This document shows positions 1-64,000 of a DNA stretch of 64,000 nucleotides, piece by piece. The position numbers and the translations under genes were made by a program. Position 1 is the first letter of the stretch. Each line of letters starts with the position of its first letter. The notes beneath the pieces were generated by a model. The model made no database searches. It worked only from the letters and a program-made list of their open reading frames with translations, and had not been told where the DNA came from. Source of the DNA: Candidatus Dormiibacterota bacterium (GTDB lineage: Bacteria > Chloroflexota > Dormibacteria > Aeolococcales > Aeolococcaceae). The stretch spans positions 128,001 through 192,000 of the forward strand of contig CAVPXI010000013.1 of NCBI GenBank assembly GCA_963709585.1, in the 5' to 3' direction.

Positions 1-1
1 C

Positions 2-1051
2 TTGCGCGACCGGCATGCTCGCTTTTTTCTCGAGCTGGCGGAGATGGGACATCCCGAGGTCGAGCGCGGCGAGCAGGCAAAATGGACGCACCGACTCGGC
101 GCCGAGCATGACAACCTACGCGTCGCACTGCAGCACTTCGTTGAGGCCGGCGACGCGGGCCTCGAGGAGCGGCTGGTAGCGGCGATCTGGAAGTTCTGGT
201 TCGACCAAGGGCTGTGGGAGGAGAGCAGCCGCGCCGTAGAGCACGCGCGCACTATGAGCTCAGGCGTGACGCCGGCCCGGACCGCAGTTATGCAGGGCGC
301 GGCCTGGATCGCCTGGCGGCGGGGCGACGGGCTTGCGGGGGCACGATTCGCTGAGCAGAGCCTAGATCTCAGCCGGGCGCTCGGCGACCCGCGGCAGATC
401 GCCACGTCGCTGAGAATCCAGGGCATCTGCTTCATGAGCGAGGACCTCGAGCGTGCTGCCACGCTGTTCCAAGAAAGCATCGACCTCTGCGAGTCCTGCG
501 GGGATCAAATTAGTCTGACGGCGGCCCTCAACAACCTCGCCATCATTTCGAAAGAGTCCGGAGATAATCGCGGCGCGGCCGACCGGCTCGAACGCGCGGC
601 GTCGATCGCTAGACAGTCGGGCAACCCTCGTGGCGTTTCGATCTACACGATGAACCTCGCTAATTCGGAGCGAGATCTAGGCGAGTACGCTCGGGCTCGG
701 GCACACTTCGCCGAGAGCCTTTCGGCCGCACGAAGTCTGGGCATCCGCGAGGTCGTCACGGAAAGCTTGTATGGGGCCGCCGTCCTCGCGGACCTGGTCA
801 GCGACCATGGGTGGGCCGGTGCGCTCGTCGGAGCCGCGCGACGAGAGGGCGACTTCGGCCACGACTTCGACCTAGACTTCGACCGTGTCGCGGTGGAACG
901 CGCGCTGACGAGCGTGGAAGAGCATCTCGGTAGCGATGGTCTTGCGAGGTCTATCGCCGCCGGTCGCGCAATGACACTGGACGCCATCGCCGAGTACCTG
1001 GAGGGAGGAGCCACCGGCTCTCAGACACCCGAACTGTCAGGCGATCCCTGA
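2..1051 (+). CDS. C-terminal TPR region of an ATPase/NB-ARC-TPR regulator (5' end outside window)
   Basis: RHARFFLELAE...EHDNLRVAL segment followed by TPR-like repeats (ALNNLAII, YTMNLANSERDLGEYARA), typical of AfsR/NB-ARC-type regulators. Confidence 0.75.
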   Translation: MRDRHARFFLELAEMGHPEVERGEQAKWTHRLGAEHDNLRVALQHFVEAGDAGLEERLVAAIWKFWFDQGLWEESSRAVEHARTMSSGVTPARTAVMQGAAWIAWRRGDGLAGARFAEQSLDLSRALGDPRQIATSLRIQGICFMSEDLERAATLFQESIDLCESCGDQISLTAALNNLAIISKESGDNRGAADRLERAASIARQSGNPRGVSIYTMNLANSERDLGEYARARAHFAESLSAARSLGIREVVTESLYGAAVLADLVSDHGWAGALVGAARREGDFGHDFDLDFDRVAVERALTSVEEHLGSDGLARSIAAGRAMTLDAIAEYLEGGATGSQTPELSGDP

Positions 1052-1242
1052 GCAGCCGTCACGCCTTATCGCTTATGTTGGCCCGTTGGCATCGATCACC
1101 ATGTTGGCGAACTCTCCACCCGCGGCGACGAGTTTCGCACCCGCTGCGCAACCCACACTGTGCAGCAGCACTGCCGCACCGGATACGCGCGCGGGTTTGT
1201 TCAAGTCCAAGGCCGGCCTTCTACACGGTCGATCGCCGTCAG

Positions 1243-1680
1243 AACTGTAAGCGCTATGTATGCGCTGGACTGCCACAATCTCTGGCTATGAGCGGCGGCA
1301 TCCGTCCTCACTCGCGGAGATTGACGCCTTTTGCAGGAAACGTGATTATTCCCGGTTAGAGCACCACAACCCGTTCGCCCGCCGGCGCCTGACAACTTCG
1401 CAACCGCCCGCCGCGAACTCGACCTGCGCGTCCGTCGGGGAGACAGGACTCGAACCTGCGACCCCTGGTCCCCCAGACCAGTCCTTATTTACCGCCGCGT
1501 GCTGAGTTCGATTTAGAGTGCTTTCGTCGGGAAATGGTTGGAATGACGACTAGAGCAGGTGCGATGGAATCCGTTGGAATTCCGTCAACACGCAGCCACG
1601 TGTACCGGACATTGCTTCCCTCCCCCACCGCTCGAGACTTTGGGCATTCTGACGGCCGTCGCGCGCGTCGAGCATCTGAA
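1243..1680 (-). repeat. Repeat family A copy 1 (left arm + tRNA-Pro 3' core + right arm; att-like junction)
   Basis: AACTGTAAGCGCTATGTATGCGCT...GTCGGGGAGACAGGACTCGAACCTGCGACCCCTGGTCCCCCAGAC...GGAATGACGACTAGAG; homologous to copies at about 6.8, 17.4, 20.8, 26.8 and 34.0 kb. Confidence 0.9.
1434..1481 (-). pseudogene. 3' half of tRNA-Pro(GGG) (anticodon arm, T arm, 3' acceptor strand); att core
   Basis: Reverse complement CTGGT-CTGGGGG-ACCAG-GGGTC-GCAGG-TTCGAGT-CCTGT-CTCCCCGAC; D arm and 5' acceptor strand absent. Confidence 0.85.
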
Positions 1681-1816
1681 GCCGCTGGATCTGGTGACAG
1701 GACGCTCATGTGCGCCAGCGACCATACGCCGATGGCTTCGCAAGCGCCTCTCGAAGGGTGTCCAGCCGTAGATCATTATGGCGTGGGTCGAACACGCGCG
1801 GATTCGTCCCCCACGG

Positions 1817-2410
1817 CTAGCTTCCGGCAGCTGCCCCGCGGCCCGAGCTCAGCCACTCGTCACGGGTGATGGCGTACTCGACCTCACCGTATTCGACGCC
1901 GGGAATGCCGTCAGGGTAATCTGCCGGAAAGCTGCGCACATAGTGCATGCCGAGCGACGTCATCACCGCCTGTGACGGAGTGTTGACCGCAAGTGTCTGG
2001 GCAAAGATGCGGCGCAACCGGATGTCCATGAAGCCGTATCGCATCAGCTCACGCGATCCTTCAGAAGCGAATCCCCGCCGCCAATGGCGGCGCTGGATGC
2101 GATAGCCGAGGTCGGCCTGGTCGGTGCTGTACGGCTGGCCCAGCCCCTCGGGTGGCTGCAGGATCCACCAGCCGACGAAGTCCCGACCGACGAACCCCAC
2201 CCAGAAGCCCAGTCCCGGCACGGTTCCGGCGGCTGCTATGCGGCGCTGATGGGCCTCCTTCACCTCTGCTCGTGTTCGGGCGCCTGGGTTGAGATAGCGC
2301 AACACCTCCGGGTCCGAATCCAGCTCGACCTCGAGCTCGAGGTGTTCATCGGCGAGCGGCACCAGCTCGATGCGGTCGGTGCGGAGTACGGGTTGCGTCA
2401 CGTGCGGCAT
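1817..2410 (-). CDS. GNAT N-acetyltransferase (RimJ/RimL type)
   Basis: LRTDRIEL start, ADLGYRIQRRHWRRGFASEG acetyl-CoA motif, NTPSQAVMTSLGM. Confidence 0.9.
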   Translation of the reverse strand: MPHVTQPVLRTDRIELVPLADEHLELEVELDSDPEVLRYLNPGARTRAEVKEAHQRRIAAAGTVPGLGFWVGFVGRDFVGWWILQPPEGLGQPYSTDQADLGYRIQRRHWRRGFASEGSRELMRYGFMDIRLRRIFAQTLAVNTPSQAVMTSLGMHYVRSFPADYPDGIPGVEYGEVEYAITRDEWLSSGRGAAAGS

Positions 2411-2428
2411 GGTAGTGCCGCTTAAGAG

Positions 2429-2650
2429 GTGGCCGAGAGCAACCGCGAACTGACCGCGTCCGTCAGGTGGTTCGGAGCCGGCGGGACTGTCGGGGGAGGA
2501 TCGGCACTAACCGTGGTCACGCAGGGCATCCTCGGTGACGACGTCGGATTGCTCCTGGTTCTTGCGTTGGTTGGCATGGGCGCTTCCTTCGCCATCGCCG
2601 GACGGACGACGTCACGGCACCGACCGAACGCACGACGCCAGGTACGGTAG
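2429..2650 (+). CDS. Small two-TM hypothetical protein
   Basis: 73-aa ORF with two hydrophobic stretches. Confidence 0.35.
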   Translation: MAESNRELTASVRWFGAGGTVGGGSALTVVTQGILGDDVGLLLVLALVGMGASFAIAGRTTSRHRPNARRQVR

Positions 2651-2912
2651 CCCCACCGCCGCTGGCGGGCGATGGTTTGCCGCTGGGTACTGGGATGATG
2701 CCGGCGAGGACCTCCCAGTCACGGACTGACCCTGCTAGGTACCGGCGCATTGCCTTCCCAATGATTCGTCGTCCGTGACCGGAGGCCCTTGTTCGGGCAA
2801 TCAGCGGGCGAACGTGACCTGATAGGAGCCTGTGCAAGAGGCCCGTCCCAGTACTGTCCGTCCACCTGCCGCTGACGCACCGACCTCATTCCCCAGGTGA
2901 CGAGGACGAGGT

Positions 2913-3336
2913 ATGACAGAGGTCAGGATCGCACAGAGAACCGAGCGTGTTGTGGTGGGAGTCGATACCCATGCTGACCTTCACGTTGCCGCAGCGCTCG
3001 ACCCGCTTGGGCGCATGCTCGGCCGTCTCGAGGTCGGGACGACCACGCGTGGGTACGCGCAATTGCTCAAGCGGGCGCACACGTTCAGTCCGACAACAAC
3101 ATTTGGTATCGAGGGAACTGGCGCTTACGGCGCTGGCCTGGCTCGTTTCCTCGTCGACGCCGGCTGCGAGGTTATCGAGATCAATCGGCCGGATCGTCGC
3201 GCCCGCCGCGGACATGGCAAGTCGGATCCCATCGACGCCGAGGCAGCAGCGCGATCGGTTGCTCGCTGGTGGACCGCTCTGCATCGCCAAGCGTGACCAC
3301 GACCGGGTCGGCATGATCCGCACGCTCCGGGTCTGA
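2913..3336 (+). pseudogene. Truncated IS110-family transposase (N-terminal DEDD domain only)
   Basis: VVVGVDTHADLH, GIEGTGAYGAGLAR and GKSDPIDAEAAAR motifs; frameshift near 3265 and no C-terminal half. Confidence 0.85.
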
Positions 3337-3519
3337 CCCAACGGTGACATCCACGGCCATGGTGTGAATTCTTTTGCGTCCCCCATAGCCTCCGTGTCCG
3401 CTAACGGGGGCAGCCCACGACGCCTGCAATGCGTGCGCGGAGCGGTATTCGAGAACGGCAAACGTGAGGCTCTAACGAGCGTCCGGCGTCAGTGGACCGC
3501 CGACTCCCCGGATCGGATC

Positions 3520-4227
3520 TCACACCGGGCTGGGTAGTACGGACGGCCCGCCTGGTGGGACCAGCCGATAGCCGGCTCCTCGCACCGCGTGGAGCAGCGG
3601 TTTCAGTTCGGGTGCGTTGATCTTGCGTCGCAGGTACCCGACGTAGACGTCAACGACATTGCTGCCCGGCTCGAAGTCGTACTCCCAGACGTGGTTGAGC
3701 ATCTGCGTGCGTGAGAGCACCTGATGCGGATGTCGCATCAGGTATTCGAGCAACGCCCACTCGCGCGGTGCGAGGTCGATTCTCCTGCCCGCACGCCAGG
3801 CCACCTTGGTGAGCAGGTCGAGCCGGAGATCTTCGACCACGAGTTGATTTGACGTCTGCTGGTCGGCGGACCGGAGAGCGGCGCGAATACGCGCAAGGAG
3901 CTCGTCGAAATCAAAGGGCTTGGTCACGTAGTCGGTCGCCCCGGCGTCAAGCCCCCAGACCTTGTCCTTCACGTCGTCTCTGGCTGTGACGATCACCACC
4001 GGGAGATCCGGCCGGCGGGAGCGCAGCAGGCGTAGCACGGACCGTCCGTCGACGCCGGGGAGCCCAAGGTCGAGGAGCACCAGATCGATGTCCTCCTCAC
4101 CGGCCTCGACTGCAGCCACCGCCTCATCCCCGTCGCGCGCGATCAGAGTCGCATACCCCTCGGCTCGGAGCCCCTTTGAGAGGAACGCCACGATGCCTGC
4201 GTCGTCTTCGACAATAAGGATGTTCAC
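3520..4227 (-). CDS. OmpR-family response regulator
   Basis: ILIVEDD, LLDLGLPG, KPFDFDEL receiver motifs; winged helix NVVDVYVGYLRRKI...VRGAGY. Confidence 0.95.
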   Translation of the reverse strand: MNILIVEDDAGIVAFLSKGLRAEGYATLIARDGDEAVAAVEAGEEDIDLVLLDLGLPGVDGRSVLRLLRSRRPDLPVVIVTARDDVKDKVWGLDAGATDYVTKPFDFDELLARIRAALRSADQQTSNQLVVEDLRLDLLTKVAWRAGRRIDLAPREWALLEYLMRHPHQVLSRTQMLNHVWEYDFEPGSNVVDVYVGYLRRKINAPELKPLLHAVRGAGYRLVPPGGPSVLPSPV

Positions 4228-5690
4228 CGCGCACCATGGTGTTTATTTGACGGCGAGACCGAGTTGATGGACGACGCCGGCAGGACCATGCGTACGGTAC
4301 ATCCCACGCCAGGTGCGCTCTCCAGGTCGGCGCGGCCGCCGTGCGCCTCGGCGATGGCTCGAACGATCGTGAGCCCCAGGCCGGCGCCATGATTCTGACC
4401 AGTGTGGACAAAACGTTGAAACACCGCCGCCTGATCCTCGACGGGAATGCCCGTGCCGGTGTCGGCGACTGCAAAGACAAGCGCGCCGTCGCATGACGCG
4501 CGGAGCGTGATCGAGTTGTCAGGATCGGTGGCGCGGACGGCATTGTCGACCAGGTTGAGGAGCGCCCCTCGGACCTTGTCGAGGTCGATGCTGACGACAG
4601 CGTCGGGCACCGGTTCGAGCGCCCAGTGACGTGGAGCGAGCCCTTGCGCCGAGGTGAAAATGTCGGCCATGAACGAGCGCAGATCGACGGCTTCTGCGTC
4701 GAGGAAGCCGGGCTCCGCGGACTGCCCCAGGAGGAGGAGCTGGTTGACGAGCGCGTTGGTGTGATCGATCTCGTTGATGACCAGAGAGAGCGTGTCGGCG
4801 GCCTCGTCGGGATGATGGATACCCCCGCGTCGCAGGACGTCGAGATGGCCCCGCATCACCGTCAGCGGTGTGCGCAATTGATGGGACACGTCGGAAAGGA
4901 GACGCCGCTGTGAGACGAAGGCAGTCTCGACGCGCTCGAGCATCATGTCGAAGGTCTGCGCTAGCCTGGCCAGCTCATCGTCGGGGCCTTGGTAGTCGAG
5001 GCGCCGGCTCAAGTCGTCGCGGTTGATCGTCGCGGCCGTCTCGGTCAGTTGGGCGAGCGTACGGCGGACGCGCCGCAGGAGCAGGTAGCCCGCCACCACG
5101 GCGATGACGAGCGCACTCCCGGCCTCCCCCGCAACCAACGGCAAGATGGCCGCCACCTGGTCCTGGACGACGCCGAGGTCCACGCCTGCGACGAGTACCC
5201 CGGCGGTATGGCCGCCGGCGAGGATAGGGCTCGCGACCACACGGTAGGTCGTGCCATTGACGAGCACGTCCGCGACCGTCGGACCCGGCGGCGGGCTCGC
5301 CACCCAGCCGCGAACACGAGGAGCCGTCGCCAACACGCTGATGGATGGTGCCGCGCCGACCTCGCGTCCGCCGAGGCCGATGATGAGCACGGTCCCATTC
5401 GGGCGTGGGTTGGTGAGGAGATACGCAGCGCTGAAGGCGAGCAGGTCCTGGCCGGCAGGACGGTGGCTCGCCGCTTGCTGGTATTCGGGCAGCTCCTCCG
5501 TAAGCGCGGCCTGAGCTTCTGCGACCTGGTGGCTCGAGAGGGCCACGTACGTGAGCGCCAGGACGAGACCAATCGTGACCGTGAGGAGGACGGCGTGCGT
5601 GAGGAGCAGGCGCGTCGTCAGGTTGAGCCTTGGTACGGCTCGAGGCGTGACCCGGTTGTCGGTGTCGGTTCGCCAGCGGCCGATCCGCAT
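4224..5690 (-). CDS. HAMP sensor histidine kinase
   Basis: Two TM segments, HAMP domain, H-box SHQLRTPLT, N-box NLVDNA, G-boxes DTGTGI/GAGLGL; 4-nt overlap with the response regulator. Confidence 0.95.
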   Translation of the reverse strand: MRIGRWRTDTDNRVTPRAVPRLNLTTRLLLTHAVLLTVTIGLVLALTYVALSSHQVAEAQAALTEELPEYQQAASHRPAGQDLLAFSAAYLLTNPRPNGTVLIIGLGGREVGAAPSISVLATAPRVRGWVASPPPGPTVADVLVNGTTYRVVASPILAGGHTAGVLVAGVDLGVVQDQVAAILPLVAGEAGSALVIAVVAGYLLLRRVRRTLAQLTETAATINRDDLSRRLDYQGPDDELARLAQTFDMMLERVETAFVSQRRLLSDVSHQLRTPLTVMRGHLDVLRRGGIHHPDEAADTLSLVINEIDHTNALVNQLLLLGQSAEPGFLDAEAVDLRSFMADIFTSAQGLAPRHWALEPVPDAVVSIDLDKVRGALLNLVDNAVRATDPDNSITLRASCDGALVFAVADTGTGIPVEDQAAVFQRFVHTGQNHGAGLGLTIVRAIAEAHGGRADLESAPGVGCTVRMVLPASSINSVSPSNKHHGAR

Positions 5691-5914
5691 GTCAGAGCAG
5701 CTTAGCGATGCGCGTCGGGCATCTTCCAGGGATGGTTCCCTCAGGTGGTCCGCGCGTTGCGTCCGCCATGTGAGCTGCGGATGGGTCTTCGCTGCAGGAA
5801 CCCGATGAGCACACTCGATGAGAGAACTGTCACCCCGGTCTCATGGTGGGCTCACGAGGCGCACGCACGGTTGGTGAAACGCATCAACCAGTGTCCAAAG
5901 GAGGACCAGAGACC

Positions 5915-6541
5915 ATGTTCAAGCGCCAACTCGCCGCCGCCGTCCTATCCGCCGCGATCGGGGGGACCGCCCTCCTCGCCGTCGTCCCCACACGAGCAGC
6001 GACCGGGATCATCCCCAACGGTCACTGCAGTGGAACCAGCCAGTATTCGCTTCAGGTCCAGAAGGAGGACACGGGCCAGATCAGCGTTGACTGGGGTGTC
6101 GACATGACCCGCCATACGGCAGGCGTCGCCTGGCATATCACCGTGGCCGACAACGGGCGTGTGGTCGTCAACACGACGGTGAAGACGATTGCCGATGGAT
6201 CGTTCAGCCTGACGCGGCTCCTTGCGCCGCAGGCCACGAACAACATCACGGCATGGGCGAGCAACCCCATGACGAGGGAGACCTGTTCGACCAGCACCGC
6301 TTCCGTTCCGCCTGCGGTCGCCCCGCCTGCAACGGGACACGCCGTCCCGCCGACGGCTTCGACTCCCTCCACAACCATCGCGCCGTCCCATTCGGGGACG
6401 CCCGCCCATGAAGTTAGGGCTGTCGCAACGAGCCATGCATCCCCGGCGCTCCCGATCGCAGTCGCCATCATCATCCTGGTCGCGGTCGGTGGCGGAGCCT
6501 CATACCTCGCGGTTCGGAACAGCCGGCGCCGATCGGCCTGA
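5915..6541 (+). CDS. Secreted, C-terminally membrane-anchored hypothetical protein
   Basis: AAGGAGG RBS, signal peptide, beta-rich domain with 2 Cys, P/T/S linker, C-terminal TM with basic tail; divergent from the two-component system. Confidence 0.7.
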   Translation: MFKRQLAAAVLSAAIGGTALLAVVPTRAATGIIPNGHCSGTSQYSLQVQKEDTGQISVDWGVDMTRHTAGVAWHITVADNGRVVVNTTVKTIADGSFSLTRLLAPQATNNITAWASNPMTRETCSTSTASVPPAVAPPATGHAVPPTASTPSTTIAPSHSGTPAHEVRAVATSHASPALPIAVAIIILVAVGGGASYLAVRNSRRRSA

Positions 6542-6811
6542 CCGATACCACCTACCGAGAGAGAGTCGCCGCGAACGGCCCCTAAAAATGGCAGCGGCGA
6601 CTTTCTCTCTTGTCGTCAGCCTTGTTCATCACCGCCCAGTGCTCCGATGGGTCTTGGCCCGCCGAGGGTCGCGCGACTTAGAGTGGTTTTGCAGGAAAGA
6701 ACATCAATCAGGGAATGAGGACTAGTCCCTGACAAAGTGGCTGATCCCCGCAAGTTGGAATCGGCTGCAATTGCGTGCCAACGGATGCACTGCAGTGCAA
6801 TGGGCTGCGAA

Positions 6812-6955
6812 TCGGGGAGACAGGACTCGAACCTGCGACCCCTGGTCCCCCAGACTAGTCCTTATTTCCCGCCGAGTGCTGAGTTCGATTTAGACTGCTT
6901 TCGTCGGGAAATGGTTGGAATGACGACTAGAGTGCGCGTTTTGGATTTCGTTGGA
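6812..6955 (-). repeat. Repeat family A copy 2 (tRNA-Pro 3' core 6812-6858 + right arm; canonical left arm absent)
   Basis: TCGGGGAGACAGGACTCGAACCTGCGACCCCTGGTCCCCCAGACTAG...GGGAAATGGTTGGAATGACGACTAGAG. Confidence 0.9.
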
Positions 6956-7003
6956 CTCGCGTGGACATGATGCGGGTACTAGGCACGCAGCGGTCCACCT
7001 TTC

Positions 7004-7402
7004 TCAGCCCCTCGCCAGCACCTCGAAGTCGGCCACGGAGCTGATGTTGACGCTGCCATGCGCGCCGAGCGCGAGTAGGTCCGCGTCCCCGGTCACAAGA
7101 GCATCGGCCGATCCAGTGATGGCTATCGCAAGGATCTGATCGTCGTCAGGATCCCGGCAGACGCGTGGAACCTCAATCGGCGTCACCACCTCGGCAATCG
7201 CCTCGAGCTCGGCTCGCACCGCTGCAGCCCGATCGCTCGCCCAGCCACAAGTCTCCACGAGCACGGCCTCGAGCTCGCCGAGGATCGCGGGACCCATGAT
7301 CAGCGTGTGGTCACCACGGAGGACGTCGTCGAGGAGACGGCGCGGGCGTCCGCCAAAGTGGAGCGCCGACACCAGGACATTGGTGTCGAGGACGACGCGC
7401 AC
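7004..7402 (-). CDS. vapC: PIN-domain toxin (VapC/PIN_3 type)
   Basis: MRVVLDTNVLVSAL, RDPDDDQILAIA and LVTGDADLL PIN motifs. Confidence 0.9.
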   Translation of the reverse strand: MRVVLDTNVLVSALHFGGRPRRLLDDVLRGDHTLIMGPAILGELEAVLVETCGWASDRAAAVRAELEAIAEVVTPIEVPRVCRDPDDDQILAIAITGSADALVTGDADLLALGAHGSVNISSVADFEVLARG

Positions 7403-7663
7403 TCAGCGTGTTGGCTTGCGGCGGGAACGGCTGCGGCGCGATTTCACCGCGGCGACGACGGTGTCTTCGGTCAGGGTGCCGGCAGCCGCTCGTTCTTCTC
7501 CATACGCAAAGAGCTGATCCCATCGTCTGCGTCGCTCCGCGTACTGGCGGAACGCTTCGCGCAAAAGTTCGCTGCGCGTCCGGCCCTCCTGGTGGGCCAG
7601 GCGGTCGACCTCCACCGCGAGCTCTGGTGGGAGCGAGATGGTCACTGTCCCGGTCGTGCGCAT
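7403..7663 (-). CDS. Ribbon-helix-helix (CopG/NikR-like) antitoxin
   Basis: VTISLPPELAVEVDRLAHQEGRTRSELLREA; abuts the PIN gene start. Confidence 0.88.
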   Translation of the reverse strand: MRTTGTVTISLPPELAVEVDRLAHQEGRTRSELLREAFRQYAERRRRWDQLFAYGEERAAAGTLTEDTVVAAVKSRRSRSRRKPTR

Positions 7664-7934
7664 GAACAGGACGATAACACGAAGTCTTACCCGACAGAGC
7701 GGCAGAACGGGTTACGCGCCCCACTCCACCAAAGTCAGGACACCCCAGAGTCTCTATGAAACCCAGGGCGGTGCAAGCCGTTTTGTGGCGTCCGGTGACC
7801 TCCGTCAACATGCGGGACGGGTCGTCGTGCTTCGGCGGGAAGGTCTCCGTCGGGCGTTGAAGAGGAGCGGAGCTGACTAAAAGGCGCACGCGAGTGCGCG
7901 TCGATCTATGCCCTGATGATGAAGGTCTACACGC

Positions 7935-9838
7935 TCATTCTGTCGGCACAGCCGCACGCGCCCGCGCCTGATCGATCTCCCAGGCGGCATTTATCAGCCC
8001 GATGTGGCTAAAGGCTTGAGGAAAGTTGCCGAGCAGCTCGCCGGTTCGGACGTCGATCTCCTCGGCGAGCAGACCGACGTCGTTGGCGAAGCCAGATAGT
8101 CGTTCGAAGAGCGCTTGAGCGCGATCGATCTCGCCTGCCTGGGCGAGACAGCAGGCGAGCCAGAACGAGCAGATCACGAACGTGCCTTCCTCCCCAGTCA
8201 GCCCGTCTGCGTTGAGCCCCGCCTCGTTTCGATAGCGGAGCACGAGACCATCCTCGGTGAGGTCTCGAGCTATCACCTCGATCGTCGCCCGCATCCGCGT
8301 GTCAGTGGCCGGCAGGAATCCGACGAGCGGCATGAGCAATGCGGCAGCGTCAAGTTCATCAGAGTCCAACGATTGCGCATAGGCGCCCCTTGTGGCGCTC
8401 CAGCCCCGTGTCAGCACTGCGTCGCGGATACGATCACGCTCCGTCGACCAGATTCCCGTCTTCGCGTGCTCGCCGAGCTTTGGTGCGAGCTGTATCGCGC
8501 GGTCGAGCGCGGCCCAGCAAAGCACCTTGGAAGAGAGGTGGTGGCGAGGCTCACCGCGCATCTCCCACATCCCCGCGTCGCGTTGCTCCCAGCCTCGCGC
8601 AGCCGCATCGGCGAGTCCCGCCGCGAATCGCTGGATCTCGGGGTGCAGCTCGCCAAGGCGCTCCTGGTAACGGTTCAGCGTGTCGAGCAGCTCGCCATAG
8701 ACGTCGAGCTGCGTCTGCGCCCATGCACCGTTGCCGATGCGCACCGGCTTGGAGTTGCGCCATCCGGCGAGATGAGGCAGCTCGCGCTCGCTGAGGTCGT
8801 GCTCCCCGCCGATGCCATACATGATCTGCAGCGAGTATTCGGCTCCGGCACCCCCACCCGCGGAGCTGGTCATGAAGGAAACGAAGTCCGCGACCTCGAC
8901 GGGACAGCTGCCGACATAGAGCGCCTGCAACGTGAAGCTCGCATCGCGTATCCACGCATAGCGATAGTCCCAATTGCGCTCACCACCGATGGCTTCGGGC
9001 AGCGATGTCGTCGGTGCGGCGACCATCGCACCGGTCGTACGGTATGTCAAACCCTTGAGCACTCGCGAGCTGAAGCGCACGAGCTCATGCTGCGTTCCCG
9101 GGTAGATGTCATGCAGCGCCTCCCAGGAGCGCCAGGCTTCGAGAGTGTCATCGATACGCGCCGGCACGGCCGCCGCCGGGGTCGGCTGCGGCGCAGCGCT
9201 CTCGACCGCACTCCAACGCAGCGCGAATCCGACGTTTTCGCCGACTCCCCACCGCGAATCGCGAGCGCATCGTTGCGCCATCAACTGTGACCGCGACTGA
9301 CGAGTTGATGGCGAGCTGATTGGGGCCGCCGAAGGTGCGCCCGCCCTCCTCCGTCATGCGAAACAACGGGCGCACCAGGCCATACTCCGGGCGCGGCGCA
9401 AGCTCCATCGCCATGTCAACTCGTCCGGACACGCCCTCAACGTTGCGCAGTACCTCGTGCGGCGCGTGCAACCCGAGGTCGTGCCCGCGCTGGCCGGCCT
9501 CTGCGCCCATCACGTCGACCAGGCGTACGGTGCCCGTGGCGGTCACGAACGTCGTCTCCAGTGCGAGCGTCCCGGGCAGGTAGCACCGCTCGACGCCGAA
9601 GCTCGTCACCGGGCGAATTGACCAATGGCCGGCGTGCGGATCCAGGATACGTGCGAACACCGCTGGGCTGTCGAAGCGAGGCAAGCACAACCAGTCGATC
9701 GACCCCTCACGGCTCACGAGCGATGCAGACGAGCCGTCGGACAGGAATGCGTACTCGGCGATCGCAACGCCATCAAGACGAGCGGTGTCCACCGCGTCTG
9801 TGGACGGTGGGGTCTGAGACATCGGACTGGCGGCCATG
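7935..9838 (-). pseudogene. Glycoside hydrolase family 15 (trehalase/glucoamylase-like), split by a frameshift near 9250
   Basis: N-part IAEYAFLSD...GSIDWLCLPRFDSP (ORF 9148-9879); C-part APTTSLPE...RNWDYRYAWIRDA...LGNFPQAFSH (ORF 7935-9284). Confidence 0.85.
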
Positions 9839-9998
9839 GTAGCGGTCGCCCGGCGTGCTGCGGCGTGGGGGACAGCCACAGCAGTTCATCGAGCTCCGAA
9901 GCGGGGATCAGACCGGACTCGGCATTGCTCCAGCCCCTGCCCACCAGCATATTGTCTGCCTCTCCGGCTGCGGCGTAGCGGCATATGCTTTCTCCCGA

Positions 9999-12803
9999 CT
10001 AGACATGATCGACATCGCGCTGCTCTGAGGGCACCGGTGCAAGGGCGTCACGGAGTGCAGCTCGGGACGTGATGCCGAGCTTGGGGAAGACTCTGTACAG
10101 GTGCGCTCCGACGGTGCGATGGGAAAGGAACAGCCGCGCTCCGATCTGCTTGTTACTCATTCCTGAGGCGGCCATCGTCGCAATCTCGCGTTCTTGCGGC
10201 GTGAGCGCGTCCGGCATCTGACTACGAATTCTCGGCACCGCGTAGCCGGTGGCCCGGAGTTCGTTGCTGGCGCGCGTCACCCATGGTTGAGCGCCCAGCC
10301 GCCGGAAGACATCTAGCGCGGCGCCGAGCTGCGTTCGCGACTGGGTAAGGGCGCGTGCCCGGCGCAGGCGCTCCCCATAGGCCAGGTGAATGCGTGCCAA
10401 GTCGAACGGCCAGCGGTTACTGCCCGGGATGGCGATTGCTTCCTCGAACAATGCGATGGCGCTGTTGTCGGGTGTAGCGAGGGCAGCGGACCCGCGGGTC
10501 AATAGAGCGAGTCGTGGGGAGAGGGCGGCGATGTTTGCTTCTTGCATGGCGGCGACGTGGGCAGCCGCCTCGTCCTGGCGGTTGGTGTGCACAGCACCCA
10601 TGACGAGGTCAAAGGCAACCCAAAGGGCGTGAGGCGTGTGGGAGGCGAGGACTCCTGCCGGGCTGACGGCGCTCGCCTGCTGGTATGCGTCCTCGAAGTC
10701 GCCGCGGCCGATGGCCGCAAGCGCCCTGGCATGGCAGCAGTATTGCTGGACAGTCAGAGCTCCCCGCGGCGTTGCCGATTGAGCCATGTTGTCGGTCAAT
10801 GCCTGCATGGTGTCGTTGTCACCGCGTGAAGCCGCGAGGAGGGCACTTACGAATTGGCCAGGCCAACCGAGGAGCCGATACCCATGTGTCTCGCAGAGCC
10901 GGAGGGCCTCGTCGAGCAGTTGCTCGGCCTCATCCCACCGACCCGTCGCGTAGTCGTCAACCGCGACGAGAATGAGAGCGTTGATCGACGAGGCGACGGC
11001 ACCGCCTTCTCGTCCGTCCTTGACAACCCTCCACAACGCTTCCCGGCATCCTGCCAGCCGATCCACATAGGTCGCGGCGATGCCAATTCGCACAATGTAG
11101 GTCGGGTCGACCTCATCTCTCAAGCCGGCGATTGCAGCCTCGAGCTGGTCGAGTGCCGCGGAACCGGCTTCGACTGGATCCGCAAACGTATAGCTGCAGA
11201 GCAGCAGATCGGTGGGGATGCGAGGTGTGAGACGGCCGACCGCGACATGGAATGGTTCCCACAGGCTGGCGCGTCCGCCGAAAAAGCAGATTAGCACCAG
11301 CGTGTGGAGAGCGTTCAGCAGCGTTTGATCGTTGAAGTCGTAACCGTGAGGCGTCGTCTCGATCGCCCCGACCAGCAGGGTGTGGGAGGTGTCGACATCG
11401 CCGTCCTCATTGAGCAGGCGATAGGCGGCTGCGGTCGCAGCTTGCAAGGACCCCGCAAGCGTGGGGTCAGCTCGGCGCGCGTCCGCGAGCAGGCTGCGTA
11501 CGTTCCGCAACTCCCCGGTCACGTCAGCTCCGACGTACGCCGCCTCGGCCAGCCGCCGGCCGCGGTCCGAGCCAAGCCGGCTGAGATCCGCTGACCTGAG
11601 CAGCGCCGCGACGGCACCCGTCGCGTCTCCTCGTTGCAGCGCGCGGCGCGCCGTCTCCGTGAGCAGCCGGGCTACTCCCTCGTCCGGTCCCACCGTCGCT
11701 GCCGAGAGGTGCCACGCGCGTCGATCGGGCTGATCTGCCAATGCTTCGGCCAATGCACTGTGGGCTCGGCGGCGCCCCGTCCACGTGGATATCTCGACAA
11801 CCGTCGAGCGCACGATGGGGTGGTGGAACGCCACCCGTTGGGTGCGCTCGTCCACCCGCACCAATCGCGCCCTTTCCGCTGGAGCGAAACCTTCAAGACC
11901 GCCGGATCCGGAAGCGGCGGCCTCCAGGACGCGAAGATCGCCGGTGCCGTCCAAGGCCGCCAGGATAAGGAGCTTGCGGCTTGAAGCGGGAAGGTCGCTG
12001 ATCCGCGATGCGAACATCCTGTGGAGGCGTCGGCTCAGCGGGAGCAAGGCGGGCATCGCCTGGAGGGCGTTGCGTTGCGGGAGGCTGAGCGCAACTGGCA
12101 ACTCCAAGATTGCCAGCGGATTACCCTGGGCCTCTGACAGGACGCGCCGACACACCGTTGCGGCAAGCGCCGGGAACCGGGAGCTCAATAGCCTGCTCGC
12201 CGCGTCACCGTCCAGTGGCTGCAACTCGTGAAGCGGCAGCCCGGCGCGCTCGAAGAATCCTCCTGCTCCGGACCGCAACGCTGCAATAAACCCAGCCCTG
12301 CCTCCACCAAGGCGTCGAGCGACAAATGCCAAGACAGCGGCACTGGAGCGGTCGAGCCACTGGAGGTCATCGACGATCAGCAGCAGGGGGCCGGCTCTCG
12401 CGATTTGGTGCACGAGCGCGAGCGCTGCGTTGGACACGACGACCCGGCCAGTACCTGGTCCCTCCCCCAACCCCAACGCCACCGACAGGGCGCCTCGGTG
12501 CGAGCCAGAGAGCTGCTCGAGTTCCACGCCCACGGGAAGAAAGAGTTGGCTCAATCCGGAGTAACTCAACTCAGCCTCGAATTCAACGCCAGCGGCGCGC
12601 AAAACCCGGGTGTCAGCCGACGCAGCGACCTCGGCAGCCATATCCAAGAGCACAGACTTGCCCACACCCGGCTCCCCGGCTACGAGCAGTGCCCCGCCGC
12701 GGAGGGCGGCCTCGTCCAGGAACGATTGAAGGAGCTTGAGCTCTCCATCCCGTCCGATTAGAGCGTCGGTCACCTCCCGTCGTGGAGGCATGCGTGTGGC
12801 CAC
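9999..12803 (-). CDS. Large AAA-ATPase LuxR-family (LAL) transcriptional regulator
   Basis: Walker A GEPGVGKS, Walker B LIVDDLQW, C-terminal LTPQEREIA...HLYRVFPKLGITSR HTH. Confidence 0.95.
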   Translation of the reverse strand: MATRMPPRREVTDALIGRDGELKLLQSFLDEAALRGGALLVAGEPGVGKSVLLDMAAEVAASADTRVLRAAGVEFEAELSYSGLSQLFLPVGVELEQLSGSHRGALSVALGLGEGPGTGRVVVSNAALALVHQIARAGPLLLIVDDLQWLDRSSAAVLAFVARRLGGGRAGFIAALRSGAGGFFERAGLPLHELQPLDGDAASRLLSSRFPALAATVCRRVLSEAQGNPLAILELPVALSLPQRNALQAMPALLPLSRRLHRMFASRISDLPASSRKLLILAALDGTGDLRVLEAAASGSGGLEGFAPAERARLVRVDERTQRVAFHHPIVRSTVVEISTWTGRRRAHSALAEALADQPDRRAWHLSAATVGPDEGVARLLTETARRALQRGDATGAVAALLRSADLSRLGSDRGRRLAEAAYVGADVTGELRNVRSLLADARRADPTLAGSLQAATAAAYRLLNEDGDVDTSHTLLVGAIETTPHGYDFNDQTLLNALHTLVLICFFGGRASLWEPFHVAVGRLTPRIPTDLLLCSYTFADPVEAGSAALDQLEAAIAGLRDEVDPTYIVRIGIAATYVDRLAGCREALWRVVKDGREGGAVASSINALILVAVDDYATGRWDEAEQLLDEALRLCETHGYRLLGWPGQFVSALLAASRGDNDTMQALTDNMAQSATPRGALTVQQYCCHARALAAIGRGDFEDAYQQASAVSPAGVLASHTPHALWVAFDLVMGAVHTNRQDEAAAHVAAMQEANIAALSPRLALLTRGSAALATPDNSAIALFEEAIAIPGSNRWPFDLARIHLAYGERLRRARALTQSRTQLGAALDVFRRLGAQPWVTRASNELRATGYAVPRIRSQMPDALTPQEREIATMAASGMSNKQIGARLFLSHRTVGAHLYRVFPKLGITSRAALRDALAPVPSEQRDVDHV

Positions 12804-13211
12804 CTCGGTGTAACCCGTCTTGGATCCAGCATACGACGCGCTGGCGAGCGCGGATCGGGCGCCATCTCATGGCGTCCGCAGTCGCCAGTCGATCGCGACG
12901 TTGCTTGTCGGCGTCGCCGCCGGCCTGGCCCGCTAAGTCCGAGTCACCGTCGTGCCGATCCCGTTCGCCGTATTAGCCATCCTGCGCATTCGCGAGGTGG
13001 TTATTCTCTCCTCGCCGGCCGGCTTCCGATGCTCTCCAGCCTTTCCGATCATTCGTCGGGTCTGGCAGCTCCCGCAGCGCTGACGTCACTTGGTTCGCGG
13101 ATGTCCTTGTCCTCGACCGCGATGCGGGCGCAATTGGCCTGAGAACCAGCTTCCTCCTGGTCTTTTATGACCGACGAACCGTTCATGCCGACGGCGTGAA
13201 GTCCGACGTCC

Positions 13212-14984
13212 CTACTCCGCTGGAAGCGGCATGCGCCCGCGAGGGATCGAGAGAATGGCAACCAGAAACGCTGCCGCCATGATCGCGGCCATGACGTAGA
13301 ACACCGTCTGCGTTGAATGTGCGAACGCCAGCTGAACATCGTGCACAAGTCCCGGCGCCTGCCCTCCAGCGGAACCCGCGTTCGGCGCGGTCGATCCGAA
13401 CGATGAGGCGACTCTGCCCGCAACCACAGCCGGCACGCCGTCCTTGATCAACGCAGACGCCACATTGGTCAGGTTCTGGCTAATGAGGGTCGCGCCGAGC
13501 ACGGCGAGACCGAGGCTGGCACCGAAGTTGCGTACGGTCTGGGTGATTCCGGTGACCTCGCTGTAGCTGGTGCTCGGGGCCCGGTTGACCGCATCCGTGC
13601 TGGCCGTCCCCAGCATCAGGCCGATTCCTGCGCCGGCGAGAATCACGTAGGCGACCTGCGCCCCCAGTGACAAGTCGGTGAGCTTCCCCGCGAGCAGGAA
13701 GAACCCGACCGCGCTGAGTGCGCAGCCGACGACGACGGCGGGTCGGGCGCCGCGCTTATCCAGGATCCGGCCACCGATCTGGGCCATGACCACGAACCCG
13801 AGAAAGAAAAACATGATGTAAAGGCCGGCGTTCGTCGCGCTCTCGCCGAGCGACACCTGCGCGTACACAGCAGCGAAGAAGAAGAACGGTATGAAGACGG
13901 CGGACACCAGACCGAGCACCGCGTTCTCGACCGCAAAGCCGCGATCCTGGAAGATCTGCAAGCGGAGGAGCGGTTCGGGCGTGTGCAACTCCCACGCGAC
14001 AAACCCGACCATCAGTAGAAGGCCAACGGCGATGCATGCCCAGGTCGCGATGCTTGCCCACCCCCAGGTCGTGGCTTCCTCGAGGCCGAGAACTATCAAT
14101 CCCATCGCACCGGTGACCAGCACCGCGCCGCGGTAGTCGAGCTTCGCCGGATGACGTTCTTCCGACGGTTTTGCTCTCCAGATCAATATGAGCGCAACGA
14201 TCGCTACCGGAATGTTGATCCAGAAGATGGATCGCCACGTCCACTGGGTGAGGTAACCGCCCGTGATCGGGCCGATTGCGGTCAGTGCGCCGGAGATGCC
14301 GAAGAAGATCGCCATCGCCCGGCCCCGTTCACGTAGCGGAAACGCCGCGACCACGATGCCCACGGCCGCCGGGAACATCAGCGCCGCGGTCGCGCCTTGG
14401 ATAACTCGGAACGTGATGATCCACGCCGTCGCAATGCCGCCTTGGGGCGTGAATCCGCAGAGGGCTGATGCCATGGCGAACCCGGCCACGCCGATCACCA
14501 CCATGCGCCGACGGCCGAGAACATCGCCGAGCTTGCCGCCAAAGGCGAACAGCGCCGCCAGTGCCAGCAGGTACCCGTTGATGATCCATTGCGATCCCGT
14601 TGCGGTCAGCGACAGCTCCTTCTGCAGCTTAGGAATCGCGATCGCAACGATCGTCTGATCGATGAAGGTCATCGCTACAGCCACCACCATCGCTGCAAGC
14701 ACGAGGTTCCGGTTTGTCGACCCACGACCCGACGCCGGCGGGGTGTCCAGGGCTGACGCTCCGAGCCGCGTGCGGTCCTGGTCTGGCGCTTTAGCCCGTT
14801 GTGAATGCCGCACGATCCCCGCCCTCTGGCCGGCGATCTGTGGGTCTGGATGGGCTCTGTGGAGCATTGGCAGGTCCCCGTATTCGTCGAGTGCGGCGTA
14901 GTGCCGTGCCGCGAGTGCAGCGTGATCCGTCCATCCCACTCGGGCTAAAGTCAAATGACTGCGATTTGCTCTACCCGGGCTCAC
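13212..14984 (-). CDS. DHA2-family 14-TM MFS transporter (true start probably downstream)
   Basis: MTFIDQTIVAIA, GGKLGDVLGRRR and WRSIFWINIP motifs. Confidence 0.9.
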   Translation of the reverse strand: MSPGRANRSHLTLARVGWTDHAALAARHYAALDEYGDLPMLHRAHPDPQIAGQRAGIVRHSQRAKAPDQDRTRLGASALDTPPASGRGSTNRNLVLAAMVVAVAMTFIDQTIVAIAIPKLQKELSLTATGSQWIINGYLLALAALFAFGGKLGDVLGRRRMVVIGVAGFAMASALCGFTPQGGIATAWIITFRVIQGATAALMFPAAVGIVVAAFPLRERGRAMAIFFGISGALTAIGPITGGYLTQWTWRSIFWINIPVAIVALILIWRAKPSEERHPAKLDYRGAVLVTGAMGLIVLGLEEATTWGWASIATWACIAVGLLLMVGFVAWELHTPEPLLRLQIFQDRGFAVENAVLGLVSAVFIPFFFFAAVYAQVSLGESATNAGLYIMFFFLGFVVMAQIGGRILDKRGARPAVVVGCALSAVGFFLLAGKLTDLSLGAQVAYVILAGAGIGLMLGTASTDAVNRAPSTSYSEVTGITQTVRNFGASLGLAVLGATLISQNLTNVASALIKDGVPAVVAGRVASSFGSTAPNAGSAGGQAPGLVHDVQLAFAHSTQTVFYVMAAIMAAAFLVAILSIPRGRMPLPAE

Positions 14985-15586
14985 CCCGGCGCGCCCAAGA
15001 GGTTCCGCAGCTCGCTCGCATGGCTCTCTTCGCGTTCGAGGATGCTCTCGAGAAGGCGGCGGGTCGTCGGATCGTCCGCGCCGATCCAGCGGATCATCTC
15101 TTGACTTATCTGGATAACGATGCGCGACGCAATCAGGTTCTCCTTGAGCATCAGGCTCAACTCGGTGCCGATGTACGTGTGGTACGCCGTATAGGCTCGG
15201 CTTGCCAGGCTCACGGGGTCGAGATCAGGAATCCCGCCGAGCTGATTGATGCGCAGGGCAAGGGTCACGGTGTTGTGCAGTTCGTCGGCCGCATTGGAGG
15301 CGAAACATCGAGCCACCTCCGTAGCATTGATGCCCGCAGCCACGGTGGCGTGCTGCTGGTAGCGCAGCCAGCAGACGATCGCGGACGCGAGCATTGTGTT
15401 GAGTACGGAGATAACGGCCAGGACATCCGCTTTGTACGCGGGCGTCACGGGACCCTCCGCCATATCCTGAAGAGCGCGATCCCGCAGGGTGCGGATATCC
15501 AAGTGCGACCCGGTCTTCCACTCGGCCTCGACCAACTCCATACGGTGATATTGCCCGAGCCGAGCGCCACCGGCATCAGTCATATG
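14981..15586 (-). CDS. Ferritin/Dps/bacterioferritin-like protein (start uncertain)
   Basis: LRYQQH, DELHN...RINQLGGIPDLDP, DDPTTRRLLESILEREESHA four-helix ferritin-like motifs. Confidence 0.8.
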   Translation of the reverse strand, partial: HMTDAGGARLGQYHRMELVEAEWKTGSHLDIRTLRDRALQDMAEGPVTPAYKADVLAVISVLNTMLASAIVCWLRYQQHATVAAGINATEVARCFASNAADELHNTVTLALRINQLGGIPDLDPVSLASRAYTAYHTYIGTELSLMLKENLIASRIVIQISQEMIRWIGADDPTTRRLLESILEREESHASELRNLLGAPG

Positions 15587-15774
15587 ACTGGACCCGGTAT
15601 CGAGTCGCACCACCGGCCTCAGCCCTCTCCGCGGCAGCGATCGGTGATGCCGACCCAGCGTGGAAATCGAGATCATTTGACTGAAGACGCGGGGGTGCTC
15701 GGGGTCTCAGCATCCGCCCATTACCGGCGCACAGATCGGCCGGCCCCGCCTAGCAGACACGAGAAGGAGACGCC

Positions 15775-16287
15775 GTGACCACCAGTGAGCTATTGCTGAA
15801 CCTAGGCATTCTGGCGTTCGTGTTGCTGACGGGACTGGGAACTCGAGCCTTGACGCGGCGGCGCTACACATTGCCTATCGTCATCGTGGCCGTCGTCGCC
15901 GTCGTATTCCTGCGGACCATCCCAACCTCCGGCAACGATATCGGCATCGTAGTCACCCTCGGCATAGCAGGCGTCGCTTTCGGGCTGCTCGCTGGTGCGC
16001 TGATGAGCGTAAACAAGTCAGCCAGCGGTTCGCTCGTCACGGAGGCGGGCGCCGCCTATGCAGCCATTTGGATCGCGGTCATCGTGGGGCGCATCATCTT
16101 TGCGTTCGGTGCCGACCATTGGTATGTCAGCCAGATCGCGTCATTCTCACGCCAGTACGAGATAACGGGCGCGTCGGCATGGACAGCTGCCTTCGTGATG
16201 ATGGCACTCGCCATGGTGTTAGCTCGTGTTGCTGTGACCGCAGTCAAGGCCACGCGCTTGACAGGCTCTTCCCAGGTGTACGCATAG
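15775..16287 (+). CDS. Multi-pass membrane protein (DUF1453-like)
   Basis: GAAGGAGA RBS; about 5 hydrophobic helices. Confidence 0.65.
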   Translation: MTTSELLLNLGILAFVLLTGLGTRALTRRRYTLPIVIVAVVAVVFLRTIPTSGNDIGIVVTLGIAGVAFGLLAGALMSVNKSASGSLVTEAGAAYAAIWIAVIVGRIIFAFGADHWYVSQIASFSRQYEITGASAWTAAFVMMALAMVLARVAVTAVKATRLTGSSQVYA

Positions 16288-16461
16288 GACCGGGGACGGT
16301 CGACTACACACGTTCTGGACGCCATGCGTTCGCATGCCGTCGCCAGCAGACACCGCTGCCGCACGGGACACCGCGGCTCGGCTCATGGACATCGATAGGG
16401 TCGTCGTCCGGTCGGCAACTCGTCCCCAGCGTCAGTACAGCGCGAGCGCGAACGGGCCGAG

Positions 16462-16735
16462 CTAAAGTGCGGTGATCGGGAAGACGAAATTCATCACGCC
16501 CATCGGCTGACGTCGGCGGTTCAATGCGAGGTCATAGGCGAGGAGGGCCGCGTAACAGAAACAGACGGATAGATCGAGCCACGCGACTGCGGTCAGCCAG
16601 ACGGTGCTATCACCTTTCCCCTCCTTACTTCGCAGTCCCCATCTTAGACGACGTCCGTTTTCGACTCGCGTTCCTTCCGGGCTTCGTTTCGTCTCTGTCG
16701 CCGTGCGTCTTCCCGTTGCTTCCGGCCCACCAGAC
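16462..16735. pseudogene. Two short gene remnants: DUF4396-like N-terminus (- strand) and CcdA-like N-terminus (+ strand)
   Basis: Minus strand WLTAVAW...QPMGVMNFVFPITAL; plus strand LAFLPGFVSSLSPCVFPLLP (CcdA SPC motif); both lack the rest of the protein. Confidence 0.5.
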
Positions 16736-16794
16736 CGCTCCTCTGAAGAGCCTTCGGGCGCAGGCTTGCGTCTATAACCCGCCGCCAAGAACAG

Positions 16795-17199
16795 ATGGAG
16801 ACCTTTGGAATGACAACACCCGACAACATTAGCGTTGTCCCAAGCGACGCCACGTTCGAAGAGACCCTAAAGCGGCTTCGGGAAGCGATCGCCGAACGTG
16901 GCCTGACCCTCTTCGCCGAGATCGATCACGCGGGGAACGCACGCGCCACCGGCCTCGAGATGCCACCGTCGACCGTGTTGATCTTCGGCAGCGCCATCGC
17001 CGGCACCCCGCTGATGTTGAAGGCACCCGACATCGCCCTTCAATTGCCTCTTCGCGTGCTGGTGCGCGAGGAAGGCATGGGTGGATCCGTGCTTGCCTAC
17101 GGCGACCCCCGGGAGCTGGCGCGGACCTTCAACGTCGAGGAAATCGCGGCGGGGATCATGGGGCTCTCCGCGCTGGTCCATGCCGTGGCTCGGCGTTGA
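16795..17199 (+). CDS. DUF302 family protein
   Basis: GLTLFAEIDH...VLIFGSAIAGTPLM...IALQLPLRVLVRE. Confidence 0.88.
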   Translation: METFGMTTPDNISVVPSDATFEETLKRLREAIAERGLTLFAEIDHAGNARATGLEMPPSTVLIFGSAIAGTPLMLKAPDIALQLPLRVLVREEGMGGSVLAYGDPRELARTFNVEEIAAGIMGLSALVHAVARR

Positions 17200-17363
17200 G
17201 CGCGGCGCCGCTCCATTCGGCGTCGAGTGGCACCACGGTAGCTGGCGCGAACGTGGCGGCGCGCTCCAGAACTCCTTTGAGGAATCACGTGACTGGGGAT
17301 GCTGCGACAAGTCCACGTAAGAATCAACCGGACTGGACGTCGACGACACTGGTTCAACTCAGA

Positions 17364-17607
17364 TGGTGCCGGGGAGACAGGACTCGAACCTGCGGCCCCT
17401 GTTCTCCCAGACTAGTCCTTATTTCCGGCTGCGAAGTCGACTTCAGAAGGAGTGGTTTCGTATGGAATTGGTTGGAATGACGACTACACCAGGGGCGATC
17501 AAATCCATTGGAATTCCGTCAACACGCACCCACGCGTGCTCGACATTGGTTCCTCCCCTACGGTTCTGCACTTCGCGCATTCTGGCGGCCGTCGTCGAGC
17601 ACCTGAA
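17364..17607 (-). repeat. Repeat family A copy 3 (variant core ending in GGCACCA + right arm)
   Basis: TGGTGCCGGGGAGACAGGACTCGAACCTGCGGCCCCTGTTCTCCCAGACTAG...GGTTGGAATGACGACTAC...TTGGAATTCCGTCAACACGCA (matches copy 1). Confidence 0.85.
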
Positions 17608-17634
17608 CCGTGCAGCGCGTAGAGTGGATGAGCG

Positions 17635-17820
17635 GTGGCGATCCTCCCAGCGTTCCACACCCTTATGGACTTGGCTCGCTACGGCGTGAATGCGACCGAG
17701 GTCTTCCACGACCGGACGGAGTGTTCGGTTGGCCAGAAGATCCTGCTCGACGGCAAGGGCGAGTTGGGTCAAGGGGGCCGTCGGCGCTGCGCGGAGTGCC
17801 GCAACTACGAAACAGTCTGA
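17635..17820 (+). CDS. Small Cys/His-containing hypothetical protein
   Basis: 61 aa with H-x4-C...CAEC possible metal-binding pattern. Confidence 0.45.
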   Translation: MAILPAFHTLMDLARYGVNATEVFHDRTECSVGQKILLDGKGELGQGGRRRCAECRNYETV

Positions 17821-18308
17821 AATCGTCAATCAAGCTGACCCGCTCCGTGCTTTGGCGCTACGGACGCCGAATCGTGGACCGAGTTTCGCGCGCTGCCTCA
17901 GCGCCATCGCGGTCGCGGCCGAGCTTGACTCGATGGCCACGAAAGAGCGTGCAGTCGCTGCTGACGAGCGGCGGATGGAGGCGCGTCGCGTCGCGCTGCT
18001 CCGGACCTCTGAGCGTTGAGCGTACCTCGCGCAGGGACGATGCCGGTCCTTCACGAATAAGGGCCGCCCTACCTGAATGCAGCCAGGTTGGTCGACCGCT
18101 TCATCTGAGACTTCGACGCGCTCGATGCGCTCTGTGAGACGTGAGACGTGCGTAGACGACCGGCCAAGAAGGCACCTGCTGCGGAGCGGGTCCGTTTGAA
18201 TGTGGGGGCCGGGCCAAAGCCCTGCGGACGTACGCGCAAGCGCTCGTCACTCCAGGGTTAAGAGGGATGTTTTTGCCTTTTGCCCGGCCCTCGGCCACCA
18301 GCATAGGC

Positions 18309-18521
18309 TTATTGGTGAGACTTAATTTGGGGAGCCGATTCGCTCGGATCATCTCGATGGGTGACCCTGTCCGGATAGACCCGAGCCCCGCACCCGGGAC
18401 ACTTCGCGATGGGCCGCATGATGACTACCTCGGGCCGCTTCAGATCACCCTTCCGCGTCCGAGCGACATGAAAGGTCAGCGGGACGAGCCGGTCGGCTCC
18501 GCACTCAGGGCATGGCCCCAT
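18309..18521 (-). CDS. Small zinc-ribbon protein
   Basis: CPECG...RPIAKCPGCG; paralog at 56695-56886. Confidence 0.65.
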   Translation of the reverse strand: MGPCPECGADRLVPLTFHVARTRKGDLKRPEVVIMRPIAKCPGCGARVYPDRVTHRDDPSESAPQIKSHQ

Positions 18522-18905
18522 GGCCAGTTCATCGTCTCACTCTTACAGACGCGACAGTGGCAAATAGCTGCCCTGCGACGGATGCCCTGCGCCCGGTGGT
18601 GAAGACAGTGGATCAGCTCGCTTTCGAGCTCGATCGGAACGACGTCTCGAACGCCTGACGCTTCGCCGACATCCGACCCTGCGCGCACGACCCGCCGCCG
18701 CCTCGGCCGGTGGCCACGGTCGGGACGCGGCCCCCTTCCGCGACTACTCGCAGAATGCCAGGGAGCAGAACCTCGAGCCCGAGGTCTCGGCGCGATCTCG
18801 GCGGTAGCGGGGCCCCTTCGACTACGTCAAGGTCGATCACTGGACGATGAAGGCCAACTCGCCCCCGGCAAGACAGACGAGGAGTGGGGGTCGGGCGAGG
18901 ACCCT

Positions 18906-19176
18906 GATAGCGCGAGAGGGAATGTACGGCCAGTCGCCAGGGAGAAGTGACTCTAATGGGTGGCGAGCAGCTCGGCTGAGGAGCAAGCTGCTCCCGAGCC
19001 GCCGGCGGGTGACCACTCTTCGACTCAGAGCGCTGAGCTCCAGGCCTAGACCGTGGCCCCGACGGTTGGCGAGGAGACAAGACGGCCGGTGGGATGTCGT
19101 GCCCCGAGCACTGATCCATTAGGGCGCCGCGATGCTCCTCCGGCTCGTTGTCGCGTTCACACAGGAGGAGCGCCAC
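18906..19176 (+). ncRNA. Candidate IS110 bridge RNA region
   Basis: GTGGGATGTC (19089-19098) is identical to the element's right end (20404-20413); GCCTAG (19044-19049) is complementary to core plus right flank CTAGGC. Confidence 0.55.
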
Positions 19177-20391
19177 ATGGTCTACCTCGGCATCGATTGG
19201 GCGGAGGCGCACCACGACGTGTGTCTCCTTGACGAGGCAGGAGCCCGTCTCGACAAGGCGCGCGTCCCCGATGGGATCGAAGGCCTGGCACGCATCCATG
19301 AGCTGGTCGGGGCGCACACCTCGAAACCCGAGACCGTGGTGGTTGGCATCGAAACCGACCGCGGTCTGCTGGTGCAAGGGTTGGTGGCCACCGGGTATCA
19401 GGTGTATGCCCTGAATCCGTTCGCGGTGAGTCGCTACCGCGATCGCCATACCGTGTCGCGGGCGAAGTCGGATCCGGGCGACGCCAAGGTGTTGGCCGAG
19501 TTGGTCCGCACCGATCGCCAGAACCATCGCCCGATGGCGGGCGACAGCGAGCTCGCGGAGAGTCTGAAAGTGCTCGCCCGCACCCATCAGACGTTGGTGT
19601 GGGCGCGCGTCCGGCATGCCAATCAGCTGCGCGGCGCGCTGCGGGAGTTCTATCCCGCTGCACTGGACGCGCTGGGCACGGAGTTGGCCGGTCGGGACGC
19701 ACTGGCGTTGCTCAGCCGAGCACCCACGCCCGAGCAAGGACGGCGGCTGACTCTCAACCAGCTCCGGGTGGTGCTGGCGCGTAGCGGGCGCCGTCGCGGG
19801 ATCGCCCCCCGCGCTGCGGCCTTGCAACGCGCACTGCGTGCGCCGCAACTGGCGCCGCCGCCGCTGCTCGCCAGGGCGTATGGCAGCTCGGTGCTGGCCA
19901 TGGTGCGCGTGATCAGCGAGTTCAATGCGCAGATCGCCACCCTCGAGGCCGAGCTTGCCGAGGCTTTTGAAGATCACCCGGACGCCGAGATCCTGCGCAG
20001 TCTGCCCGGACTTGGTGTGATCCTCGGCGCCCGGGTCTTGGCGGAGTTCGGTGACGACCGGACCCGCTATGAGAATGCCAGAGCGCGACGCTGCTATGCC
20101 GGCAGCGCTCCGATCACTCGTGCCTCAGGCACTCGGTCGGTGGTCCTGGCGCGTGTGACGCGCAACCGCCGTCTCGCCGATGCGCTCTACCTGTGGGCCT
20201 TCTGCACCCTGACGCATTCAGCGGGCGCACGTGCCTATTACGCGGCTCATCGTGCCCGCGGCCACACCCACCATCAGGCGCTGCGTGCCCTCGCCAACCG
20301 TCTCGTCGGCATCCTCCACGGCTGTCTCGAACATCGCTGCTGCTACTCCGAACGCGTGGCCTGGCCACCCATCCGTCAGGCTGCTGCTTGA
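19177..20391 (+). CDS. IS110-family transposase/recombinase
   Basis: YLGIDWAEAHHD, VGIE, AKSDPGDAKVLA (DEDD); LRSLPGLG...YAGSAPITRASG C-terminal motif; AGGAGG RBS. Confidence 0.95.
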   Translation: MVYLGIDWAEAHHDVCLLDEAGARLDKARVPDGIEGLARIHELVGAHTSKPETVVVGIETDRGLLVQGLVATGYQVYALNPFAVSRYRDRHTVSRAKSDPGDAKVLAELVRTDRQNHRPMAGDSELAESLKVLARTHQTLVWARVRHANQLRGALREFYPAALDALGTELAGRDALALLSRAPTPEQGRRLTLNQLRVVLARSGRRRGIAPRAAALQRALRAPQLAPPPLLARAYGSSVLAMVRVISEFNAQIATLEAELAEAFEDHPDAEILRSLPGLGVILGARVLAEFGDDRTRYENARARRCYAGSAPITRASGTRSVVLARVTRNRRLADALYLWAFCTLTHSAGARAYYAAHRARGHTHHQALRALANRLVGILHGCLEHRCCYSERVAWPPIRQAAA

Positions 20392-20760
20392 CGACTTATC
20401 CCCGTGGGATGTCTAGGCTCGCCCGGCCCGCGCGCTCAGCATAGGTCAGTCCGAGGCGGTCAATTGACGCTCGATGCGCTAGCGGGCCGACGTGAGCGGC
20501 CGCGTCTCTTCAGGCTCGCCGTCACAGTGGCAATTCGTAGCCCTGAATGGCTAGGGCTCACCTGCTCGACATGCGGCAGCAAGTTGTTGCAGGCGTTTAG
20601 GACGGTCGACGGCGACGCCACCGTGGAAGCTGATTGGCGGAACGACTCAACCCGGAGCTCAATCTCGACCATGACCACGATCGTCGTAAAGCGGGATACA
20701 CACACCCGTCACAGAGCGCGACGGTCGCGTCCGAAGGCGCGTCGCAGGAAGCACCTATCA

Positions 20761-21105
20761 AAACTGTAAGCGCTATGTATGCGCTGGACTGACACAATCT
20801 CTTGCGATGACCAGCGGCATCCGCCCTCAACCGTGGGGATGGATGCCTTTTGCAGGAACAGCCATTATCCCTGGTTAGAGCACTACGCCACGTGGGCGCG
20901 CAGGCGCCCAAACACACTGTGCAACCTCTTGTTGCGAACGCAAGTCGGGCGTCCGTCGGGGAGACGGACTCGAACCTGCGACCCCTGATCCCCCAGACCA
21001 GCGCTTTGCTCCCGATGCGGGCTGAGTTCGACTTAGAGTGCTTTCGTCGGGGAGTGGTTGGAATGACGACGAGACCGTGGCTTTCGGAATCCATTTGAAT
21101 CGCGT
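20761..21105 (-). repeat. Repeat family A copy 4 (full; core 20955-21004)
   Basis: AAACTGTAAGCGCTATGTATGCGCTGGA...GTCGGGGAGACGGACTCGAACCTGCGACCCCTGATCCCCCAGACCAGCGC...GGAATGACGAC. Confidence 0.9.
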
Positions 21106-21626
21106 AGACATCAACAGGCGCGAGAAAGCAGTCAGCTTCCAACGCCGATCCACCCCGAATCTACTCGGCAACGTTCCCTGCGACCAGGGCGATCCCTCCG
21201 CGCTGGAAAAGGCAACAAAGCCCGCCGCGACAAACTCTAACGCGCTCGTTGCGCGTTGTCTCGACCTCGGGAGGTGGCAGGCACTGCACCTAACGCGGTC
21301 CTAGCATCGACGATGCGCGTTGGCTGCGCCGACCCAACTCGCCCACATGGCGAGGTGGGCGGCGGCGGAATGCGAGGAATGGATCACTTGGGTTTGGCGC
21401 TGGAGCGACGCTTCCGTCGGTCCCGGATGACGTAGATCGGAGTACCGATGATCGCGGCGAGCATCAGGATCGGGACGATGATCCACGGCCCGATGTGAAA
21501 GCTCTCCCCGCTATTTGCGGCTGTCGCGATCAGTTTGACGGCGATGATCATTTGCTGATGCATGTTCCTAGCTCCTTGGGGGTGATTCTGATGGCTGGTT
21601 CGGGGCGCATTGACAGAGCGCCCAGG

Positions 21627-22415
21627 TCACGTGATGTCGCGCAAGACCGTGGTACGCGCGGCAATGAGCGATATGACTGCGGCGATACCGGCGATGAGTG
21701 CCGCGGAAGCGATGACAGGCAGCGATGTGCCTCCTGCCAGCCCGTGGGCGGGACCGAAGGCGGCGTTGCCGAGTGTGGCCCCGGCCATGGTGGTGGCCGC
21801 GGTGTACGGGAGGTAGGGGCGAACCGACGTGTACAAGCCGCCGATGAGCGACTCGATCACGATGGCCCAGACGAAGATGCCGATGACGATGGCGAGTTGG
21901 GATCGGACGAGCGAGCCAAGGGCCACTCCGAGGACAGCGAGTAGGGCTGCGCCGAGCATGGCGCCGGCGACGTGGCCGACGAGTGTTCCCGTGCTCAGTG
22001 CGACGTGGTCGCCTTGCGCAGCCACGAAGATGAGACCGACGGTGGTGGCGATGATGCCGGCGAGAAGGCCAAAGAGAGAGCCGACGATTGCAGCGGCGAT
22101 GGCTTTGGCTACCAGAACCCGAGGTCGTTTGGGGGTGGCGAGGTACGTGAGGGTGGCGCTGGAGTGGCGGAACTCGCCATTGGCCACGATCGCACCCAGC
22201 ACAGCAGCCAGGAGCATGGCGAACCCGGTCACGGTGGTCACGCTTCGAAGACCTTCCGCAGTGGAGATCGGGGGTGCACCGCTGCCGGCGCTGCCAGCTT
22301 GGCCGCCTTCGAGTATTGCGAAGAACCCACTCAACGCAGCCGCCGCGGCGATCAGCCCGTAGGTGAGGCGCATGGTGCGCAGCTTGAGTAGTTCGGTGCG
22401 AACCAGCAGCGTCAT
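21627..22415 (-). CDS. ABC-2 type permease
   Basis: RTELLKLRT, GEFRHSSATLTYLATPKR...AK motifs; 6 TM segments. Confidence 0.9.
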   Translation of the reverse strand: MTLLVRTELLKLRTMRLTYGLIAAAAALSGFFAILEGGQAGSAGSGAPPISTAEGLRSVTTVTGFAMLLAAVLGAIVANGEFRHSSATLTYLATPKRPRVLVAKAIAAAIVGSLFGLLAGIIATTVGLIFVAAQGDHVALSTGTLVGHVAGAMLGAALLAVLGVALGSLVRSQLAIVIGIFVWAIVIESLIGGLYTSVRPYLPYTAATTMAGATLGNAAFGPAHGLAGGTSLPVIASAALIAGIAAVISLIAARTTVLRDIT

Positions 22416-23320
22416 CGGGCGACCTCGCTTCGCTCGGCGTCCGCGGTAAGTCGGAGAAAAATGTCTTCGAGGTCTGCGGCGTCGGTGTTGGTTTCGAAGA
22501 GTGGGATTCCCTGTCCGGCGGCAAGGGTGCCGACCTGTTCCCCGCTTGCGCCGCTGACCTTAAGCCGGTCTGGCGCGATTATCTCGGCCGTGAAGCCCTT
22601 CGCCGAGAGCGCGGCAGCCAGGTCTTGGGCTCGCGGGGTGCGTACCCGGACGACGTTACTGGTTGTGGCGATAAGGTCAGCGAGCGTGGCCTGAATGACG
22701 AGCCGGCCCCGATCGAGGATCACCACGCTGTCGACGGTCTGGGCGACCTCGGCGAGGAGGTGGCTGGATACAAGTATCGTGCGTCCCTCCGTCGCGAGTT
22801 GACGAAGGAATTGGCGGAGCCAGTGCACGCCTTCAGGGTCGAGCCCGTTGGCCGGCTCATCGAGGACGAGGATCTGCGGGTCGCAGAGCAATGCGGTGGC
22901 CAGGCCGAGTTGTTGGCGCATGCCGAGGGAGAACTGCCCAGCCCGGCGGTGAGCGGCGTGGGTGAGGCCGACGATGTCGAGCACCTCGTCGACCCGAGCG
23001 GGCGGGGCCCCGCCCACCAGGGCCTCGATTCGGAGATGGTTGCGGGCCGTGCGCCCCGGATAGGCGTTCGAGGATTCGAGGACGGCGCCGACGACACGCA
23101 TGGGTGCAACCAAGTCACGGTACGGGCGGCCATTGATAGTGGCTGTTCCCTCGCTCGGCTCGATGAGGCCGAGGATCATCCGCAACGTGGTGGTCTTGCC
23201 GGCGCCATTGGGCCCGAGAAACCCTACGATGCTGCCGCGCTGCACCGTGAAGCTGACGTGGTCAACGGCGGTCAGGCTGGCGAAGCGCTTGGTCAGCCCT
23301 TCGACCTCGATCACCGCCAC
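22412..23320 (-). CDS. ABC transporter ATP-binding protein
   Basis: GPNGAGKTT, FSLGMRQ, LDEPANGLD, SSH motifs. Confidence 0.95.
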   Translation of the reverse strand: MAVIEVEGLTKRFASLTAVDHVSFTVQRGSIVGFLGPNGAGKTTTLRMILGLIEPSEGTATINGRPYRDLVAPMRVVGAVLESSNAYPGRTARNHLRIEALVGGAPPARVDEVLDIVGLTHAAHRRAGQFSLGMRQQLGLATALLCDPQILVLDEPANGLDPEGVHWLRQFLRQLATEGRTILVSSHLLAEVAQTVDSVVILDRGRLVIQATLADLIATTSNVVRVRTPRAQDLAAALSAKGFTAEIIAPDRLKVSGASGEQVGTLAAGQGIPLFETNTDAADLEDIFLRLTADAERSEVAR

Positions 23321-23531
23321 TATCGCGACCGGACTGGTGCAATAACGATCGTGCGTTGGTTCATGCAGACGATGCTGACGGGCATTGCGCCGCGTGTCGT
23401 CGGGCCGGGAGCGGCTCGTCGGCTACGTCAGTGGGCGTAGCGACGAGGGCACAACTGCGCCCGGAACCGCAGCTCGCAAGCCGCTGCTAAGGCGATGCGC
23501 TGGGGGAAGCGGGTAGCTACGCTGGGCCTCG

Positions 23532-24726
23532 ATGGATCACGTGCATCGGGAAACCAGCGTCACCGAGGGAGGGACGGAACGACGACGGGGGTGGTTCGCG
23601 GACCTGAGTTGGCGTCGGTATCTGGCTCTTCCCGCCGTGCTATTAGTGGTGCAACTAGCCGGAGCAATCGCCACCACAGCCAGTCAGCAGGGCCAGCAGA
23701 CTCCCCTCGGCGTCGCGGACTGGATCTTGCTGGTTGTAGGTCCGCTGGCGCTGACGTTCTGCCACCGCCACCCGGTTGCTGTGCTCTGGGTGACACTCGC
23801 GGCCACGCTCGCCCCCTCAGGGTCATGGTCTGCGAACCTAAGCCTCATCGTCGCCTTTTTCATCGCGGCCACCGGCGGGCTCCGGCGAGCCGCCTGGCTG
23901 GTGATCGTGGCCGGCTATGTCTGCAGTGTTTGGCTGGCCCCGCTCGTCTTCGGCCATTCGATTGCGACACTGCAGTTCGCGCTTCTCCTGTTCGGGTGGC
24001 TGACCGTGCTGGTGATCGCGGCCGAAGTGGTCAGGATGCGCCGTGAGCGCAGTATCGAGACCGACGCGGCCCGCCGAACTCGCCTCAGAGCGGCGAGCAA
24101 GCGAGGAGCGACTGGTGATGGCCCGGGATCTCCACGACGTGATCGGCCACAACATCTCGCTCATCAACGTGCAAGCTGGAGTGGGCCTCGACCTGATGGA
24201 CACTCACCCCGAACAGGCCCGCGTCGCCCTGGCGGCGATTAAGGCCTCCTCGAAAGACGCCCTCGACGAACTGCGCACCATGCTCGTCGCACTCCGCCAG
24301 ACGGGTGAGGAAGCACCGCGCTCACCGACCCCAGGCCTCGCCCGACTCCCCGAGCTGATCAAGGTGACACGCGCCGCCGGTCTTTCAGTGGTCACCGAAG
24401 TTGCCGGGGACCCGATGCCGCTGCCCACCCCGGTCGACCTGGCGGCCTACCGAATCATCCAAGAATCGCTCACGAATGTCGCCCGCCATGCAGGACCAGC
24501 GACCGCAACCGTACGCCTCACGTATGAGCGCGACACGCTGGTCATCGAGATTGCGGACGACGGCGATACCCAACGAGTCAACGCAGTGCTGCCATTCGGT
24601 GCGGGCAGCGGGATCCCCGGCATGCGCGAGCGCGCGACGGCCCTCGGAGGTCGCCTCGACGCCGAGCCGCGTCCGGGTGGAGGGTTCGCCGTGACCGCCC
24701 GCCTACCGCTCGGAGTGCCGGGGTGA
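23532..24726 (+). pseudogene. HisKA_3 (NarX/DesK-like) membrane sensor kinase, frameshifted around 24045-24100
   Basis: TM N-terminus in ORF 23532-24242; EERLVMARDLHDVIGH, QESLTNVARH and GIPGMRER in ORF 24043-24726. Confidence 0.85.
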
Positions 24727-25388
24727 TCCGCGTGCTCCTCGCCGACGACCAGGCGCTCGTCCGCGCCGGCTTCAAAGCCCTGCTCGATGCGCGGGACGAC
24801 ATCGAGGTCGTCGGCGAAGCCGCCAACGGCACTGAGGCGGTGTCGATGTGCAAGACGCTGACGCCCGACGTGGTGCTCATGGACATCCGCATGCCTGAAC
24901 TCGATGGCCTCGAAGCCACCCGCCAGATTGCCGACGACGCCCGCCTCTCAAGCGTGCGCATCATCATCCTCACCACCTTTGAACTCGACGAATATCTCTT
25001 CGACGCCCTACGTCACGGGGCGAGTGGATTCTTGGTCAAAGACACCGAGCCGGCTGATCTCGTAACTGCCGTGCGGGTTGTAGCCGCAGGGGACTCCCTG
25101 ATCTCGCCCAACATGACTCGCCGCCTCGTCGCCGAGTACGCCGCCCGAGCCAAGGAGCCGCGGCCCCCCGATGAATTGGCGGCGCTCACACAGCGAGAAC
25201 GTGAAGTCATGTGCCTCGTAGCGGGAGCGTTGACCAATGACGAGATTGCCGAGCGCCTCTACATCAGCCCAGCCACCGCGCGCACCCATGTCAGCCGGGC
25301 TATGAACAAGCTCGGCGCCCGGGACCGCGCACAACTCGTGGTGCTCGCCTACGAGACCGGGCTCGTTCGCCCAGGATGGCTCGCCTGA
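24723..25388 (+). CDS. NarL/LuxR-family response regulator
   Basis: IRVLLADDQ, LMDIRMP, LTQREREV...TARTHVSR. Confidence 0.95.
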   Translation: MIRVLLADDQALVRAGFKALLDARDDIEVVGEAANGTEAVSMCKTLTPDVVLMDIRMPELDGLEATRQIADDARLSSVRIIILTTFELDEYLFDALRHGASGFLVKDTEPADLVTAVRVVAAGDSLISPNMTRRLVAEYAARAKEPRPPDELAALTQREREVMCLVAGALTNDEIAERLYISPATARTHVSRAMNKLGARDRAQLVVLAYETGLVRPGWLA

Positions 25389-25707
25389 GCGGGGCGCGTC
25401 TGAGAGCCGTGGACCACCAAGTGCGACTGCTACTAGTCAATCCGGTGAGCGCCCCCCTCCAGCGGGGTTACCCGCCGGGACCATCGAGCGAGTTCGCAGT
25501 CGTACATGGCGGCGAACACCTTGACGATGTCCGCAATTCGGAAGCGTTCACTCGGGTCGCTGCTGACGTGTTTCACTCGCCTTCTTCCGATCCGCCAGCC
25601 CCCCGTGGCTCGAAGCACTGGCCCGGTTCGATTCCGCTCACGCGCTCTTCGCACACGACCTCTCGGGCCTGGAGTTCGCAAACAACCACCCTCCCGACAA
25701 AACGGTA

Positions 25708-26190
25708 GTGCCCACACTCGGACGGTTCACCGCCGGGATTTCACAATTCGCCAATAGGCGCGGCATTTACCTTGGGCGGCGGTCGACGAAGATCCATGTG
25801 GCTCTCTACCGGCGGACCGGCGGCAGGATCGGCGGCCATCTCCCCGGCTGGAATCAGGCCCGGATCCTCCTCCTTGACCACACGGGCGCTAAGACCGGCA
25901 CGAGGCGGACGTCTCCGCTGATGTACCACGAGGATGACGTTACCGTCGCCGTCGTGGCTTCGAAGGGCGGCCAGCCCACGCACCCGGCGTGGTTCCACAA
26001 CCTGAAAGCGAATCCGGACACGACGATCCAGATCGGCTCGGTGGTTCGGACTGTCCGCGCTCGCGTCGCGACCGACGAAGAGCGCGACCGCCTCTGGCCG
26101 AAGTTCGTAGCCTTCTACCCCGGCTACGACTTCTTCCAAAGCCATGCGAAGAGTCGGAAGATCCCGATCGTGATCCTCGACCCTCGTTAG
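25708..26190 (+). CDS. Deazaflavin (F420)-dependent nitroreductase family (Ddn/DUF385)
   Basis: LLLDHTGAKTGTRRTSPL, VASKGG...HPAWFHNLKANP, RKIPIVIL. Confidence 0.9.
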   Translation: MPTLGRFTAGISQFANRRGIYLGRRSTKIHVALYRRTGGRIGGHLPGWNQARILLLDHTGAKTGTRRTSPLMYHEDDVTVAVVASKGGQPTHPAWFHNLKANPDTTIQIGSVVRTVRARVATDEERDRLWPKFVAFYPGYDFFQSHAKSRKIPIVILDPR

Positions 26191-26829
26191 CAGAAAGCCT
26201 CGGCCTTCCCCAGGCGCGCCGTCGACTTCCCTGAGAGTCGCCCTCTCAAGGAACAATCGCTCAGATCCTCGGGCCCGGGCGCCACCTCTCGTCCTCGCTT
26301 CATCGCTCCCCACTCACCTCCGCTTTCGTGCAACTGCTTGCGAATCTCTTACGGGCGTTCCGATGTCGAGCGTCGGAAGCACGTTGGAGTCTGACCGCGC
26401 AATCCTGTGCCCGAGTGCAGCGCCACCACCGGGGGACGGACCGCGACTGCTGGTCTCGACATGAACCCCGACACGACCGCGTAGAACGACTGCGCGGTGT
26501 TCTCATCCAGCACCGAGCGATAGATGAACCCCCCGGAAAACTGGAGACTCTGGGGTGTCCAAAGTTCAGCCACCGACAGCCGAGGGTCGAGCGGCGGAGC
26601 GCCGCCAGGGTGTCCGCCCGCACGGCTGCCCCACAGTCCGAGCCGTGGACCTCTCCCCGATCGATCGTGCTGAAGCAGCTGTCCATCTTCGAGAACTGTT
26701 CGAGCATCTCGCGGATGCCGCCGATTTCGTGCTGCCACGCGACCCAAGTCGATCTCATCGCCGGGAGCGTTGGCGATTGCTCCCCGCGCCGTCACGCCGG
26801 CCAGGTGGAGCGCATAGACGGGCGCGGCC

Positions 26830-27258
26830 AAAACTGTAAGCGCTATGTATGCGCTGGACTGCCACAATCTCTAGGCATGAGCAGCGGCATCCGGCCTCGA
26901 CTGTGGGGAATGATGCCTTTTGCAGGAAAAGTCATCATTCCTGGTTAGAGCACTGCACAACGTGGGCGCGCAGGCGCCCAAACACACCGCGCAACCTCTC
27001 GTTGCGAACTCAAGTCGGGCGTCCGTCGGGGAGACAGGACTCGAACCTGCGACCCCTGGTCCCCCAGATTAGTCGTCATTTCCCGATGAGTGCTGAGTTC
27101 GATTTAGACTGGTTTTGTGGGAATTGGTTGGAATGACGACTAGAGCACGTGTGATGGATTCTTTTGGAATCGCGTGCACACGCTCGGCGAATTGTGCCGC
27201 CTCCCTTCGCGGCTCTCCCCAACCGCTCTCCCGACTCTATCGACTTTGGGCATTCTGG
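26830..27258 (-). repeat. Repeat family A copy 5 (full; core 27025-27072)
   Basis: Same left arm, tRNA-Pro core and right arm; distal GACTTTGGGCATTCTG shared with copy 1. Confidence 0.9.
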
Positions 27259-27402
27259 TCTGCCACGGAGACCATCGGCAGCAACAGCGGCTGGCGTGCC
27301 CCGTGACGTGACCGGGCGCTCGTCTGGGAGGCGATCATGGTCCTCGAATGGTTCCGCACTCATGGGCGGTGAACATCGTCGGGAGCGAACCCGATAAAGA
27401 GG

Positions 27403-28645
27403 TCAGCGGTCGCCCGACGGAGCCAGCTCGGAGAGGCGTCGATGAAGAAATCGGCGCTCGGCGTCTGTCGGCGCCAGCGCAAGCGCTTCGCGATATGCCG
27501 TTTGCGCCTCTGCGTAGCGCGTCAGGCGTCTGAACAAATCGGCACGCGTCGCGGGCAGCAGGTAGTAACCGGACAGGACTTCCGCTTGTTCCAGCTCGAC
27601 AAGCAGCGCGAGTCCCGCCGCCGGCCCGTCGGCCATCGCGACAGCTACGGCGCGGTTGAGCAGCACAACCGGCGTCGGTGCAATCTCGCTCAGGCGGTCA
27701 TAGAGGGCCACGATCTCCCGCCAGTCCGTCTCGTCGGAGGTCCGAGCCTGGGCATGGCAGGCTGCGATCGCGGCCTGCAACTGGTACGGCCCCGGTCGTC
27801 GATGCCGCATGGCTCGATCGAGGAGCATGCACGCCTCGTCGATCCCGGCTCGATCCCAGAGCGCGCGATCTTGGTCCGCCAGCGTCACCAACTCGCCCTC
27901 GCCGTCGATGCGTGCCTGGCGCCTCGAAGTCCTGAAGGAGCAGGAGGCTGAGCAACCCAAGGGCCTCTGGCTCATCGGGCATAAGCTCCGCCAGCAACCG
28001 TCCCAGACGGATCGCCTCCGAGCAGAGTTCCTTGCGAATCAGCTCGTCGCCGGCGCTCGCGCCGTAGCCCTCGTTGAAAAGCGCGTAGATCACTGCCAGC
28101 ACCGCGCGCAGCCGCTCCTGCAGATGGCGCGCATCCGGCACGCGATATGGAATGCGTGCCTCGACAATCTTGCGCTTGGCGCGCGTCAACCGCTTCGCCA
28201 TCGTCTCCTGAGGGAGCAGGAAGGCCCGTGCTATCTCGGGTGTCGTCAAACCCGCGAGTGTGCGAAGCGTCAGCGCCACCTGAGCCTCGACCGGGAGCGC
28301 TGGGTGACAGCACGTGAACATCAGCCGAAGCCGATCGTCCTCAATCCCGCTGTCGTTATCATCGTTGTCAGGCGCTGTGGGTCCCGTCACCCCAACCTCC
28401 CTCCGCTTGGCTTCGCCCACTGTTTCTCGTCGCAACCGGTCCAGCGCACGGTTTCGCGCAGTCGTTTTCAACCAGGCTGCAGGAACTCGATGGAATCCCA
28501 TCGCGTGGCCAGCGAGCGATCGCCCGCTCGAATGCATCTTGGGCGCACTCTTCGGCCAGGTCCCAATTGCCGGTAACGTGGATGAGGTAGGCGACGACGC
28601 GACCCCAATTTGCCCGGAAGGCCTCGTCGACCGCCGCCTGCGCAT
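27403..28645 (-). pseudogene. ECF sigma factor with C-terminal TPR-like extension (DUF6596 type), two frameshifts
   Basis: DLAEECAQDAF, DDRLRLMFTCCHPAL, YQLQAAIAACH, PVVLLNRAVA spread over three frames. Confidence 0.85.
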
Positions 28646-28648
28646 CGG

Positions 28649-28990
28649 CTAAAGCGGCCACACCGGTCGGACCTCAATCGTGCCGGAGCGGGCGCCCGGA
28701 TTCCTAGAAGCGATCTCGATCGCCTCGTCGAGATCCGCACAGTCGACGACGTAGAAGCCGGCGATCTGCTCCTTGGTCTCGGCAAAAGGACCGTCGGCGA
28801 CCACGAGGCCGTCGTCGCGGACCCTCACCGTCGTCGAGAGCGTCGTCTCTCGGAGACGCTCGCGCGCGACCAAAACTCCTCGGGCCTCCATCTCGTCCTG
28901 GAAAGCCATGAACGCAGCGTATTCCGTCGCGACAGCCTCGTCGCTCCGTTCGGCGCTCTCGTCGACATAGACCAACATCGCATATCGCAT
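28649..28990 (-). CDS. YciI/DGPF-domain protein
   Basis: MRYAMLVY...DGPFAETKEQIAGFYVVDCADLDEAIEIA...IEVRPV. Confidence 0.92.
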   Translation of the reverse strand: MRYAMLVYVDESAERSDEAVATEYAAFMAFQDEMEARGVLVARERLRETTLSTTVRVRDDGLVVADGPFAETKEQIAGFYVVDCADLDEAIEIASRNPGARSGTIEVRPVWPL

Positions 28991-29079
28991 CGGGTCCTCC
29001 TTCAAGTTGTTCGCTGGCCGCTGCCAAACAACCGCGAGCGGCCGGAGGCCCCAAGAGGCCCCCGGCGACCGCCGCGTCA

Positions 29080-29472
29080 TTACAGCGTGACGAAAAACAC
29101 CACCTGCTCGTCGATGATCTCCTGGTTCTCGTCGAGTCGGTAGAGGCGAGCCCCCTGAAGCGTCATCTCAGGCGCATCAGGCCCGAGCTTCACGCGCGAG
29201 GTCACCTGCAACAGCGCCCGCGTCTGATCACCGACCGCGGAGTTCACCGTGGTCGCGCCCGGCAGCACGGCCTGACCGAACTGCATCAGACCTTGCATGT
29301 AGTCCTCGATCCCCGTGGTGTCGACCTTCGGCGCTTCGGGATCGACACTCGTGACGGAAACGTGGACATCGGCTGCAAGCGCGGTGCGCGCCAAGTCGTA
29401 GTCGTGCTTGCCCCACGCGGCAACGTGAGCCCGAGCGACCTCAATGGCGGTTGCTTCCTGATTCGACGACAT
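29080..29472 (-). CDS. SnoaL/NTF2-like protein
   Basis: VARAHVAAWGKHDYD...LAADV pattern; AAGGAG RBS. Confidence 0.75.
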   Translation of the reverse strand: MSSNQEATAIEVARAHVAAWGKHDYDLARTALAADVHVSVTSVDPEAPKVDTTGIEDYMQGLMQFGQAVLPGATTVNSAVGDQTRALLQVTSRVKLGPDAPEMTLQGARLYRLDENQEIIDEQVVFFVTL

Positions 29473-30064
29473 AGCGACTCTCCTTGTGAGTAGCGGTTTG
29501 GTTGGTCTTCGGTCCTAAGACGAACGGGAACATCGGGAAATGGACATATCGGGCGTCTGACTTGCCAGCAACGGGCGGAGGGCGCCGTCACTGGCCACCA
29601 GGGCGAAGGCATGCAGGGGTCCCCGCCGGTGGGCGCCGTTTCTCGCACCGCGGATGCAACACAGGGTCGACGGCGCCGGATTGTCTGGGGTGGCGCTACC
29701 TGGTGCGTGAACCACGAGAGGACAACAACGCTGGCGTCGCGCACCGTGCTCGATGCTGGCTTCACGAAGGCCAAGCATCCCGGCCACCCCTGCTACTTCA
29801 TGGTGCCAGGCGGCTGAGCCTCCAGCCTCTCCCGGGACGGATCACGGCTTAGCAAACGTGACCGTCAAACCGGGGCACGCCCCCGCGCCGGTCCTTCGCC
29901 CTGAGTGGCCCGGGGCGGGACCTTGCACGTAGACGAGGTGGTGTCGTTGTGACGCACGGTGTTTACCCTGGGTGAGCGTGGCATCATGTGACTGGCGAGA
30001 TGAGCCGTGAGCACCGGCAGGTCGATGGCAACTGATTGAGCATGACCGCTGTCGTTTGCGCTGC

Positions 30065-31082
30065 TCAGCCGGGAAGGGTAATCGGGAGCCCGAAGCTAGA
30101 GAGCACACCGTTGTCGAACCTGGTGATGGCGGAGATCCGGTCCCCGGCCAGTGTCACCACCTGCAGACCGACCGCGTGCAGCACGGCACTATGTGGGTCG
30201 GGCCGGTACAGGCCGAAGGCCAGTTCGCCGTTGGCCCGGGTCGGGACTAGGCGGAACCTGCGTCCCGTCCGGAAGATCGCGGCGAAGAAACGGGTCACCA
30301 CGTCGAGCCCCTGGTACTCCAACGGCAGGGGCGGCATGGCCACCAGGACGTCCTCGGTGAGCAGCGCGACCAACCCATCCAGGTCGCCGCTGGCATAGGC
30401 CTGCGTGAGCTTTTCAACGAGCCGGCGTTCAACGAGGGAGCCAGGTGCGGGCGGTGGCTCATGCAGCCAGGTCGAAGAATGCCGGCTGCGCAGCGTGGCG
30501 CGTGCGCGTTTCAGCGCGCTGGTCACCAACTCCTCGCTCAACTCGAGGATGTTGGCGACCTCGCCGGCGCGAAAGCCCAGGACGTCGCGGAGGATGAGCA
30601 CGACTCGCTGCCGGGGCGGCAGCAGCTGCAGTGCGGTCACGAACGCCAGCGAGATGGCTTCCCGTGAACTCGTAGCGCGCCTCAGGCCCGGGCTCGCGGT
30701 CGACCAGCCCCTGTAGGAGCGTGTCCGGGTACGGCTCCAGCCAGAACACCTCGCCCAGGCCCGTAGGCTCGGGAACCTCAAGGTGCAGCACGGGCAAGTC
30801 CACGTGCGGACGCCGTCGCGCGGCGCGCAGCGCGTTGAGGCAGCGGCTGGTCGCGATCCGATACAGCCAGGTGCGCATCGAGGCACGCCCCTCGAAGGCT
30901 TCCAGCCCTCGCCACGCCGCCAGCAGTGTTTCCTGGAGCGCGTCCTCGGCGTCCTGCACTGACGCCAGCATCCGGTAGCAGTGGACCTGCAGCTCGGCCA
31001 GGAACGGGTCGACGAGCCGGCGGAACGCCTCCTCGTCTCCAGCGCGGGCCCGATCGATCAGGTCTGTAGTCAGCAACTCCAC
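30065..31082 (-). pseudogene. SigG-like ECF sigma factor with SnoaL domain, frameshift near 30665
   Basis: ELQVHCYRMLASVQDAEDALQET, WLEPYPD; then ISLAFVTALQLLPPRQR...DLDGLVALLTEDV. Confidence 0.85.
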
Positions 31083-31249
31083 CCGTCATCGCCTCGTCTC
31101 ATGGTTGCTCTGGCGCCTGCACCGGTACTGACCCCGGGCAGCGGGGAAACTGGGCGCTCGTGGCCGCCCAGTGTATCGGCGCTTCGGTGTCTAACCAAGC
31201 GATGAGCCAACTCACCTCTTGGGCCGGCACGAGCAGAAGGAGTCAATCC

Positions 31250-31601
31250 ATGGCGACGTTCTTGTTCTCCTACCGGGTGCCGCGCACCCCCCTCGCGCAG
31301 GTGCTGGCAGCACTCGACGAGCCGGCCCGCGAGACACGTATGGCTGCGTGGAATGCGTGGTTCGAAGGGACTCGGCGACCGCCTCGTGCAGCGGGGAAAC
31401 CCGGTCAACGACGCGCAAGCGCTTGGCAAATGCACCGCTGCCACCAGGATCGGGGGCTATTCGTTGGTGTCCGCCAACCTCGATGCGGCGGTCGCGCTGG
31501 CGAAGGGATGCCCAGGTTTGGAGTGGGGCGGCGGCGTCGAAGTCGGCGAGTTCATCGAGATCGGACAGCCGCAGCGCACCCAGGCGGAGGCGCGGCCGTG
31601 A
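31250..31601 (+). pseudogene. YciI-like protein, frameshift near 31370
   Basis: MATFLFSYR...AWNAWFEG then LGDRLVQRGNPV...IGGYSLVSANLDAAVALAKGCP...VEVGE. Confidence 0.75.
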
Positions 31602-31613
31602 CCAACCGAGTTC

Positions 31614-33056
31614 GTGCGTCGTGGTTCCGCCACAGTCGCGCACGACCGTAGGCGATCGGTGCGCATTTGGACGCTGGCGCTCACGTCGTTGGCGGCGTTC
31701 ATGGTGTCGCTGGACGCGCTGGTCGTCGTCACTGCTCTGCCGTCGATTCAACGCGACCTCCGCGCTGACCTGTCCACCCTTGAGTGGACGCTCAACGCGT
31801 ACACACTCGCGTTCGCGGCGGGCATCGTCACCGCCGCCGCGCTCGGAGACCGCTTCGGCCGCCGCCGGGTGTTCGCCGGAGGCCTGGCGCTGTTCAGCGT
31901 GGCCTCGGCCGCGTGCGCGCTGGCGCCGACACCTGAGGCGCTGATCGCTGCCCGGGCCGTGCAGGGATTGGGAGCCGCCGTGGTGACCCCGCTTGCCCTG
32001 ACCATCCTGGCGAGCGCCTTCCCTGCCGAGCGGCGCGGCATGGTCCTGGGGCTCTGGGGAGGCATTACCGGGCTCGCCGTTGCCGGTGGCCCGCTGGTCG
32101 GCGGTGGGGTGACCCAGGGCCTCGATTGGCACTGGATCTTCTGGGTCAACGTGCCCATCGGAGTGCTGGCGACGCTGCTGGCGCTCACGCGGCTGCCGGA
32201 GAGTCGCGGGCCGGCATCGCGTCTCGACCCCATCGGGGCGCTGCTGGTGACCGCGGGCGCAGTGAGCATCGCATGGGGTCTGATCCGCGCCAACGGCCCG
32301 GGGTGGGGGAGCGGAGAGGTCATCGGTGCCCTGGGCGGCGGGGCCGTGCTCATCTTCGGGTTCATCCTCTGGGAGCGCCGAGCCCCGGCCCCGATGCTGC
32401 CTCTCGAGCTCTTCCGCATCAGAGCCTTCGCCGCCGCAAACGCAACCGGATTCCTGATGTTCGGGTCGATCTTCTCAGCCGCTTTCCTCATATCGCAGTA
32501 CTTCCAATTCGCCCTCGGCTACTCACCCGTGGCGACCGGACTGCGCTTCCTGCCGTGGACAGCCACGCCGATCGTGATCGCGCCGCTCGCCGGTGCTCTG
32601 TCCGACCGGATCGGCAGGCGGCCGCTGATGGCCACGGGCTTGTTCCTGCAGGCTGGCGGACTGCTTTGGATAGCCACTCACGCGACCACAAGTCTCGGCT
32701 ACGGGCAGCTCGTTATCCCAATGGTTGTCGCCGGGATCGGGATCTCGATGGCGATCCCCACTACGCCGACGGCGGCGCTGAGCGCTGTCGCGCCGCAGGA
32801 CATGGGCAAGGCATCCGGGGTCCAGAACACGCTGACCCGCTTCGGCAGCGTGTTCGCCGTTGCGGTCGCTGGCGCCGTCTTCGCCGGCTCCGGGCATCTG
32901 GGCTCGGCGTCAAGTTTTACCAACGGCTTCCGCCCAGCTCTTACCGTGGTCGCCGGAATCTCGGCATTGGGTGCGATCTCCGCGCTCGCTGTCGCGGAGC
33001 GCAGACGCGGCGCTGCCGAAGCGAAACCGGAGCCGGCACACGCCATGGCGTCATGA
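31614..33056 (+). CDS. DHA2-family MFS efflux transporter
   Basis: FMVSLDALVV, LGDRFGRRRVF, WHWIFWVNVPIG. Confidence 0.92.
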   Translation: MRRGSATVAHDRRRSVRIWTLALTSLAAFMVSLDALVVVTALPSIQRDLRADLSTLEWTLNAYTLAFAAGIVTAAALGDRFGRRRVFAGGLALFSVASAACALAPTPEALIAARAVQGLGAAVVTPLALTILASAFPAERRGMVLGLWGGITGLAVAGGPLVGGGVTQGLDWHWIFWVNVPIGVLATLLALTRLPESRGPASRLDPIGALLVTAGAVSIAWGLIRANGPGWGSGEVIGALGGGAVLIFGFILWERRAPAPMLPLELFRIRAFAAANATGFLMFGSIFSAAFLISQYFQFALGYSPVATGLRFLPWTATPIVIAPLAGALSDRIGRRPLMATGLFLQAGGLLWIATHATTSLGYGQLVIPMVVAGIGISMAIPTTPTAALSAVAPQDMGKASGVQNTLTRFGSVFAVAVAGAVFAGSGHLGSASSFTNGFRPALTVVAGISALGAISALAVAERRRGAAEAKPEPAHAMAS

Positions 33057-33110
33057 GTAACCGACGATGAGAATCTATCCAAAGCGCGACCGCTGGTTGA
33101 AAGGTTCCTG

Positions 33111-33893
33111 ATGACAAAGCACCGAACGGGAACACGCGGGGAGTGGCTCGCTGCGCGCACCGAGCTGCTCGCGAAGGAGAAGGAACTCACCCGCCAGAGC
33201 GACGAGCTCGCGCGTCAGCGGCAAGAGCTGCCGTGGGTCAGGCTGGACAGGGAGTACGCCTTCGACACGGACGAGGGGAGCGCGTCCTTCGCCGAGCTCT
33301 TCCGCGGACGCTCGCAGCTTGCTCGTCTACCACTTCATGTTCGGACCCGACTTCACCGCCGGCTGCCTTGCATGCTCGGCGATCGCTGACGGTTTCAACG
33401 GCTTCGCGATTCACCTTGCGAACCACGACGTGATGCTCTGGGCCGTATCCCGCACGCCACTCGACAAGCTTCAGGCGTACAAGCGGCGCATGGGCTGGAG
33501 CTTCCGTGGGCGTCGTCGAACGACAACGACTTCAACTTCGACTTCAACGTCTCCCTCACGGAGGAGCAGCAGCGCTCCGGATCCGAGTACAACTTCAGCA
33601 AAGTGCCCCCTCAACCGCCTGCCGAGGTGCCCACGGAGGGTCCGTTGGCGGCGTGGGCGGCCACGACGGGCACGGACTGGCCCACGTACACACGGGAACG
33701 GCCCGGGATGAGCGCGTTCGCGCTCGAGGACGGCTTCGTCTACAACACGTAGGCCGCGTACGCGCGCGGGCTCGACGCGCTCTGGGGCATGTACCAATGG
33801 CTCGACCGAGCGCCGCGCGGGCGAAACGAGCTGCGAGCCGAGGGCGATCCCCTCAACTTCTTCCACCGACACGACGAGTACGACGGCGACTGA
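33111..33893 (+). pseudogene. DUF899 thioredoxin-like protein, two frameshifts plus in-frame TAG
   Basis: EWLAARTELLAKEKEL...ELPWV; VYHFMFGP; QWLDRAPRGRNE; TAG at 33750-33752. Confidence 0.85.
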
Positions 33894-33993
33894 CGTCAGC
33901 CGAGCCCGGCAGGCGCGTTGCGACGGCGGTACTGAAGGCCGACGGGACTCGGTACGTCACCCTGGTCGTTGAAGCGCGCGGACGAGCGCAGTT

Positions 33994-34338
33994 AAAACTG
34001 TAAGCGCTATGTATGCGCTTGCCTGCCACAATCTCGTCCTATGAGCAGCGGCATCCGGCCTCAACCGTCGGAGTTGATGCCTTTTGCGGGAACAGCCATT
34101 ATTCCCGGTTAGAGCACTACACTCCGTGGCGCGTAGGCGCCCATCACACCTCGCTACCTCCTCTACGCGAACTCAAATTGCGCGTCCGTCGGGGAGACAG
34201 GACTCGAACCTGCGACCCCCTGGTCCCCCAGACTAGTACTTATTTCCCGCTGCGGGTTGCATTCGACTTAGAGTGCTTTCGTCCGGAAATGGTTTGGAAT
34301 GACGACTAGAGGACGGATGATGGAATCCGTTGGAATCG
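33994..34338 (-). repeat. Repeat family A copy 6 (full; core 34188-34236)
   Basis: AAAACTGTAAGCGCTATGTATGCGCT...GTCGGGGAGACAGGACTCGAACCTGCGACCCCCTGGTCCCCCAGACTAG...GGAATGACGACTAGAG. Confidence 0.9.
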
Positions 34339-34500
34339 ACTCGAAATCTCGAAGCGCTCTCCAGTGTCCCGTAGGCCCGGGCCCGCGCCGTCCCTGCGAA
34401 GATGATCCTGATGCGTTCATGCTGTCGAGTCCTTCTACTTGGTCCACTGCGGCGGTGGCTTGACTTTTCGATGCGTCCTGGCTGCTTAGGTGTGCACCGA

Positions 34501-35739
34501 TTAGCGCAGCGACCTGAACGCCGCTCGCATCTCGCCCGCAAAAAGCTCCGGTTGTTCCCAGGCGGCGAAGTGACCGCCCCTGTCGAGCTCGTTGAAGTAG
34601 ACGAGGTTCGGGTAGGCGCGCTCGGCCCAGTTGCGCGGTGGGGGGATGATCTCTCGTGGGAACCTGCTCACGGCTGCAGGGATCGAGACCGCGCCGCCGA
34701 CCTTGGCTTTGTGGGCGGTTTCCTCCCAGTAGATGCGGGCCGAGGACGCCGCGGTGTTCGTGAGCCAGTAAAGCGTGATGTCATCGAGCATCTCGTCTTT
34801 CGTGAGGGCGCACTCGGGTTCGCCGTCCGTGTCGGTCCACTCCGTGAACTTCTCGTAGAACCAGGCGGCCAAGCCGACCGGCGAGTCCGCTAGCGAGTAG
34901 CCGATCGTCTGCGGGCGTGTGCCCTGTATTGCCCGAAAGCCTGAGCCGCTCGCGGCAAAGCTCTTTGATGCCTCATAGGCGATGGTTTCCTCGGTTGACA
35001 GCCCCGCCGGCGGCGGTTCGCCGTTCTTGAGCGCCTTGGCGACCTCGGGCGGAATCGCCGTTTGCGTGTTCGCCGTTGGTGGCCGTTCGATCGCTCCCAG
35101 CAACGTGGTGACGTGGATACCAACCAGACCATCCGGGGCCTGGCGGCCCAACACGTCCGTGACGACCGCACCCCAGTCGCCGCCCTGGGATACATAGCGC
35201 CGATAGCCCAGCCGCCTCATCAGCTCAGCCCACGCGCCGGCGATGCGTTCGGGATTCCAGCCTGACGCCTGCGGCCGGGCGGAGAAGCCGAACCCGGGCA
35301 TTGACGGCACGACCAGATCGAACGCGTCCTCCGCCCCGGCTCCATGGGATTCGGGATCGCTAAGCGGCCCGATCACCTTCACGAACTCGAGGAACGAGCC
35401 CGGCCAGCCGTGGGTCAGGATCAGCGGCAGCGCGTTCGCATGAGGCGAGCGGACATGGATGAAATGGATGTCGAGCCCGTCGATCTCCGTGATGAACTGA
35501 GGGAACTCTTTCATCCTGGCCTCGAGGTTGCGCCAGTCGTAATCAGTGGCCCAGTAGTCGACCAGCTGCTGCACCCTTGCCAGCTGTATGCCCTGCGTGC
35601 GATCGTCGACGGTCTCACGGTCAGGCCAGCGCGGTGTCGCCACACGACGGCGGAGCTCCTGTAGCGACTCCTCCGGGATGTCGATCTGGAAGGGACGAAT
35701 ACTGACATTCGAGCCTTCCGCTGTGGTGCTGGAGGTCAT
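34501..35739 (-). CDS. Epoxide hydrolase (EHN + alpha/beta hydrolase)
   Basis: HGWPGS, QGGDWG nucleophile, [10 protein letters not shown]. Confidence 0.93.
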   Translation of the reverse strand: MTSSTTAEGSNVSIRPFQIDIPEESLQELRRRVATPRWPDRETVDDRTQGIQLARVQQLVDYWATDYDWRNLEARMKEFPQFITEIDGLDIHFIHVRSPHANALPLILTHGWPGSFLEFVKVIGPLSDPESHGAGAEDAFDLVVPSMPGFGFSARPQASGWNPERIAGAWAELMRRLGYRRYVSQGGDWGAVVTDVLGRQAPDGLVGIHVTTLLGAIERPPTANTQTAIPPEVAKALKNGEPPPAGLSTEETIAYEASKSFAASGSGFRAIQGTRPQTIGYSLADSPVGLAAWFYEKFTEWTDTDGEPECALTKDEMLDDITLYWLTNTAASSARIYWEETAHKAKVGGAVSIPAAVSRFPREIIPPPRNWAERAYPNLVYFNELDRGGHFAAWEQPELFAGEMRAAFRSLR

Positions 35740-35975
35740 CCGTGGAACCCCTTTCCTGCTAAGGGCCCAACACCCAACTTGACTCCGTACGAACCCCTTC
35801 CGATCGCTTGTGCCGATCGGCTATGCGGTCTTTGGCACTGTGCTGGCGATTTCAGCGCAGCCGCGTTCAAACGTCGGGTTGTCGGGGCCGTCATTTGTAC
35901 CGGCTGTATTGTGGGGCTTAGGCTTTGTGTCGAGCACTTCATTCGGCCCGACTACCTCCCTCGGGCTGGCTACTG

Positions 35976-36943
35976 CTAGCCGAAGGTGAAGACGTAGGCT
36001 TCGATGCTGGGAGCGAGGAAGGTGATCTCGAACGTGCGGTCGGTGATCGATCCCGGCTGGCGAACTAGCTGATAGAGCCGCGGTTGGGCCACCATGCCGT
36101 GGCCTTCTTCGTCCACGTCGACGCCGTGCGCGTCGCCGGGAGGCTCGCCGTCGATGAGCACTCGGAACGGCACGGACGTCCCTCGCTCCCGCGGTCGCAG
36201 GACGAGATGGACGTCGCGGGCGTGGAAGCGGAACGCGATCCGTCCCTCGGCTCGGTTCAGCAGGCTGGCCCCGCTCTCGATCGTCCAGTCCCCGGAGAGA
36301 GCCCAGTGGTTGAGGCTCAAAGAGTCGGGCGCGGCGTACGTTCGAGGTTCGTCGAACGCGACACCAGCGGAAGACGCGAAGTTCTGAGTTTGCTCGTAGC
36401 CGAGGTACGTCTCGGGCGACGCCAGGTTCGTCCAATCGGCTTGAGCCTCGAAACCATCGGCAGCGACGGAGACCAGAGCGTCACCGACGCCCTCAACCCG
36501 AGCCTCGCGCAGCAACCGCTGAATCACCCGTTCGGACTCTTCGTAGCGACCCTCGCCGAATTGGTGATGCCGGATTCGCCCATGCGCGTCTGCGATATAC
36601 ACGGCGGGCCAGTAGTGATTGCTGAACGCGCGCCACAGCCCATAGTCGCTGTCGATCGCGACCGGATACTCGATCCGCATGTCCCTCACGGCTTCGCGGA
36701 CGTTGTCGACGTCTTGCTCGAACGGGAACTCGGGCGTGTGCACACCGACGGTGACCAACCCCCGATCGTGGTACTTCTCGTCCCACGCGCGGACGTAAGA
36801 GAGCGTGCGGAGCCAGTTGATGCACGTGTACGTCCAGAAATCGACGAGAACGACCTTCCCCGCCACGTCCGCCGCGGCGAGCGGAGGCGAATTCAACCAC
36901 CCGATCGCCCCGTCGAAACCCGGGAGATGACCCTCGGAGGACA
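35976..36943 (-). CDS. DipZ-like thioredoxin/redoxin domain protein
   Basis: VLVDFWTYTCINW, GVHTPEFPFE, SPETYLGY, PRLYQLV...AYVFTFG; second Cys of CxxC replaced by W. Confidence 0.85.
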
Positions 36944-37069
36944 TCGGAGCCGGCCCTCCATGGCGGAACACGTCGCTCCAACTCACATCGCACCGGACTT
37001 GCATTCAGCCAGCCCTGGCAGCCGCCAGCGATAGTTATGGACGACGCTCGTCACTTCCTGGCTCCATGC

Positions 37070-37190
37070 TCCCGGAGCCGTCGGAACGCCCTCCGGATCT
37101 CTTTCGGAGAACAGCTCCGGCTCTTCCCACGCGGCGAAGTGGCCGCCCTTGTCGACTTCGTTGAAGTAGGTGACGTTAGGGTAGGCGTCG
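37070..37190 (-). pseudogene. C-terminal remnant of an epoxide hydrolase
   Basis: [28 protein letters not shown], homologous to the ends of the two full copies. Confidence 0.75.
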
Positions 37191-37685
37191 AGGTCCCGAA
37201 CCAGGACCACAGCGTGACGAATCGCCCCTGGCACAGCCAAGACGGTAACAACAAGCGGTGATACTCCGGGTATCTCGATCGCGACGAAGCAGGTGTCTCG
37301 GCCGGAGTCCCGAGAGACCCGCAACTCGCCACTTGCGCAACCGACCTCGCCGCCGGCGCCCATCGGGGTGAGTGTTCGCTCCGAGAGCAGTGCTTTTCCG
37401 CGCAAGGAGGAGCCGGTGCTAGCCGCCGTCCAGTTAATGCCGGCCACCCTGCGGACGAGCCGCGAGGCGCCCGCCGCCAAGCGGCGCACTGCTGCATCCA
37501 CCGCCAAGGGACGGCAGTCTCATCGGTCGCGGGCGCGCTGCCCTGGCCGACACCGGCGGCCACGCAGGCATCGGCGCGGACGCTTACGCGTGTCACCACC
37601 AAACCCGACTCAGTCTGCAGGGCCGGTCAGCGCTGCGAAGCCGTCAAAGAGGACCCATGATTGATGACCGCCTCAGTCGCGCGTC

Positions 37686-37800
37686 GACGTCTCATGGACG
37701 TTTGATGGACGGCGGCGGGAGACGGGGGTCTCCCGCGCCAGTACCACTACAGTCGGTGGGAGTTGACTTCTCGTACCGGCTAGCTGCAGCTGCGTGAGGG
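37686..37800 (+). repeat. Repeat family B copy 1
   Basis: GACGTCTCATGGACGTTTGATGGACGGCGGCGGGAGACGGGGGTCTCCCGCGCCAGTACCAC...GCTGCGTGAG. Confidence 0.85.
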
Positions 37801-37950
37801 AGCGCCTCAACATTGAGCGGCAACGGAGTCAGCGAAGCAGTCCATGGCTCGCAATGCGATTGGTCACAGGGAGACAGTGAGCCCGTCATAGGCCAGCTCC
37901 AAATCCAGCGTCGACCTCGGCTAACCGGTCGAGCATGGGCTGGCGCCAGG

Positions 37951-38418
37951 CTACTCGGACACTTGGGTGAGCCATTCGCCAGGAACTTGTCTGGTGGCCA
38001 CGTTGACGCGGTTGAAGACGTTCACGGTGGCGATCCACAAGACCAGCGCGGCTAGCGCCTTCTCGTCGTAGTGTTTGACGGCTTCGTCCCAGATCTCGTC
38101 AGGTACGGGGTCGGTGCGGTCGCTGAGCCGGGTGACGGCTTCGGTGAGGGCCAGGGCGGCACGTTCGGCGTCGGTGAAGTACGGGGTACCCCTCCAGGCG
38201 ACCAGAGTGAAGAGTCGCTCATCCGTCTCGCCACCTTTTCGGGCTTTGGCCGCGGCGCCAACGCAGACGCTGCATCCGTTGATCTGGCTGGCTCGCAGGT
38301 GGACGAGGTCGAGCGTTCGCTGTGGCACGCCACCTTGTTGCACGGCCTCGTTCAGCGCTCTGATCGGGGCCATGGCCTCGGGGATGATCACGGCCGGGTT
38401 CTTCATTCGGGCTTGCAT
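37951..38418 (-). CDS. Carboxymuconolactone decarboxylase/AhpD-like protein
   Basis: LVHLRASQINGCSVC, FTDAERAALALTEAVT, NVFNRVN. Confidence 0.92.
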   Translation of the reverse strand: MQARMKNPAVIIPEAMAPIRALNEAVQQGGVPQRTLDLVHLRASQINGCSVCVGAAAKARKGGETDERLFTLVAWRGTPYFTDAERAALALTEAVTRLSDRTDPVPDEIWDEAVKHYDEKALAALVLWIATVNVFNRVNVATRQVPGEWLTQVSE

Positions 38419-38500
38419 GACGGTGTTCCTCCTCGATGTCGATATCGTCTGCTTAGGTGCGATCGGGCGATTCGGGCATACGCTCGAGGCCGGCAAGCCT

Positions 38501-39343
38501 CTAGCCGCCGTTGACCCGCGACGCGTGGTCTAGGTCGCTGCGGTCCTCCTGCAGTCGCGCGGTCAGGAACTGGTCCCAGGTCTTGGTTCCGACCGTGAGC
38601 AGGGATGACGGAAGCAGAGCGCCCTGACGCACAGCCTTGCTTCCGGGTATCCGCACGGGAACCACCCACCGGTGGCGATGGGTGGCCGTCAGGTAGCTGC
38701 GAAACAGGTCCACCCAACTCGATACTTGCGGTCCGGCCATGTCCGGGGCGCGGCCGGCGGGCTCACCGAGGGCGAACTCGACGAGACGGGCCGCGACCTC
38801 GCCGGGATCGACCGGCTGGACACGAAAGCCAGCCGGCACCGGTGACACCACTGGGAATTTCGATAGTTTCCGGGAATTGTCGAAGCAATAGTCGTAGAAC
38901 TGCGTGACCCGAAGGATCGTCCACGGTAGGCCGCTGTTCTCCACGATCCGCTCGACCTCGAGCTTGGCCTTCACGTATCCCCATGACGCGATCTGGTCGA
39001 TGCCAACGATGGACGGCTGCACGAAGTGCGGAGAGCCGGTCCGGGTCGCCACCGTCACCAGATTCCTGGTCGCGTCCGCGTCGCCCTTCGTGCTGGTCGC
39101 GCAATGGATGATCGCCCCGACGCCGCTCACGGCCGGATCGATGCCGACGCCCCGCCGGAGATCTCCGATGAAGAACGTGACCTGGGGCAGCGTGTCGCGC
39201 TGGTGGCGGGCGAGCACACGCACCTCGCAGTCGGCGTCGACCAGCCGGGCAACGACAAGTCGTCCCAGGCGGCCGGTGCCACCCGTGACGAGGACGGTCG
39301 ATGTCATCTGATCGACTCCGGCGGCTTCGAGCACACGCGTCAT
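38501..39343 (-). CDS. NmrA-like NAD(P)-binding oxidoreductase
   Basis: VLVTGGTGRLG, YVKAKLEVE, WTILRVTQF. Confidence 0.9.
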   Translation of the reverse strand: MTRVLEAAGVDQMTSTVLVTGGTGRLGRLVVARLVDADCEVRVLARHQRDTLPQVTFFIGDLRRGVGIDPAVSGVGAIIHCATSTKGDADATRNLVTVATRTGSPHFVQPSIVGIDQIASWGYVKAKLEVERIVENSGLPWTILRVTQFYDYCFDNSRKLSKFPVVSPVPAGFRVQPVDPGEVAARLVEFALGEPAGRAPDMAGPQVSSWVDLFRSYLTATHRHRWVVPVRIPGSKAVRQGALLPSSLLTVGTKTWDQFLTARLQEDRSDLDHASRVNGG

Positions 39344-39354
39344 CCCAGGCTCCT

Positions 39355-39416
39355 TGTCACACTTGCTGTGTTTCGTTCGTCACTCCTATGACGGATGGCG
39401 ACAGAAGAATGTGACG
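39355..39416. promoter_or_regulatory. Pair of opposite-strand ECF41-type promoters
   Basis: Plus strand TGTCACA-N16-CGTC (39355-39381); minus strand CGTCACA-N16-CGTC (39416-39390); matches the known ECF41 consensus. Confidence 0.75.
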
Positions 39417-40295
39417 ATGGTTGAAACCGATGGGCTGACGGAGCGGTTCGAGGCCAGCCGGCCCCGGCTGCGGGCGGTGGCCTCCCGCATGCTTGGCTCC
39501 CACGCCGACGCGGACGACGCCGTCCAGGAGACGTGGCTGCGGCTTGACCGTACCGACGCCGGTGCGGTGGAGAACCTCAGCGGGTGGCTGACCACGGTCG
39601 TCGCGAGGGTGTGCCTAGACCAGCTGCGCGCCCGACGGTTACGGCGCGAAGACGCCGCAGGCGACCAGCTTCCAGACGAAATCGTGGGCATCGCGGACGA
39701 CTTCGACCCAGAACAGCAGGCTCTCCTTGCCGAGTCAGTCGGGTCCGCATTGCTCGTGGTGCTTGACATGCTGGCTCCAACCGAGCGCGTTGTGTTCGTG
39801 CTGCACGACATCTTCGCGATGCCGTTCGACGAAATCGGCCCCATCGTCGGGCGATCGTCGGGCGCGGCACGGCAGATCGCCAGTCGGGCCCGGCGCCGCC
39901 TGCAAGGCGCGGACAACGTTGCCGACCTCGACCTCACCCGCGGTCGGGAGGTTGCCGCCGCGTTTCTTGCTGCCTCCCGCGCGGGCAACTTCGACGCCCT
40001 GCTGAGCTTGCTCGATCCCGACGTTGTGGTCCGGTCAGATGACACCCCCATCCGGGGGGGACGAGCCAAGCCGACGGCCGAGGGCGCCGTAGCTGTAGCC
40101 ACATGGTTCTCGAAAGGGGCGAAGGGACTCCAAGGCGCGGTCATCGACAGCGCGGCCGGCATCGTCTGGGCTCCGGGCGGACGGCTTCGGGGTGTGCTCG
40201 GCCTGACAATCACGGACGGCAAAATCGTCGAGATCAACCTGATCGCAGACCCCGAGCGCATCCGCAAGTTCGACATTGTGTTCGTGGACGGATAA
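39417..40295 (+). CDS. ECF41/SigJ-like sigma factor with SnoaL extension
   Basis: RLRAVASRMLGSHADADDAVQETWLRL, ERVVFVLHDIF, LLDPDVVVRSD; oxidoreductase/CMD neighbours typical of ECF41. Confidence 0.9.
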   Translation: MVETDGLTERFEASRPRLRAVASRMLGSHADADDAVQETWLRLDRTDAGAVENLSGWLTTVVARVCLDQLRARRLRREDAAGDQLPDEIVGIADDFDPEQQALLAESVGSALLVVLDMLAPTERVVFVLHDIFAMPFDEIGPIVGRSSGAARQIASRARRRLQGADNVADLDLTRGREVAAAFLAASRAGNFDALLSLLDPDVVVRSDDTPIRGGRAKPTAEGAVAVATWFSKGAKGLQGAVIDSAAGIVWAPGGRLRGVLGLTITDGKIVEINLIADPERIRKFDIVFVDG

Positions 40296-40379
40296 CCGCA
40301 GTCGAGACATCGACACTGTCTGCTGAACACAAACGGACGCAGCTGCCGTAGCCGAGCTCTGTAGACGCATTGTCGCGGG

Positions 40380-41853
40380 TCAGCGACCTCCGTCAGCAAT
40401 GGACCGCGCTGCACGGCACTCGCACTCCTCGGGGCAGTCCATGAGCAGTACGCGCGACGTGGCGCTGAGGAAGTTGTACTGCCAGTGGAAGCCGCTCTGA
40501 GGTGCGACGCCAAGAAGTTCCTGTACAACAATCGACGCGCCCACAACGCCGGCAAGCCCGTTGACAAAGGGAGCCGCCCCGACGAAGTCACCGCCGGTTC
40601 CGCCCAGGCTGGACCGCGTGATGTAGCCGCAGATGAGTGTACTCGCACGTCGAGCGTCCTCAAGGTTCTGGCGATGGACGGCCGGAGCAGCCGCGATGTC
40701 ATCTTCTGAGATGGGCTGGTTGTACGAACTCGGTGATGCGCTCAGGCCGAAGGCCAGTCTGTTGTGCGACACGGGCAGGATAGGACACCGCGTCTGGGGG
40801 AGCCGTGTGCGCACCGAGGAGGCACTGGCCACCCTCTCCGGCCCTCCAAAGATGGACCTGGGCGGTTGTTCCGCCTGCAGCCATGTCAACAATGGTGTGA
40901 GGCCAGAGTTGCTGTATCGCATGTCTTGGTAGGGCCTCGTCGAAACCAGTGATGACCAGTGGTGGAAGCGGAAGACTCCAATCCCTGATCCTGGGGATGA
41001 AGAGATCCAACTCCTCCGTGTGTGGTGTGACGTCGAACCTGTGCAAGGCTCGCTTGATCAGCTGCGTCTTCTCGGTGCCGAAGTCGCCGGCGCAAACGAG
41101 CGCGTACGCGCCCCAGTTTTCAGGCCCAACGACCTCTCGATCGACGGTCAACAGAACGCCGGCGAGAGGAAGTTCCGATATCGCGGCTGCCCAGCCATTG
41201 CCCACTCCTCCACAACCAGCCAGCAAACCGTCAAGGTCCGGAATCGGTATAGAGAGAGGGAAACCCGTATCGAAGGCGCCAAGCGGGCCCGACTGGCCGG
41301 ACAGGAGAGACAACTCGCGCTCCCGCTGGACGGGCGGGTGGCCGATTAAGCGAAGAAAGGTTTCCGCCGCAGCGAGACAGGCCGCACCCATTGCACCAAG
41401 AGCGTTGACGGGTTCGGGGCTCCATGGCAATCGAACTGCCTCGGCGAGGGTCGCGGCGATCCTAGCAACCCAGCCCGTCGAGTTCACGGTGATGTGCTCC
41501 GGCCCGACCTGACTGACCGTGCCTACGGTGATGACGACGTCGGCATTGGTTTCGGCGACGTCGTTGATGGTGCTGGCGTGCACACCGTCGGTGATTGCGA
41601 CGGCAAGCGCGGCACACTGCTCGGCAAGGCGAGGGTTCCCCGCCGAGACGCGGACATTAGGGCAGAACCGGAGCAATTGATTAACGAGGGTGCGCACCAG
41701 GACGTGGGCGCTTGGGTCATTTTCGAGCAGGGAATCCAGTCGGACAAGAACCGTCGATGCGGTGAGGCGAGCGTCAATGTCGTCCTCGGATTCGTGCTGA
41801 AGACCAGCTCCGAGCCGTACTGGACGGCTATCAATTCGACTGCTATCGGCCAC
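40380..41853 (-). CDS. E1-like (ThiF/UBA) enzyme with N-terminal inactive adenylation-like domain; frameshift near 40730
   Basis: GCGGVG P-loop, VDREVVGPENW, K in EKTQ, GFD; continues in another frame as YNQPISEDD...LICGY...APFVNGLAGV...CPEECEC; GTG start 1 nt after the JAB stop. Confidence 0.8.
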
Positions 41854-41854
41854 G

Positions 41855-42403
41855 TCACACGTTCGCGATGCTTGATGCATCGGCGCGCTGTACCTCGACG
41901 GGGCCAGCGGGCGACGTACCACCGATGCGGACCCTGACTGCCAGCTCTGGTTTTGCGAGATGCCTGTAGTCGCCTGCTTCCCAGACGTACCAGCCCCATG
42001 CCTGTGGATCGAGTTCGGCACCGCGACGACCGATGACGACCGCGAGCACACCGGGCGCCTTGATACTGTGGGTTCGGTCGCGGGGCGAAAGCTTCGCCGG
42101 GCTACCCCTACCGTGTGTGTGGCACACACCGAGGAGACTCATCCCGCGCGGCTCAGCCCATCGCGCCACTGTGGCGAAGACCTCTGGCGCAACACGCCAG
42201 TAGAAGGGGTGCTCTTCGACACCCGCGCCGTGGGGGAAGACCACGGCCTGTACAACCGCTCGCTCCGCCCGAGAGCCGAGCCAGAAAACGCCGGCCTCGC
42301 ATCCGACCAAGCCGGCATCTCGCACAGCCGCGAGGGTGGCTTCGACGGCCTCAGCAGGGACGACCCAGGATTCAATGCCTGGATACGGATCGATCTCTGT
42401 CAA
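41855..42403 (-). CDS. JAB/MPN+ metalloisopeptidase (DUB-like)
   Basis: N-terminal E (CEAG) plus HTHG...LSPRD JAMM motif; 4-nt overlap with the upstream gene. Confidence 0.88.
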   Translation of the reverse strand: MTEIDPYPGIESWVVPAEAVEATLAAVRDAGLVGCEAGVFWLGSRAERAVVQAVVFPHGAGVEEHPFYWRVAPEVFATVARWAEPRGMSLLGVCHTHGRGSPAKLSPRDRTHSIKAPGVLAVVIGRRGAELDPQAWGWYVWEAGDYRHLAKPELAVRVRIGGTSPAGPVEVQRADASSIANV

Positions 42404-42735
42404 TCGACCGTACCACCAGGCGTGATCTCTTCGACCAAGTCGAAGTGCAGCTCATGCTGTTCGTCACCATGGCGATCAGCCAACTGGTCCAGTGTCTCCT
42501 CAAGGTTGGTGATCCTCATCCCGCCGATAACGAGGAAGTACCGATACGTGTCTCGCTCCTGCCGGTCGCGGACGCCAAAAAAGGCCATTGCCTCCTCGCG
42601 AACCACTCCCACGTGCGTGGGCGGCGGGTAGGCGTGGTGAAAGGGGCGGGCAGCCGGGAGGTACGACACTTTGGCCTCGATTTCCCGTGGATGCTCGCTC
42701 GGCGTGCTGTTGTCGGTCGGGTTGGTAACGGTCAT
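42400..42735 (-). CDS. Probable ubiquitin-like (beta-grasp) protein precursor
   Basis: 111 aa, GGAGG RBS; beta-beta-alpha-beta pattern (TxVGVVREEAMAFFGV), ends LHFDLVEEITPGG-TVD; first gene of the JAB/E1 operon. Confidence 0.7.
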   Translation of the reverse strand: MTVTNPTDNSTPSEHPREIEAKVSYLPAARPFHHAYPPPTHVGVVREEAMAFFGVRDRQERDTYRYFLVIGGMRITNLEETLDQLADRHGDEQHELHFDLVEEITPGGTVD

Positions 42736-42769
42736 GGTGGCCTCCTCCAACGGCTCTTCGTGGTAGTCT

Positions 42770-42808
42770 TGTTACGGGAAATGGTGTACTGCTGGAAATA
42801 TCGTAACA
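42770..42808. promoter_or_regulatory. Candidate operator inverted repeat between divergent operons
   Basis: TGTTACG-N25-CGTAACA in the AT-richer intergenic gap. Confidence 0.35.
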
Positions 42809-42884
42809 GACGGGGCTGCTCGGTTGCAAACCCCTGGGTCCGAGCGCAAACTGCGTAACTCGAAGCCACCGGAGGAGAGACGCC

Positions 42885-44075
42885 ATGGATGCCCCGTTAG
42901 TCGACGCGCGCACTGAGGCCGGGTACTCGCAGGAGGACGTCGCCGCGGCTCTCGGGGTGAGTCGAGCGATGGTCAGTTATTGGGAATCCGGCAAGCGGGA
43001 GCCCAATGACCGTCAACTCGTCGCACTTGCTCGCCTCTACCGACTGCCCGTTGGCGTGCTGCTTGGGACGGAACCTCTACCTAGTCGGGCGGACGAGGCG
43101 CGAATGCTGTTCCGAGGCGCCGAGAACGAGCTCGCAGGCGAAGCGAAGACCGGAGTGGCCGAGTTTGTCCAGTTTCTGGACAACTACGCCAGGCTGGCCA
43201 AGGCGCTGGGTTTTGAAATCCGCGGATTAGCGCAAAGCCCGTTCCTCATGAGGATCGGATATGAGACGGCCGAAGATGCGCGCCGGAAGGCAGAGGAAGT
43301 CCGAGCGCATTTGCGATTGGCTATGGGACCCATTAGCGACATCGACGCCGTGGCTGAGCTTCTCGGAATAACAGTCTTTCGAGCTGCACTCGGAGAAGAC
43401 CTGACGCACGGACTATCGGGGGCGTTCTTCGCGCACCCCGAGGTCGGATTCTCGATACTCGTAAATCTGCAGATGACGCCGGGCCGCAGACGTTTTACCG
43501 TCGCTCATGAGATAGCACACGCCTTGTTCCATAGTCGTTCCGATAGGTACGTATTGTCACGGCCCGCAGGTGGCGCCAAGGAGCAGTTCGCGGACGCGTT
43601 TGCCGGCGAATTCCTGATGCCGAGTGAGGGTGTTCGCCGGGTCATGGAAGAACAGGGAGTAGGGCCACGCGTCACCGACCCCGCGGTCGTGATCCACCTA
43701 CAGCGCTACTTCAATGTGTCCTACCCGACGGCATTGGTCCGCCTGCTGAAGGCGAAGTTCATCGATCGCGACCATTTTGACCAGTTCAAAGACCTTCGAC
43801 CCGTCCTTTTCGCTCAAGCACTCGGCTATGAGGTTGGGGACGACGAGTTCGGTCAGAAGCCGGAGGAATGGCGACTCCGCAGATACCCTCGTCGCTTCTT
43901 AGCGCTCATTCGGCAGGGCGTCCGGAGCGGGAAGATTTCGGCCGGCTCAGCCGCGAGTCTGGCAGGACTGTCGCTGGACGATGTCGAAGAGCTTTGCATG
44001 GACCAGCAGCAAAGCGTTGCGTCCCGGGAGATCAAGGAATACCAAGACAGCGGTGTCTTTGCCGCCGCCGTTTAG
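42885..44075 (+). CDS. XRE HTH fused to ImmA/IrrE (Peptidase_M78) zinc metallopeptidase
   Basis: SQEDVAAALGVSRAMVSYWESGKREP HTH; RRRFTVAHEIAH HExxH; EQFADAFAGEFLMP. Confidence 0.93.
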   Translation: MDAPLVDARTEAGYSQEDVAAALGVSRAMVSYWESGKREPNDRQLVALARLYRLPVGVLLGTEPLPSRADEARMLFRGAENELAGEAKTGVAEFVQFLDNYARLAKALGFEIRGLAQSPFLMRIGYETAEDARRKAEEVRAHLRLAMGPISDIDAVAELLGITVFRAALGEDLTHGLSGAFFAHPEVGFSILVNLQMTPGRRRFTVAHEIAHALFHSRSDRYVLSRPAGGAKEQFADAFAGEFLMPSEGVRRVMEEQGVGPRVTDPAVVIHLQRYFNVSYPTALVRLLKAKFIDRDHFDQFKDLRPVLFAQALGYEVGDDEFGQKPEEWRLRRYPRRFLALIRQGVRSGKISAGSAASLAGLSLDDVEELCMDQQQSVASREIKEYQDSGVFAAAV

Positions 44076-44718
44076 GACGATCGTTGATACGAACGTCCTG
44101 CGCTATTTCTTGTTCGTCGACCGTACGAGCATTCTGGCAACGGTGCTTGGTCGACCCATGGGGGTTCCGCGGATAGTCTACGATCCGGATGAAGGCGAGC
44201 CCCCCGAGAATGCGATGAGTGAAATACGTCGCAGCATCTTGGTGCAGCGTGAGCGGGGCGATGAGTTGACACGATCCGATGAGGGACGCGCCGAGGCGCG
44301 GCGCAATGCGTCCAGGTTGTCGTCGATCGATGCGCTGCTCGGCAACGGAGACGTCGTCACTGTAGACATGTCACGGGAGGAGCGAGAGCTGTTTGCGGCG
44401 CTGACTGATCACAATCGCGCGGGTGACTTTGGTCTCAAGATCGCGCTTGGGCATGGCGAGGCAGCATGTGTTGCGATTGCAGTCGAGAGGAGTGTCATCC
44501 TCGCCACCAACGATGCGGACGCTTTGACCGCGTACGAGCGGCTTGCACCAACGGGCGCTCACGCGCGAATTCGAGGTGCGCTCAGAGACGCGGCAGAAGG
44601 CGGCCTAATTTCTCGTGCCACCGCAAATGCTACTCATATTGAAATGTCACGTCTCGGGCTGTGGGATATCGAGCTTCCGTTCTCCCTCGGAGAGTTGGAG
44701 GATGATTCCGGCATATGA
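44053..44718 (+). CDS. PIN-like domain protein
   Basis: IVDTNVL, LGHGEAACVAIA, LATNDADA acidic PIN motifs; overlaps the end of the ImmA/IrrE gene. Confidence 0.75.
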   Translation: MSLPPPFRTIVDTNVLRYFLFVDRTSILATVLGRPMGVPRIVYDPDEGEPPENAMSEIRRSILVQRERGDELTRSDEGRAEARRNASRLSSIDALLGNGDVVTVDMSREERELFAALTDHNRAGDFGLKIALGHGEAACVAIAVERSVILATNDADALTAYERLAPTGAHARIRGALRDAAEGGLISRATANATHIEMSRLGLWDIELPFSLGELEDDSGI

Positions 44719-45071
44719 CACGCTGCGTTTGTGTGGACGGTGCGTTTCTTCGCGCGGCTTGCGGCCAGGCGCGGGGCAAGTCGGGTGGGCTGAGGCGTAG
44801 ACGAATAGTTTTGCCGAGAAGTTGGAGGCTCGTTGCAACCGACGATGGTGCAGCGTATGCGTATGCGGCGCAGCGTCTGGGATCGCTTGAGTGTTGTTGA
44901 CACCGTCGAGCTCTTGAGGCGGCTATTGAGTACGTAGGAGGCTCTTGCGTGGCGTGCCGGCCGATCGAACCGGCCAACATCGCTTTCGCCGAGTTACTTG
45001 CGCTCGCCACGCGTCTGCGCGACCAACGCTAGCCTCGGCGATCTCAGCGGCCCGACCGGTGGGACCGGAGG

Positions 45072-45974
45072 CTATTGGTCCATCGACGGTAGGATGGCCA
45101 CGTCAAGTGACGCGCTCCTCGTGGCCGCGCGAGCTCCAAGTCTCGGCGGTATCCAAATGCCCCGGCGTTGCCAGTTTGCGTTGGGGAGCGCGGTCCGTGC
45201 CAGTTCTTCGAACTCGCGGTCGTCGAACGACCGTTGCGGGGGCCATTCGATTTGGTGTAGCCCGGAGGGCCAGATCCGCACCAACCCCGGGGACATGGTC
45301 ATGACCTGGGCATCCGCGGGACGCAGGGTGTGGCCCAGGATGTGGAACGCCACGGTGCCAATGCGCAGCCCAACCCAGTATCGGTGCTCTTCAGCAGCCG
45401 GCTGCAACGAACCGGAACCCTCGACGGAGTAAGCGACGAGGTATGCGAGGCCGACTGACGGTCCTCGGTGCTTGGCCAGCCACACCGTGAGCTGCTCGGG
45501 GAGGACATATGGCCGCAGGTCACGTGCGTTGTAGATAGCGCTGATGTGCTCACGCGGTATGGGCAGCCCAAGTTTGCGGTTCGCGCCCTGGAGCATGATC
45601 GCGGTCTTGGCCGCCCAAAAGCCCAAGGTTCGCAACTCCGCTACGCCGATCGGCAGCGCGATCGGGCCGAGCATGGGCCGCAATATCGGGATGGTGTCGT
45701 CCTCGAGGCGGTGCATCCAGCCCGTGTTGCACTCATGGCACACAATCGGCAAGCGCAAGCGCAGGCTCTGCTTGGTGTCGATGCGAACGCGCTTCGGGTC
45801 GTCGAGAAGCCCTGCCCGGCGTTTCACCACACCGCGTCCGTAGAGCTCCGCGAGGCGCTTGAGCAGCCAACTGGGAATGACATCCTCACGACTGTTGGCT
45901 ATGCCTCCGCACCAAGTGCAGCGCGTTCGCGGCCTCGGCTGTCGCGTTGGCCGCGGCATTGCGCCTTCAGTCAT
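45072..45974 (-). CDS. HNH-like zinc-finger endonuclease with uncharacterised C-terminus
   Basis: CTWCG...SREDVIPSWL...VCHECNTGWMHRLE; usual EH appears as ED. Confidence 0.7.
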   Translation of the reverse strand: MTEGAMPRPTRQPRPRTRCTWCGGIANSREDVIPSWLLKRLAELYGRGVVKRRAGLLDDPKRVRIDTKQSLRLRLPIVCHECNTGWMHRLEDDTIPILRPMLGPIALPIGVAELRTLGFWAAKTAIMLQGANRKLGLPIPREHISAIYNARDLRPYVLPEQLTVWLAKHRGPSVGLAYLVAYSVEGSGSLQPAAEEHRYWVGLRIGTVAFHILGHTLRPADAQVMTMSPGLVRIWPSGLHQIEWPPQRSFDDREFEELARTALPNANWQRRGIWIPPRLGARAATRSASLDVAILPSMDQ

Positions 45975-46185
45975 ATTCGATGTGGCTGACCATGTGCAGA
46001 TGGCGAAATGCGCTGACCATTCCCCCGCCGGTGGTCAGCAGATTTGTCCAGCAGGAGGTCGCGCAGCCGCGTGCATGGCGTCCGAGAAAGGCCGAGTCAC
46101 ACTGAACCGTGTCCGTACCGTCTTCGGGTGATTTGGCAAATGGCATACTTGCAAACTCATCACTAAGAAGAGGGGTATCTAAGTC

Positions 46186-46347
46186 ATGACGGTTGCTGAA
46201 GCCGCAGACGTACTGGGCGTCTCCACCCAGACGATATACAACTACATCTATGCCGGAAAGCTTCGGGCGCGGAGGCCGGCCGAACGCTACATCCTGCGCG
46301 CGCGCGACGTGGCTGCCATCGCGACGAAGCGTAAGGCTCGACGCTAA
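46186..46347 (+). CDS. Excisionase-like HTH_17 DNA-binding protein (53 aa, not in the ORF track)
   Basis: MTVAEAADVLGVSTQTIYNYIYAGKLRARR...YILRARDV; AAGAGGGG RBS; in-frame stop upstream. Confidence 0.8.
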   Translation: MTVAEAADVLGVSTQTIYNYIYAGKLRARRPAERYILRARDVAAIATKRKARR

Positions 46348-46826
46348 CTGGCCTCGAGGCGAGCCCATCACGTTCGCGCCACACCGCCAGGGATCGTTGA
46401 AATGGTCGCGGGCAATGCATCCCCATGATCCAAGACCGTGCGACCCATCACCGGCGCGATCACAAGAAGGCCGAGGAAGGAAATCGAACCCTCCGAAGCT
46501 TCCTCAAAACGATCGGAAGAAGCGCCGTCCGAACTCGAGGGAGCGGCCAGGAAGCCACGTGACGCCGTAGCTGGCCAGAGATATTGGCCCGGTATTGGTC
46601 CAGCGCCACCAAACGCCACTTGGGCGCGGCGTTTGGTGGGCAGGTGAGAGGACACTCGGCTGAACGATGCTCTTGCCCATCGACAGTCTCCGTGCGCACC
46701 CAAGGCGGCAGGCGGCTGGCGGCTTGAGGCTGGGGAGGCCGTGCTAGTCAACTCCGTAGGTCCAGCGTATCCGTCGAGCGGCGCGATGGTCGTATAGGTC
46801 AGCCGAGCCATTGAAGCGGACTCATG

Positions 46827-47588
46827 CTAAACCGGCCGCCGGGCGCGGCCGTCAAGCAGAGCGGCGAAGCGCCGTGCGAACAGGTAGGCGTCGCCGGGCC
46901 ACCGCGCTGAGACATAGTTGCCGTCCTCGACGACGAAGGCGGGCGCATCGTCGTCGAGCGTGCCCCGCCGCGTGTACACCCGCGGTCCGTGCTCGAGCTG
47001 CGCGGGGTCGTCGAGCGCGGCGCGCACCTCATCCTCCACGTACGCCGGATACGTACGGTAGTAGCGGCCGAGGCGCCACGCCGTCAGCAGATACGCAGTG
47101 CGCTCCTGGTACTTGGGCAGGCACGTCGTCCGGCGTTTGGCAAGGACGCTGCGTCCCGTGACTGGGTCGCGGCTACGCGCAAGCACGAGCACGCCGTGGC
47201 AGATGGCGCCGACGGGACGATCGAGCTTCCAGAACTGCACGACCCTTTGCTGGAGTAGGGTCGAGCCGAGGTACTGGCGCATGCCCGTTGCGTGGCCGCC
47301 GGGCAGCAGCAGGCCGTCGTACTGCTGCGGGTCGATTGCATCCCAAGGCATCGGCGAGCTGTACTCCGGCGAGGCGCACATCTCGCCGTGAAACGCGATC
47401 GGCTCAGGCGCGGCGCCGAGCCTGCCGAACACCACGCCGGTGAGCAGCCGCGGATCCGCCGGCGGCGGGGCGCCGCCATGCTCGGTCGCGAAGGTGATCT
47501 CGTAACCTGCACGGGTGAGCAGCCGCCACGGGACTGCCACCTCGGTGACGTCAAAGTCGCGGTCGGGCAGAGGAATCAGGACGTTCAT
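46827..47588 (-). CDS. DJ-1/PfpI (class I GATase-like) protein
   Basis: DFDVTEVAVPW, LLLPGGH, GAICHG, DGNYVSARWPGD. Confidence 0.9.
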   Translation of the reverse strand: MNVLIPLPDRDFDVTEVAVPWRLLTRAGYEITFATEHGGAPPPADPRLLTGVVFGRLGAAPEPIAFHGEMCASPEYSSPMPWDAIDPQQYDGLLLPGGHATGMRQYLGSTLLQQRVVQFWKLDRPVGAICHGVLVLARSRDPVTGRSVLAKRRTTCLPKYQERTAYLLTAWRLGRYYRTYPAYVEDEVRAALDDPAQLEHGPRVYTRRGTLDDDAPAFVVEDGNYVSARWPGDAYLFARRFAALLDGRARRPV

Positions 47589-47668
47589 TCAATTGGTGCG
47601 AGCTCAGGCCGGCTACTGTGAGCCCTTCGACGTTCTCTTTTCTTCGCGGCGGTTCGAATACAAAGATT

Positions 47669-47693
47669 TGGCTGAGGAGCCAGGATTCGAACC
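47669..47693 (-). pseudogene. 3' end of a tRNA, probably tRNA-Gln (att core)
   Basis: Reverse complement GGTTCGAATCCTGGCTCCTCAGCCA: T-loop, acceptor ending A72, discriminator G73 and CCA, typical of tRNA-Gln; no anticodon present to confirm. Confidence 0.7.
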
Positions 47694-47715
47694 GCAGATC
47701 CACGCGGGGTTTTGA

Positions 47716-47947
47716 CCGTCTCAGGCGAAGGGTGGACGTCTGGTGGACGTCTGATGGACGGGGCGGCGGGAGACGGGGGTCTCCCGCGCGAGTACACCGG
47801 CGCGCACGGAATTGATTTCTCTTATCGGTTCGGCGCGGCTGCGTGAGGAGGTAGCTCGCGGGAAGGGAGCGATGCGGCTGCAGTCGCGTTCGGGCGATGA
47901 TCACCGAGCCGGGTTCATCTGACACCGGCCTGGTGAGATAACGCTCG
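47716..47947 (+). repeat. Repeat family B copy 2 (long form)
   Basis: CCGTCTCAGGCG...TGGACG x3, GCGGGAGAC-GGGG-GTCTCCCGC hairpin...TTGATTTCTCTTATCGG...GGTGAGATAACGCTCG. Confidence 0.9.
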
Positions 47948-48080
47948 TGTGGGCGGCCGCCATGGCATCAGGCGGGATACGGCCAACTCAGCCCGAGGCG
48001 AACCAATGCCGCGCCGTAATCCAGACGGTCGGGACTGTGTTTCGCCCAATACAGCTCCGAGGAATTGCTAGGACAAGACA

Positions 48081-48110
48081 AAGCCCCGGCCGACTAATCG
48101 GCCGGGGCTT
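48081..48110 (-). terminator. Intrinsic terminator
   Basis: Perfect 13-bp stem AAGCCCCGGCCGA/TCGGCCGGGGCTT with T-rich tail on the minus strand, downstream of 48196-49197. Confidence 0.7.
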
Positions 48111-48195
48111 CGGTGTCGCTCGGGGACGTTGGTAGTCCTTCAGAATCGTCGGGCCGCGGACCTACCCCGCGACGACCCGGGATCGGTCTCCGGTG

Positions 48196-49197
48196 TCAGG
48201 ACAATGGGATCGTGTTGAACACACCCCACGGGGTGACCGCACCCGCCCCGTTGATGCTCTGCGTCCCGGTGACGCCCGGGATGTAGGCGTCCTTGATAAA
48301 GAGGTACAGGGGCTTGCCTTTGTAGGTCACCTGGCGGGTGCCGTCCGGCCGCACGACGACTCCCAGCGCGTGCTGACTTACGCCCGTCCCGGCTACAGGC
48401 GTTCCGGTGGTGAGGACCGGTGACCAGATCAGGGCACAGTACGTCTCGCAGGCCTGGCCATTCTTGTTACTCAAGGTGTAGACGGGGAAGCTCCCATCCG
48501 GCAGGGCGGAGAAGTCGTCGTCCATCGTTGCCGCCAGCACCGTGCTCCCGCTGACCGTCTCACTCGCCATATGAAGCCGACCCGGCGCGGGATGGCCTCG
48601 ACCTGGCTCCACCAGGTACCAGGTGCCAGCGGGACTGGTCACCGGGTCGAACAGGTTAGCCCCGTCTGTTTCCGCCGCCAACTCGTCCCGGAAGAACCGG
48701 TAGAGCGGCAGACCCGCATAGGTCACCTGCTGCACGCTCTCACCAGAGAGTACGTCGGTGCGGGTCACCGTCCCGAGGAGCTTGTGCTTGACCCCCGGCC
48801 CGGCGATGGGTGCCCCCTTGGTCAGCAGCGCCGGCCAGAGGACGCTGTCGCACGGCTGTCCTGTGGGGTTTGGCCCGTCGCTGCAGGCAAATGCCGCAAG
48901 ACCAAACGTCAGCGACTGGAGCTGGTCAGACGTCAGGAGGTACAGGGAGCACCCGGAAAAGGCGCCCGAACCGACGCTCAGCACCGTGCCAAACTCTGTC
49001 GATTTCGTCGACACAGTCGCACGGCCCGTGGGCGCGCTGGTGACGGGGGTGGTGCAGGAAGGAGCACTCGCTTTGGCGCTCACGGATGAGCTGAACTGCG
49101 GGGCCACGGCAAGGAGGCCCAGGGTGAGCATGGCAACTGCGGGAGGGCCCGCAACAGCCCTTCGGAACCGACGAGACGACATCATCGTGACCTCCAA
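48196..49197 (-). CDS. Secreted protein with Lipoprotein_15-like repeats
   Basis: Signal peptide; two C...WP.L...QVTY.G.PLY.F..D repeats. Confidence 0.85.
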   Translation of the reverse strand: MEVTMMSSRRFRRAVAGPPAVAMLTLGLLAVAPQFSSSVSAKASAPSCTTPVTSAPTGRATVSTKSTEFGTVLSVGSGAFSGCSLYLLTSDQLQSLTFGLAAFACSDGPNPTGQPCDSVLWPALLTKGAPIAGPGVKHKLLGTVTRTDVLSGESVQQVTYAGLPLYRFFRDELAAETDGANLFDPVTSPAGTWYLVEPGRGHPAPGRLHMASETVSGSTVLAATMDDDFSALPDGSFPVYTLSNKNGQACETYCALIWSPVLTTGTPVAGTGVSQHALGVVVRPDGTRQVTYKGKPLYLFIKDAYIPGVTGTQSINGAGAVTPWGVFNTIPLS

Positions 49198-50260
49198 TAC
49201 CCTTCCGATGCTCGGTGATCCGAGCCGTAGTGACGAGAGCTACCTGTCGATGTGGGGTCGGCGACGGTGCGAGAGGAGCCCCTGCCCCACTCTGTAATCC
49301 AGCGCATCACCTCACCTCACTTGTAGAAGCGCGACCATGAGGATCGTTTGCTTTGGTCCCGTGCGCAACAAATTCATGCAGCTCATCTCCTTTTGTGCTG
49401 GCGATTGAACCGGCTACTAGCGTCAGCGCCGCCCCGTACAAGACTTTGGGCACTCGCGGCTGCCTCCGGAAGCCCCCGATCTCGCAGGGCGAGCCACTCA
49501 TGCAACGGAGACAGCGTTCCGGCGCCAATCGCCGCTCGTGAGGTCGCGATGGACTGCGCCGCGGCTTGAATCGATCCTCCGACCGCCGTAAACACAAAGG
49601 CGATCACGGTGCTTACTAGGAAACGCTGCCTCTCAAGCCGCATGAACTCACCTCCTCGCCAGCAGGTGGCCGAGCATGGACCGTTGGAAGCAGGAATGCA
49701 ACCAGAGGCTGGCGGCTCCTTACACTCGACACCCTCGCGACTGCTTCGAGAGACTCACGGGGGCTCGCGGTTCAGATCCTCGACAGCGCCAGCCGTGAGG
49801 CCTCCCGACGTCCGGGTGGCGGCGAACGGCCCAACGACCGCCGTCCGCCGGTGAGAGCCTGGCCGCGCCCAGCCGAGCACTGTCCGGCGAGAGTTCGTAG
49901 CACCCAGGCCGTCGGGCGGCCGCGCCGCTATCAACCGGACGCTGATCATCGCGGCAAGAGCAGCAAGACTCGAGACCGCCCCGAAAACGAATCGTTTCAA
50001 AGCTGGCCTCGAGGGTCTGCCGTCCTCCCTCGAGGAGGCGATAGAGAGATGAGCACTGACCTCCCCCGACCTCGGGCCCGGGATCGACCATAGCCGAGCC
50101 CTTGACATCACGCCCCTCTCCATAGAAAGCGTCGCTCGCCTGCGCGTGGCGGATCTGCCTGAGGAGCGTCGACGAGGTTGTGTGTGGTAGTTGTCCGCGT
50201 TGCGCCAGTAGGTGAAGTCTGGGCGGGCAGCCGATACCGACAGTCATCCGGCCAACGACC

Positions 50261-50372
50261 GGACGCGTCATGGACGTCTGATAGACGGGGCGGCGGGAGA
50301 CGGGGGTCTCCCGCGCGAGTACCACCGGAGCGCACGGAATTGATTTCTCTTATCGCTTCGGTGCGGCTGCGT
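50261..50372 (+). repeat. Repeat family B copy 3
   Basis: GGACGCGTCATGGACGTCTGATAGACGGGGCGGCGGGAGACGGGGGTCTCCCGCGCGAGTACCACC...TTGATTTCTCTTATCG. Confidence 0.88.
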
Positions 50373-50409
50373 AGGTAGGATCCAGCGCCTTCCCGCAGGC
50401 GTAGCGCGC

Positions 50410-50865
50410 TCAGCCGAGATGGCGAAACGGCTCCGGGATGTACCCAGACAAGAGACCGCGCCATTCATCGCTGAGTATGTCGCGGACAACCCGGTCATCA
50501 TTTGCGAGCCAGGCTAAGTGCCGCAGCCCATGCTCCAACACCTGCTGATGGCCGACCGAGACAGGCGCGCTCGTGGCCGCACCGCGTGCAAGGTCGGTGC
50601 GGCCCACGGGTATGCCTCGGAGTCCTGGCGCCTGGCCGTCACGATTCACCACCACAAAGCTGAGAATCACCGAACCGCGCGCGCGACGCCAAGAGGTCGA
50701 GTGCACGAGCAGCGGCGGACCCATGAGGTTGCTGGCCAGCCTGGCGACCACTTCGACGGGATCTTCGTCGGCTCCCACCTCGATGTACCAAGGGTCGGGC
50801 CCGCACGGAGCGGCGAGCTCAGGCACGCCTTCGCGCAAGCGCACCACGAAAACCTCCGCTTGCAC
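50410..50865 (-). CDS. Conserved hypothetical protein (degenerate NUDIX-like fold possible)
   Basis: VHSTSWR and VLEHGLRHLAWL segments; protein-like composition. Confidence 0.6.
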   Translation of the reverse strand: MQAEVFVVRLREGVPELAAPCGPDPWYIEVGADEDPVEVVARLASNLMGPPLLVHSTSWRRARGSVILSFVVVNRDGQAPGLRGIPVGRTDLARGAATSAPVSVGHQQVLEHGLRHLAWLANDDRVVRDILSDEWRGLLSGYIPEPFRHLG

Positions 50866-51096
50866 AGGGCCCTCGTTCGCCCAGGCGGGAGGGGACTGTT
50901 CGGTCAGGCGGGGCGAGCCATCGCGAGCACCTGCTCGGGGGTCACTTCCATGTTGTGGGCGTCGCGTCCGTGCTTTTGAACGGTCGGTACAAGATCGGCT
51001 TCATGCCCTCAGGCTTCAAAGCCGCAATCACAGCGAACGACTAGATCGACGGGCTCGCTCCGTTCGGCCGCCAATTGCACCTCCATCGCGAGCGTA

Positions 51097-51396
51097 TCAC
51101 CACTGGTTCCACCCTGAATCGAGCGACGTAGTCACCTCGGGTGCGCCCTCGAACAGCCTCCCGAAGAAGTCCTGGATTCGCGGGTCACCAGCGAACGCCT
51201 CCGCTTGGTCGGCGCTCTGCCAGACATCGATGCCCAAGAAATCCCGCTCGTCCCCCGGGTTGAGAAGAACTGCATGCGAGATGTCGCCGGCCTGGACGGC
51301 CATGTCGTTTGTAGCCCCGGTGACCTGGTCGTGGACCGCCCGCATGGATTTGATGTCGCCCTTGAGCCGGCCTCGGATCGTGATCGTGACTGCCAT
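51097..51396 (-). CDS. Small dimeric alpha/beta-barrel-like protein
   Basis: GDISHAV...FLGIDVWQSAD...F pattern resembling ABM-like proteins. Confidence 0.6.
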   Translation of the reverse strand: MAVTITIRGRLKGDIKSMRAVHDQVTGATNDMAVQAGDISHAVLLNPGDERDFLGIDVWQSADQAEAFAGDPRIQDFFGRLFEGAPEVTTSLDSGWNQW

Positions 51397-51430
51397 GGGC
51401 TGACCATAGCCCGCTGAGTTTGGAGAAACT

Positions 51431-52264
51431 TTGGCGGTGTTGCGGATCTACCTCACCGGGGAGCTCTGCCTGTGGCACGGCCACCGGCTCGTCGCCGCGG
51501 ACCGCCTGCCCGGCCGGCAAGGGCGGCTCACGTTTGCGTATCTGACCAGCGAGCGGTTGCGGCCGATTCCACGCGACGAGCTAGCCGAGGTCATCTGGCC
51601 TTCGCAGCCGCCAGTCGCATACGGCATTGCGTTAAGCGCGGTTATCAGCAAGCTCAGATCGCTCCTTGTGGATCTGGGGCTTCCGCGTCGCGTTCTGGCT
51701 TCGGCCGATGGCTGTTATCACGTGTCACTGCCTCAGGATGTTTGGATCGATACCGAGGTGGCCGTCGAGGCAGCGCATCTGGCTGAGGAGGCATGGCGAT
51801 CAGGCGATCCGCGGAAGGCGTACGGACCTGCGGTGGTCGCCGCCGCAATCCTGCGGAGACCATTCTTGCCGGGCGCCGACGGCGAATGGGTCGACGCTCG
51901 CAGGCAGATCCTGCAGCGCGCGAACCTCCGCGCGCTCGGCGTGCTCGCAGAGCTGCATTCGTGGAACAGCGAAGCCGCCCTCGCGGTACGCGCGGCCGAA
52001 GAGATGATCGCGCTCGAGCCTTTTCGCGAGAGCGGGTATGGGCTGCTGATGCGCATCCACCAGCGCAACGGCGATCGAGCTGAGGCGCTGAGGGTTTACG
52101 AGCGTTGCCGACGGCTCCTTGCCGACGAGCTCGGCGAACGGCCGGGACCGGCGATCGAAGCTGTGCGCGCAGAAATCGCTGGCGAGGCAACTGCGGCCAA
52201 ACGGCCACCGGCCCAATCATCAGCCTCCCATGAAGAAGGCCGCGGCTCCCGAGCACCCCGGTGA
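51431..52264 (+). CDS. SARP-family regulator (winged HTH + BTAD)
   Basis: RDELAEVIWP, ISKLRSLL, LEPFRESGYGLLMR...GDRAEALRVYERCRRLLADELG. Confidence 0.9.
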   Translation: MAVLRIYLTGELCLWHGHRLVAADRLPGRQGRLTFAYLTSERLRPIPRDELAEVIWPSQPPVAYGIALSAVISKLRSLLVDLGLPRRVLASADGCYHVSLPQDVWIDTEVAVEAAHLAEEAWRSGDPRKAYGPAVVAAAILRRPFLPGADGEWVDARRQILQRANLRALGVLAELHSWNSEAALAVRAAEEMIALEPFRESGYGLLMRIHQRNGDRAEALRVYERCRRLLADELGERPGPAIEAVRAEIAGEATAAKRPPAQSSASHEEGRGSRAPR

Positions 52265-52569
52265 GTTGCTGAGTCGTCCCCGCCAGCCGGGGCGAGGCCG
52301 CTGGCCATGAGCAGCTCGTGCGCAAGCTCGGCCGGGACGCCCGGACCTGCTGTTTGCGCCAGCGTTGCGGAGCCAACGCTCAGCCGCAGCCTGATCAAGG
52401 GCGGCGAAGGGCTCTTCTTCGTTGCGGTTCCTGAAGCGGTCGTGGTCTTTGAGTGTACTTGGCCAGCGCGTTCGGGCACCAGTGCACTGATCCACACGTC
52501 GAGGCCAGACCCGAGGTAGCCGGAGCCTGTTCGGCAAAATTGAGATTGGCTGTGGACGCAGGGCGAGTG

Positions 52570-52733
52570 GTGGACGCGTCATGGACGTCAGATGGACGGG
52601 CGGCAGGAGACGGGGGTCTCCCGCGCGAGTACCACCGGCGCGCACAGAATTGATCTCTCTTATCGGTTCGGTGCCGCTGCGTGAGGGGGTTGTTCTCAGG
52701 GAATGGAGCGATGCGGCTGCATTCGCGTTCGGG
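52570..52733 (+). repeat. Repeat family B copy 4
   Basis: GTGGACGCGTCATGGACGTCAGATGGACGGGCGGCAGGAGACGGGGGTCTCCCGCGCGAGTACCACC...GGAGCGATGCGGCTGCA. Confidence 0.88.
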
Positions 52734-52751
52734 TGAGCGGGTGTTCCGCGT

Positions 52752-53246
52752 TTAGACGCCGCCGCCGACGCTGTTGGTCGTGGTCCGGCGAAAGGTCGCG
52801 CGTGATGACGACGGCGACACAAGTGCGATGAAGATGACCGCGTTCACCGTGACGGTCACGGTCCCTGGTATCGGGGTCGTGGCGATCCTGACGAACAGGA
52901 CTCCGATGGCGATCCACACGACGCAGAAGAGCAGCGCGCTGATGAACATAGTCCGCGTCAGTAGCCACCTCGACCCCACCGTCCACAGGCCCCATCCACC
53001 CATCATGGCGATCACGATGCCGACTCCGACGACCCACCCGCCGATCGGGGGGTCGCCCGGAGGGTCGTTCACGATGCCGGGCAGGCCGCTGCCGCCGCGC
53101 AGCACGATCAAGCCGCCCACGACAAGGAGGGTGCCGAGAAGCAGCCACCAGACACTCTCAATCCCGAGCAGCAAGCGCGCGATGGCGACGCCGCGAGGAA
53201 TCGGTGCTGCCCGTGGCCGATCGGTCAACACGCTGTGCTCATCCAT
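52752..53246 (-). CDS. Four-TM membrane protein
   Basis: Four hydrophobic helices. Confidence 0.6.
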   Translation of the reverse strand: MDEHSVLTDRPRAAPIPRGVAIARLLLGIESVWWLLLGTLLVVGGLIVLRGGSGLPGIVNDPPGDPPIGGWVVGVGIVIAMMGGWGLWTVGSRWLLTRTMFISALLFCVVWIAIGVLFVRIATTPIPGTVTVTVNAVIFIALVSPSSSRATFRRTTTNSVGGGV

Positions 53247-53411
53247 CGCCTTAGGTTGATCCTGCGCGCGCGTACAGATCGACAGAGGTATGTGCACGAA
53301 ATTCACAGGAAACCGTAAGGCAAGCGTAACGACCGCGCAAGGTCGCGCCCGCATAGTCCTGCTCAGTGCTGCTCGGCATCCTGCCAGGCGCCGCCCGTCG
53401 GAGGTTCAGCG

Positions 53412-55223
53412 ATGATCGCGTTCGGATACCTGGGTGACGAGCTGCGCCGTCGCTGGGGTCGAACTGTCGTGACCGCACTTGGCCTGGCCGCAGGTGTTGG
53501 TCTCGTTATGGGAATCATCGGCGTGTCCGCTGGCCTGAGTGCGGCGCAGAACCAGGCATTGTCACCGCTGTCGTCGGTCGGCACGGACATCATCGTCACC
53601 AGAACGGTGGGAGCGACGACGACAGCGGCCGCAACACCGAGCCCATCCCCCGGGGCAACCCAGGGCGGAGGCGGGGGCGGCGGCGGCTTCTTTGGCCCTG
53701 GCGCTGGTGGCGCTGGGGGCGGTGGCGGTGGCGGTGGCGGTGCCGGCCTCGGAGGTGCCTCTTCTACCATTAGCCAACTCAATACCGCCGACCAAGCGGC
53801 GTTGCTGAATGCGAACTCGTCAGTGCTGACCGATCTCGCCAAACTTGGCCCGGCAGGGACGGCATTCGTGCACGACTTCTTCGTTCCCGGGACGCTCATC
53901 ACCTTCCCCCAGGTTGCTGTTCAGGATGTCGCCTCCGTTCCTGGCGTGGAATCCGCGGTACCCGGACTCTCGTTGCAGGCGATTCATGAGTCGGGGACGG
54001 TGCCGCAGATCACTGATACGGTGACCACCGGCGGACAGACGATCACATCTGTTGAGAAGCCCGCGCCGCTCACCGCCGCCGAACAGAAGTCGGTGTCCGC
54101 CTGCATCCAGGCCGCGGGAGGCTTCACGCGGCCCTCACCGGGAGCCACGCCAAACCCCGGGGGCGGCGGTGGGGGTCGCGGATTCGGTGCGGCTTTTACG
54201 AAGTGCCTGCCAGCCCGTTTCCAGCAGTACGAAGCCAAGGTGGTGGTGCCGACTCAGACCATCACCCGCATCCTCAACCCGCCGACCACGAACACCCAGA
54301 CCAAGACCTACACCGCCGCGGCGGTGGATCCGACAAACACAACCACGGGGCTCATCACCAGCGCGCAGGTCGTGTCGGGCAGCTGGTTCTCCTCGACGCC
54401 CGCCGATGAGATTCTCGTCAACACCGCCTATGCCTCGAGCAACAGCATCAAGGCCGGTCAGACGATGACCATCAACGGCACGGTGTACACGGTTCAAGGG
54501 TTGGTGGCCCCCACGCTCACCGGCGACGTGTCGGACCTCTACTTCGATCTGACCACCCTGCAGTCGCTGTCGACCAACTCGTCGCGGGTCAACGAGGTCC
54601 TCGTCAAGGTGTCCAAGGCGAGCGATGTCGATGCAGTTGCCGCAGCGATCAAGGCCAAGCTCCCCGGAGCTCAGGTGCTTACCGCGAAGTCGCTCGCCAA
54701 TCAGGTCACCGGGAGTCTGGCCAACGCGCAGACCATCGCGGCCAACCTCGGGGGCGCAATGGCAGTGATCATCCTGCTCGCCGCGTTCCTCATCGCCGCC
54801 CTGCTCACCACGTCATCTGTCAGCAAGCGTGTCCGCGAGATTGGCACGCTTCGCGCCATCGGCTGGCGCAAGGGCAGGGTCGTGCGTCAGATCATGGCCG
54901 AGACCATTGGCATCGGCATCGTTGGGGCGGTGATCGGCGTGCTCGCCGGCCTCGGCGTCGCGGAGGCCGTCAACCTCTTCGGGCCGACACTGACATCAAC
55001 GACGTCGGGCTTGTCCGTTGGTGCGTCGACGGCCAGCACTCTCTTCCATCAAACGACCACGGCGTCGACCAGCCAGTCGCTGCACCTCCAAGCGGTGATC
55101 ACGATCACGACCGTGCTCCTGGGCGTCGGGTTCGCGCTCCTCGGCGGATTGGTCGCGGGCGCGCTCGGTGGTTGGCGAGCGGCGCGACTGTCGCCTGCGA
55201 TCGCCTTGCGAGATCTGGGATGA
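53412..55223 (+). CDS. MacB/FtsX-type ABC permease
   Basis: ELRRRWGRTVVTALG, large Gly/Thr-rich extracellular domain, VSKRVREIGTLRAIGW, RAARLSPAIALR. Confidence 0.9.
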   Translation: MIAFGYLGDELRRRWGRTVVTALGLAAGVGLVMGIIGVSAGLSAAQNQALSPLSSVGTDIIVTRTVGATTTAAATPSPSPGATQGGGGGGGGFFGPGAGGAGGGGGGGGGAGLGGASSTISQLNTADQAALLNANSSVLTDLAKLGPAGTAFVHDFFVPGTLITFPQVAVQDVASVPGVESAVPGLSLQAIHESGTVPQITDTVTTGGQTITSVEKPAPLTAAEQKSVSACIQAAGGFTRPSPGATPNPGGGGGGRGFGAAFTKCLPARFQQYEAKVVVPTQTITRILNPPTTNTQTKTYTAAAVDPTNTTTGLITSAQVVSGSWFSSTPADEILVNTAYASSNSIKAGQTMTINGTVYTVQGLVAPTLTGDVSDLYFDLTTLQSLSTNSSRVNEVLVKVSKASDVDAVAAAIKAKLPGAQVLTAKSLANQVTGSLANAQTIAANLGGAMAVIILLAAFLIAALLTTSSVSKRVREIGTLRAIGWRKGRVVRQIMAETIGIGIVGAVIGVLAGLGVAEAVNLFGPTLTSTTSGLSVGASTASTLFHQTTTASTSQSLHLQAVITITTVLLGVGFALLGGLVAGALGGWRAARLSPAIALRDLG

Positions 55224-55927
55224 CGACCATGGATGTGGCGACCCCTCTCTACCAGCTCCGGGGCGTCGAACGGCGCTATCTCAAGGGTGCCGCGGAAGTA
55301 GTCGCGCTCCGCGATGTCGACCTCGAAATCACCCGGGGCGAGTTCATCTCCATCGAAGGGCCCTCCGGTTCGGGCAAGAGCACACTCCTCCAGCTCGTCG
55401 GCGCGCTCGACACGCCGAGCGCCGGAACAGTGCAATTTGACAACCAGGATCTGTCCAGAGCTCGGGATCGCGCCTTGACGGACATCCGTGCGACCCGGAT
55501 CGGCTTCATCTTCCAGCAGTTCAACCTGATTCCAACCTTGAGCGCGGCCGACAACGTGGCCATCGCCGTCGACCCCCACGTCTCCAAGTCCGAGCGCCGT
55601 GTGCGAGCCCTGGAGTTGCTGGCCTCAGTCGGGCTGGCGCCGCGGGCTCATCACCTGCCTTCGCGCATGTCGGGTGGCGAGCAGCAACGTGTCGCCATTG
55701 CTCGGGCGCTCGCGAACCGTCCGGAGGTCATCGTCGCCGATGAGCCCACGGGAAACCTCGACTCCAAAAGCGCCGCCGACGTCATGGCGCTGCTGGTGGG
55801 CTTGCGATCGGAGACAGGGGTCACGGTGATCGTCGCCACCCACGACGAGGAGGTCGCCAAGCATGCCAGCCGCCGCATTCGGATCCGCGACGGCGCCGTC
55901 GTATCCGATACAGCCGCGCAGCAATGA
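55220..55927 (+). CDS. LolD/MacB-type ABC ATP-binding protein
   Basis: GPSGSGKST, MSGGEQQRVAIARAL, ADEPTGNLD. Confidence 0.95.
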   Translation: MTTMDVATPLYQLRGVERRYLKGAAEVVALRDVDLEITRGEFISIEGPSGSGKSTLLQLVGALDTPSAGTVQFDNQDLSRARDRALTDIRATRIGFIFQQFNLIPTLSAADNVAIAVDPHVSKSERRVRALELLASVGLAPRAHHLPSRMSGGEQQRVAIARALANRPEVIVADEPTGNLDSKSAADVMALLVGLRSETGVTVIVATHDEEVAKHASRRIRIRDGAVVSDTAAQQ

Positions 55928-55933
55928 CCACCT

Positions 55934-56320
55934 GTGGCTGCTAGCCGGCTCGCTAACTACCGCCCGTACAAGCCGCTCGGGTGGCCGCGCTGGCTCCGCG
56001 ACCGCGACAGAGGCTCGTGCGCCATGACCGACAGACCGCGCCCGCCGACCGAAGACGAGCGGTTGGCCTTTGATGCTGCGACGCGGGGGTCTCCCAGGGA
56101 GTTCGTCCGCATCTGTCGCCGGGCTGGCAAAGAGCCGGGACGCATGCTCGATAGGTTTGACGCGACGCCGTGGCGTTGGTTGTACTACTTCTCGCCCTCG
56201 GACTTGGTGAGCGACGGGATGCGAACCCTGCCCTACCCACCAGAGATCCGAGCACGACTCGACGCTACTCGCAAATATGTCGAGACCCCAAAATGGCGGC
56301 GCGCGCTTCTGCATCAGTAG
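55934..56320 (+). CDS. Hypothetical protein (start possibly 56024)
   Basis: Open frame with W/Y-rich protein-like composition; no recognised domain. Confidence 0.45.
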   Translation: MAASRLANYRPYKPLGWPRWLRDRDRGSCAMTDRPRPPTEDERLAFDAATRGSPREFVRICRRAGKEPGRMLDRFDATPWRWLYYFSPSDLVSDGMRTLPYPPEIRARLDATRKYVETPKWRRALLHQ

Positions 56321-56694
56321 ACGTGGCGCCCGTTGCCGCTACGGTCACGCGCCTGCGCGACCAGGGGGCAATACCGTCGCCGACCCGGGACCCGTCTGGC
56401 GATGCCAGCACGAGCATGGCAGCAGCGCGTGTGTGCGATGCGGCATCTGGTAACCGTTGCGCTTCATCCGCGACGTCTGGAGGTACTACCGATGACCGAC
56501 ACGGAGCAGACACTCGTCCTCTGGCCGTATCCGCACGCACTTTGGTTGTGGTAGACGTAGCCCTCGCGCGGGTGATAGTCGAGCGAAGTCATATCCGTGT
56601 GGAACGCTGCAACCTTGGCCACTTGCTTCCGAGTTCCCTCTCCCAGGAACGACGTCTGTTCGCTACCGCACCGAGCGGCCGGAAGCATGAGCGC

Positions 56695-56886
56695 ATGCTC
56701 ACAATCACGTTGCTGCTCTGCCCGTGGTGTCACTCCACCCGGCTCGTTCTGCTGACGTACACGGTGCCAGCCGTCGAAGGGACACGCGGTCTGCCCGAGA
56801 CACGGCCGAGCGCGAAGTGCGTCGCGTGCGGGCACGCGCTGCTCGCGCGAGACGTCCTCGTGCGCATGTTGCCGAGGTCAGACTAA
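56695..56886 (+). CDS. Small zinc-ribbon protein
   Basis: CPWCHSTRLVLLTY...RPSAKCVACG; paralog of 18309-18521. Confidence 0.65.
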   Translation: MLTITLLLCPWCHSTRLVLLTYTVPAVEGTRGLPETRPSAKCVACGHALLARDVLVRMLPRSD

Positions 56887-56914
56887 GTTGTGGCGATCGT
56901 GTCGGCGTTTCATT

Positions 56915-57147
56915 CCGTCTCAGGCGCAGCGTGGACGTCTCATGGACGTTTGATTGACGGGGCGGCGGGAGACGGGGGTCTCCCGCGCCAGTACCACTAC
57001 GTCTGCGGGAGTTGATTTCTCTTATCGGCTCGGTGCGGCTGCGTGACGAGGTAGCTCGCGGGAAGGGAGCGATGCGGGTGCAGTAGCGTTCGGGCGATGA
57101 TCACCGAGCCGGGTTCATCTGACACCGGCCTGGTGAGATAACGCTCG
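56915..57147 (+). repeat. Repeat family B copy 5 (long form)
   Basis: Highly similar to copy 2 over about 230 bp, ending GGTGAGATAACGCTCG; first half closest to copy 1. Confidence 0.9.
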
Positions 57148-57564
57148 AGTGGCGCAGTGTTCACGAAGTTCACCGAGACAACTGGAACAGCCGGCTCGGA
57201 TCTCCCGGCAGAGCGCACTGCCTTCCAGAAGGAGCAATGGGAGTCGCTCCAGAGGGTGGTTGAGACGGAGCGTTAGCGGGAAGACCGACCTTGCCAACCT
57301 CGTCAATCGCTAATACATCCCCATCGGGCCGCGGAGTGAAATCTGGTCGGCTGAGCAAGGCCGAGGTTTCGCGCCTGAGCAGAGATTTGAGTGGCAAGCG
57401 ACGGCATGCCCACTCGTCGCGAATCTCCTGTCTGGCGCGGGATCAAAATCGGGGTCACGCCGGAATGGAAGATTGCGAGGCGGCATCGGGCGACCGGATA
57501 ATCACCCAACTTCGGCCTCGACCCGCCGGCACGCTTCGACAATCGCGACGCCCGAGGAGGTGTC

Positions 57565-58488
57565 ATGCAAGCCATCACCGTTCGAGATCGCGCTGCCGGT
57601 GTCGGCGGTCTCTCCTTGACTGACATCCCCTACCCGCACGCCACCCAGAACGATGTCATCGTGCGGGTGCATGCTGCGGGCTTCACGCCCGGTGAGCTGG
57701 ACTGGCCGTCGACATGGACCGACCGCGCTGGGCACGACCGGACGCCGAGCGTGCCTGGCCACGAGCTGTCGGGAGTCGTCGTCGAGTTGGGACACGGAAC
57801 CACCGGCCTGGCCGTCGGTCAACGGGTGTTCGGCATGACCCCCTGGACTCGCAACGGCTCCCTTGCCGAGTATGCCGCGGTGGAGGCCCGCAACCTCTCT
57901 CCCCTTCCAGCTGACATCGACCACACCGTGGCCGCAGCTCTGCCCATCTCGGGACTGACCGCGTGGCAGGGGCTGATCGACCACGCTCGCATTACGGCCG
58001 GCCAGACGGCTCTGATCCATGGCGCCGCGGGCGGTGTCGGCTCGATCGCGGTGCAGCTCGCGCGCGAGGTTGGAGCCCGAGTGATTGGTACGGGTCGGGC
58101 GGCGGACCGCGACACAGCGCTCGGCTTGGGAGTGGATGCTTTCATGGACTTGCAGGCCGACAAGCTTGAAGACGCCGGCGAGGTTGACGTTGTGTTCGAC
58201 GTGATCGGCGGCGAGATCCTCGACCGCTCGGCTGCGCTGGTGCGCGCCGGTGGCACGCTCGTCACCACCATCAGGGTGCCCACGGTCCAACCCAAGGGCG
58301 GGCGCGCTGTCTTCTTCGTCGTCGAAGCCGACCGTTCCCGGCTGGCGGACCTCGCCCAGCGGCTCAGGGATGGCCGGCTCAAGCCGATCGTCGGCGATGT
58401 GCGGCCGCTCGCCGAAGCGCCTGCTGCGTTCGCCCCCGACCGGCGCACCCCCGGCAAGACGATCATTCGTATCATCGAAAGCGGATAG
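57565..58488 (+). CDS. NADP-dependent MDR/quinone oxidoreductase-like protein
   Basis: VPGHELSGVV, GLTAWQGL, LIHGAAGGVG. Confidence 0.92.
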   Translation: MQAITVRDRAAGVGGLSLTDIPYPHATQNDVIVRVHAAGFTPGELDWPSTWTDRAGHDRTPSVPGHELSGVVVELGHGTTGLAVGQRVFGMTPWTRNGSLAEYAAVEARNLSPLPADIDHTVAAALPISGLTAWQGLIDHARITAGQTALIHGAAGGVGSIAVQLAREVGARVIGTGRAADRDTALGLGVDAFMDLQADKLEDAGEVDVVFDVIGGEILDRSAALVRAGGTLVTTIRVPTVQPKGGRAVFFVVEADRSRLADLAQRLRDGRLKPIVGDVRPLAEAPAAFAPDRRTPGKTIIRIIESG

Positions 58489-58837
58489 CGTCCGAAGGGA
58501 GTTTCGATGGCTTCTGGTACCCCCGCCTCAGCTCCTGCGCATCGCGACCGGCCTGGGCAGCCTCGTCAATCGTCGTAATACGACCCCATCCGAGCCATCG
58601 GGTGAGATCGGTCTCGGCTGCGCGCAATGTGCCGCACGCGGGTGTGCTTTCCAGACGGCAGGCTCCCTCATGCTCATCCAGCCCGCGTCTGGATTGCTCT
58701 GATCGTCGCCGCAACTCGGGAGTCGGCCGTCGAGTAAATCGGCGTGCCGTGAGCGGTCACTAGACCCATGGCGCAACCCGACACCGTTCGGTCCACCAGT
58801 GGTTTGCCGCAGTCCTCGGCGGCGAGGGTCGACGGGG

Positions 58838-59311
58838 TTACTTCCAGCCGATCACCGCTCCGTGAATCAGCTTCGTCAAGTCATGCACTTCGCGGGTGAG
58901 CGTCGTGTTCAAGTCGACCATCCCCGTGAGCCTGAGCTCTAGGTCCCTGATCTGCCGCCCCTGGGCCTCCAGGTTGGCAAGCGTCGCTTCGAGGTTCCGC
59001 TCGGAGCGATTGGACGAGGCCCCAACCAGGAAGCCGATATAGAGTTCGGCGACCGTGGTGACAAGGTTAAGCGGAAAGTTGAAGCCAGTTGACGTGAACC
59101 AGGCGGGCAGCCAGGTGCCACTGGCAATCTTCTCTCCGCCGACGGCGAACAGCAATGTCCAGCCGACCACGAGGACGATCCAGATGGCGATATTGGTGGG
59201 CGTCCCCATCCCGTAGCTGACCTTGTCGGCAACCCGCTGGAACAGTGAAAGTCGCTCAGATGGCGGAGCGGGGGTTTGCGCGCGGGGCTTGAGAACCGTG
59301 CTGTTGGACAT
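58838..59311 (-). CDS. DUF1003-like membrane protein
   Basis: FQRVADKVSYGMGT, two TM segments with FPLNLV, C-terminal coiled coil. Confidence 0.65.
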   Translation of the reverse strand: MSNSTVLKPRAQTPAPPSERLSLFQRVADKVSYGMGTPTNIAIWIVLVVGWTLLFAVGGEKIASGTWLPAWFTSTGFNFPLNLVTTVAELYIGFLVGASSNRSERNLEATLANLEAQGRQIRDLELRLTGMVDLNTTLTREVHDLTKLIHGAVIGWK

Positions 59312-59967
59312 GCCGTCACCTTGTACTCACGGGTCTGCATGGCTCTTCTCTGAGGTAGGCGACCCAGGGACCGCAGGATGGCAGAGAACGGGTAAAGGAA
59401 TCGGACCCGGAATCCTGTCGGCCCCACGGGTGAAGCCGCCCCCGGCGGCCCCCGCACCGGCCTTGCGAGCGAGTGCTGATTGTCCGCGGCAGTGAGCGCG
59501 ATCGCTATACGGTCGCCGATCGCGCGACGAGACCCGTGAGACCGGAGTCGCCTTCGTGACCTGGCAAGATCCTCGGCAATGTGCCCCTAATGGGCCGAAC
59601 GCTTGGCCGAGAATCGGCGGAGCAGAGCATCGACATGGCTGGGCGATTTGGACGGTGGTCGTAGAGGCGGACCGTCTGCTTGACTTGGTGACCGTGCGGG
59701 CGTAGCGTCGTCCACGGCAGAGGCCGACCTCGAGTCTGAGCGAGCTGGCACGGTGCGAGCTGCATGACGACTGGGCGATCGACCTCGCGAGGTAGCGGGA
59801 TGGTCGGTGTGCTCGGTACCCGGAGGGGGATCGCACGGTCGCGTCCGTGTACCGCCTCTGGATCCCGAACGGACGTCGTTTTGCTTGAGGATAGCTTCGG
59901 TCTGGCCAGCGACGAACTCGAGCGTCGCTATATCTGTTGCGGGCAATGGCGAGTATGAGGAGTGCGC

Positions 59968-61212
59968 ATGTCTGTCCAAGCACAAACCACTGGTGTCGGT
60001 CAAGTCACAATCGATAGCGACGACGCCGAGGAAGTCAGGCCGTTTCACATCGAGGTGTCTGACGAGGACATCGCTGATCTTCGCCGGCGCATCGCGGCAA
60101 CGCGGTGGCCCGATCGCGAGACCGTCACAGACGACTCACAGGGTGTGCGGCTAGAGGTGATGCAAGACCTCGCCCGTTACTGGGCAACGGAGTACGACTG
60201 GCGCAAGTGTGAGGCGAAACTCGCTGCGCTCCCCCATTTCGTGACGACCATCGACGGGCTCGACATCCATTTCATCCATGTTCGATCCCAGCACGAGGAC
60301 GCCCTGCCGCTGATAGTGACGCACGGATGGCCAGGCTCGATCATCGAGCAGATGAAGATCATCGAGCCGCTCACTAATCCCACTCAGCATGGAGCTAGCG
60401 CGGAGGATGCCTTCCATCTGGTGATCCCGTCGCTCCCGGGCTACGGGTTCTCCGGCAAGCCGACGACGACCGGGTGGGATCCCACCCGCACCGCGCGTGC
60501 CTGGGTCCTTCTCATGAAGCGTCTCGGGTACGACAAGTTCGTTGCGCAAGGCGGCGACTGGGGTGCGGCGGTGACCCAGGCCATGGGTGAACAGGCCGCT
60601 CCGGAGTTGCTCGCCATCCACTCCAACATGCCCGGTACCGCCCCGCTCGACATTGTGCCGGGATTCGAGCGTGGCGACCCGCCGCCGTCAGGTCTCTCAG
60701 CGGAAGAGACGCGCGCGTACGAGCAGTTGCGCACGTTCTACACCAAGCACGTCGCCTACGCACAGATCATGGCAACGCGCCCGCAGACGTTGTACGGGCT
60801 GGCGGACTCCCCTGCCGATCTAGCGTCGTTCATTCTCGACCACGGGGACGGCACCGGACAGCCCGGGCTCGTGGAGAAAGTCCTTCGGGGAGAAACCGTT
60901 GGCGACCTCACTCGAGACGACATCCTGGACAACATCACCCTCTATTGGCTGACGAACACGGGGATATCCTCGGCTCAACTCTATTGGGAGAACAAGGCCG
61001 ACTTCTTCAACGCCAAGAACATCACCATCCCGTTTGCGATCAGCGTCTTCCCCGATGAGCTCTACGCGGCGCCGCGGAGTTGGGCTGAACGTGCGTATCC
61101 CAACAACCTCATACACTTCAAGGAGCTCGACCGAGGCGGTCACTTCGCTGCATGGGAGCAGCCCCAACTGTTCTGCGAGGAGATGCGCAAGTCGTTCCGG
61201 TCGTTGCGCTGA
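59968..61212 (+). CDS. Epoxide hydrolase (EHN + alpha/beta hydrolase)
   Basis: [22 protein letters not shown]. Confidence 0.93.
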
Positions 61213-61663
61213 TGGAAGTTCAGTAATCACACTGGGATAGCAATCTCCCCGCCCAACACGATCGTGAGGGACCGTGACATCGGGTGGCTGAGACGGATTT
61301 CCACGCCGCCGGTGCATCCGACACAACTTCTCGGGGCGCAAAGGTCCTCAACCTCGTCTTCGCTGCCGTCGCAATCGTCATCATGTTGGTTAGCGCAGCG
61401 GTGGTCTTCGATGCGCCACGGTCCTTTCACATTCCTCCTTCATTCTCTTCGTCGTACCCGCCATCGCCGAGATCTTCTCCCTAGGCTTGGTACTCGTCGC
61501 CCTGGTTCGCACGCAGGCTGCGCCCAGCGAGGTGTCTGGCGTGCTCTTCTTCGGTCTTGAAGTTCCTCTCGGGGTTGTTGATACAGCCCGACGGAGTCAG
61601 TGGCGGGGCGTACAGTCGCTCACGGCAGGTGTCGTTGACGGCTCAGAGCATCGGGTGGACAAC

Positions 61664-62137
61664 TCATCTGACGAGATAGACCTCGTAGATCACACCTCCG
61701 GGTTGTCGGCCTCCCACGCTGACGAATATGCCTCTGTTCAACCAGTCGAGGCTGTCGGCCCCGGTCTCGATTGTGGCTGAGGTGCGGAAGGTGTATTCAC
61801 TTGGGTCGACGTCTCCCCCGCGTCCGAGACGTTCGAGAACCTCCGGGGGTCCGTGGCGCACACCGTGTGATTGGACGTAGAGCAGGTCTCCCTGTTCGGT
61901 TTTCAGCGTGTAGCGGACGTCTCCGAGCGTGGTGCCGTCCGGAAGAATGATCTGCCAATCGGCGCTGGCCACGGGAAGCAGTGTCCCGCGCAGTTCCGGT
62001 CCGCTGAAGGTCCCGCCGGTCAGTGGAACGATGCGCCGCTGACCGGCGGAGATCTGGCCGACGTCTTGGGGTTCGCCAACGGTCGCTTCCAATCGGTAGA
62101 CCAGGTTTAGGCGAGGATCGGGAAGATGACTGTTCAC
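61664..62137 (-). CDS. DUF3237 family protein
   Basis: GQRRIVPLTGGTFSGP...ADWQ...DVRYTLKT...YTFRT...WLN. Confidence 0.88.
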   Translation of the reverse strand: MNSHLPDPRLNLVYRLEATVGEPQDVGQISAGQRRIVPLTGGTFSGPELRGTLLPVASADWQIILPDGTTLGDVRYTLKTEQGDLLYVQSHGVRHGPPEVLERLGRGGDVDPSEYTFRTSATIETGADSLDWLNRGIFVSVGGRQPGGVIYEVYLVR

Positions 62138-62253
62138 GGCCTCACTCCTGATTTGGTCTCGGTCGCTTCAAGATTTGAGCGGCGATGCCAGCGGTCAGCG
62201 GGGTCTGGACGAAGGCCCGACCTATGAGGCGGCTCGCCCGGGGCGGCAATGCG

Positions 62254-62889
62254 TCAGGCCCCAGCGATCAGCGACCGCGCTTCTGCCGGGCCGACTACGA
62301 GATCGTGAAGGTCCCCGCCCACCTCTAGTCGGCTCGACTGTTTGATCCCGCCGAGCTTCATCGGCTCGAAGCCGGCCGTCCGGATCAACCGCTCGACTAC
62401 GTCGCTCCCACGGTCGTCGTCAGTCACGTAGAACAGAACGGCGGGTTCGGGTGTTCGGTTGCTCGAGGACTCGAAGAGATCGGCCGACATGGTGCCAAAC
62501 GCCATGGCCAACCGTGCCCCGGTCGGCAACCACCCGGCGATCGTCTCGCCAGATGTTTGCCCTTGTGGTAGGAGCCGCACAACCTTCCCTTGCGCGTCGA
62601 GGCCGACCGGGTTGCTCGGAGCGATGAGGGACTTGTGGCCCAGCGCGTCGGCGATCTCGTCGATGACGTCCTTCAGAACGGAGAATCGCAGCGAGAGGAT
62701 GACAGCGTCGGCTCCCTGCAGCGCGCTCTGGTTGTCGACCGCCACGACAGCCGCCGCGCCGATCTCCTCAGCGAGCCTTCGTGCCAACTCGTTGTCGGCG
62801 CTCGAGAGCTGCAGAGCCTCCCCGCCGGAGGCGAGCTGACGCGCGATGGCCGATCCGATGCCTCCGGTGCCGATGATCGCCGTGGTCAT
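62254..62889 (-). CDS. NADPH-dependent F420 reductase-like oxidoreductase
   Basis: TAIIGTGGIG, SNPV, AFGT, AGFEP motifs. Confidence 0.85.
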   Translation of the reverse strand: MTTAIIGTGGIGSAIARQLASGGEALQLSSADNELARRLAEEIGAAAVVAVDNQSALQGADAVILSLRFSVLKDVIDEIADALGHKSLIAPSNPVGLDAQGKVVRLLPQGQTSGETIAGWLPTGARLAMAFGTMSADLFESSSNRTPEPAVLFYVTDDDRGSDVVERLIRTAGFEPMKLGGIKQSSRLEVGGDLHDLVVGPAEARSLIAGA

Positions 62890-62917
62890 GATGGAGATCT
62901 CCGCCCGGTCAGGGAGA

Positions 62918-63829
62918 TCATTGCGACGTGCTCGGTGACCATTGATCGGGGAACCAATCTCCCCCCGGGTCCGTCGTTTGTCCCACCTCGATGAGATGAC
63001 CATCGGGATCGCGGAAATAGCAACGGATTTCGTACTGGTGCTGCTTCGGTGGCGTCAAGAATTCCGCACCGCGCGCGCTCCATTGCGTGTACACAGCGTG
63101 GATGTCCGTCACTCGTACATTGAGGAAACTGCTGACCCGGTAGGGATCGGCGGGCGTCTCAAGGGTGACCTCCGGCTTGTCGTCGGTCGGCCCCCCACCG
63201 ACGTTGATGATGATCCAACTGTTTGACAGTTGGACATAGGTGAGACCTCCGGGTCCGGAGAAGGCATCCCTGCCGCCGAGCACATCCGTGTAGAAGCGGC
63301 GAGAGCGTTCGACATCGCCCGACACGATGAAGTGGGCTAGCACGATTCCCTCTGGGGGCGTTGGGAGCTCGTTGGCGGGCGTAATTGATGGCCAGTGATC
63401 GGGTACCCAGTCCCCCTGCGGGTCGGTGGTCTGTCCAACTTCGATCAGGTGACCATCGGGATCACGGATGTAGCAACGGATCTCGTACTGATGCTGCTTC
63501 GGAGGCGTCAGAAACTGAGCGCCCCGCGCGCTCCATTCGGAGTACACCGTCTCGATGTCGTTGACCCGGATGTTGACGAAGCTGCTCACCCGATTTGGGT
63601 CGCCGGGCGTCTCCAGAGTGACCTCCGGTTTGTCGTCGGTCGGGCCTCCGCCGGCATTGATGACGATCCAGCTATTGGCGAGTGCGACATTGGTCGGTCC
63701 TCCGGGGCTGGAGAAGGCGACCCGGCCCCCAAGGACTTCGGTGTAGAAGTGCCGAGAGCGCTCGACATCGTCCGACACGACGAAGTGTGTGAGCAGGATT
63801 CCCTCTCGGCGGGGAGTGACCTCGGCCAT
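62918..63829 (-). CDS. Tandem-duplicated VOC/glyoxalase protein
   Basis: Two near-identical halves EGI.L.HF.VS.DVERSR.FYT.VLGG...EIRCY.RDPDGHLIEVGQTTDP. Confidence 0.9.
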   Translation of the reverse strand: MAEVTPRREGILLTHFVVSDDVERSRHFYTEVLGGRVAFSSPGGPTNVALANSWIVINAGGGPTDDKPEVTLETPGDPNRVSSFVNIRVNDIETVYSEWSARGAQFLTPPKQHQYEIRCYIRDPDGHLIEVGQTTDPQGDWVPDHWPSITPANELPTPPEGIVLAHFIVSGDVERSRRFYTDVLGGRDAFSGPGGLTYVQLSNSWIIINVGGGPTDDKPEVTLETPADPYRVSSFLNVRVTDIHAVYTQWSARGAEFLTPPKQHQYEIRCYFRDPDGHLIEVGQTTDPGGDWFPDQWSPSTSQ

Positions 63830-64000
63830 CTGCTACCTCCGATGATCTACGAGGGTCATAGCCGTGCCAGCTGCGCCTAAATGCGCTGCAAAGACGGCGG
63901 CATTTTGGCGATCTCCATTCGAAGGGTTTTGAAACCCGAATCGAAGATGGTCGAGAAACTCGGGAACGGCTGGATGACGTCGCTTAATACCTCCAACGGA

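Follow-up and report, generated by a model that had tools for sequence, protein, structure and literature searches.

A tRNA-Pro(GGG)-anchored array of integrase-less modules separated by att-type junctions in an uncultured soil Dormibacterota bacterium

The 64-kb window analyzed here lies on C13, a 212-kb contig of an assembly (G000; 24 contigs, 88.8% complete) from an uncultured soil Dormibacterota bacterium, and it carries six copies of a unit built around a segment of tRNA-Pro(GGG), with blocks of genes between them (Table 1). A repeat search recovered all six as direct copies on the + strand, bearing out the co-oriented units of a preliminary description, whose core positions (1434, 6812, 17364, 20955, 27025, and 34188) fall within 5 nt of the measured starts. 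The units are 75-93% identical in pairwise comparison as direct repeats. Their 48-nt core corresponds to the 3′ part, from the anticodon stem to the 3′ end, of an intact tRNA-Pro(GGG) located further along the contig (C13 c[211509-211583]), and ARAGORN detected no tRNA within the window itself. Conservation of the right arm extends over ~105 nt in all six units and then ends abruptly; with up to 2 mismatches allowed, the right-arm sequence TGGTTGGAATGACGACTAG, a 19-mer, occurs six times in the window, every time on the + strand, and 0 times in each of 100 shuffled windows.

The arms had been described as uniform, which holds for the right arm, whereas the left arm belongs to one of two integrase-less types, to an integrase-proximal type, or is missing. 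Within the window, it is present in five of the six units, rather than in four as first thought. The type-1 left arm (~195 nt) is found in units 1, 4, 5, and 6, while unit 2 has a type-2 left arm (~150 nt), which recurs at C13:56275, 111049, and 198646 and at the tRNA locus of a second contig, C14; unit 3 is the only window unit without a left arm.

The spacing of the junctions (3.6-10.6 kb) and the unrelated gene content of the intervening blocks are both as originally proposed. Module 2 has no left arm at its right end, and Module 3 is split by an independent IS110-family insertion, the site being uninterrupted in the relative G052. In Module 5, 3.2 kb is 96.8% identical to C14:8724-11923. 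The window covers the first 29.7 kb of the 36.6-kb last module, the next unit lying outside it at C13:198798. A lower-GC patch of this module, at 40.3-46.4 kb, carries JAB, HTH-ImmA-like, and excisionase-like HTH_17 genes.

Table 1. Junction units and cargo modules in the 64-kb window (window coordinates)
Feature	Position	Strand	Content
Unit 1	1240..1591	+	type-1 left arm 1240-1434, core 1435-1482, right arm 1483-1591
Module 1 cargo	1592..6658		GNAT acetyltransferase 1820-2410 (-); unassigned ORFs; no recombinase
Module 1 two-component pair	3523-4227; 4227-5690	-	OmpR-type response regulator; histidine kinase
Unit 2	6659..6968	+	type-2 left arm 6659-6811, core 6812-6859, right arm to 6968
Module 2 cargo	6969..17368		GH15/trehalase-like, LuxR-AAA regulator (934 aa), MFS, ferritin-like, DUF302
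Module 2 TA pair	7007-7402; 7406-7663	-	vapC PIN; RHH antitoxin; directly after right arm
Unit 3	17369..17525	+	core (from 17369) and right arm only; 2-4 substitutions in core
Module 3	17526..20758		small unassigned ORFs, split by insertion sequence
IS110-family insertion sequence in Module 3	18948-20417		transposase 19132-20388 (+)
Unit 4	20759..21111	+	type-1 left arm, core about 20955-21003 (one base deleted), right arm
Module 4 cargo	21112..26828		ABC ATPase and permease-like ORF, HisKA_3 kinase, LuxR-type response regulator, F420H2-dependent quinone reductase (Ddn family)
Unit 5	26829..27181	+	type-1 left arm, core 27026-27073, right arm
Module 5 cargo	27182..33992		YCII, ECF sigma-SnoaL, MFS transporter, DUF899 fragment
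Unit 6	33993..34347	+	type-1 left arm, core 34189-34237 (one base inserted), right arm
Last module	34348..64000		epoxide hydrolases, thioredoxin-like, ECF sigma, ABC/FtsX, others

BLAST of the six units against the whole genome revealed 16 co-oriented units on C13, with cores from 11768 to 198798, in an array that ends in the intact tRNA-Pro(GGG), downstream of der; as had been predicted, this gene is on the minus strand and to the right of the array, 19.5 kb past the window end. A second array, on C14, consists of 5 units followed by tRNA-Pro(GGG) at c[71628-71703]. When up to 3 mismatches are allowed, the same 19-mer occurs 20 times forward and 0 times reverse in the assembly, on C13 and C14 only (2 of 24 contigs), which rules out genome-wide scatter in random orientation. 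Among the 21 units of the assembly, 10 have a type-1 left arm, 4 a type-2 left arm, and six none, with one left arm of each type beside the two tRNAs. Modules range from 3.6 to 41 kb, with genes in both orientations and regulators of their own. Some junctions are degraded, C14:13465 being truncated within the core and other cores carrying substitutions and 1-nt indels, which weighs against the explanation we favor below. The six units are recombination-site junctions between horizontally acquired blocks, which were inserted successively into a tRNA-Pro gene and form a very long row, and their interpretation as att-type junctions (P′-core-P) of a tRNA-anchored array is supported.

The blocks had also been described as lacking an integrase, and domain searches agree. 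A six-frame search with PF00589 gave no match on C13 at E ≤ 0.01, and PF00589 and PF00239 together detected no tyrosine or serine recombinase on C13 or within 250 kb of the C14 array. PF00589 has 11 matches in the assembly, the only one on C14 being at 321.5 kb, and PF00239 has one, on C4, with none on C13 or C14. Pfam scans of 300 of the 329 gene calls, which left out 28 C14 calls beyond about 64 kb and one gene at C13:126556-129051, yielded the single IS110 transposase as the only transposase- or recombinase-type match.

A tyrosine integrase of matching specificity had been expected elsewhere, and it is found in relatives, not in this assembly. The closed single-contig genome G019 has the same architecture, with about 14 units over 153 kb, and a 332-aa integrase whose start lies 116 bp from one of the cores in the array. 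Orthologues with at least 87% identity adjoin the core in 8 of 41 other genomes of the genus and are absent from 33 of 41 at E ≤ 1e-30. Six of the eight (G004, G005, G008, G016, G017, and G043) have the integrase directly beside the intact tRNA, the 87%-identical protein of G008 directly following it, within a backbone that encodes an HTH regulator, a TraA_Ti-like relaxase/helicase, and ParA; in these relatives, the integrase is part of a relaxase-bearing mobilizable element at the tRNA. The integrase-proximal arm shares a ~55-nt region, at 75-84% identity, with both integrase-less left-arm types. The integrase is at most 31% identical to any phage integrase searched and has no recognizable arm-binding domain, the latter weighing against our preferred explanation. 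Its best match in G000, 30% identical, is a tRNA-Gly integrase on C8, tblastn against both G000 arrays gave nothing better than E = 1.5, and the array as assembled has no capacity for site-specific recombination.

Gain or loss of a module at a core is seen directly on comparing the two contigs. C13:193532-198848 and C14:66361-71679 are 97.05% identical over 5.3 kb, ending in a core, beyond which C14 continues with the tRNA 5′ half and then der. On C13, by contrast, this core is followed by a right arm and 12.7 kb of cargo with no integrase, the tRNA being reached after a type-1 left arm and a further core. A 45-nt core stretch is identical in all three sequences compared. The difference is a clean 12.7-kb integrase-less insertion with the crossover inside the core, and this newest module, adjoining the tRNA, has a complete type-1 arm. 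Since both contigs end in der-tRNA-Pro and their der genes are 85% identical in DNA (roughly 95% in protein, by eye), the bin probably mixes two related populations; if so, the 12.7-kb difference is one between genomes, and homologous recombination via the flanks could yield the same structure. No excised circle or empty site for the window modules was observed in public runs, represented by short Logan contigs only.

Thirteen blocks (at least 1 kb, at least 88% identity) are common to the G000 arrays and those of five relatives, and gene order across junctions is not conserved, since 0 of the 13 cross one. Block ends coincide with a unit in 7 of 26 cases against 1.19 expected, a number attained in none of 2000 permutations. 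Module 50348-52503 of C14 is present in its entirety in G057 (94% identity), between two units and beside other neighbors, and shared modules are 90-98% identical to those of relatives, compared with 80-87% for the der flank. The modules are units of inheritance, common to species in different contexts. The repeat motif is present in 35 of the 42 genomes of this Dormibacterota genus, totaling 178 matches against 14 for a reversed control pattern; a search of 185,579 species genomes gave 73 exact matches, about 69 of them in Dormibacterota MAGs, and one of IMG/VR gave 0. Sixty-five junctions from other MAGs comprise 30 of type 1, 14 of type 2, 2 of the integrase type, and 19 with no or another left arm.

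Given the directly established anatomy of the array, its tRNA anchor, its lack of recombinases, and the cognate integrase and helper element in relatives, the locus is probably a tandem site-specific accretion island of CIME-like, non-autonomous modules with complete attP-type sites and an integrase from elsewhere. Each junction would be a complete or partial attP-type site, reading left arm, core, right arm from left to right, in which the left arm would be P′ and a property of the module to its left, and the right arm, with its TGGAAT-type repeats and near-invariant 19-mer, would be P and a property of the module to its right. Strand exchange would occur within the 48-nt core, whose sequence is that of the tRNA 3′ half. 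A circle bearing left arm, core, and right arm could recombine at the tRNA core or at any resident core, and its entry would rebuild the tRNA and displace older modules away from it. The candidate recombinase is the Xer-like tyrosine integrase specific to this genus (about 332 aa), which in some relatives is encoded by the relaxase-bearing integrative mobilizable element immediately beside the tRNA. Most modules, and all in this assembly, have no integrase but keep both arms; they would be non-autonomous, CIME-like or satellite-like elements that rely on this integrase acting in trans or, once accretion has taken place, in cis. We infer that the modules are mobilized in trans and that integrase-less modules were themselves excised and integrated, not merely formed by decay; the arms may bind the integrase or accessory proteins.

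Alternatively, the junctions could be fossil scars only, left by autonomous integrase-bearing arrivals that later lost their integrase and transfer genes, the integrase-less form never having been mobile, which we consider unlikely but deserving of weight. Decay is the route of CIME formation described in the CIME literature (PMC5704250), G000 has no cognate integrase, several units are truncated or have no left arm, and one G019 unit has an integrase N-terminal remnant beside it, so that at least some integrase-less modules arose by decay. However, 284 kb of G000 arrays contain no integrase or backbone remnant (tblastn, E > 1), and the newest C13 module lacks an integrase with its type-1 arm complete. 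Moreover, the two integrase-less left-arm families have sharp ends and unrelated cargo and account for 44 of the 65 junctions elsewhere, and the genus holds about 178 junction motifs versus 8 integrases. It seems improbable that the ~350-bp units act as portable homology, with RecA-dependent gain, loss, and shuffling and a site-specific step for the first insertion only. This would accommodate the direct repeats, the mosaic nature of shared modules, and the block beside the 12.7-kb difference, which at 97% identity versus 85% for der looks as if a long donor segment had recombined in, but repeats of 350 bp at 75-90% identity are poor RecA substrates, and the sharp unit boundaries, the near-invariant 19-mer amid variable flanks, the homology to the integrase-proximal arm, and the strict co-orientation with the tRNA are left unexplained.

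We give very little credence to a true integron-like platform, with a resident integrase, a fixed attI-like site, and promoterless cassettes captured and expressed. Many co-oriented recombination sites do stand in one array, with the integrase at one end in some genomes, and the vapBC pair adjoining units is reminiscent of superintegron TA cassettes, but the integrase scores 36.8 bits with the integron-integrase model TIGR02249 against a cut-off of 265 and is absent from most relatives, and the modules have the size, two-stranded gene layout, and regulators noted above. Because it travels with a relaxase/ParA backbone 86-100% identical in protein across species, the integrase is the element's, not a platform's. 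The label integron-like, used initially, thus fails as a statement of membership: a platform integrase is lacking, the sites are tRNA-derived attP sites of ~350 bp, and the modules are multi-kb and self-regulated. Least credible of all is a dispersed tRNA-derived MITE-like or REP-like repeat, or an assembly artefact: the unit is a short non-coding sequence, the assembly is a MAG, and the summed depth of the unit in soil contigs is far above that of the cargo, but all copies share one orientation on two contigs, with a tRNA at the end of each array, and the architecture recurs in closed G019 and in MAGs with several isolate-name prefixes.

Taken as a tandem accretion island, the locus invites comparison with CIMEs, known cases of which comprise one to a few elements regarded as decay products. 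As described in a review, CIMEs of the ICESt1/ICESt3 family of Streptococcus have no integration or transfer genes and are bounded by the att sites of an ICE/IME family (PMC5704250, whose reference list includes the primary papers Pavlovic 2004 and Bellanger 2011). The likeness lies in the tandem arrangement at a target gene 3′ end, beside which an integrase-bearing relative integrates (PMC5704250). Unlike CIMEs, the present array has 16 junctions on one contig over at least 200 kb and, in this assembly, is free of decay remnants; it also has two conserved integrase-less arm families with unrelated cargo throughout the genus, tRNA-Pro(GGG) as its target, and an Xer-like integrase.

The repeat here is a ~350-bp two-armed site, whereas that of the Dehalococcoides ssrA islands is reportedly a short direct repeat. 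Those islands, 16 of 31 of which carry an integration module, are read as integrative mobilizable elements and as a major source of strain-level gene content (McMurdie et al. 2011, PMC3146451). Shared features are the many islands at one site-specific target in a Chloroflexi-related lineage (PMC3146451); the target described there is tmRNA, not tRNA, and the integration module occurs in about half of the islands and in none in this assembly. In Prochlorococcus, islands are reported to hold tandem elements split by partial tRNA copies, with newcomers displacing older ones, scattered partial tRNAs and degraded elements, and ecologically relevant cargo (Hackl et al., 10.1101/2020.12.28.424599). 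The tRNA-adjacent position, the tandem elements, and the intervening partial tRNA copies resemble our array, and tycheposons are by definition integrase-carrying, with replication modules (10.1101/2020.12.28.424599). By that description, our array differs in that integrase and replication genes are missing from nearly all modules, which nonetheless keep full-length arms.

Chromosomal (super)integrons likewise present a long co-oriented site array with unrelated cargo, TA genes, and one recombinase for many units, but no IntI, attC, or attI/Pc platform is found here, and the modules are multi-gene and self-regulated. Actinomycete elements of the pSAM2 type use a tyrosine integrase and an identity segment from the tRNA-Pro anticodon loop to the 3′ end, and the likeness, drawn from description, is this tRNA-Pro target segment, the phylum being different. 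pSAM2 is autonomous, and we know of no long integrase-less arrays formed from it. Tandem accretion is a known route of island growth, which here would have operated at an unusual scale and almost without integrase genes.

Six co-oriented units, all on the plus strand, were recovered from the window by repeat search, in agreement with the preliminary description. Each holds as its core the 3′-terminal 48 nt of tRNA-Pro(GGG), a segment reaching back to the anticodon stem, followed by a right arm with three to four TGGAAT-type repeats and a near-invariant 19-mer, TGGTTGGAATGACGACTAG. With up to 2 mismatches allowed, this 19-mer matches six sites in the window and none in 100 shuffles; it is exact in 12 of 20 units of the assembly. 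In a consensus profile of 20 units, conservation stays high from the core across ~105 nt of right arm and then drops abruptly, while the left arm of type 1 begins just as abruptly ~197 nt ahead of the core; these limits on both sides define a full unit of ~350 bp with sharp ends, even if some junctions of the assembly are degraded. ARAGORN found no tRNA gene inside the window, a gathering-threshold Rfam scan of the window placed no family in the units (its sole match, Ms_AS-4, lies inside an IS110 element), and a promoter and terminator scan of positions 20000-35000 returned no site at the arms and fewer sites than shuffles. In units 1, 5 and 6, ATG-initiated ORFs of 81-98 aa extend from the left arm through the core into the right arm, but the many 1-nt indels in the unit alignment led us to reject a coding reading.

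BLAST of the six units against the whole assembly (3.52 Mb, 24 contigs, 65% G+C, 88.8% complete, 1.2% contamination) extended the array to 16 co-oriented units on C13, the contig whose positions 128001-192000 make up the window. It ends, as the preliminary description had predicted, at an intact tRNA-Pro(GGG) on the minus strand to its right, directly downstream of der (engA) and 564 bp from the contig end; since the first C13 unit already has a left arm, the array may extend past the contig start. A second array, of five units on contig C14, also ends at a tRNA-Pro(GGG), such that both contigs present the direct, co-oriented repeats of a tRNA 3′ end with the intact tRNA at the array end that characterize accretion islands. 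At up to 3 mismatches, the 19-mer has 20 forward and no reverse matches in the assembly, all on C13 and C14, against one for a reversed control pattern. The scatter in random orientation that had been named as a refuting outcome did not occur, and the single orientation together with the clustering on 2 of 24 contigs rules out a MITE- or REP-like dispersed repeat. Tandem accretion, as these arrays show, can reach an integron-like scale.

Coordinates of the features of the tRNA-Pro(GGG) arrays and of associated elements (window unit positions are core starts, C13 unit positions those of the cores; C4, C7, C8, C13 and C14 are contigs of the assembly)
Feature	Sequence	Position	Strand	Remark
Unit 1	window	1435	+	type-1 left arm
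Unit 2	window	6812	+	distinct type-2 left arm, ~150 nt
Unit 3	window	17369	+	without left arm
Unit 4	window	20955	+	type-1 left arm
Unit 5	window	27026	+	type-1 left arm
Unit 6	window	34189	+	type-1 left arm
Array units	C13	11768, 15220, 56402, 59403, 66127, 90529, 111201, 112981, 122575, 129435, 134812, 145370, 148956, 155026, 162189, 198798		co-oriented
Array units	C14	13465 (truncated), 17964, 50391, 52359, 56561		second array
tRNA-Pro(GGG)	C13	211509-211583	-	array end
tRNA-Pro(GGG)	C14	71628-71703		array end
Segment, ~650 bp	window	2683-3333		single copy in window
ORF overlapping this segment	window	2889-3461	-	no family match
vapC (PIN) and RHH antitoxin	window	7007-7663		directly after right arm of unit 2
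Unit-plus-vapBC block	C13	111049-112100
Unit-plus-vapBC block	C14	17964-18466
IS110-family IS	window	18948-20417		1470 bp
IS110 transposase	window	19132-20388
Ms_AS-4 (sRNA, Rfam)	window	20001-20082	-	inside IS110
IS110 copy	C14	312653-314121		≥99.8% identical
IS110 copy	C7	92758-94228		≥99.8% identical
Lower-GC patch	window	40383-46344		0.60 at 43-45 kb
Prok-JAB protein	window	41858-42403	-	in lower-GC patch
HTH_3 + Peptidase_M78, ImmA/RmrA/CapP-like	window	42885-44072	+	396 aa, missed by GC3 caller
HTH_17, excisionase-like	window	46186-46344	+	53 aa, in lower-GC patch
41-kb module (loci L001-L003)	C13	15220-56402		outside the window
Duplicated block pair	C13	12459-14659, 124230-126430
Duplicated block pair	C13	102701-107238, 180570-185112
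Duplicated block pair	C13	120388-122563, 157577-155402
Related backbone	C8	85767-91987		other integrase
Related backbone	C4	315235-319865		other integrase

The modules between consecutive units range from 3.6 to 41 kb, and carry genes on both strands with their own regulators. Their cargo is of the ordinary accessory kind, metabolic and regulatory: transporters of the MFS and ABC types, P-type ATPases, oxidoreductases (F420-dependent and others), universal stress proteins, two-component systems and regulators of the LuxR, TetR and ECF families. Genes were called by a GC3-based script (226 on C13 and 103 on C14:1-90000), and a Pfam scan took in 300 of these 329 calls, leaving out 28 on C14 beyond ~64 kb and C13:126556-129051. 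Within the 300 calls, the IS110 transposase is the only mobility gene. Six-frame searches of the assembly gave 11 matches to PF00589, with none on C13 and one on C14, at 321.5 kb beside tRNA-Gly, and a single PF00239 match, on C4; by six-frame PF00589 and Pfam of gene calls, no module of the assembly holds an integrase, a primase or a helicase. The IS110 itself is ruled out as the recombinase of the array, being a 1470-bp insertion sequence with near-identical copies elsewhere in the genome, and its target site is uninterrupted in a relative, G052. Neither a defence island nor a phage or satellite describes the cargo: the matches of 69 proteins in PADLOC were limited to an RmrA/CapP-like HTH-peptidase and to ABC and TPR proteins of a generic kind, those of 21 proteins in PHROGs to an excisionase-like HTH and one family of unknown function, and the 19-mer has no match in IMG/VR.

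Several features of the cargo merit mention in their own right. The lower-GC patch lies within a 36.6-kb module and may be what is left of a further mobile element, or else a module for regulation or defence. The ~650-bp segment near the start of the window is multicopy in relatives at 88-94% identity (three copies in G010, four in G016, two in G057), as if it were a small mobile element. The unit-plus-vapBC block, present twice more in the assembly, recurs in at least 12 genomes of the genus at 82-90% identity; by analogy with toxin-antitoxin genes in other islands, vapBC beside units may stabilize the array. The 41-kb module encodes a [NiFe]-hydrogenase (small and large subunits), PFOR-like oxidoreductase subunits, GAPDH, malic enzyme and an aldehyde dehydrogenase with DUF779, together with several universal stress proteins and a GAF-kinase-GNAT-CoA-ligase fusion of 1234 aa, thus placing energy-metabolism genes of a trace-gas-oxidising group in a mobile-type module. 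Finally, the multi-kb blocks duplicated within C13 are 92.7-97.7% identical, one of them inverted, which points to recent duplication or repeated cargo acquisition.

Direct evidence for gain or loss at a core, which the preliminary description had anticipated, comes from the comparison of the two tRNA loci. C13:193532-198848 and C14:66361-71679 are 97.05% identical over 5.3 kb, the core included. Past the core, C14 continues into the tRNA 5′ half and der. In C13 the core is followed by a right arm and then by 12.7 kb that contain seven genes, none for a recombinase; a type-1 left arm and a further core precede the tRNA. The C14 tRNA locus is composed of the left part of C13:198798 and the right part of C13:211510, with a 45-nt core identical in all three; occupied and unoccupied alleles (C13 and C14) therefore differ by this 12.7-kb module with the switch in their common core, as in accretion islands, although the contigs may come from two populations. 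A circular integrase-less module that integrates at the tRNA, or is excised from it, is expected to leave just this structure.

The der flanks (C13:211584-212147 and C14:71704-73300) are only 85% identical in DNA and roughly 95% in protein by eye, the C13 fragment being open to the contig end with one frameshift near its 3′ end, and the C14 core region has no duplicate on other contigs of the assembly. C13 thus probably derives from a second, related population in the bin, the alternative for the two der-tRNA-Pro(GGG) loci being a duplication of the locus; array blocks 97% identical beside an 85% flank imply recent exchange whether there was one population or two. No truly empty attB was found in the genus. 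The closed genome G051 (locus L120, G051:C1:315368-318114) has neither a match to the motif nor the integrase described below, yet its tRNA-Pro is followed by a type-1 arm and, at a distance of 2.7 kb, by a degenerate core. Public sequencing runs, all stored as Logan contigs, contained at most 0.31 of the sampled words of the sequence, and four of them compared with window 1200-21150 gave short contigs with a summed depth of 29-141 in the first two of four unit-holding bins and 0-36 in the others. One contig of run X4 joins 17420 to 21021 (skipping 3600, side 54, with 14 other letters between) and would fit loss of module 3, but it is not counted as evidence because the right arms are alike and likeness was set at 92.

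The modules also behave as units between genomes. We compared the C13 and C14 arrays with those of five relatives (G019, G003, G020, G052, G057), retaining blocks of at least 1 kb and 88% identity, and found that none of 13 shared blocks crosses a junction, so that the conserved gene order across junctions that would have spoken against modularity was not seen. Seven of 26 block ends fall at a unit against 1.19 expected, a number reached in 0 of 2000 permutations, and the blocks are arranged in a different order from genome to genome. In G057 a 94% copy of the C14 module 50348-52503 lies between two units whose neighbours are unrelated; window module 3 recurs in G052 at 94-98%, without the IS110, and C14:13497-18120 in the same genome at 94%. 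Since no relative is collinear with window 1-20000 over more than ~2 kb, the cargo is largely species-specific.

The unit itself is widespread in the genus. Several copies occur in all 24 sampled same-genus genomes, and 15 of 16 genomes of the neighbouring family, a count that takes in the unpublished G027 and G036, match over the tRNA alone. The motif is found in 35 of 42 genus genomes, with 178 hits summed against 14 for the reversed control and the highest number, 20, in the present assembly. The exact 19-mer has 73 matches in 185,579 species genomes, ~69 of them in records titled Candidatus Dormibacterota, Dormibacteraeota or Dormibacteria (titles counted by hand); three lie on short contigs, of 9-12 kb, in bins assigned to Saccharimonadales or Micrarchaeaceae and are taken to be mis-binned.

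A matching tyrosine integrase, sought elsewhere at the suggestion of the preliminary description, lies next to core copies in relatives and not in the assembly studied here, whose closest match shares 30% identity with it. In G019, a closed genome, ~14 co-oriented units follow tRNA-Pro(GGG) at 2177129-2177203 and take up 153 kb, or 4.6% of the chromosome, and a 332-aa tyrosine recombinase starts 116 bp from a core within the array, transcribed away from it. Orthologues at least 87% identical occur in 8 of 41 other genus genomes, the remaining 33 having no match at E≤1e-30. In G008 the gene, 87% identical to that of G019, directly follows the tRNA; the same adjacency to the intact tRNA, within a conserved backbone, holds in G004, G005, G016, G017 and G043, and G007 has the gene at a contig end. 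The recombinase therefore stands beside the tRNA in six of eight genomes and within the array in G019, as expected of an accretion island. It is Xer-like (best NCBIfam model XerA, 100.8 bits against a cut-off of 220) and at most ~30% identical to any phage integrase among 50,697 records; beyond the genus, 299 phylum-sample genomes from 170 other genera yielded no match at E≤1e-60, a search that had no positive control and shows little. Besides small ORFs, the backbone encodes ParA, a TraA_Ti-like relaxase/helicase of 685 aa and an HTH regulator, and at the protein level it is 86-100% identical across these species; as the chromosomal flanks are only 80-87% identical in DNA, it looks like a currently spreading integrative mobilisable element. 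The present assembly has related backbones (helicase 62-66% identical) with other integrases, at tRNA-Gly(GCC) on C8 and tRNA-Leu(CAA) on C4.

This element clarifies the arms. In the sense of the tRNA, the order of an autonomous element is core, P′, int, cargo, right arm, core; an integrase-less module has a left arm in the place of P′ and int and is otherwise laid out alike. Each junction thus consists of one module's P′ arm and the next module's P arm. Over ~55 nt, the 116 bp that separate core and integrase resemble the integrase-less left arms of both types at 75-84% identity, and the first 38 nt of this stretch match the truncated C14 unit at 95%. Judged by this homology, the arms are att arms. 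Among 65 junctions of other MAGs with complete flanks, 30 have a type-1, 14 a type-2 and two the integrase-type left arm, and 19 none or another; the core is recognisable in 58 of the 65, a set that, having been picked by exact 19-mer, is uninformative on the conservation of that motif.

The best-supported reading is tandem accretion by a genus-specific integrase, the integrase-less modules being non-autonomous, CIME-like elements. By the definition of CIMEs in PMC5704250, such elements keep attL and attR of an ICE/IME family and lack integration and transfer genes; here, arms bound the modules, the left arms share homology with the helper's integrase-proximal arm, and PF00589, PF00239 and Pfam searches of the 300 calls revealed the IS110 only. 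The architecture also matches the Dehalococcoides ssrA islands, where 16 of 31 have integration modules (PMC3146451), and the Prochlorococcus tRNA islands, in which new elements push older ones inward and partial tRNAs lie scattered (10.1101/2020.12.28.424599). Tycheposons have their own integrase and a replication module, unlike the modules of this assembly, although the relatives' helper has a relaxase/helicase. The earlier label “integron-like” fails as a statement of membership on integrase, sites and cassette structure: the integron-integrase model TIGR02249 scores the integrase at 36.8 bits against a cut-off of 265; in place of a fixed IntI and attI platform, the integrase rides a relaxase/ParA element absent from 33 of 41 relatives; and instead of short, mostly single-gene, promoterless cassettes in one orientation with a terminal attC there are 3.6-41 kb modules with ~350-bp sites holding half a tRNA. 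What differs from the known systems is the scale, the near-absence of integrases and the conserved integrase-less arm families.

That integrase-less modules move as such is favoured by the lack of decay remnants in 284 kb of array in the assembly, by two recurrent integrase-less arm families, each with unrelated cargo, and by the integrase-less module at the tRNA-proximal, newest position; against it stand an integrase N-terminal remnant beside one G019 unit, the degraded junctions, the absence of the integrase from the assembly, and the failure to see a circle or an empty site in public runs available as short contigs. Homologous recombination between units may also contribute to the shuffling. 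We consider it possible, though on balance doubtful, that the integrase-less modules are no decay products but form a dedicated lineage of non-autonomous multi-gene “cassettes” with their own conserved attP arms (two sharp-ended integrase-less P′ families), outnumbering the integrase ~20:1 in the genus. A rare Xer-like integrase on a mobilisable element would insert and excise them and pass them between species, the tRNA-Pro locus being a functional analogue of a chromosomal superintegron. If the dedicated-cassette reading is true, at least 16 modules over at least 200 kb would have been built from tRNA-type att sites, the array making up 4.6% of a closed relative's genome and up to 8% of the bin.

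Dormibacterota are abundant, uncultured bacteria of soil and peat, and a full-text literature search for genomic islands in them gave only unrelated papers. The tRNA-Pro locus gathers much of their variable gene content in one place, and since this content is almost wholly different between species while the junctions are conserved, it constitutes a defined, testable system for cargo capture by integrase-less elements, with an integrase of 332 aa, a site of ~350 bp and a near-invariant motif of 19 nt. It also offers a simple sequence tag by which the flexible genome of these bacteria can be recognised in metagenomes.

Follow-up and report, generated by a model that had tools for sequence, protein, structure and literature searches.

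The Bil systems showed that bacteria carry out true E1–E2 ubiquitination. To our knowledge, archaeal sampylation (SAMP/UbaA/JAMM1) and the Thermus TtuB/TtuC system are the only cases in which a ubiquitin-like protein (Ubl) becomes conjugated with an E1 and without an E2 or E3. In these systems a JAMM peptidase reverses the conjugation; their E1s, which have a second role in sulfur transfer, form homodimers of the MoeB type, and the Ubls are ThiS/MoaD-like. The accessible part of the survey of Iyer, Burroughs and Aravind (2006; PMC1779556) lists an uncharacterised Ubl-JAB-E1 operon that lacks an E2 and has a rhodanese-fused E1 (class 4b), as well as mobile E1/JAB/Ubl systems that each carry an E2-like domain or gene (classes 6a-6e). 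We found no literature description of an E2-less Bil branch, nor an experiment on any member of one.

We analysed a Ubl-JAB-E1 operon of a soil bacterium in a window of 64,000 nt, the whole stretch of DNA under study. Our preferred reading, to which we give a probability of about 0.6, is that the operon belongs to a branch that is sister to the Bil systems, is conserved, lacks an E2 and would carry out E2-independent conjugation, probably for defence. The locus is composed as follows:

42400..42735, minus strand: Ubl gene, whose product has 111 aa if translation starts at the ATG at 42735 (116 aa from an alternative TTG at 42750)
41855..42403, minus strand: gene for a BilC-like JAB/JAMM metallopeptidase, 182 aa
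40728..41853, minus strand: 5' part of the E1 gene, starting at a GTG at 41853 and matching PADLOC BilD at 1.5e-20
40727, no strand given: extra base that disrupts the E1 frame, from comparison with contigs of runs X1 and X2
40380..40726, minus strand: 3' part of the E1 gene in another reading frame, from ORF analysis and homologue alignment
42736..42884, no strand given: intergenic spacer that separates the Ubl operon from the divergent regulator gene, from ORF coordinates
42885..44075, plus strand: fused XRE-HTH and M78 (ImmA/IrrE) metallopeptidase, 396 aa, from Pfam and PADLOC

An earlier note on this DNA had described three tightly coupled genes with no space for an E2, and the minus-strand ORFs bear this out: the Ubl and JAB genes overlap by 4 nt, the JAB stop and the E1 start are 1 nt apart, and 85 nt separate E1 from the end of a downstream sigma-factor gene. 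The three-gene operon is ~2.4 kb long, the regulator not counted, and its E1 has ~490 aa. An NCBIfam search gave no match for the Ubl, JAB or E1 protein. The Ubl is distantly related to BilA, the JAB to BilC and the E1 to BilD.

The Ubl matches the PADLOC BilA model at 1.6e-4. Its AlphaFold model (pLDDT 82.2) has a beta-grasp fold and finds its best PDB matches in 6fnn_C (Caldiarchaeum ubiquitin) and SUMO, which speaks against the refuting case named in the note, a small protein that is not a beta-grasp. The protein has one beta-grasp domain, preceded by ~18 disordered residues at the N-terminus, and a GTVD tail after Gly107; its C-terminal end reads ...EEITPGGTVD. The note had proposed a PGG end followed by TVD. 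The tail is indeed present, but the invariant glycine is the first G of the GG: G107 (111-aa numbering) is invariant in 10/10 aligned Ubls while the following column is variable, which makes ...ITPG a likelier processed end than ...ITPGG. The beta-grasp fold and the conserved C-terminal glycine are the features by which BilA is recognised. The second gene encodes the JAMM peptidase that had been suspected there: it scores 1.1e-6 (28.9 bits) against Pfam Prok-JAB, above the cut-off of 25, and 6.8e-4 against PADLOC BilC, and the JAMM residues E36, H95-x-H97, S106 and D109 are conserved in an alignment of 10. With the intact predicted metal site of a BilC, this JAB is presumed to be the pro-Ubl processing enzyme and deconjugase.

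The E1 displays all three of the motifs noted before (GCGGVG, LICGY and CPEECEC), and the domain then called degenerate is an inactive adenylation domain of BilD_N type. In the 5' part, an Arg finger (SRP) precedes this inactive domain, which is followed by the active one, where GCGGVGNGW, the catalytic Asp and the crossover-loop Cys lie. In the 3' part, the catalytic Cys (LICGY) sits in an alpha-helical CYS insertion, and there are also an FxxAAPFV segment, the zinc motif C-x3-C-x-C (CPEECEC) and an 11-residue tail. Aligned with full-length homologues (478-521 aa), the two pieces match end to end; homologues bear PF27312, named BilD_N in the Atlas. An E1 profile hits PDB 8tyz_A (BilD) at 1.4e-31, and P0001, the closest homologue (49% identity), yields a model (pLDDT 92.3) that superposes on 8tyz_A over 513 columns with an E-value of 2.9e-28 and a TM-score of 0.69. 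Together with the PADLOC BilD match, these comparisons uphold the suggested relation to Bil. By sequence and model, the enzyme combines the inactive and active adenylation domains and the CYS insertion with a catalytic cysteine that mark a BilD.

We also modelled the E1-Ubl complex with the pair from one related locus (L006, Gaiellaceae). The model scored 0.62 against 0.07 for the best control, a level reached by 116/157 solved complexes and 2/215 mismatched pairs, although this pass may reflect likeness to the similar complex 8tyz, which is already solved. At least 95% of contacts are shared between its runs, the partner pLDDT is 86 or higher, and a predicted beta-hairpin of the E1 3' part touches the Ubl.

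The E1 gene of the assembled copy is interrupted. The frame that opens at the GTG at 41853 meets a false stop at 40699-40701 and resumes in another frame to 40380; the cause is one extra base at 40727, within a two-base run. When this base is removed, the E1 reads ...ERITESYNQPISEDD..., matching its homologues. The earlier suspicion of an error is backed by contigs of X1 and X2, independent soil runs from two different studies. Both the X1 contig (243 nt, otherwise identical) and the X2 contig (424 nt, 6 differences) lack base 40727, although read depth was only ~3 and the contigs possibly come from other strains. The extra base is therefore an assembly error or a strain variant, and from these comparisons an assembly error is most likely.

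Were the base real in the strain, the window's copy of the operon would be inactive, and one could then take it for a dead remnant whose genes are decaying. The base is, after all, present in the assembly, the window E1 sits on a long branch (0.96), and broken E1 genes also occur in eight related loci (L007, L011, L014, L035, L066, L079, L087 and L095). We find decay rather improbable, given that matching contigs of two independent runs, one otherwise identical, are without the base, that both E1 pieces keep all conserved residues, and that the Ubl and JAB genes are intact. Across the clade, the catalytic Cys is found in 58/58 E2-less E1s, the crossover Cys in 59/59 and the C-x-C in 57-58/58. 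The shared conservation of the E1 cysteines, the JAMM motif and the Ubl glycine indicates that the E2-less clade is under selection.

Is the missing E2 a peculiarity of the window? Relatives were found by an alignment-based scan of genome contigs, a single-protein scan having given none. Among 94 related loci, 72 hold Ubl, JAB and E1, and 20 of the other 22 are cut by contig ends. The three genes are directly adjacent in 71 of the 72 complete loci, with a Ubl-to-JAB gap of at most 60 nt (median 11). The sole exception is L013 (Pelomonas sp. Root1237), a distant relative with 29% identity, which has a BilB gene in a 455-nt gap. A PADLOC BilB search of the scanned ORFs had no match in 13 of 14 loci. 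We also built an E2 profile from the BilB family of L013, which recovered the positive controls, L013 itself (9.5e-84) and two four-gene operons, L101 and L102, from genomes of the order to which the window belongs (3.3e-31 and 2.2e-18); the best E-value in the other 94 of the 95 loci scanned was only 1.3. In the window's own genome, 88.8% complete and searched minus 8000 bases, the same profile reached 0.17 at best, and neither PADLOC BilB nor Pfam Prok-E2_A to E had a match there, the Pfam result being a weak negative because four of the five Prok-E2 searches matched no control genome. A genome-wide PADLOC BilB search in the genomes of 11 relatives likewise found none, but it also missed the known BilB of the L013 genome. 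Across 400 genomes of the class to which L013 belongs, PADLOC BilD hit that of L013 alone (1/400), yielding no further E2-bearing outgroup.

A hidden E2 fused to another component was considered and rejected: JAB follows the BilC model and E1 the BilD model collinearly, and the one addition in the Ubl is an N-terminal extension that varies. When the flanks of the 94 loci were clustered, HTH/M78 regulators were the only widely conserved neighbours of the three genes. The survey of homologous operons, which the earlier note had left to decide the matter, thus came out in favour of a real absence, and the operon does not have the separate E2 (BilB) gene of BilABCD systems. Judged across these loci, the absence of E2 is a property of the clade and not a quirk of the window copy.

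The E1 phylogeny divides along the same line. A single branch with an SH-aLRT support of 99 has 59 E2-less E1s on one side (58 rows derived from loci, 50 of them with all three genes verified) and 5 E2-bearing E1s on the other; the tree is unrooted and so does not tell E2 loss from primitive absence. The accessible portion of a preprint assigns E2 binding to residues 490-504 near the C-terminus of BilD. In E2-less E1s the unconserved tail after C-x-C has a median length of 8 residues and is at most 9 in 49/79, compared with 16-22 in the five E2-bearing relatives; 14 of the 79, a set that was not de-duplicated, keep tails of at least 16. The clade also has two cysteines of its own, that of the GCG in the glycine loop and that of an RFC motif in the inactive adenylation domain; the latter occurs in 54/56 E2-less E1s and is absent from all E2-bearing relatives examined. 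The second cysteine site raises the idea that the enzyme is E1 and E2 in one, passing the Ubl from the CYS-domain cysteine to the RFC cysteine or conjugating targets directly, which we regard as a long shot. Should a branch with such a self-sufficient E1 be basal rather than derived, a pre-E2 stage of ubiquitination would survive in it to this day.

An E2 might instead still be used but be encoded elsewhere or be unrecognisable, either as a host E2-like protein or as a phage protein that completes the cascade. E2s are small and diverge fast, as is plain from the BilB family of the L013 type, to which Pfam assigns no domain and whose L013 member PADLOC BilB scores at just 4.8e-4. The incompleteness of the window's own genome (88.8%) would leave room for such a gene, and the E1 strictly keeps its catalytic Cys, as relay to a further enzyme would require. 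We nevertheless hold a cryptic E2 to be unlikely. A sporadic operon found in integrase-bearing islands would be vulnerable if it relied on an unlinked gene, and no extra conserved gene appears across the 94 loci. The window's own genome gives no hit to a profile that picks up diverged actinobacterial E2s (2.2e-18 to 3.3e-31), and the E2-docking segment of BilD is missing from most E1s of the branch.

The gene upstream of the operon offers a hint of function. The 396-aa HTH-M78 protein matches Pfam Peptidase_M78 (9.4e-19) and HTH_3 (2.6e-15), and in PADLOC it matches RmrA (7e-29), capP (5.7e-21) and capH (5.4e-7), so that models of the antitoxin-type RmrA outscore capP and capH. Counting the window, 48 loci have homologous HTH/M78 neighbours, nearly always encoded on the opposite strand. 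By its sequence this fusion would supply the divergent upstream HTH and M78 gene typical of CapH/CapP, and it is presumed to be a damage-responsive regulator of the operon, with 42736..42884 as the presumed promoter/operator region. A promoter scan of 40200-43000 showed no sigma-70-like site, and the inverted repeats at the intergenic edges amount to two weak pairs only, so we propose no operator. A PIN-like ORF follows the HTH-M78 gene in the window, and the regulator could therefore belong to a separate toxin-antitoxin-like module. In annotated related loci the neighbours include the families that PADLOC names Mko, Tmt, DRT-associated, PD-T7-1 and PDC; tyrosine integrases are present in 11 loci, and the three-gene system is sporadic in the window's own order.

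Regulators of the CapH/CapP-IrrE/DdrO type respond to DNA damage, according to the part of the source at hand (10.1101/2022.04.27.489752). The operon could accordingly encode not an anti-phage system but a stress or DNA-damage modifier that tags host proteins under an IrrE/DdrO-like regulator. The HTH/M78 pair of this type is the only conserved partner of the three genes, a scan of viral contigs found no relative, and no phage target is known. Yet many anti-phage operons have the same type of regulator, the neighbours in related loci are mostly defence families, and the closest characterised relatives are anti-phage in the portions of their descriptions consulted. We therefore doubt that host tagging is the role, and continue to favour defence.

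The same neighbourhood bears on a further alternative, in which the Ubl is a sulfur carrier that serves the synthesis of cofactors or cysteine (ThiS/MoaD/CysO type, together with MoeB/MoeZ and a JAB like Mec). E2-less Ubl-JAB-E1 operons are known in sulfur metabolism, as rows 4a-4e in Table 1 of Iyer 2006 illustrate. In the accessible part of that table, however, most of the E1-bearing operons have a rhodanese-fused E1 (row 4e has SirA instead), and rows 4a and 4c-4e are neighboured by biosynthetic or sulfur-metabolism genes. The E1 described here is of the two-domain BilD type with a CYS insertion and has no Pfam rhodanese match. A sulfur gene is neither adjacent in the window, as had been noted, nor conserved in the 94 loci, and the homologues lie outside cofactor and cysteine biosynthesis clusters, beside CapH/CapP-type regulators and defence genes. 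The locus shows none of the marks of the sulfur-carrier class, a single-domain homodimeric E1, often rhodanese-fused, with sulfur or cofactor genes nearby, and such a role is extremely improbable.

Taken together, these results suggest how an E2-less Bil system might work. By homology with CapH/CapP, the divergent HTH-M78 regulator would silence the operon until a stress or infection signal arrives. The JAB would then trim the short tail (GTVD here) past the invariant glycine of the pro-Ubl, by analogy with BilC and BilA. The conserved residues and the E1-Ubl model are consistent with an E1 that adenylates the Ubl glycine and loads the Ubl on the helical CYS-domain cysteine as a thioester. Finally, target proteins, probably those of phages, may receive the Ubl on their amino groups straight from the E1, and the JAB could reverse this step. 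We propose direct transfer because no E2 is encoded in cis or detected in the genome and because most E1s of the branch are without the docking segment.

The existence of an E2-less branch in two phyla asks whether a canonical-type E1 can conjugate alone, and which pathway came first, E1-only conjugation or the E1-E2 relay. Among current defence-finder models, those requiring BilB will miss the branch. The system is small, with three genes and intact natural homologues, which makes standard biochemistry and phage assays feasible.

How does the locus compare with described systems? Its architecture fits neither class 4b nor classes 6a-6e, as the accessible part of Iyer 2006 defines them. It resembles Bil Type I/II (Collimonas sp. 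OK412; Ensifer aridi TW10, PDB 8tyz/8tz0) in the conserved C-terminal Gly and short tail of the Ubl, the BilC-like JAB, and an E1 that has a Cys4 zinc site besides its inactive and active adenylation domains and helical CYS insertion; it also shares the order Ubl-(E2)-JAB-E1, an upstream CapH/CapP-type regulator and a defence-island setting. The two differ in that the BilB gene is absent from the window operon and from 71/72 complete loci, and in that the E1s form a separate branch with 99% support. Most E1s of this branch end 2-9 residues after C-x-C, where BilD has its E2-docking segment, the branch has its two clade-specific cysteines (RFC and GCG), and the Ubl is a single beta-grasp.

The nearest E2-bearing E1 relatives belong to four-gene operons of Deinococcus aetherius pDAETH-1, Ralstonia pickettii pRp12D0, L013, L101 and L102; the Deinococcus aetherius E1 is 33% identical (E 6e-26). 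These operons share the gene order and, in Deinococcus, Ralstonia and L013, where the flank was annotated or scanned, an upstream HTH/M78 gene, which is divergent in the first two. They differ by an E2 gene of 140-167 aa between Ubl and JAB and an E1 tail of 16-22 residues, and the Ubls of L101 and L102 end exactly at the glycine.

In its predicted mode of working, the nearest analogue would be SAMP/TtuB conjugation. Here, in contrast, the E1 has a dedicated CYS domain and the pseudo-heterodimeric build of BilD, and the folds nearest to that of the Ubl are ubiquitin and SUMO.

The Ubl, JAB, and E1 genes are carried by a genome of 3.52 Mb (24 contigs, 88.8% complete, ~65% G+C). They form three packed minus-strand ORFs, bearing out the tight coupling claimed in the earlier note. 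The end of an ECF sigma-factor gene lies 85 nt past the operon.

Features of the operon and its divergent neighbor (window positions)
42400-42750, minus strand: Ubl gene, encoding a small protein of 111 aa from the ATG at 42735, with the C-terminus ...EEITPGGTVD
41855-42403, minus strand: JAB gene, 182 aa, with a 4-nt overlap with the Ubl gene
41853 to 40699-40701, minus strand: long ORF of E1, from a likely GTG start (1 nt past the JAB stop) to the stop; the E1 reading then picks up in a second frame, reaching 40380
From 42885, plus strand: HTH-M78 gene, 396 aa, divergent from the operon

We searched the three proteins against Pfam and PADLOC. The JAB protein matched Prok-JAB above the Pfam cut-off (1.1e-6) and keeps the complete JAMM set (E36, H95-x-H97, S106, and D109), as its earlier description as a JAMM peptidase had it. 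The long E1 ORF matched ThiF weakly and the Ubl had no Pfam match. The PADLOC Bil models matched all three proteins (BilA, 1.6e-4; BilC, 6.8e-4; BilD, 1.5e-20). A model of the Ubl computed from an alignment of ten orthologues is a confident beta-grasp (pLDDT 82.2), in line with the reading of the small protein as a ubiquitin-like protein; its best matches among solved structures are Caldiarchaeum ubiquitin and SUMO. The C-terminal glycine is invariant in all ten aligned Ubls. The Ubls of E2-less operons have 1-4 residues beyond this glycine and therefore need processing, whereas those of L101 and L102, four-gene Ubl-E2-JAB-E1 operons from the window's own order, stop at the glycine.

Homologues of the E1 are 478-521 aa long, share at most 49% identity with the window protein, and contain PF27312 (named BilD_N in the Atlas). 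Their profile matches 8tyz_A, the solved E1(BilD) of Ensifer aridi, at 1.4e-31, and the closest homologue, modelled at pLDDT 92.3, fits that structure over its full length (E 2.9e-28, TM 0.69). The protein has an Arg finger (SRP) at its N-terminus; of its two adenylation domains, one is inactive and the other, with GCGGVGNGW, is active. The catalytic cysteine sits in a helical insertion (LICGY in the window), and one crossover-loop Cys together with C-x3-C-x-C makes up a Cys4 zinc site. The E1 read from the sequence, with its degenerate N-terminal domain, is of the two-domain BilD type, and its GCGGVG, LICGY, and CPEECEC motifs are all present.

Taken together, the two E1 pieces align along the entire length of the full-length homologues, the break falling between ...ERITE and NQPISEDD.... 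We compared the frameshift stretch with Logan contigs from four soil runs. One base at window position 40727, in a two-base run, is missing both from an X1 contig (243 nt, otherwise identical) and from an X2 contig (424 nt, six differences), the two soil runs belonging to different studies. The E1 reading agrees with the homologues once this base is removed; contig depth is only ~3 and one run may be the source sample. The frameshift, already suspected to be an error, is probably, short of proof, an assembly error or a strain variant. The E1 is also split over at least two frames in eight other loci (L007, L011, L014, L035, L066, L079, L087, and L095), and in L011 the JAB is split into two or more frames as well; these splits would fit sequencing or assembly errors in the MAGs, the alternative being decay.

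The operon had been read as lacking an E2, and a survey of homologous operons upholds this. Scanning species-representative genomes with an alignment recovered 15 loci, and metagenome contigs yielded 134 relatives, the best 80 being taken forward; no relatives were found in the viral contigs scanned. Ubl, JAB, and E1 profiles were mapped on six-frame translations of 94 loci, including those best 80 of 134, and all three genes were found in 72. Ubl and JAB lie at most 60 nt apart (median 11) in 71 of these complete loci. The sole exception is a Pelomonas locus (L013, 29% identity), where a 455-nt gap holds a BilB-like gene. An E2 profile made from this BilB family (11 sequences) detected L013 (9.5e-84), L102 (3.3e-31), and L101 (2.2e-18); its best value was E 1.3 across the remaining 94 scanned loci and 0.17 for the window's own, 88.8% complete genome. 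PADLOC BilB and Pfam Prok-E2_A to E had no match in the own genome, although four of the five Pfam searches also matched in none of the control genomes; a BilB search over the relatives' genomes missed its positive control and was set aside. The other 22 of the 94 mapped loci comprise 20 cut by a contig end and two records of one E1 (L092:3971-5008 and L093:3971-5008), which begins at profile position 139 and has no JAB or Ubl in the ~4 kb upstream. This E1 is either a truncated remnant or part of a different architecture.

Relatives with the order Ubl-E2-JAB-E1 are found on Deinococcus aetherius pDAETH-1 and Ralstonia pickettii pRp12D0, in Pelomonas (L013), and in L101 and L102. We built a quick maximum likelihood tree of 68 E1s, dropping one homologue on a very long branch (P0040) and leaving four rows of unknown context unlabelled. 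A single branch separates 59 E2-less E1s from the five E2-bearing E1s (SH-aLRT 99; support 97 in an earlier tree with fewer outgroups). One change of state is enough to explain the presence of E2 on this unrooted tree, which fits loss of the E2 and primitive absence alike. Among the 58 locus-derived E2-less rows, the three genes were verified in 50, JAB and E1 in 6, and E1 only in 2 (contig ends). The E2-less branch gathers MAGs of Acidobacteriota (Terriglobia) and Actinomycetota (Gaiellales, Egibacteraceae). The window E1 falls inside it on a long branch, in an 11-row subgroup with 96% support that also includes an Egibacteraceae MAG. Conservation within the branch covers the catalytic cysteine (58/58), the crossover cysteine (59/59), and C-x-C (57-58 of 58), a sign that the E2-less operon is functional. 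Two further cysteines are specific to the E2-less branch: the inactive domain has one within an RFC motif (54/56) and the glycine loop has the other (58/59), and neither occurs in any E2-bearing relative.

An exhaustive E1 profile search of 1.84 billion representatives returned 201 proteins at E ≤1e-30 and 1164 at ≤1e-10. Scores drop steeply past approximately the first 25, a cut read from the score list, and the family is therefore a small one nested in the Bil E1 group at large. Within the order to which the window belongs, just 4 of 160 other genomes had any match at 1e-20. The window's own match is far stronger than these four, two of which are the four-gene operons.

The five E2-bearing relatives have 16-22 residues past C-x-C. 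The median in 79 E2-less E1s (one locus without C-x-C dropped, duplicates kept in) is 8, with a range of 2-34; 49 have at most 9 and 14 at least 16. These tails show no conservation, and that of the window E1 has 11 residues. According to the Bil structural preprint, BilD binds the E2 through residues 490-504, close to its C-terminus; the sequence printed there has ~42 residues past C-x-C by hand count. Two more distant E1s, L103 (G455) and L104 (G493), come from genomes in the family and genus to which the window belongs; the tail of the L104 E1 past C-I-C resembles the E2-docking segment of the Type II BilD as printed. Binding of the Ubl by the E1 is supported by a complex prediction for the pair from a Gaiellaceae locus (L006), which scored 0.62 versus 0.07 for the best control. 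Among solved complexes, 116 of 157 attained that mark; among mismatched pairs, 2 of 215 did. Runs agreed in at least 95% of contacts, with a partner pLDDT of at least 86. The predicted complex sets the Ubl's invariant Y-L-P against the E1's conserved C-terminal hairpin, with the Ubl tail pointing toward the crossover loop. A similar complex has already been solved, and the score may simply reflect likeness to that structure.

The 396-aa product of the divergent gene combines an XRE-HTH and an M78 peptidase in one chain and is matched by the PADLOC models RmrA (7e-29), capP (5.7e-21), and capH (5.4e-7). Related loci carry the same fusion or a split CapH-like and CapP-like pair. All-against-all clustering of flanking ORFs identified this regulator group as the sole widely shared neighbor (48 loci including the window), nearly always on the strand opposite the operon. 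A preprint reports that CapH/CapP pairs turn on immune operons upon DNA damage and notes them beside ubiquitin-like operon classes 6a and 6e (10.1101/2022.04.27.489752). Neighbors in 14 annotated loci include Mko, Tmt, a DRT-associated exonuclease, PD-T7-1, SoFic, and several PDC families, and 11 loci have tyrosine integrases.

Directly after the HTH-M78 gene and overlapping it, an ORF at 43981-44718 (plus) had no match in the profile libraries searched. It is only weakly similar in a pairwise comparison (E 4e-4) to the PDC-S70 protein behind the equivalent regulator of a related locus (L004). By eye, its conserved part opens with a PIN-like IVDTN motif, so the regulator may also act in a toxin-antitoxin-like pair. 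A 300-aa protein with two CxxC near its N-terminus (45072-45974, minus), in the low-GC stretch of the operon, had no match in Pfam, PADLOC, or NCBIfam; its Atlas clusters are large and contain unnamed hypothetical proteins. A 53-aa ORF at 46186-46347 (plus) has, by eye, the look of an excisionase-type HTH; together with a G+C dip at ~40-46 kb, this hints that the operon may sit in the remnant of an island.

Two further associations were seen in related loci. A ~79-aa protein, absent from the window, is encoded in the same orientation as the E1 and shortly downstream of it in 12 loci (L002:2168-2407 (+), L037, L038, L044, L052, L056, L067, L072, L088, L090, L091, and L096). It starts with CPNCG and has CPxCG near the end, with a hydrophobic, glycine-rich stretch between them, so that a small zinc-ribbon protein of the membrane is possible; in one sub-branch it could act as an accessory effector or be a target. 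In three Gaiellales-type loci, a second module downstream of the E1 (L009:7732-9662, L010:8653-10851, and L014:8425-10256, all on the minus strand) encodes a ~180-aa M78 peptidase, an HTH protein, and a 273-394-aa protein of no known family.

Taken together, the BilA, BilC, and BilD matches and the E2-less branch support the reading of a Ubl-JAB-E1 operon that is related to Bil and belongs to a conserved E2-less branch. We infer that it most likely works in a Bil-like manner, except that the E1 itself would transfer the Ubl, and that it probably serves in defence. Full-text searches for Bil and E2-less systems yielded no account of this architecture; supplementary operon tables of the preprints could hold such cases. 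In the accounts of Bil systems and operon classes 6a-6e (the Bil structural, Cap2, bacterial Ubl diversity, Bil phage-assembly, and CapH/CapP preprints; Iyer et al. 2006), all are described with an E2. The variants presented in the Bil phage-assembly preprint have a single-domain Ubl or lack the DUB, and none there lacks the E2. Because it has no E2, the operon falls outside the definition of BilABCD. Class 4b, as outlined by Iyer et al. (PMC1779556), is also E2-less, but its E1 is fused to a rhodanese, in contrast to the BilD-type E1 found here.
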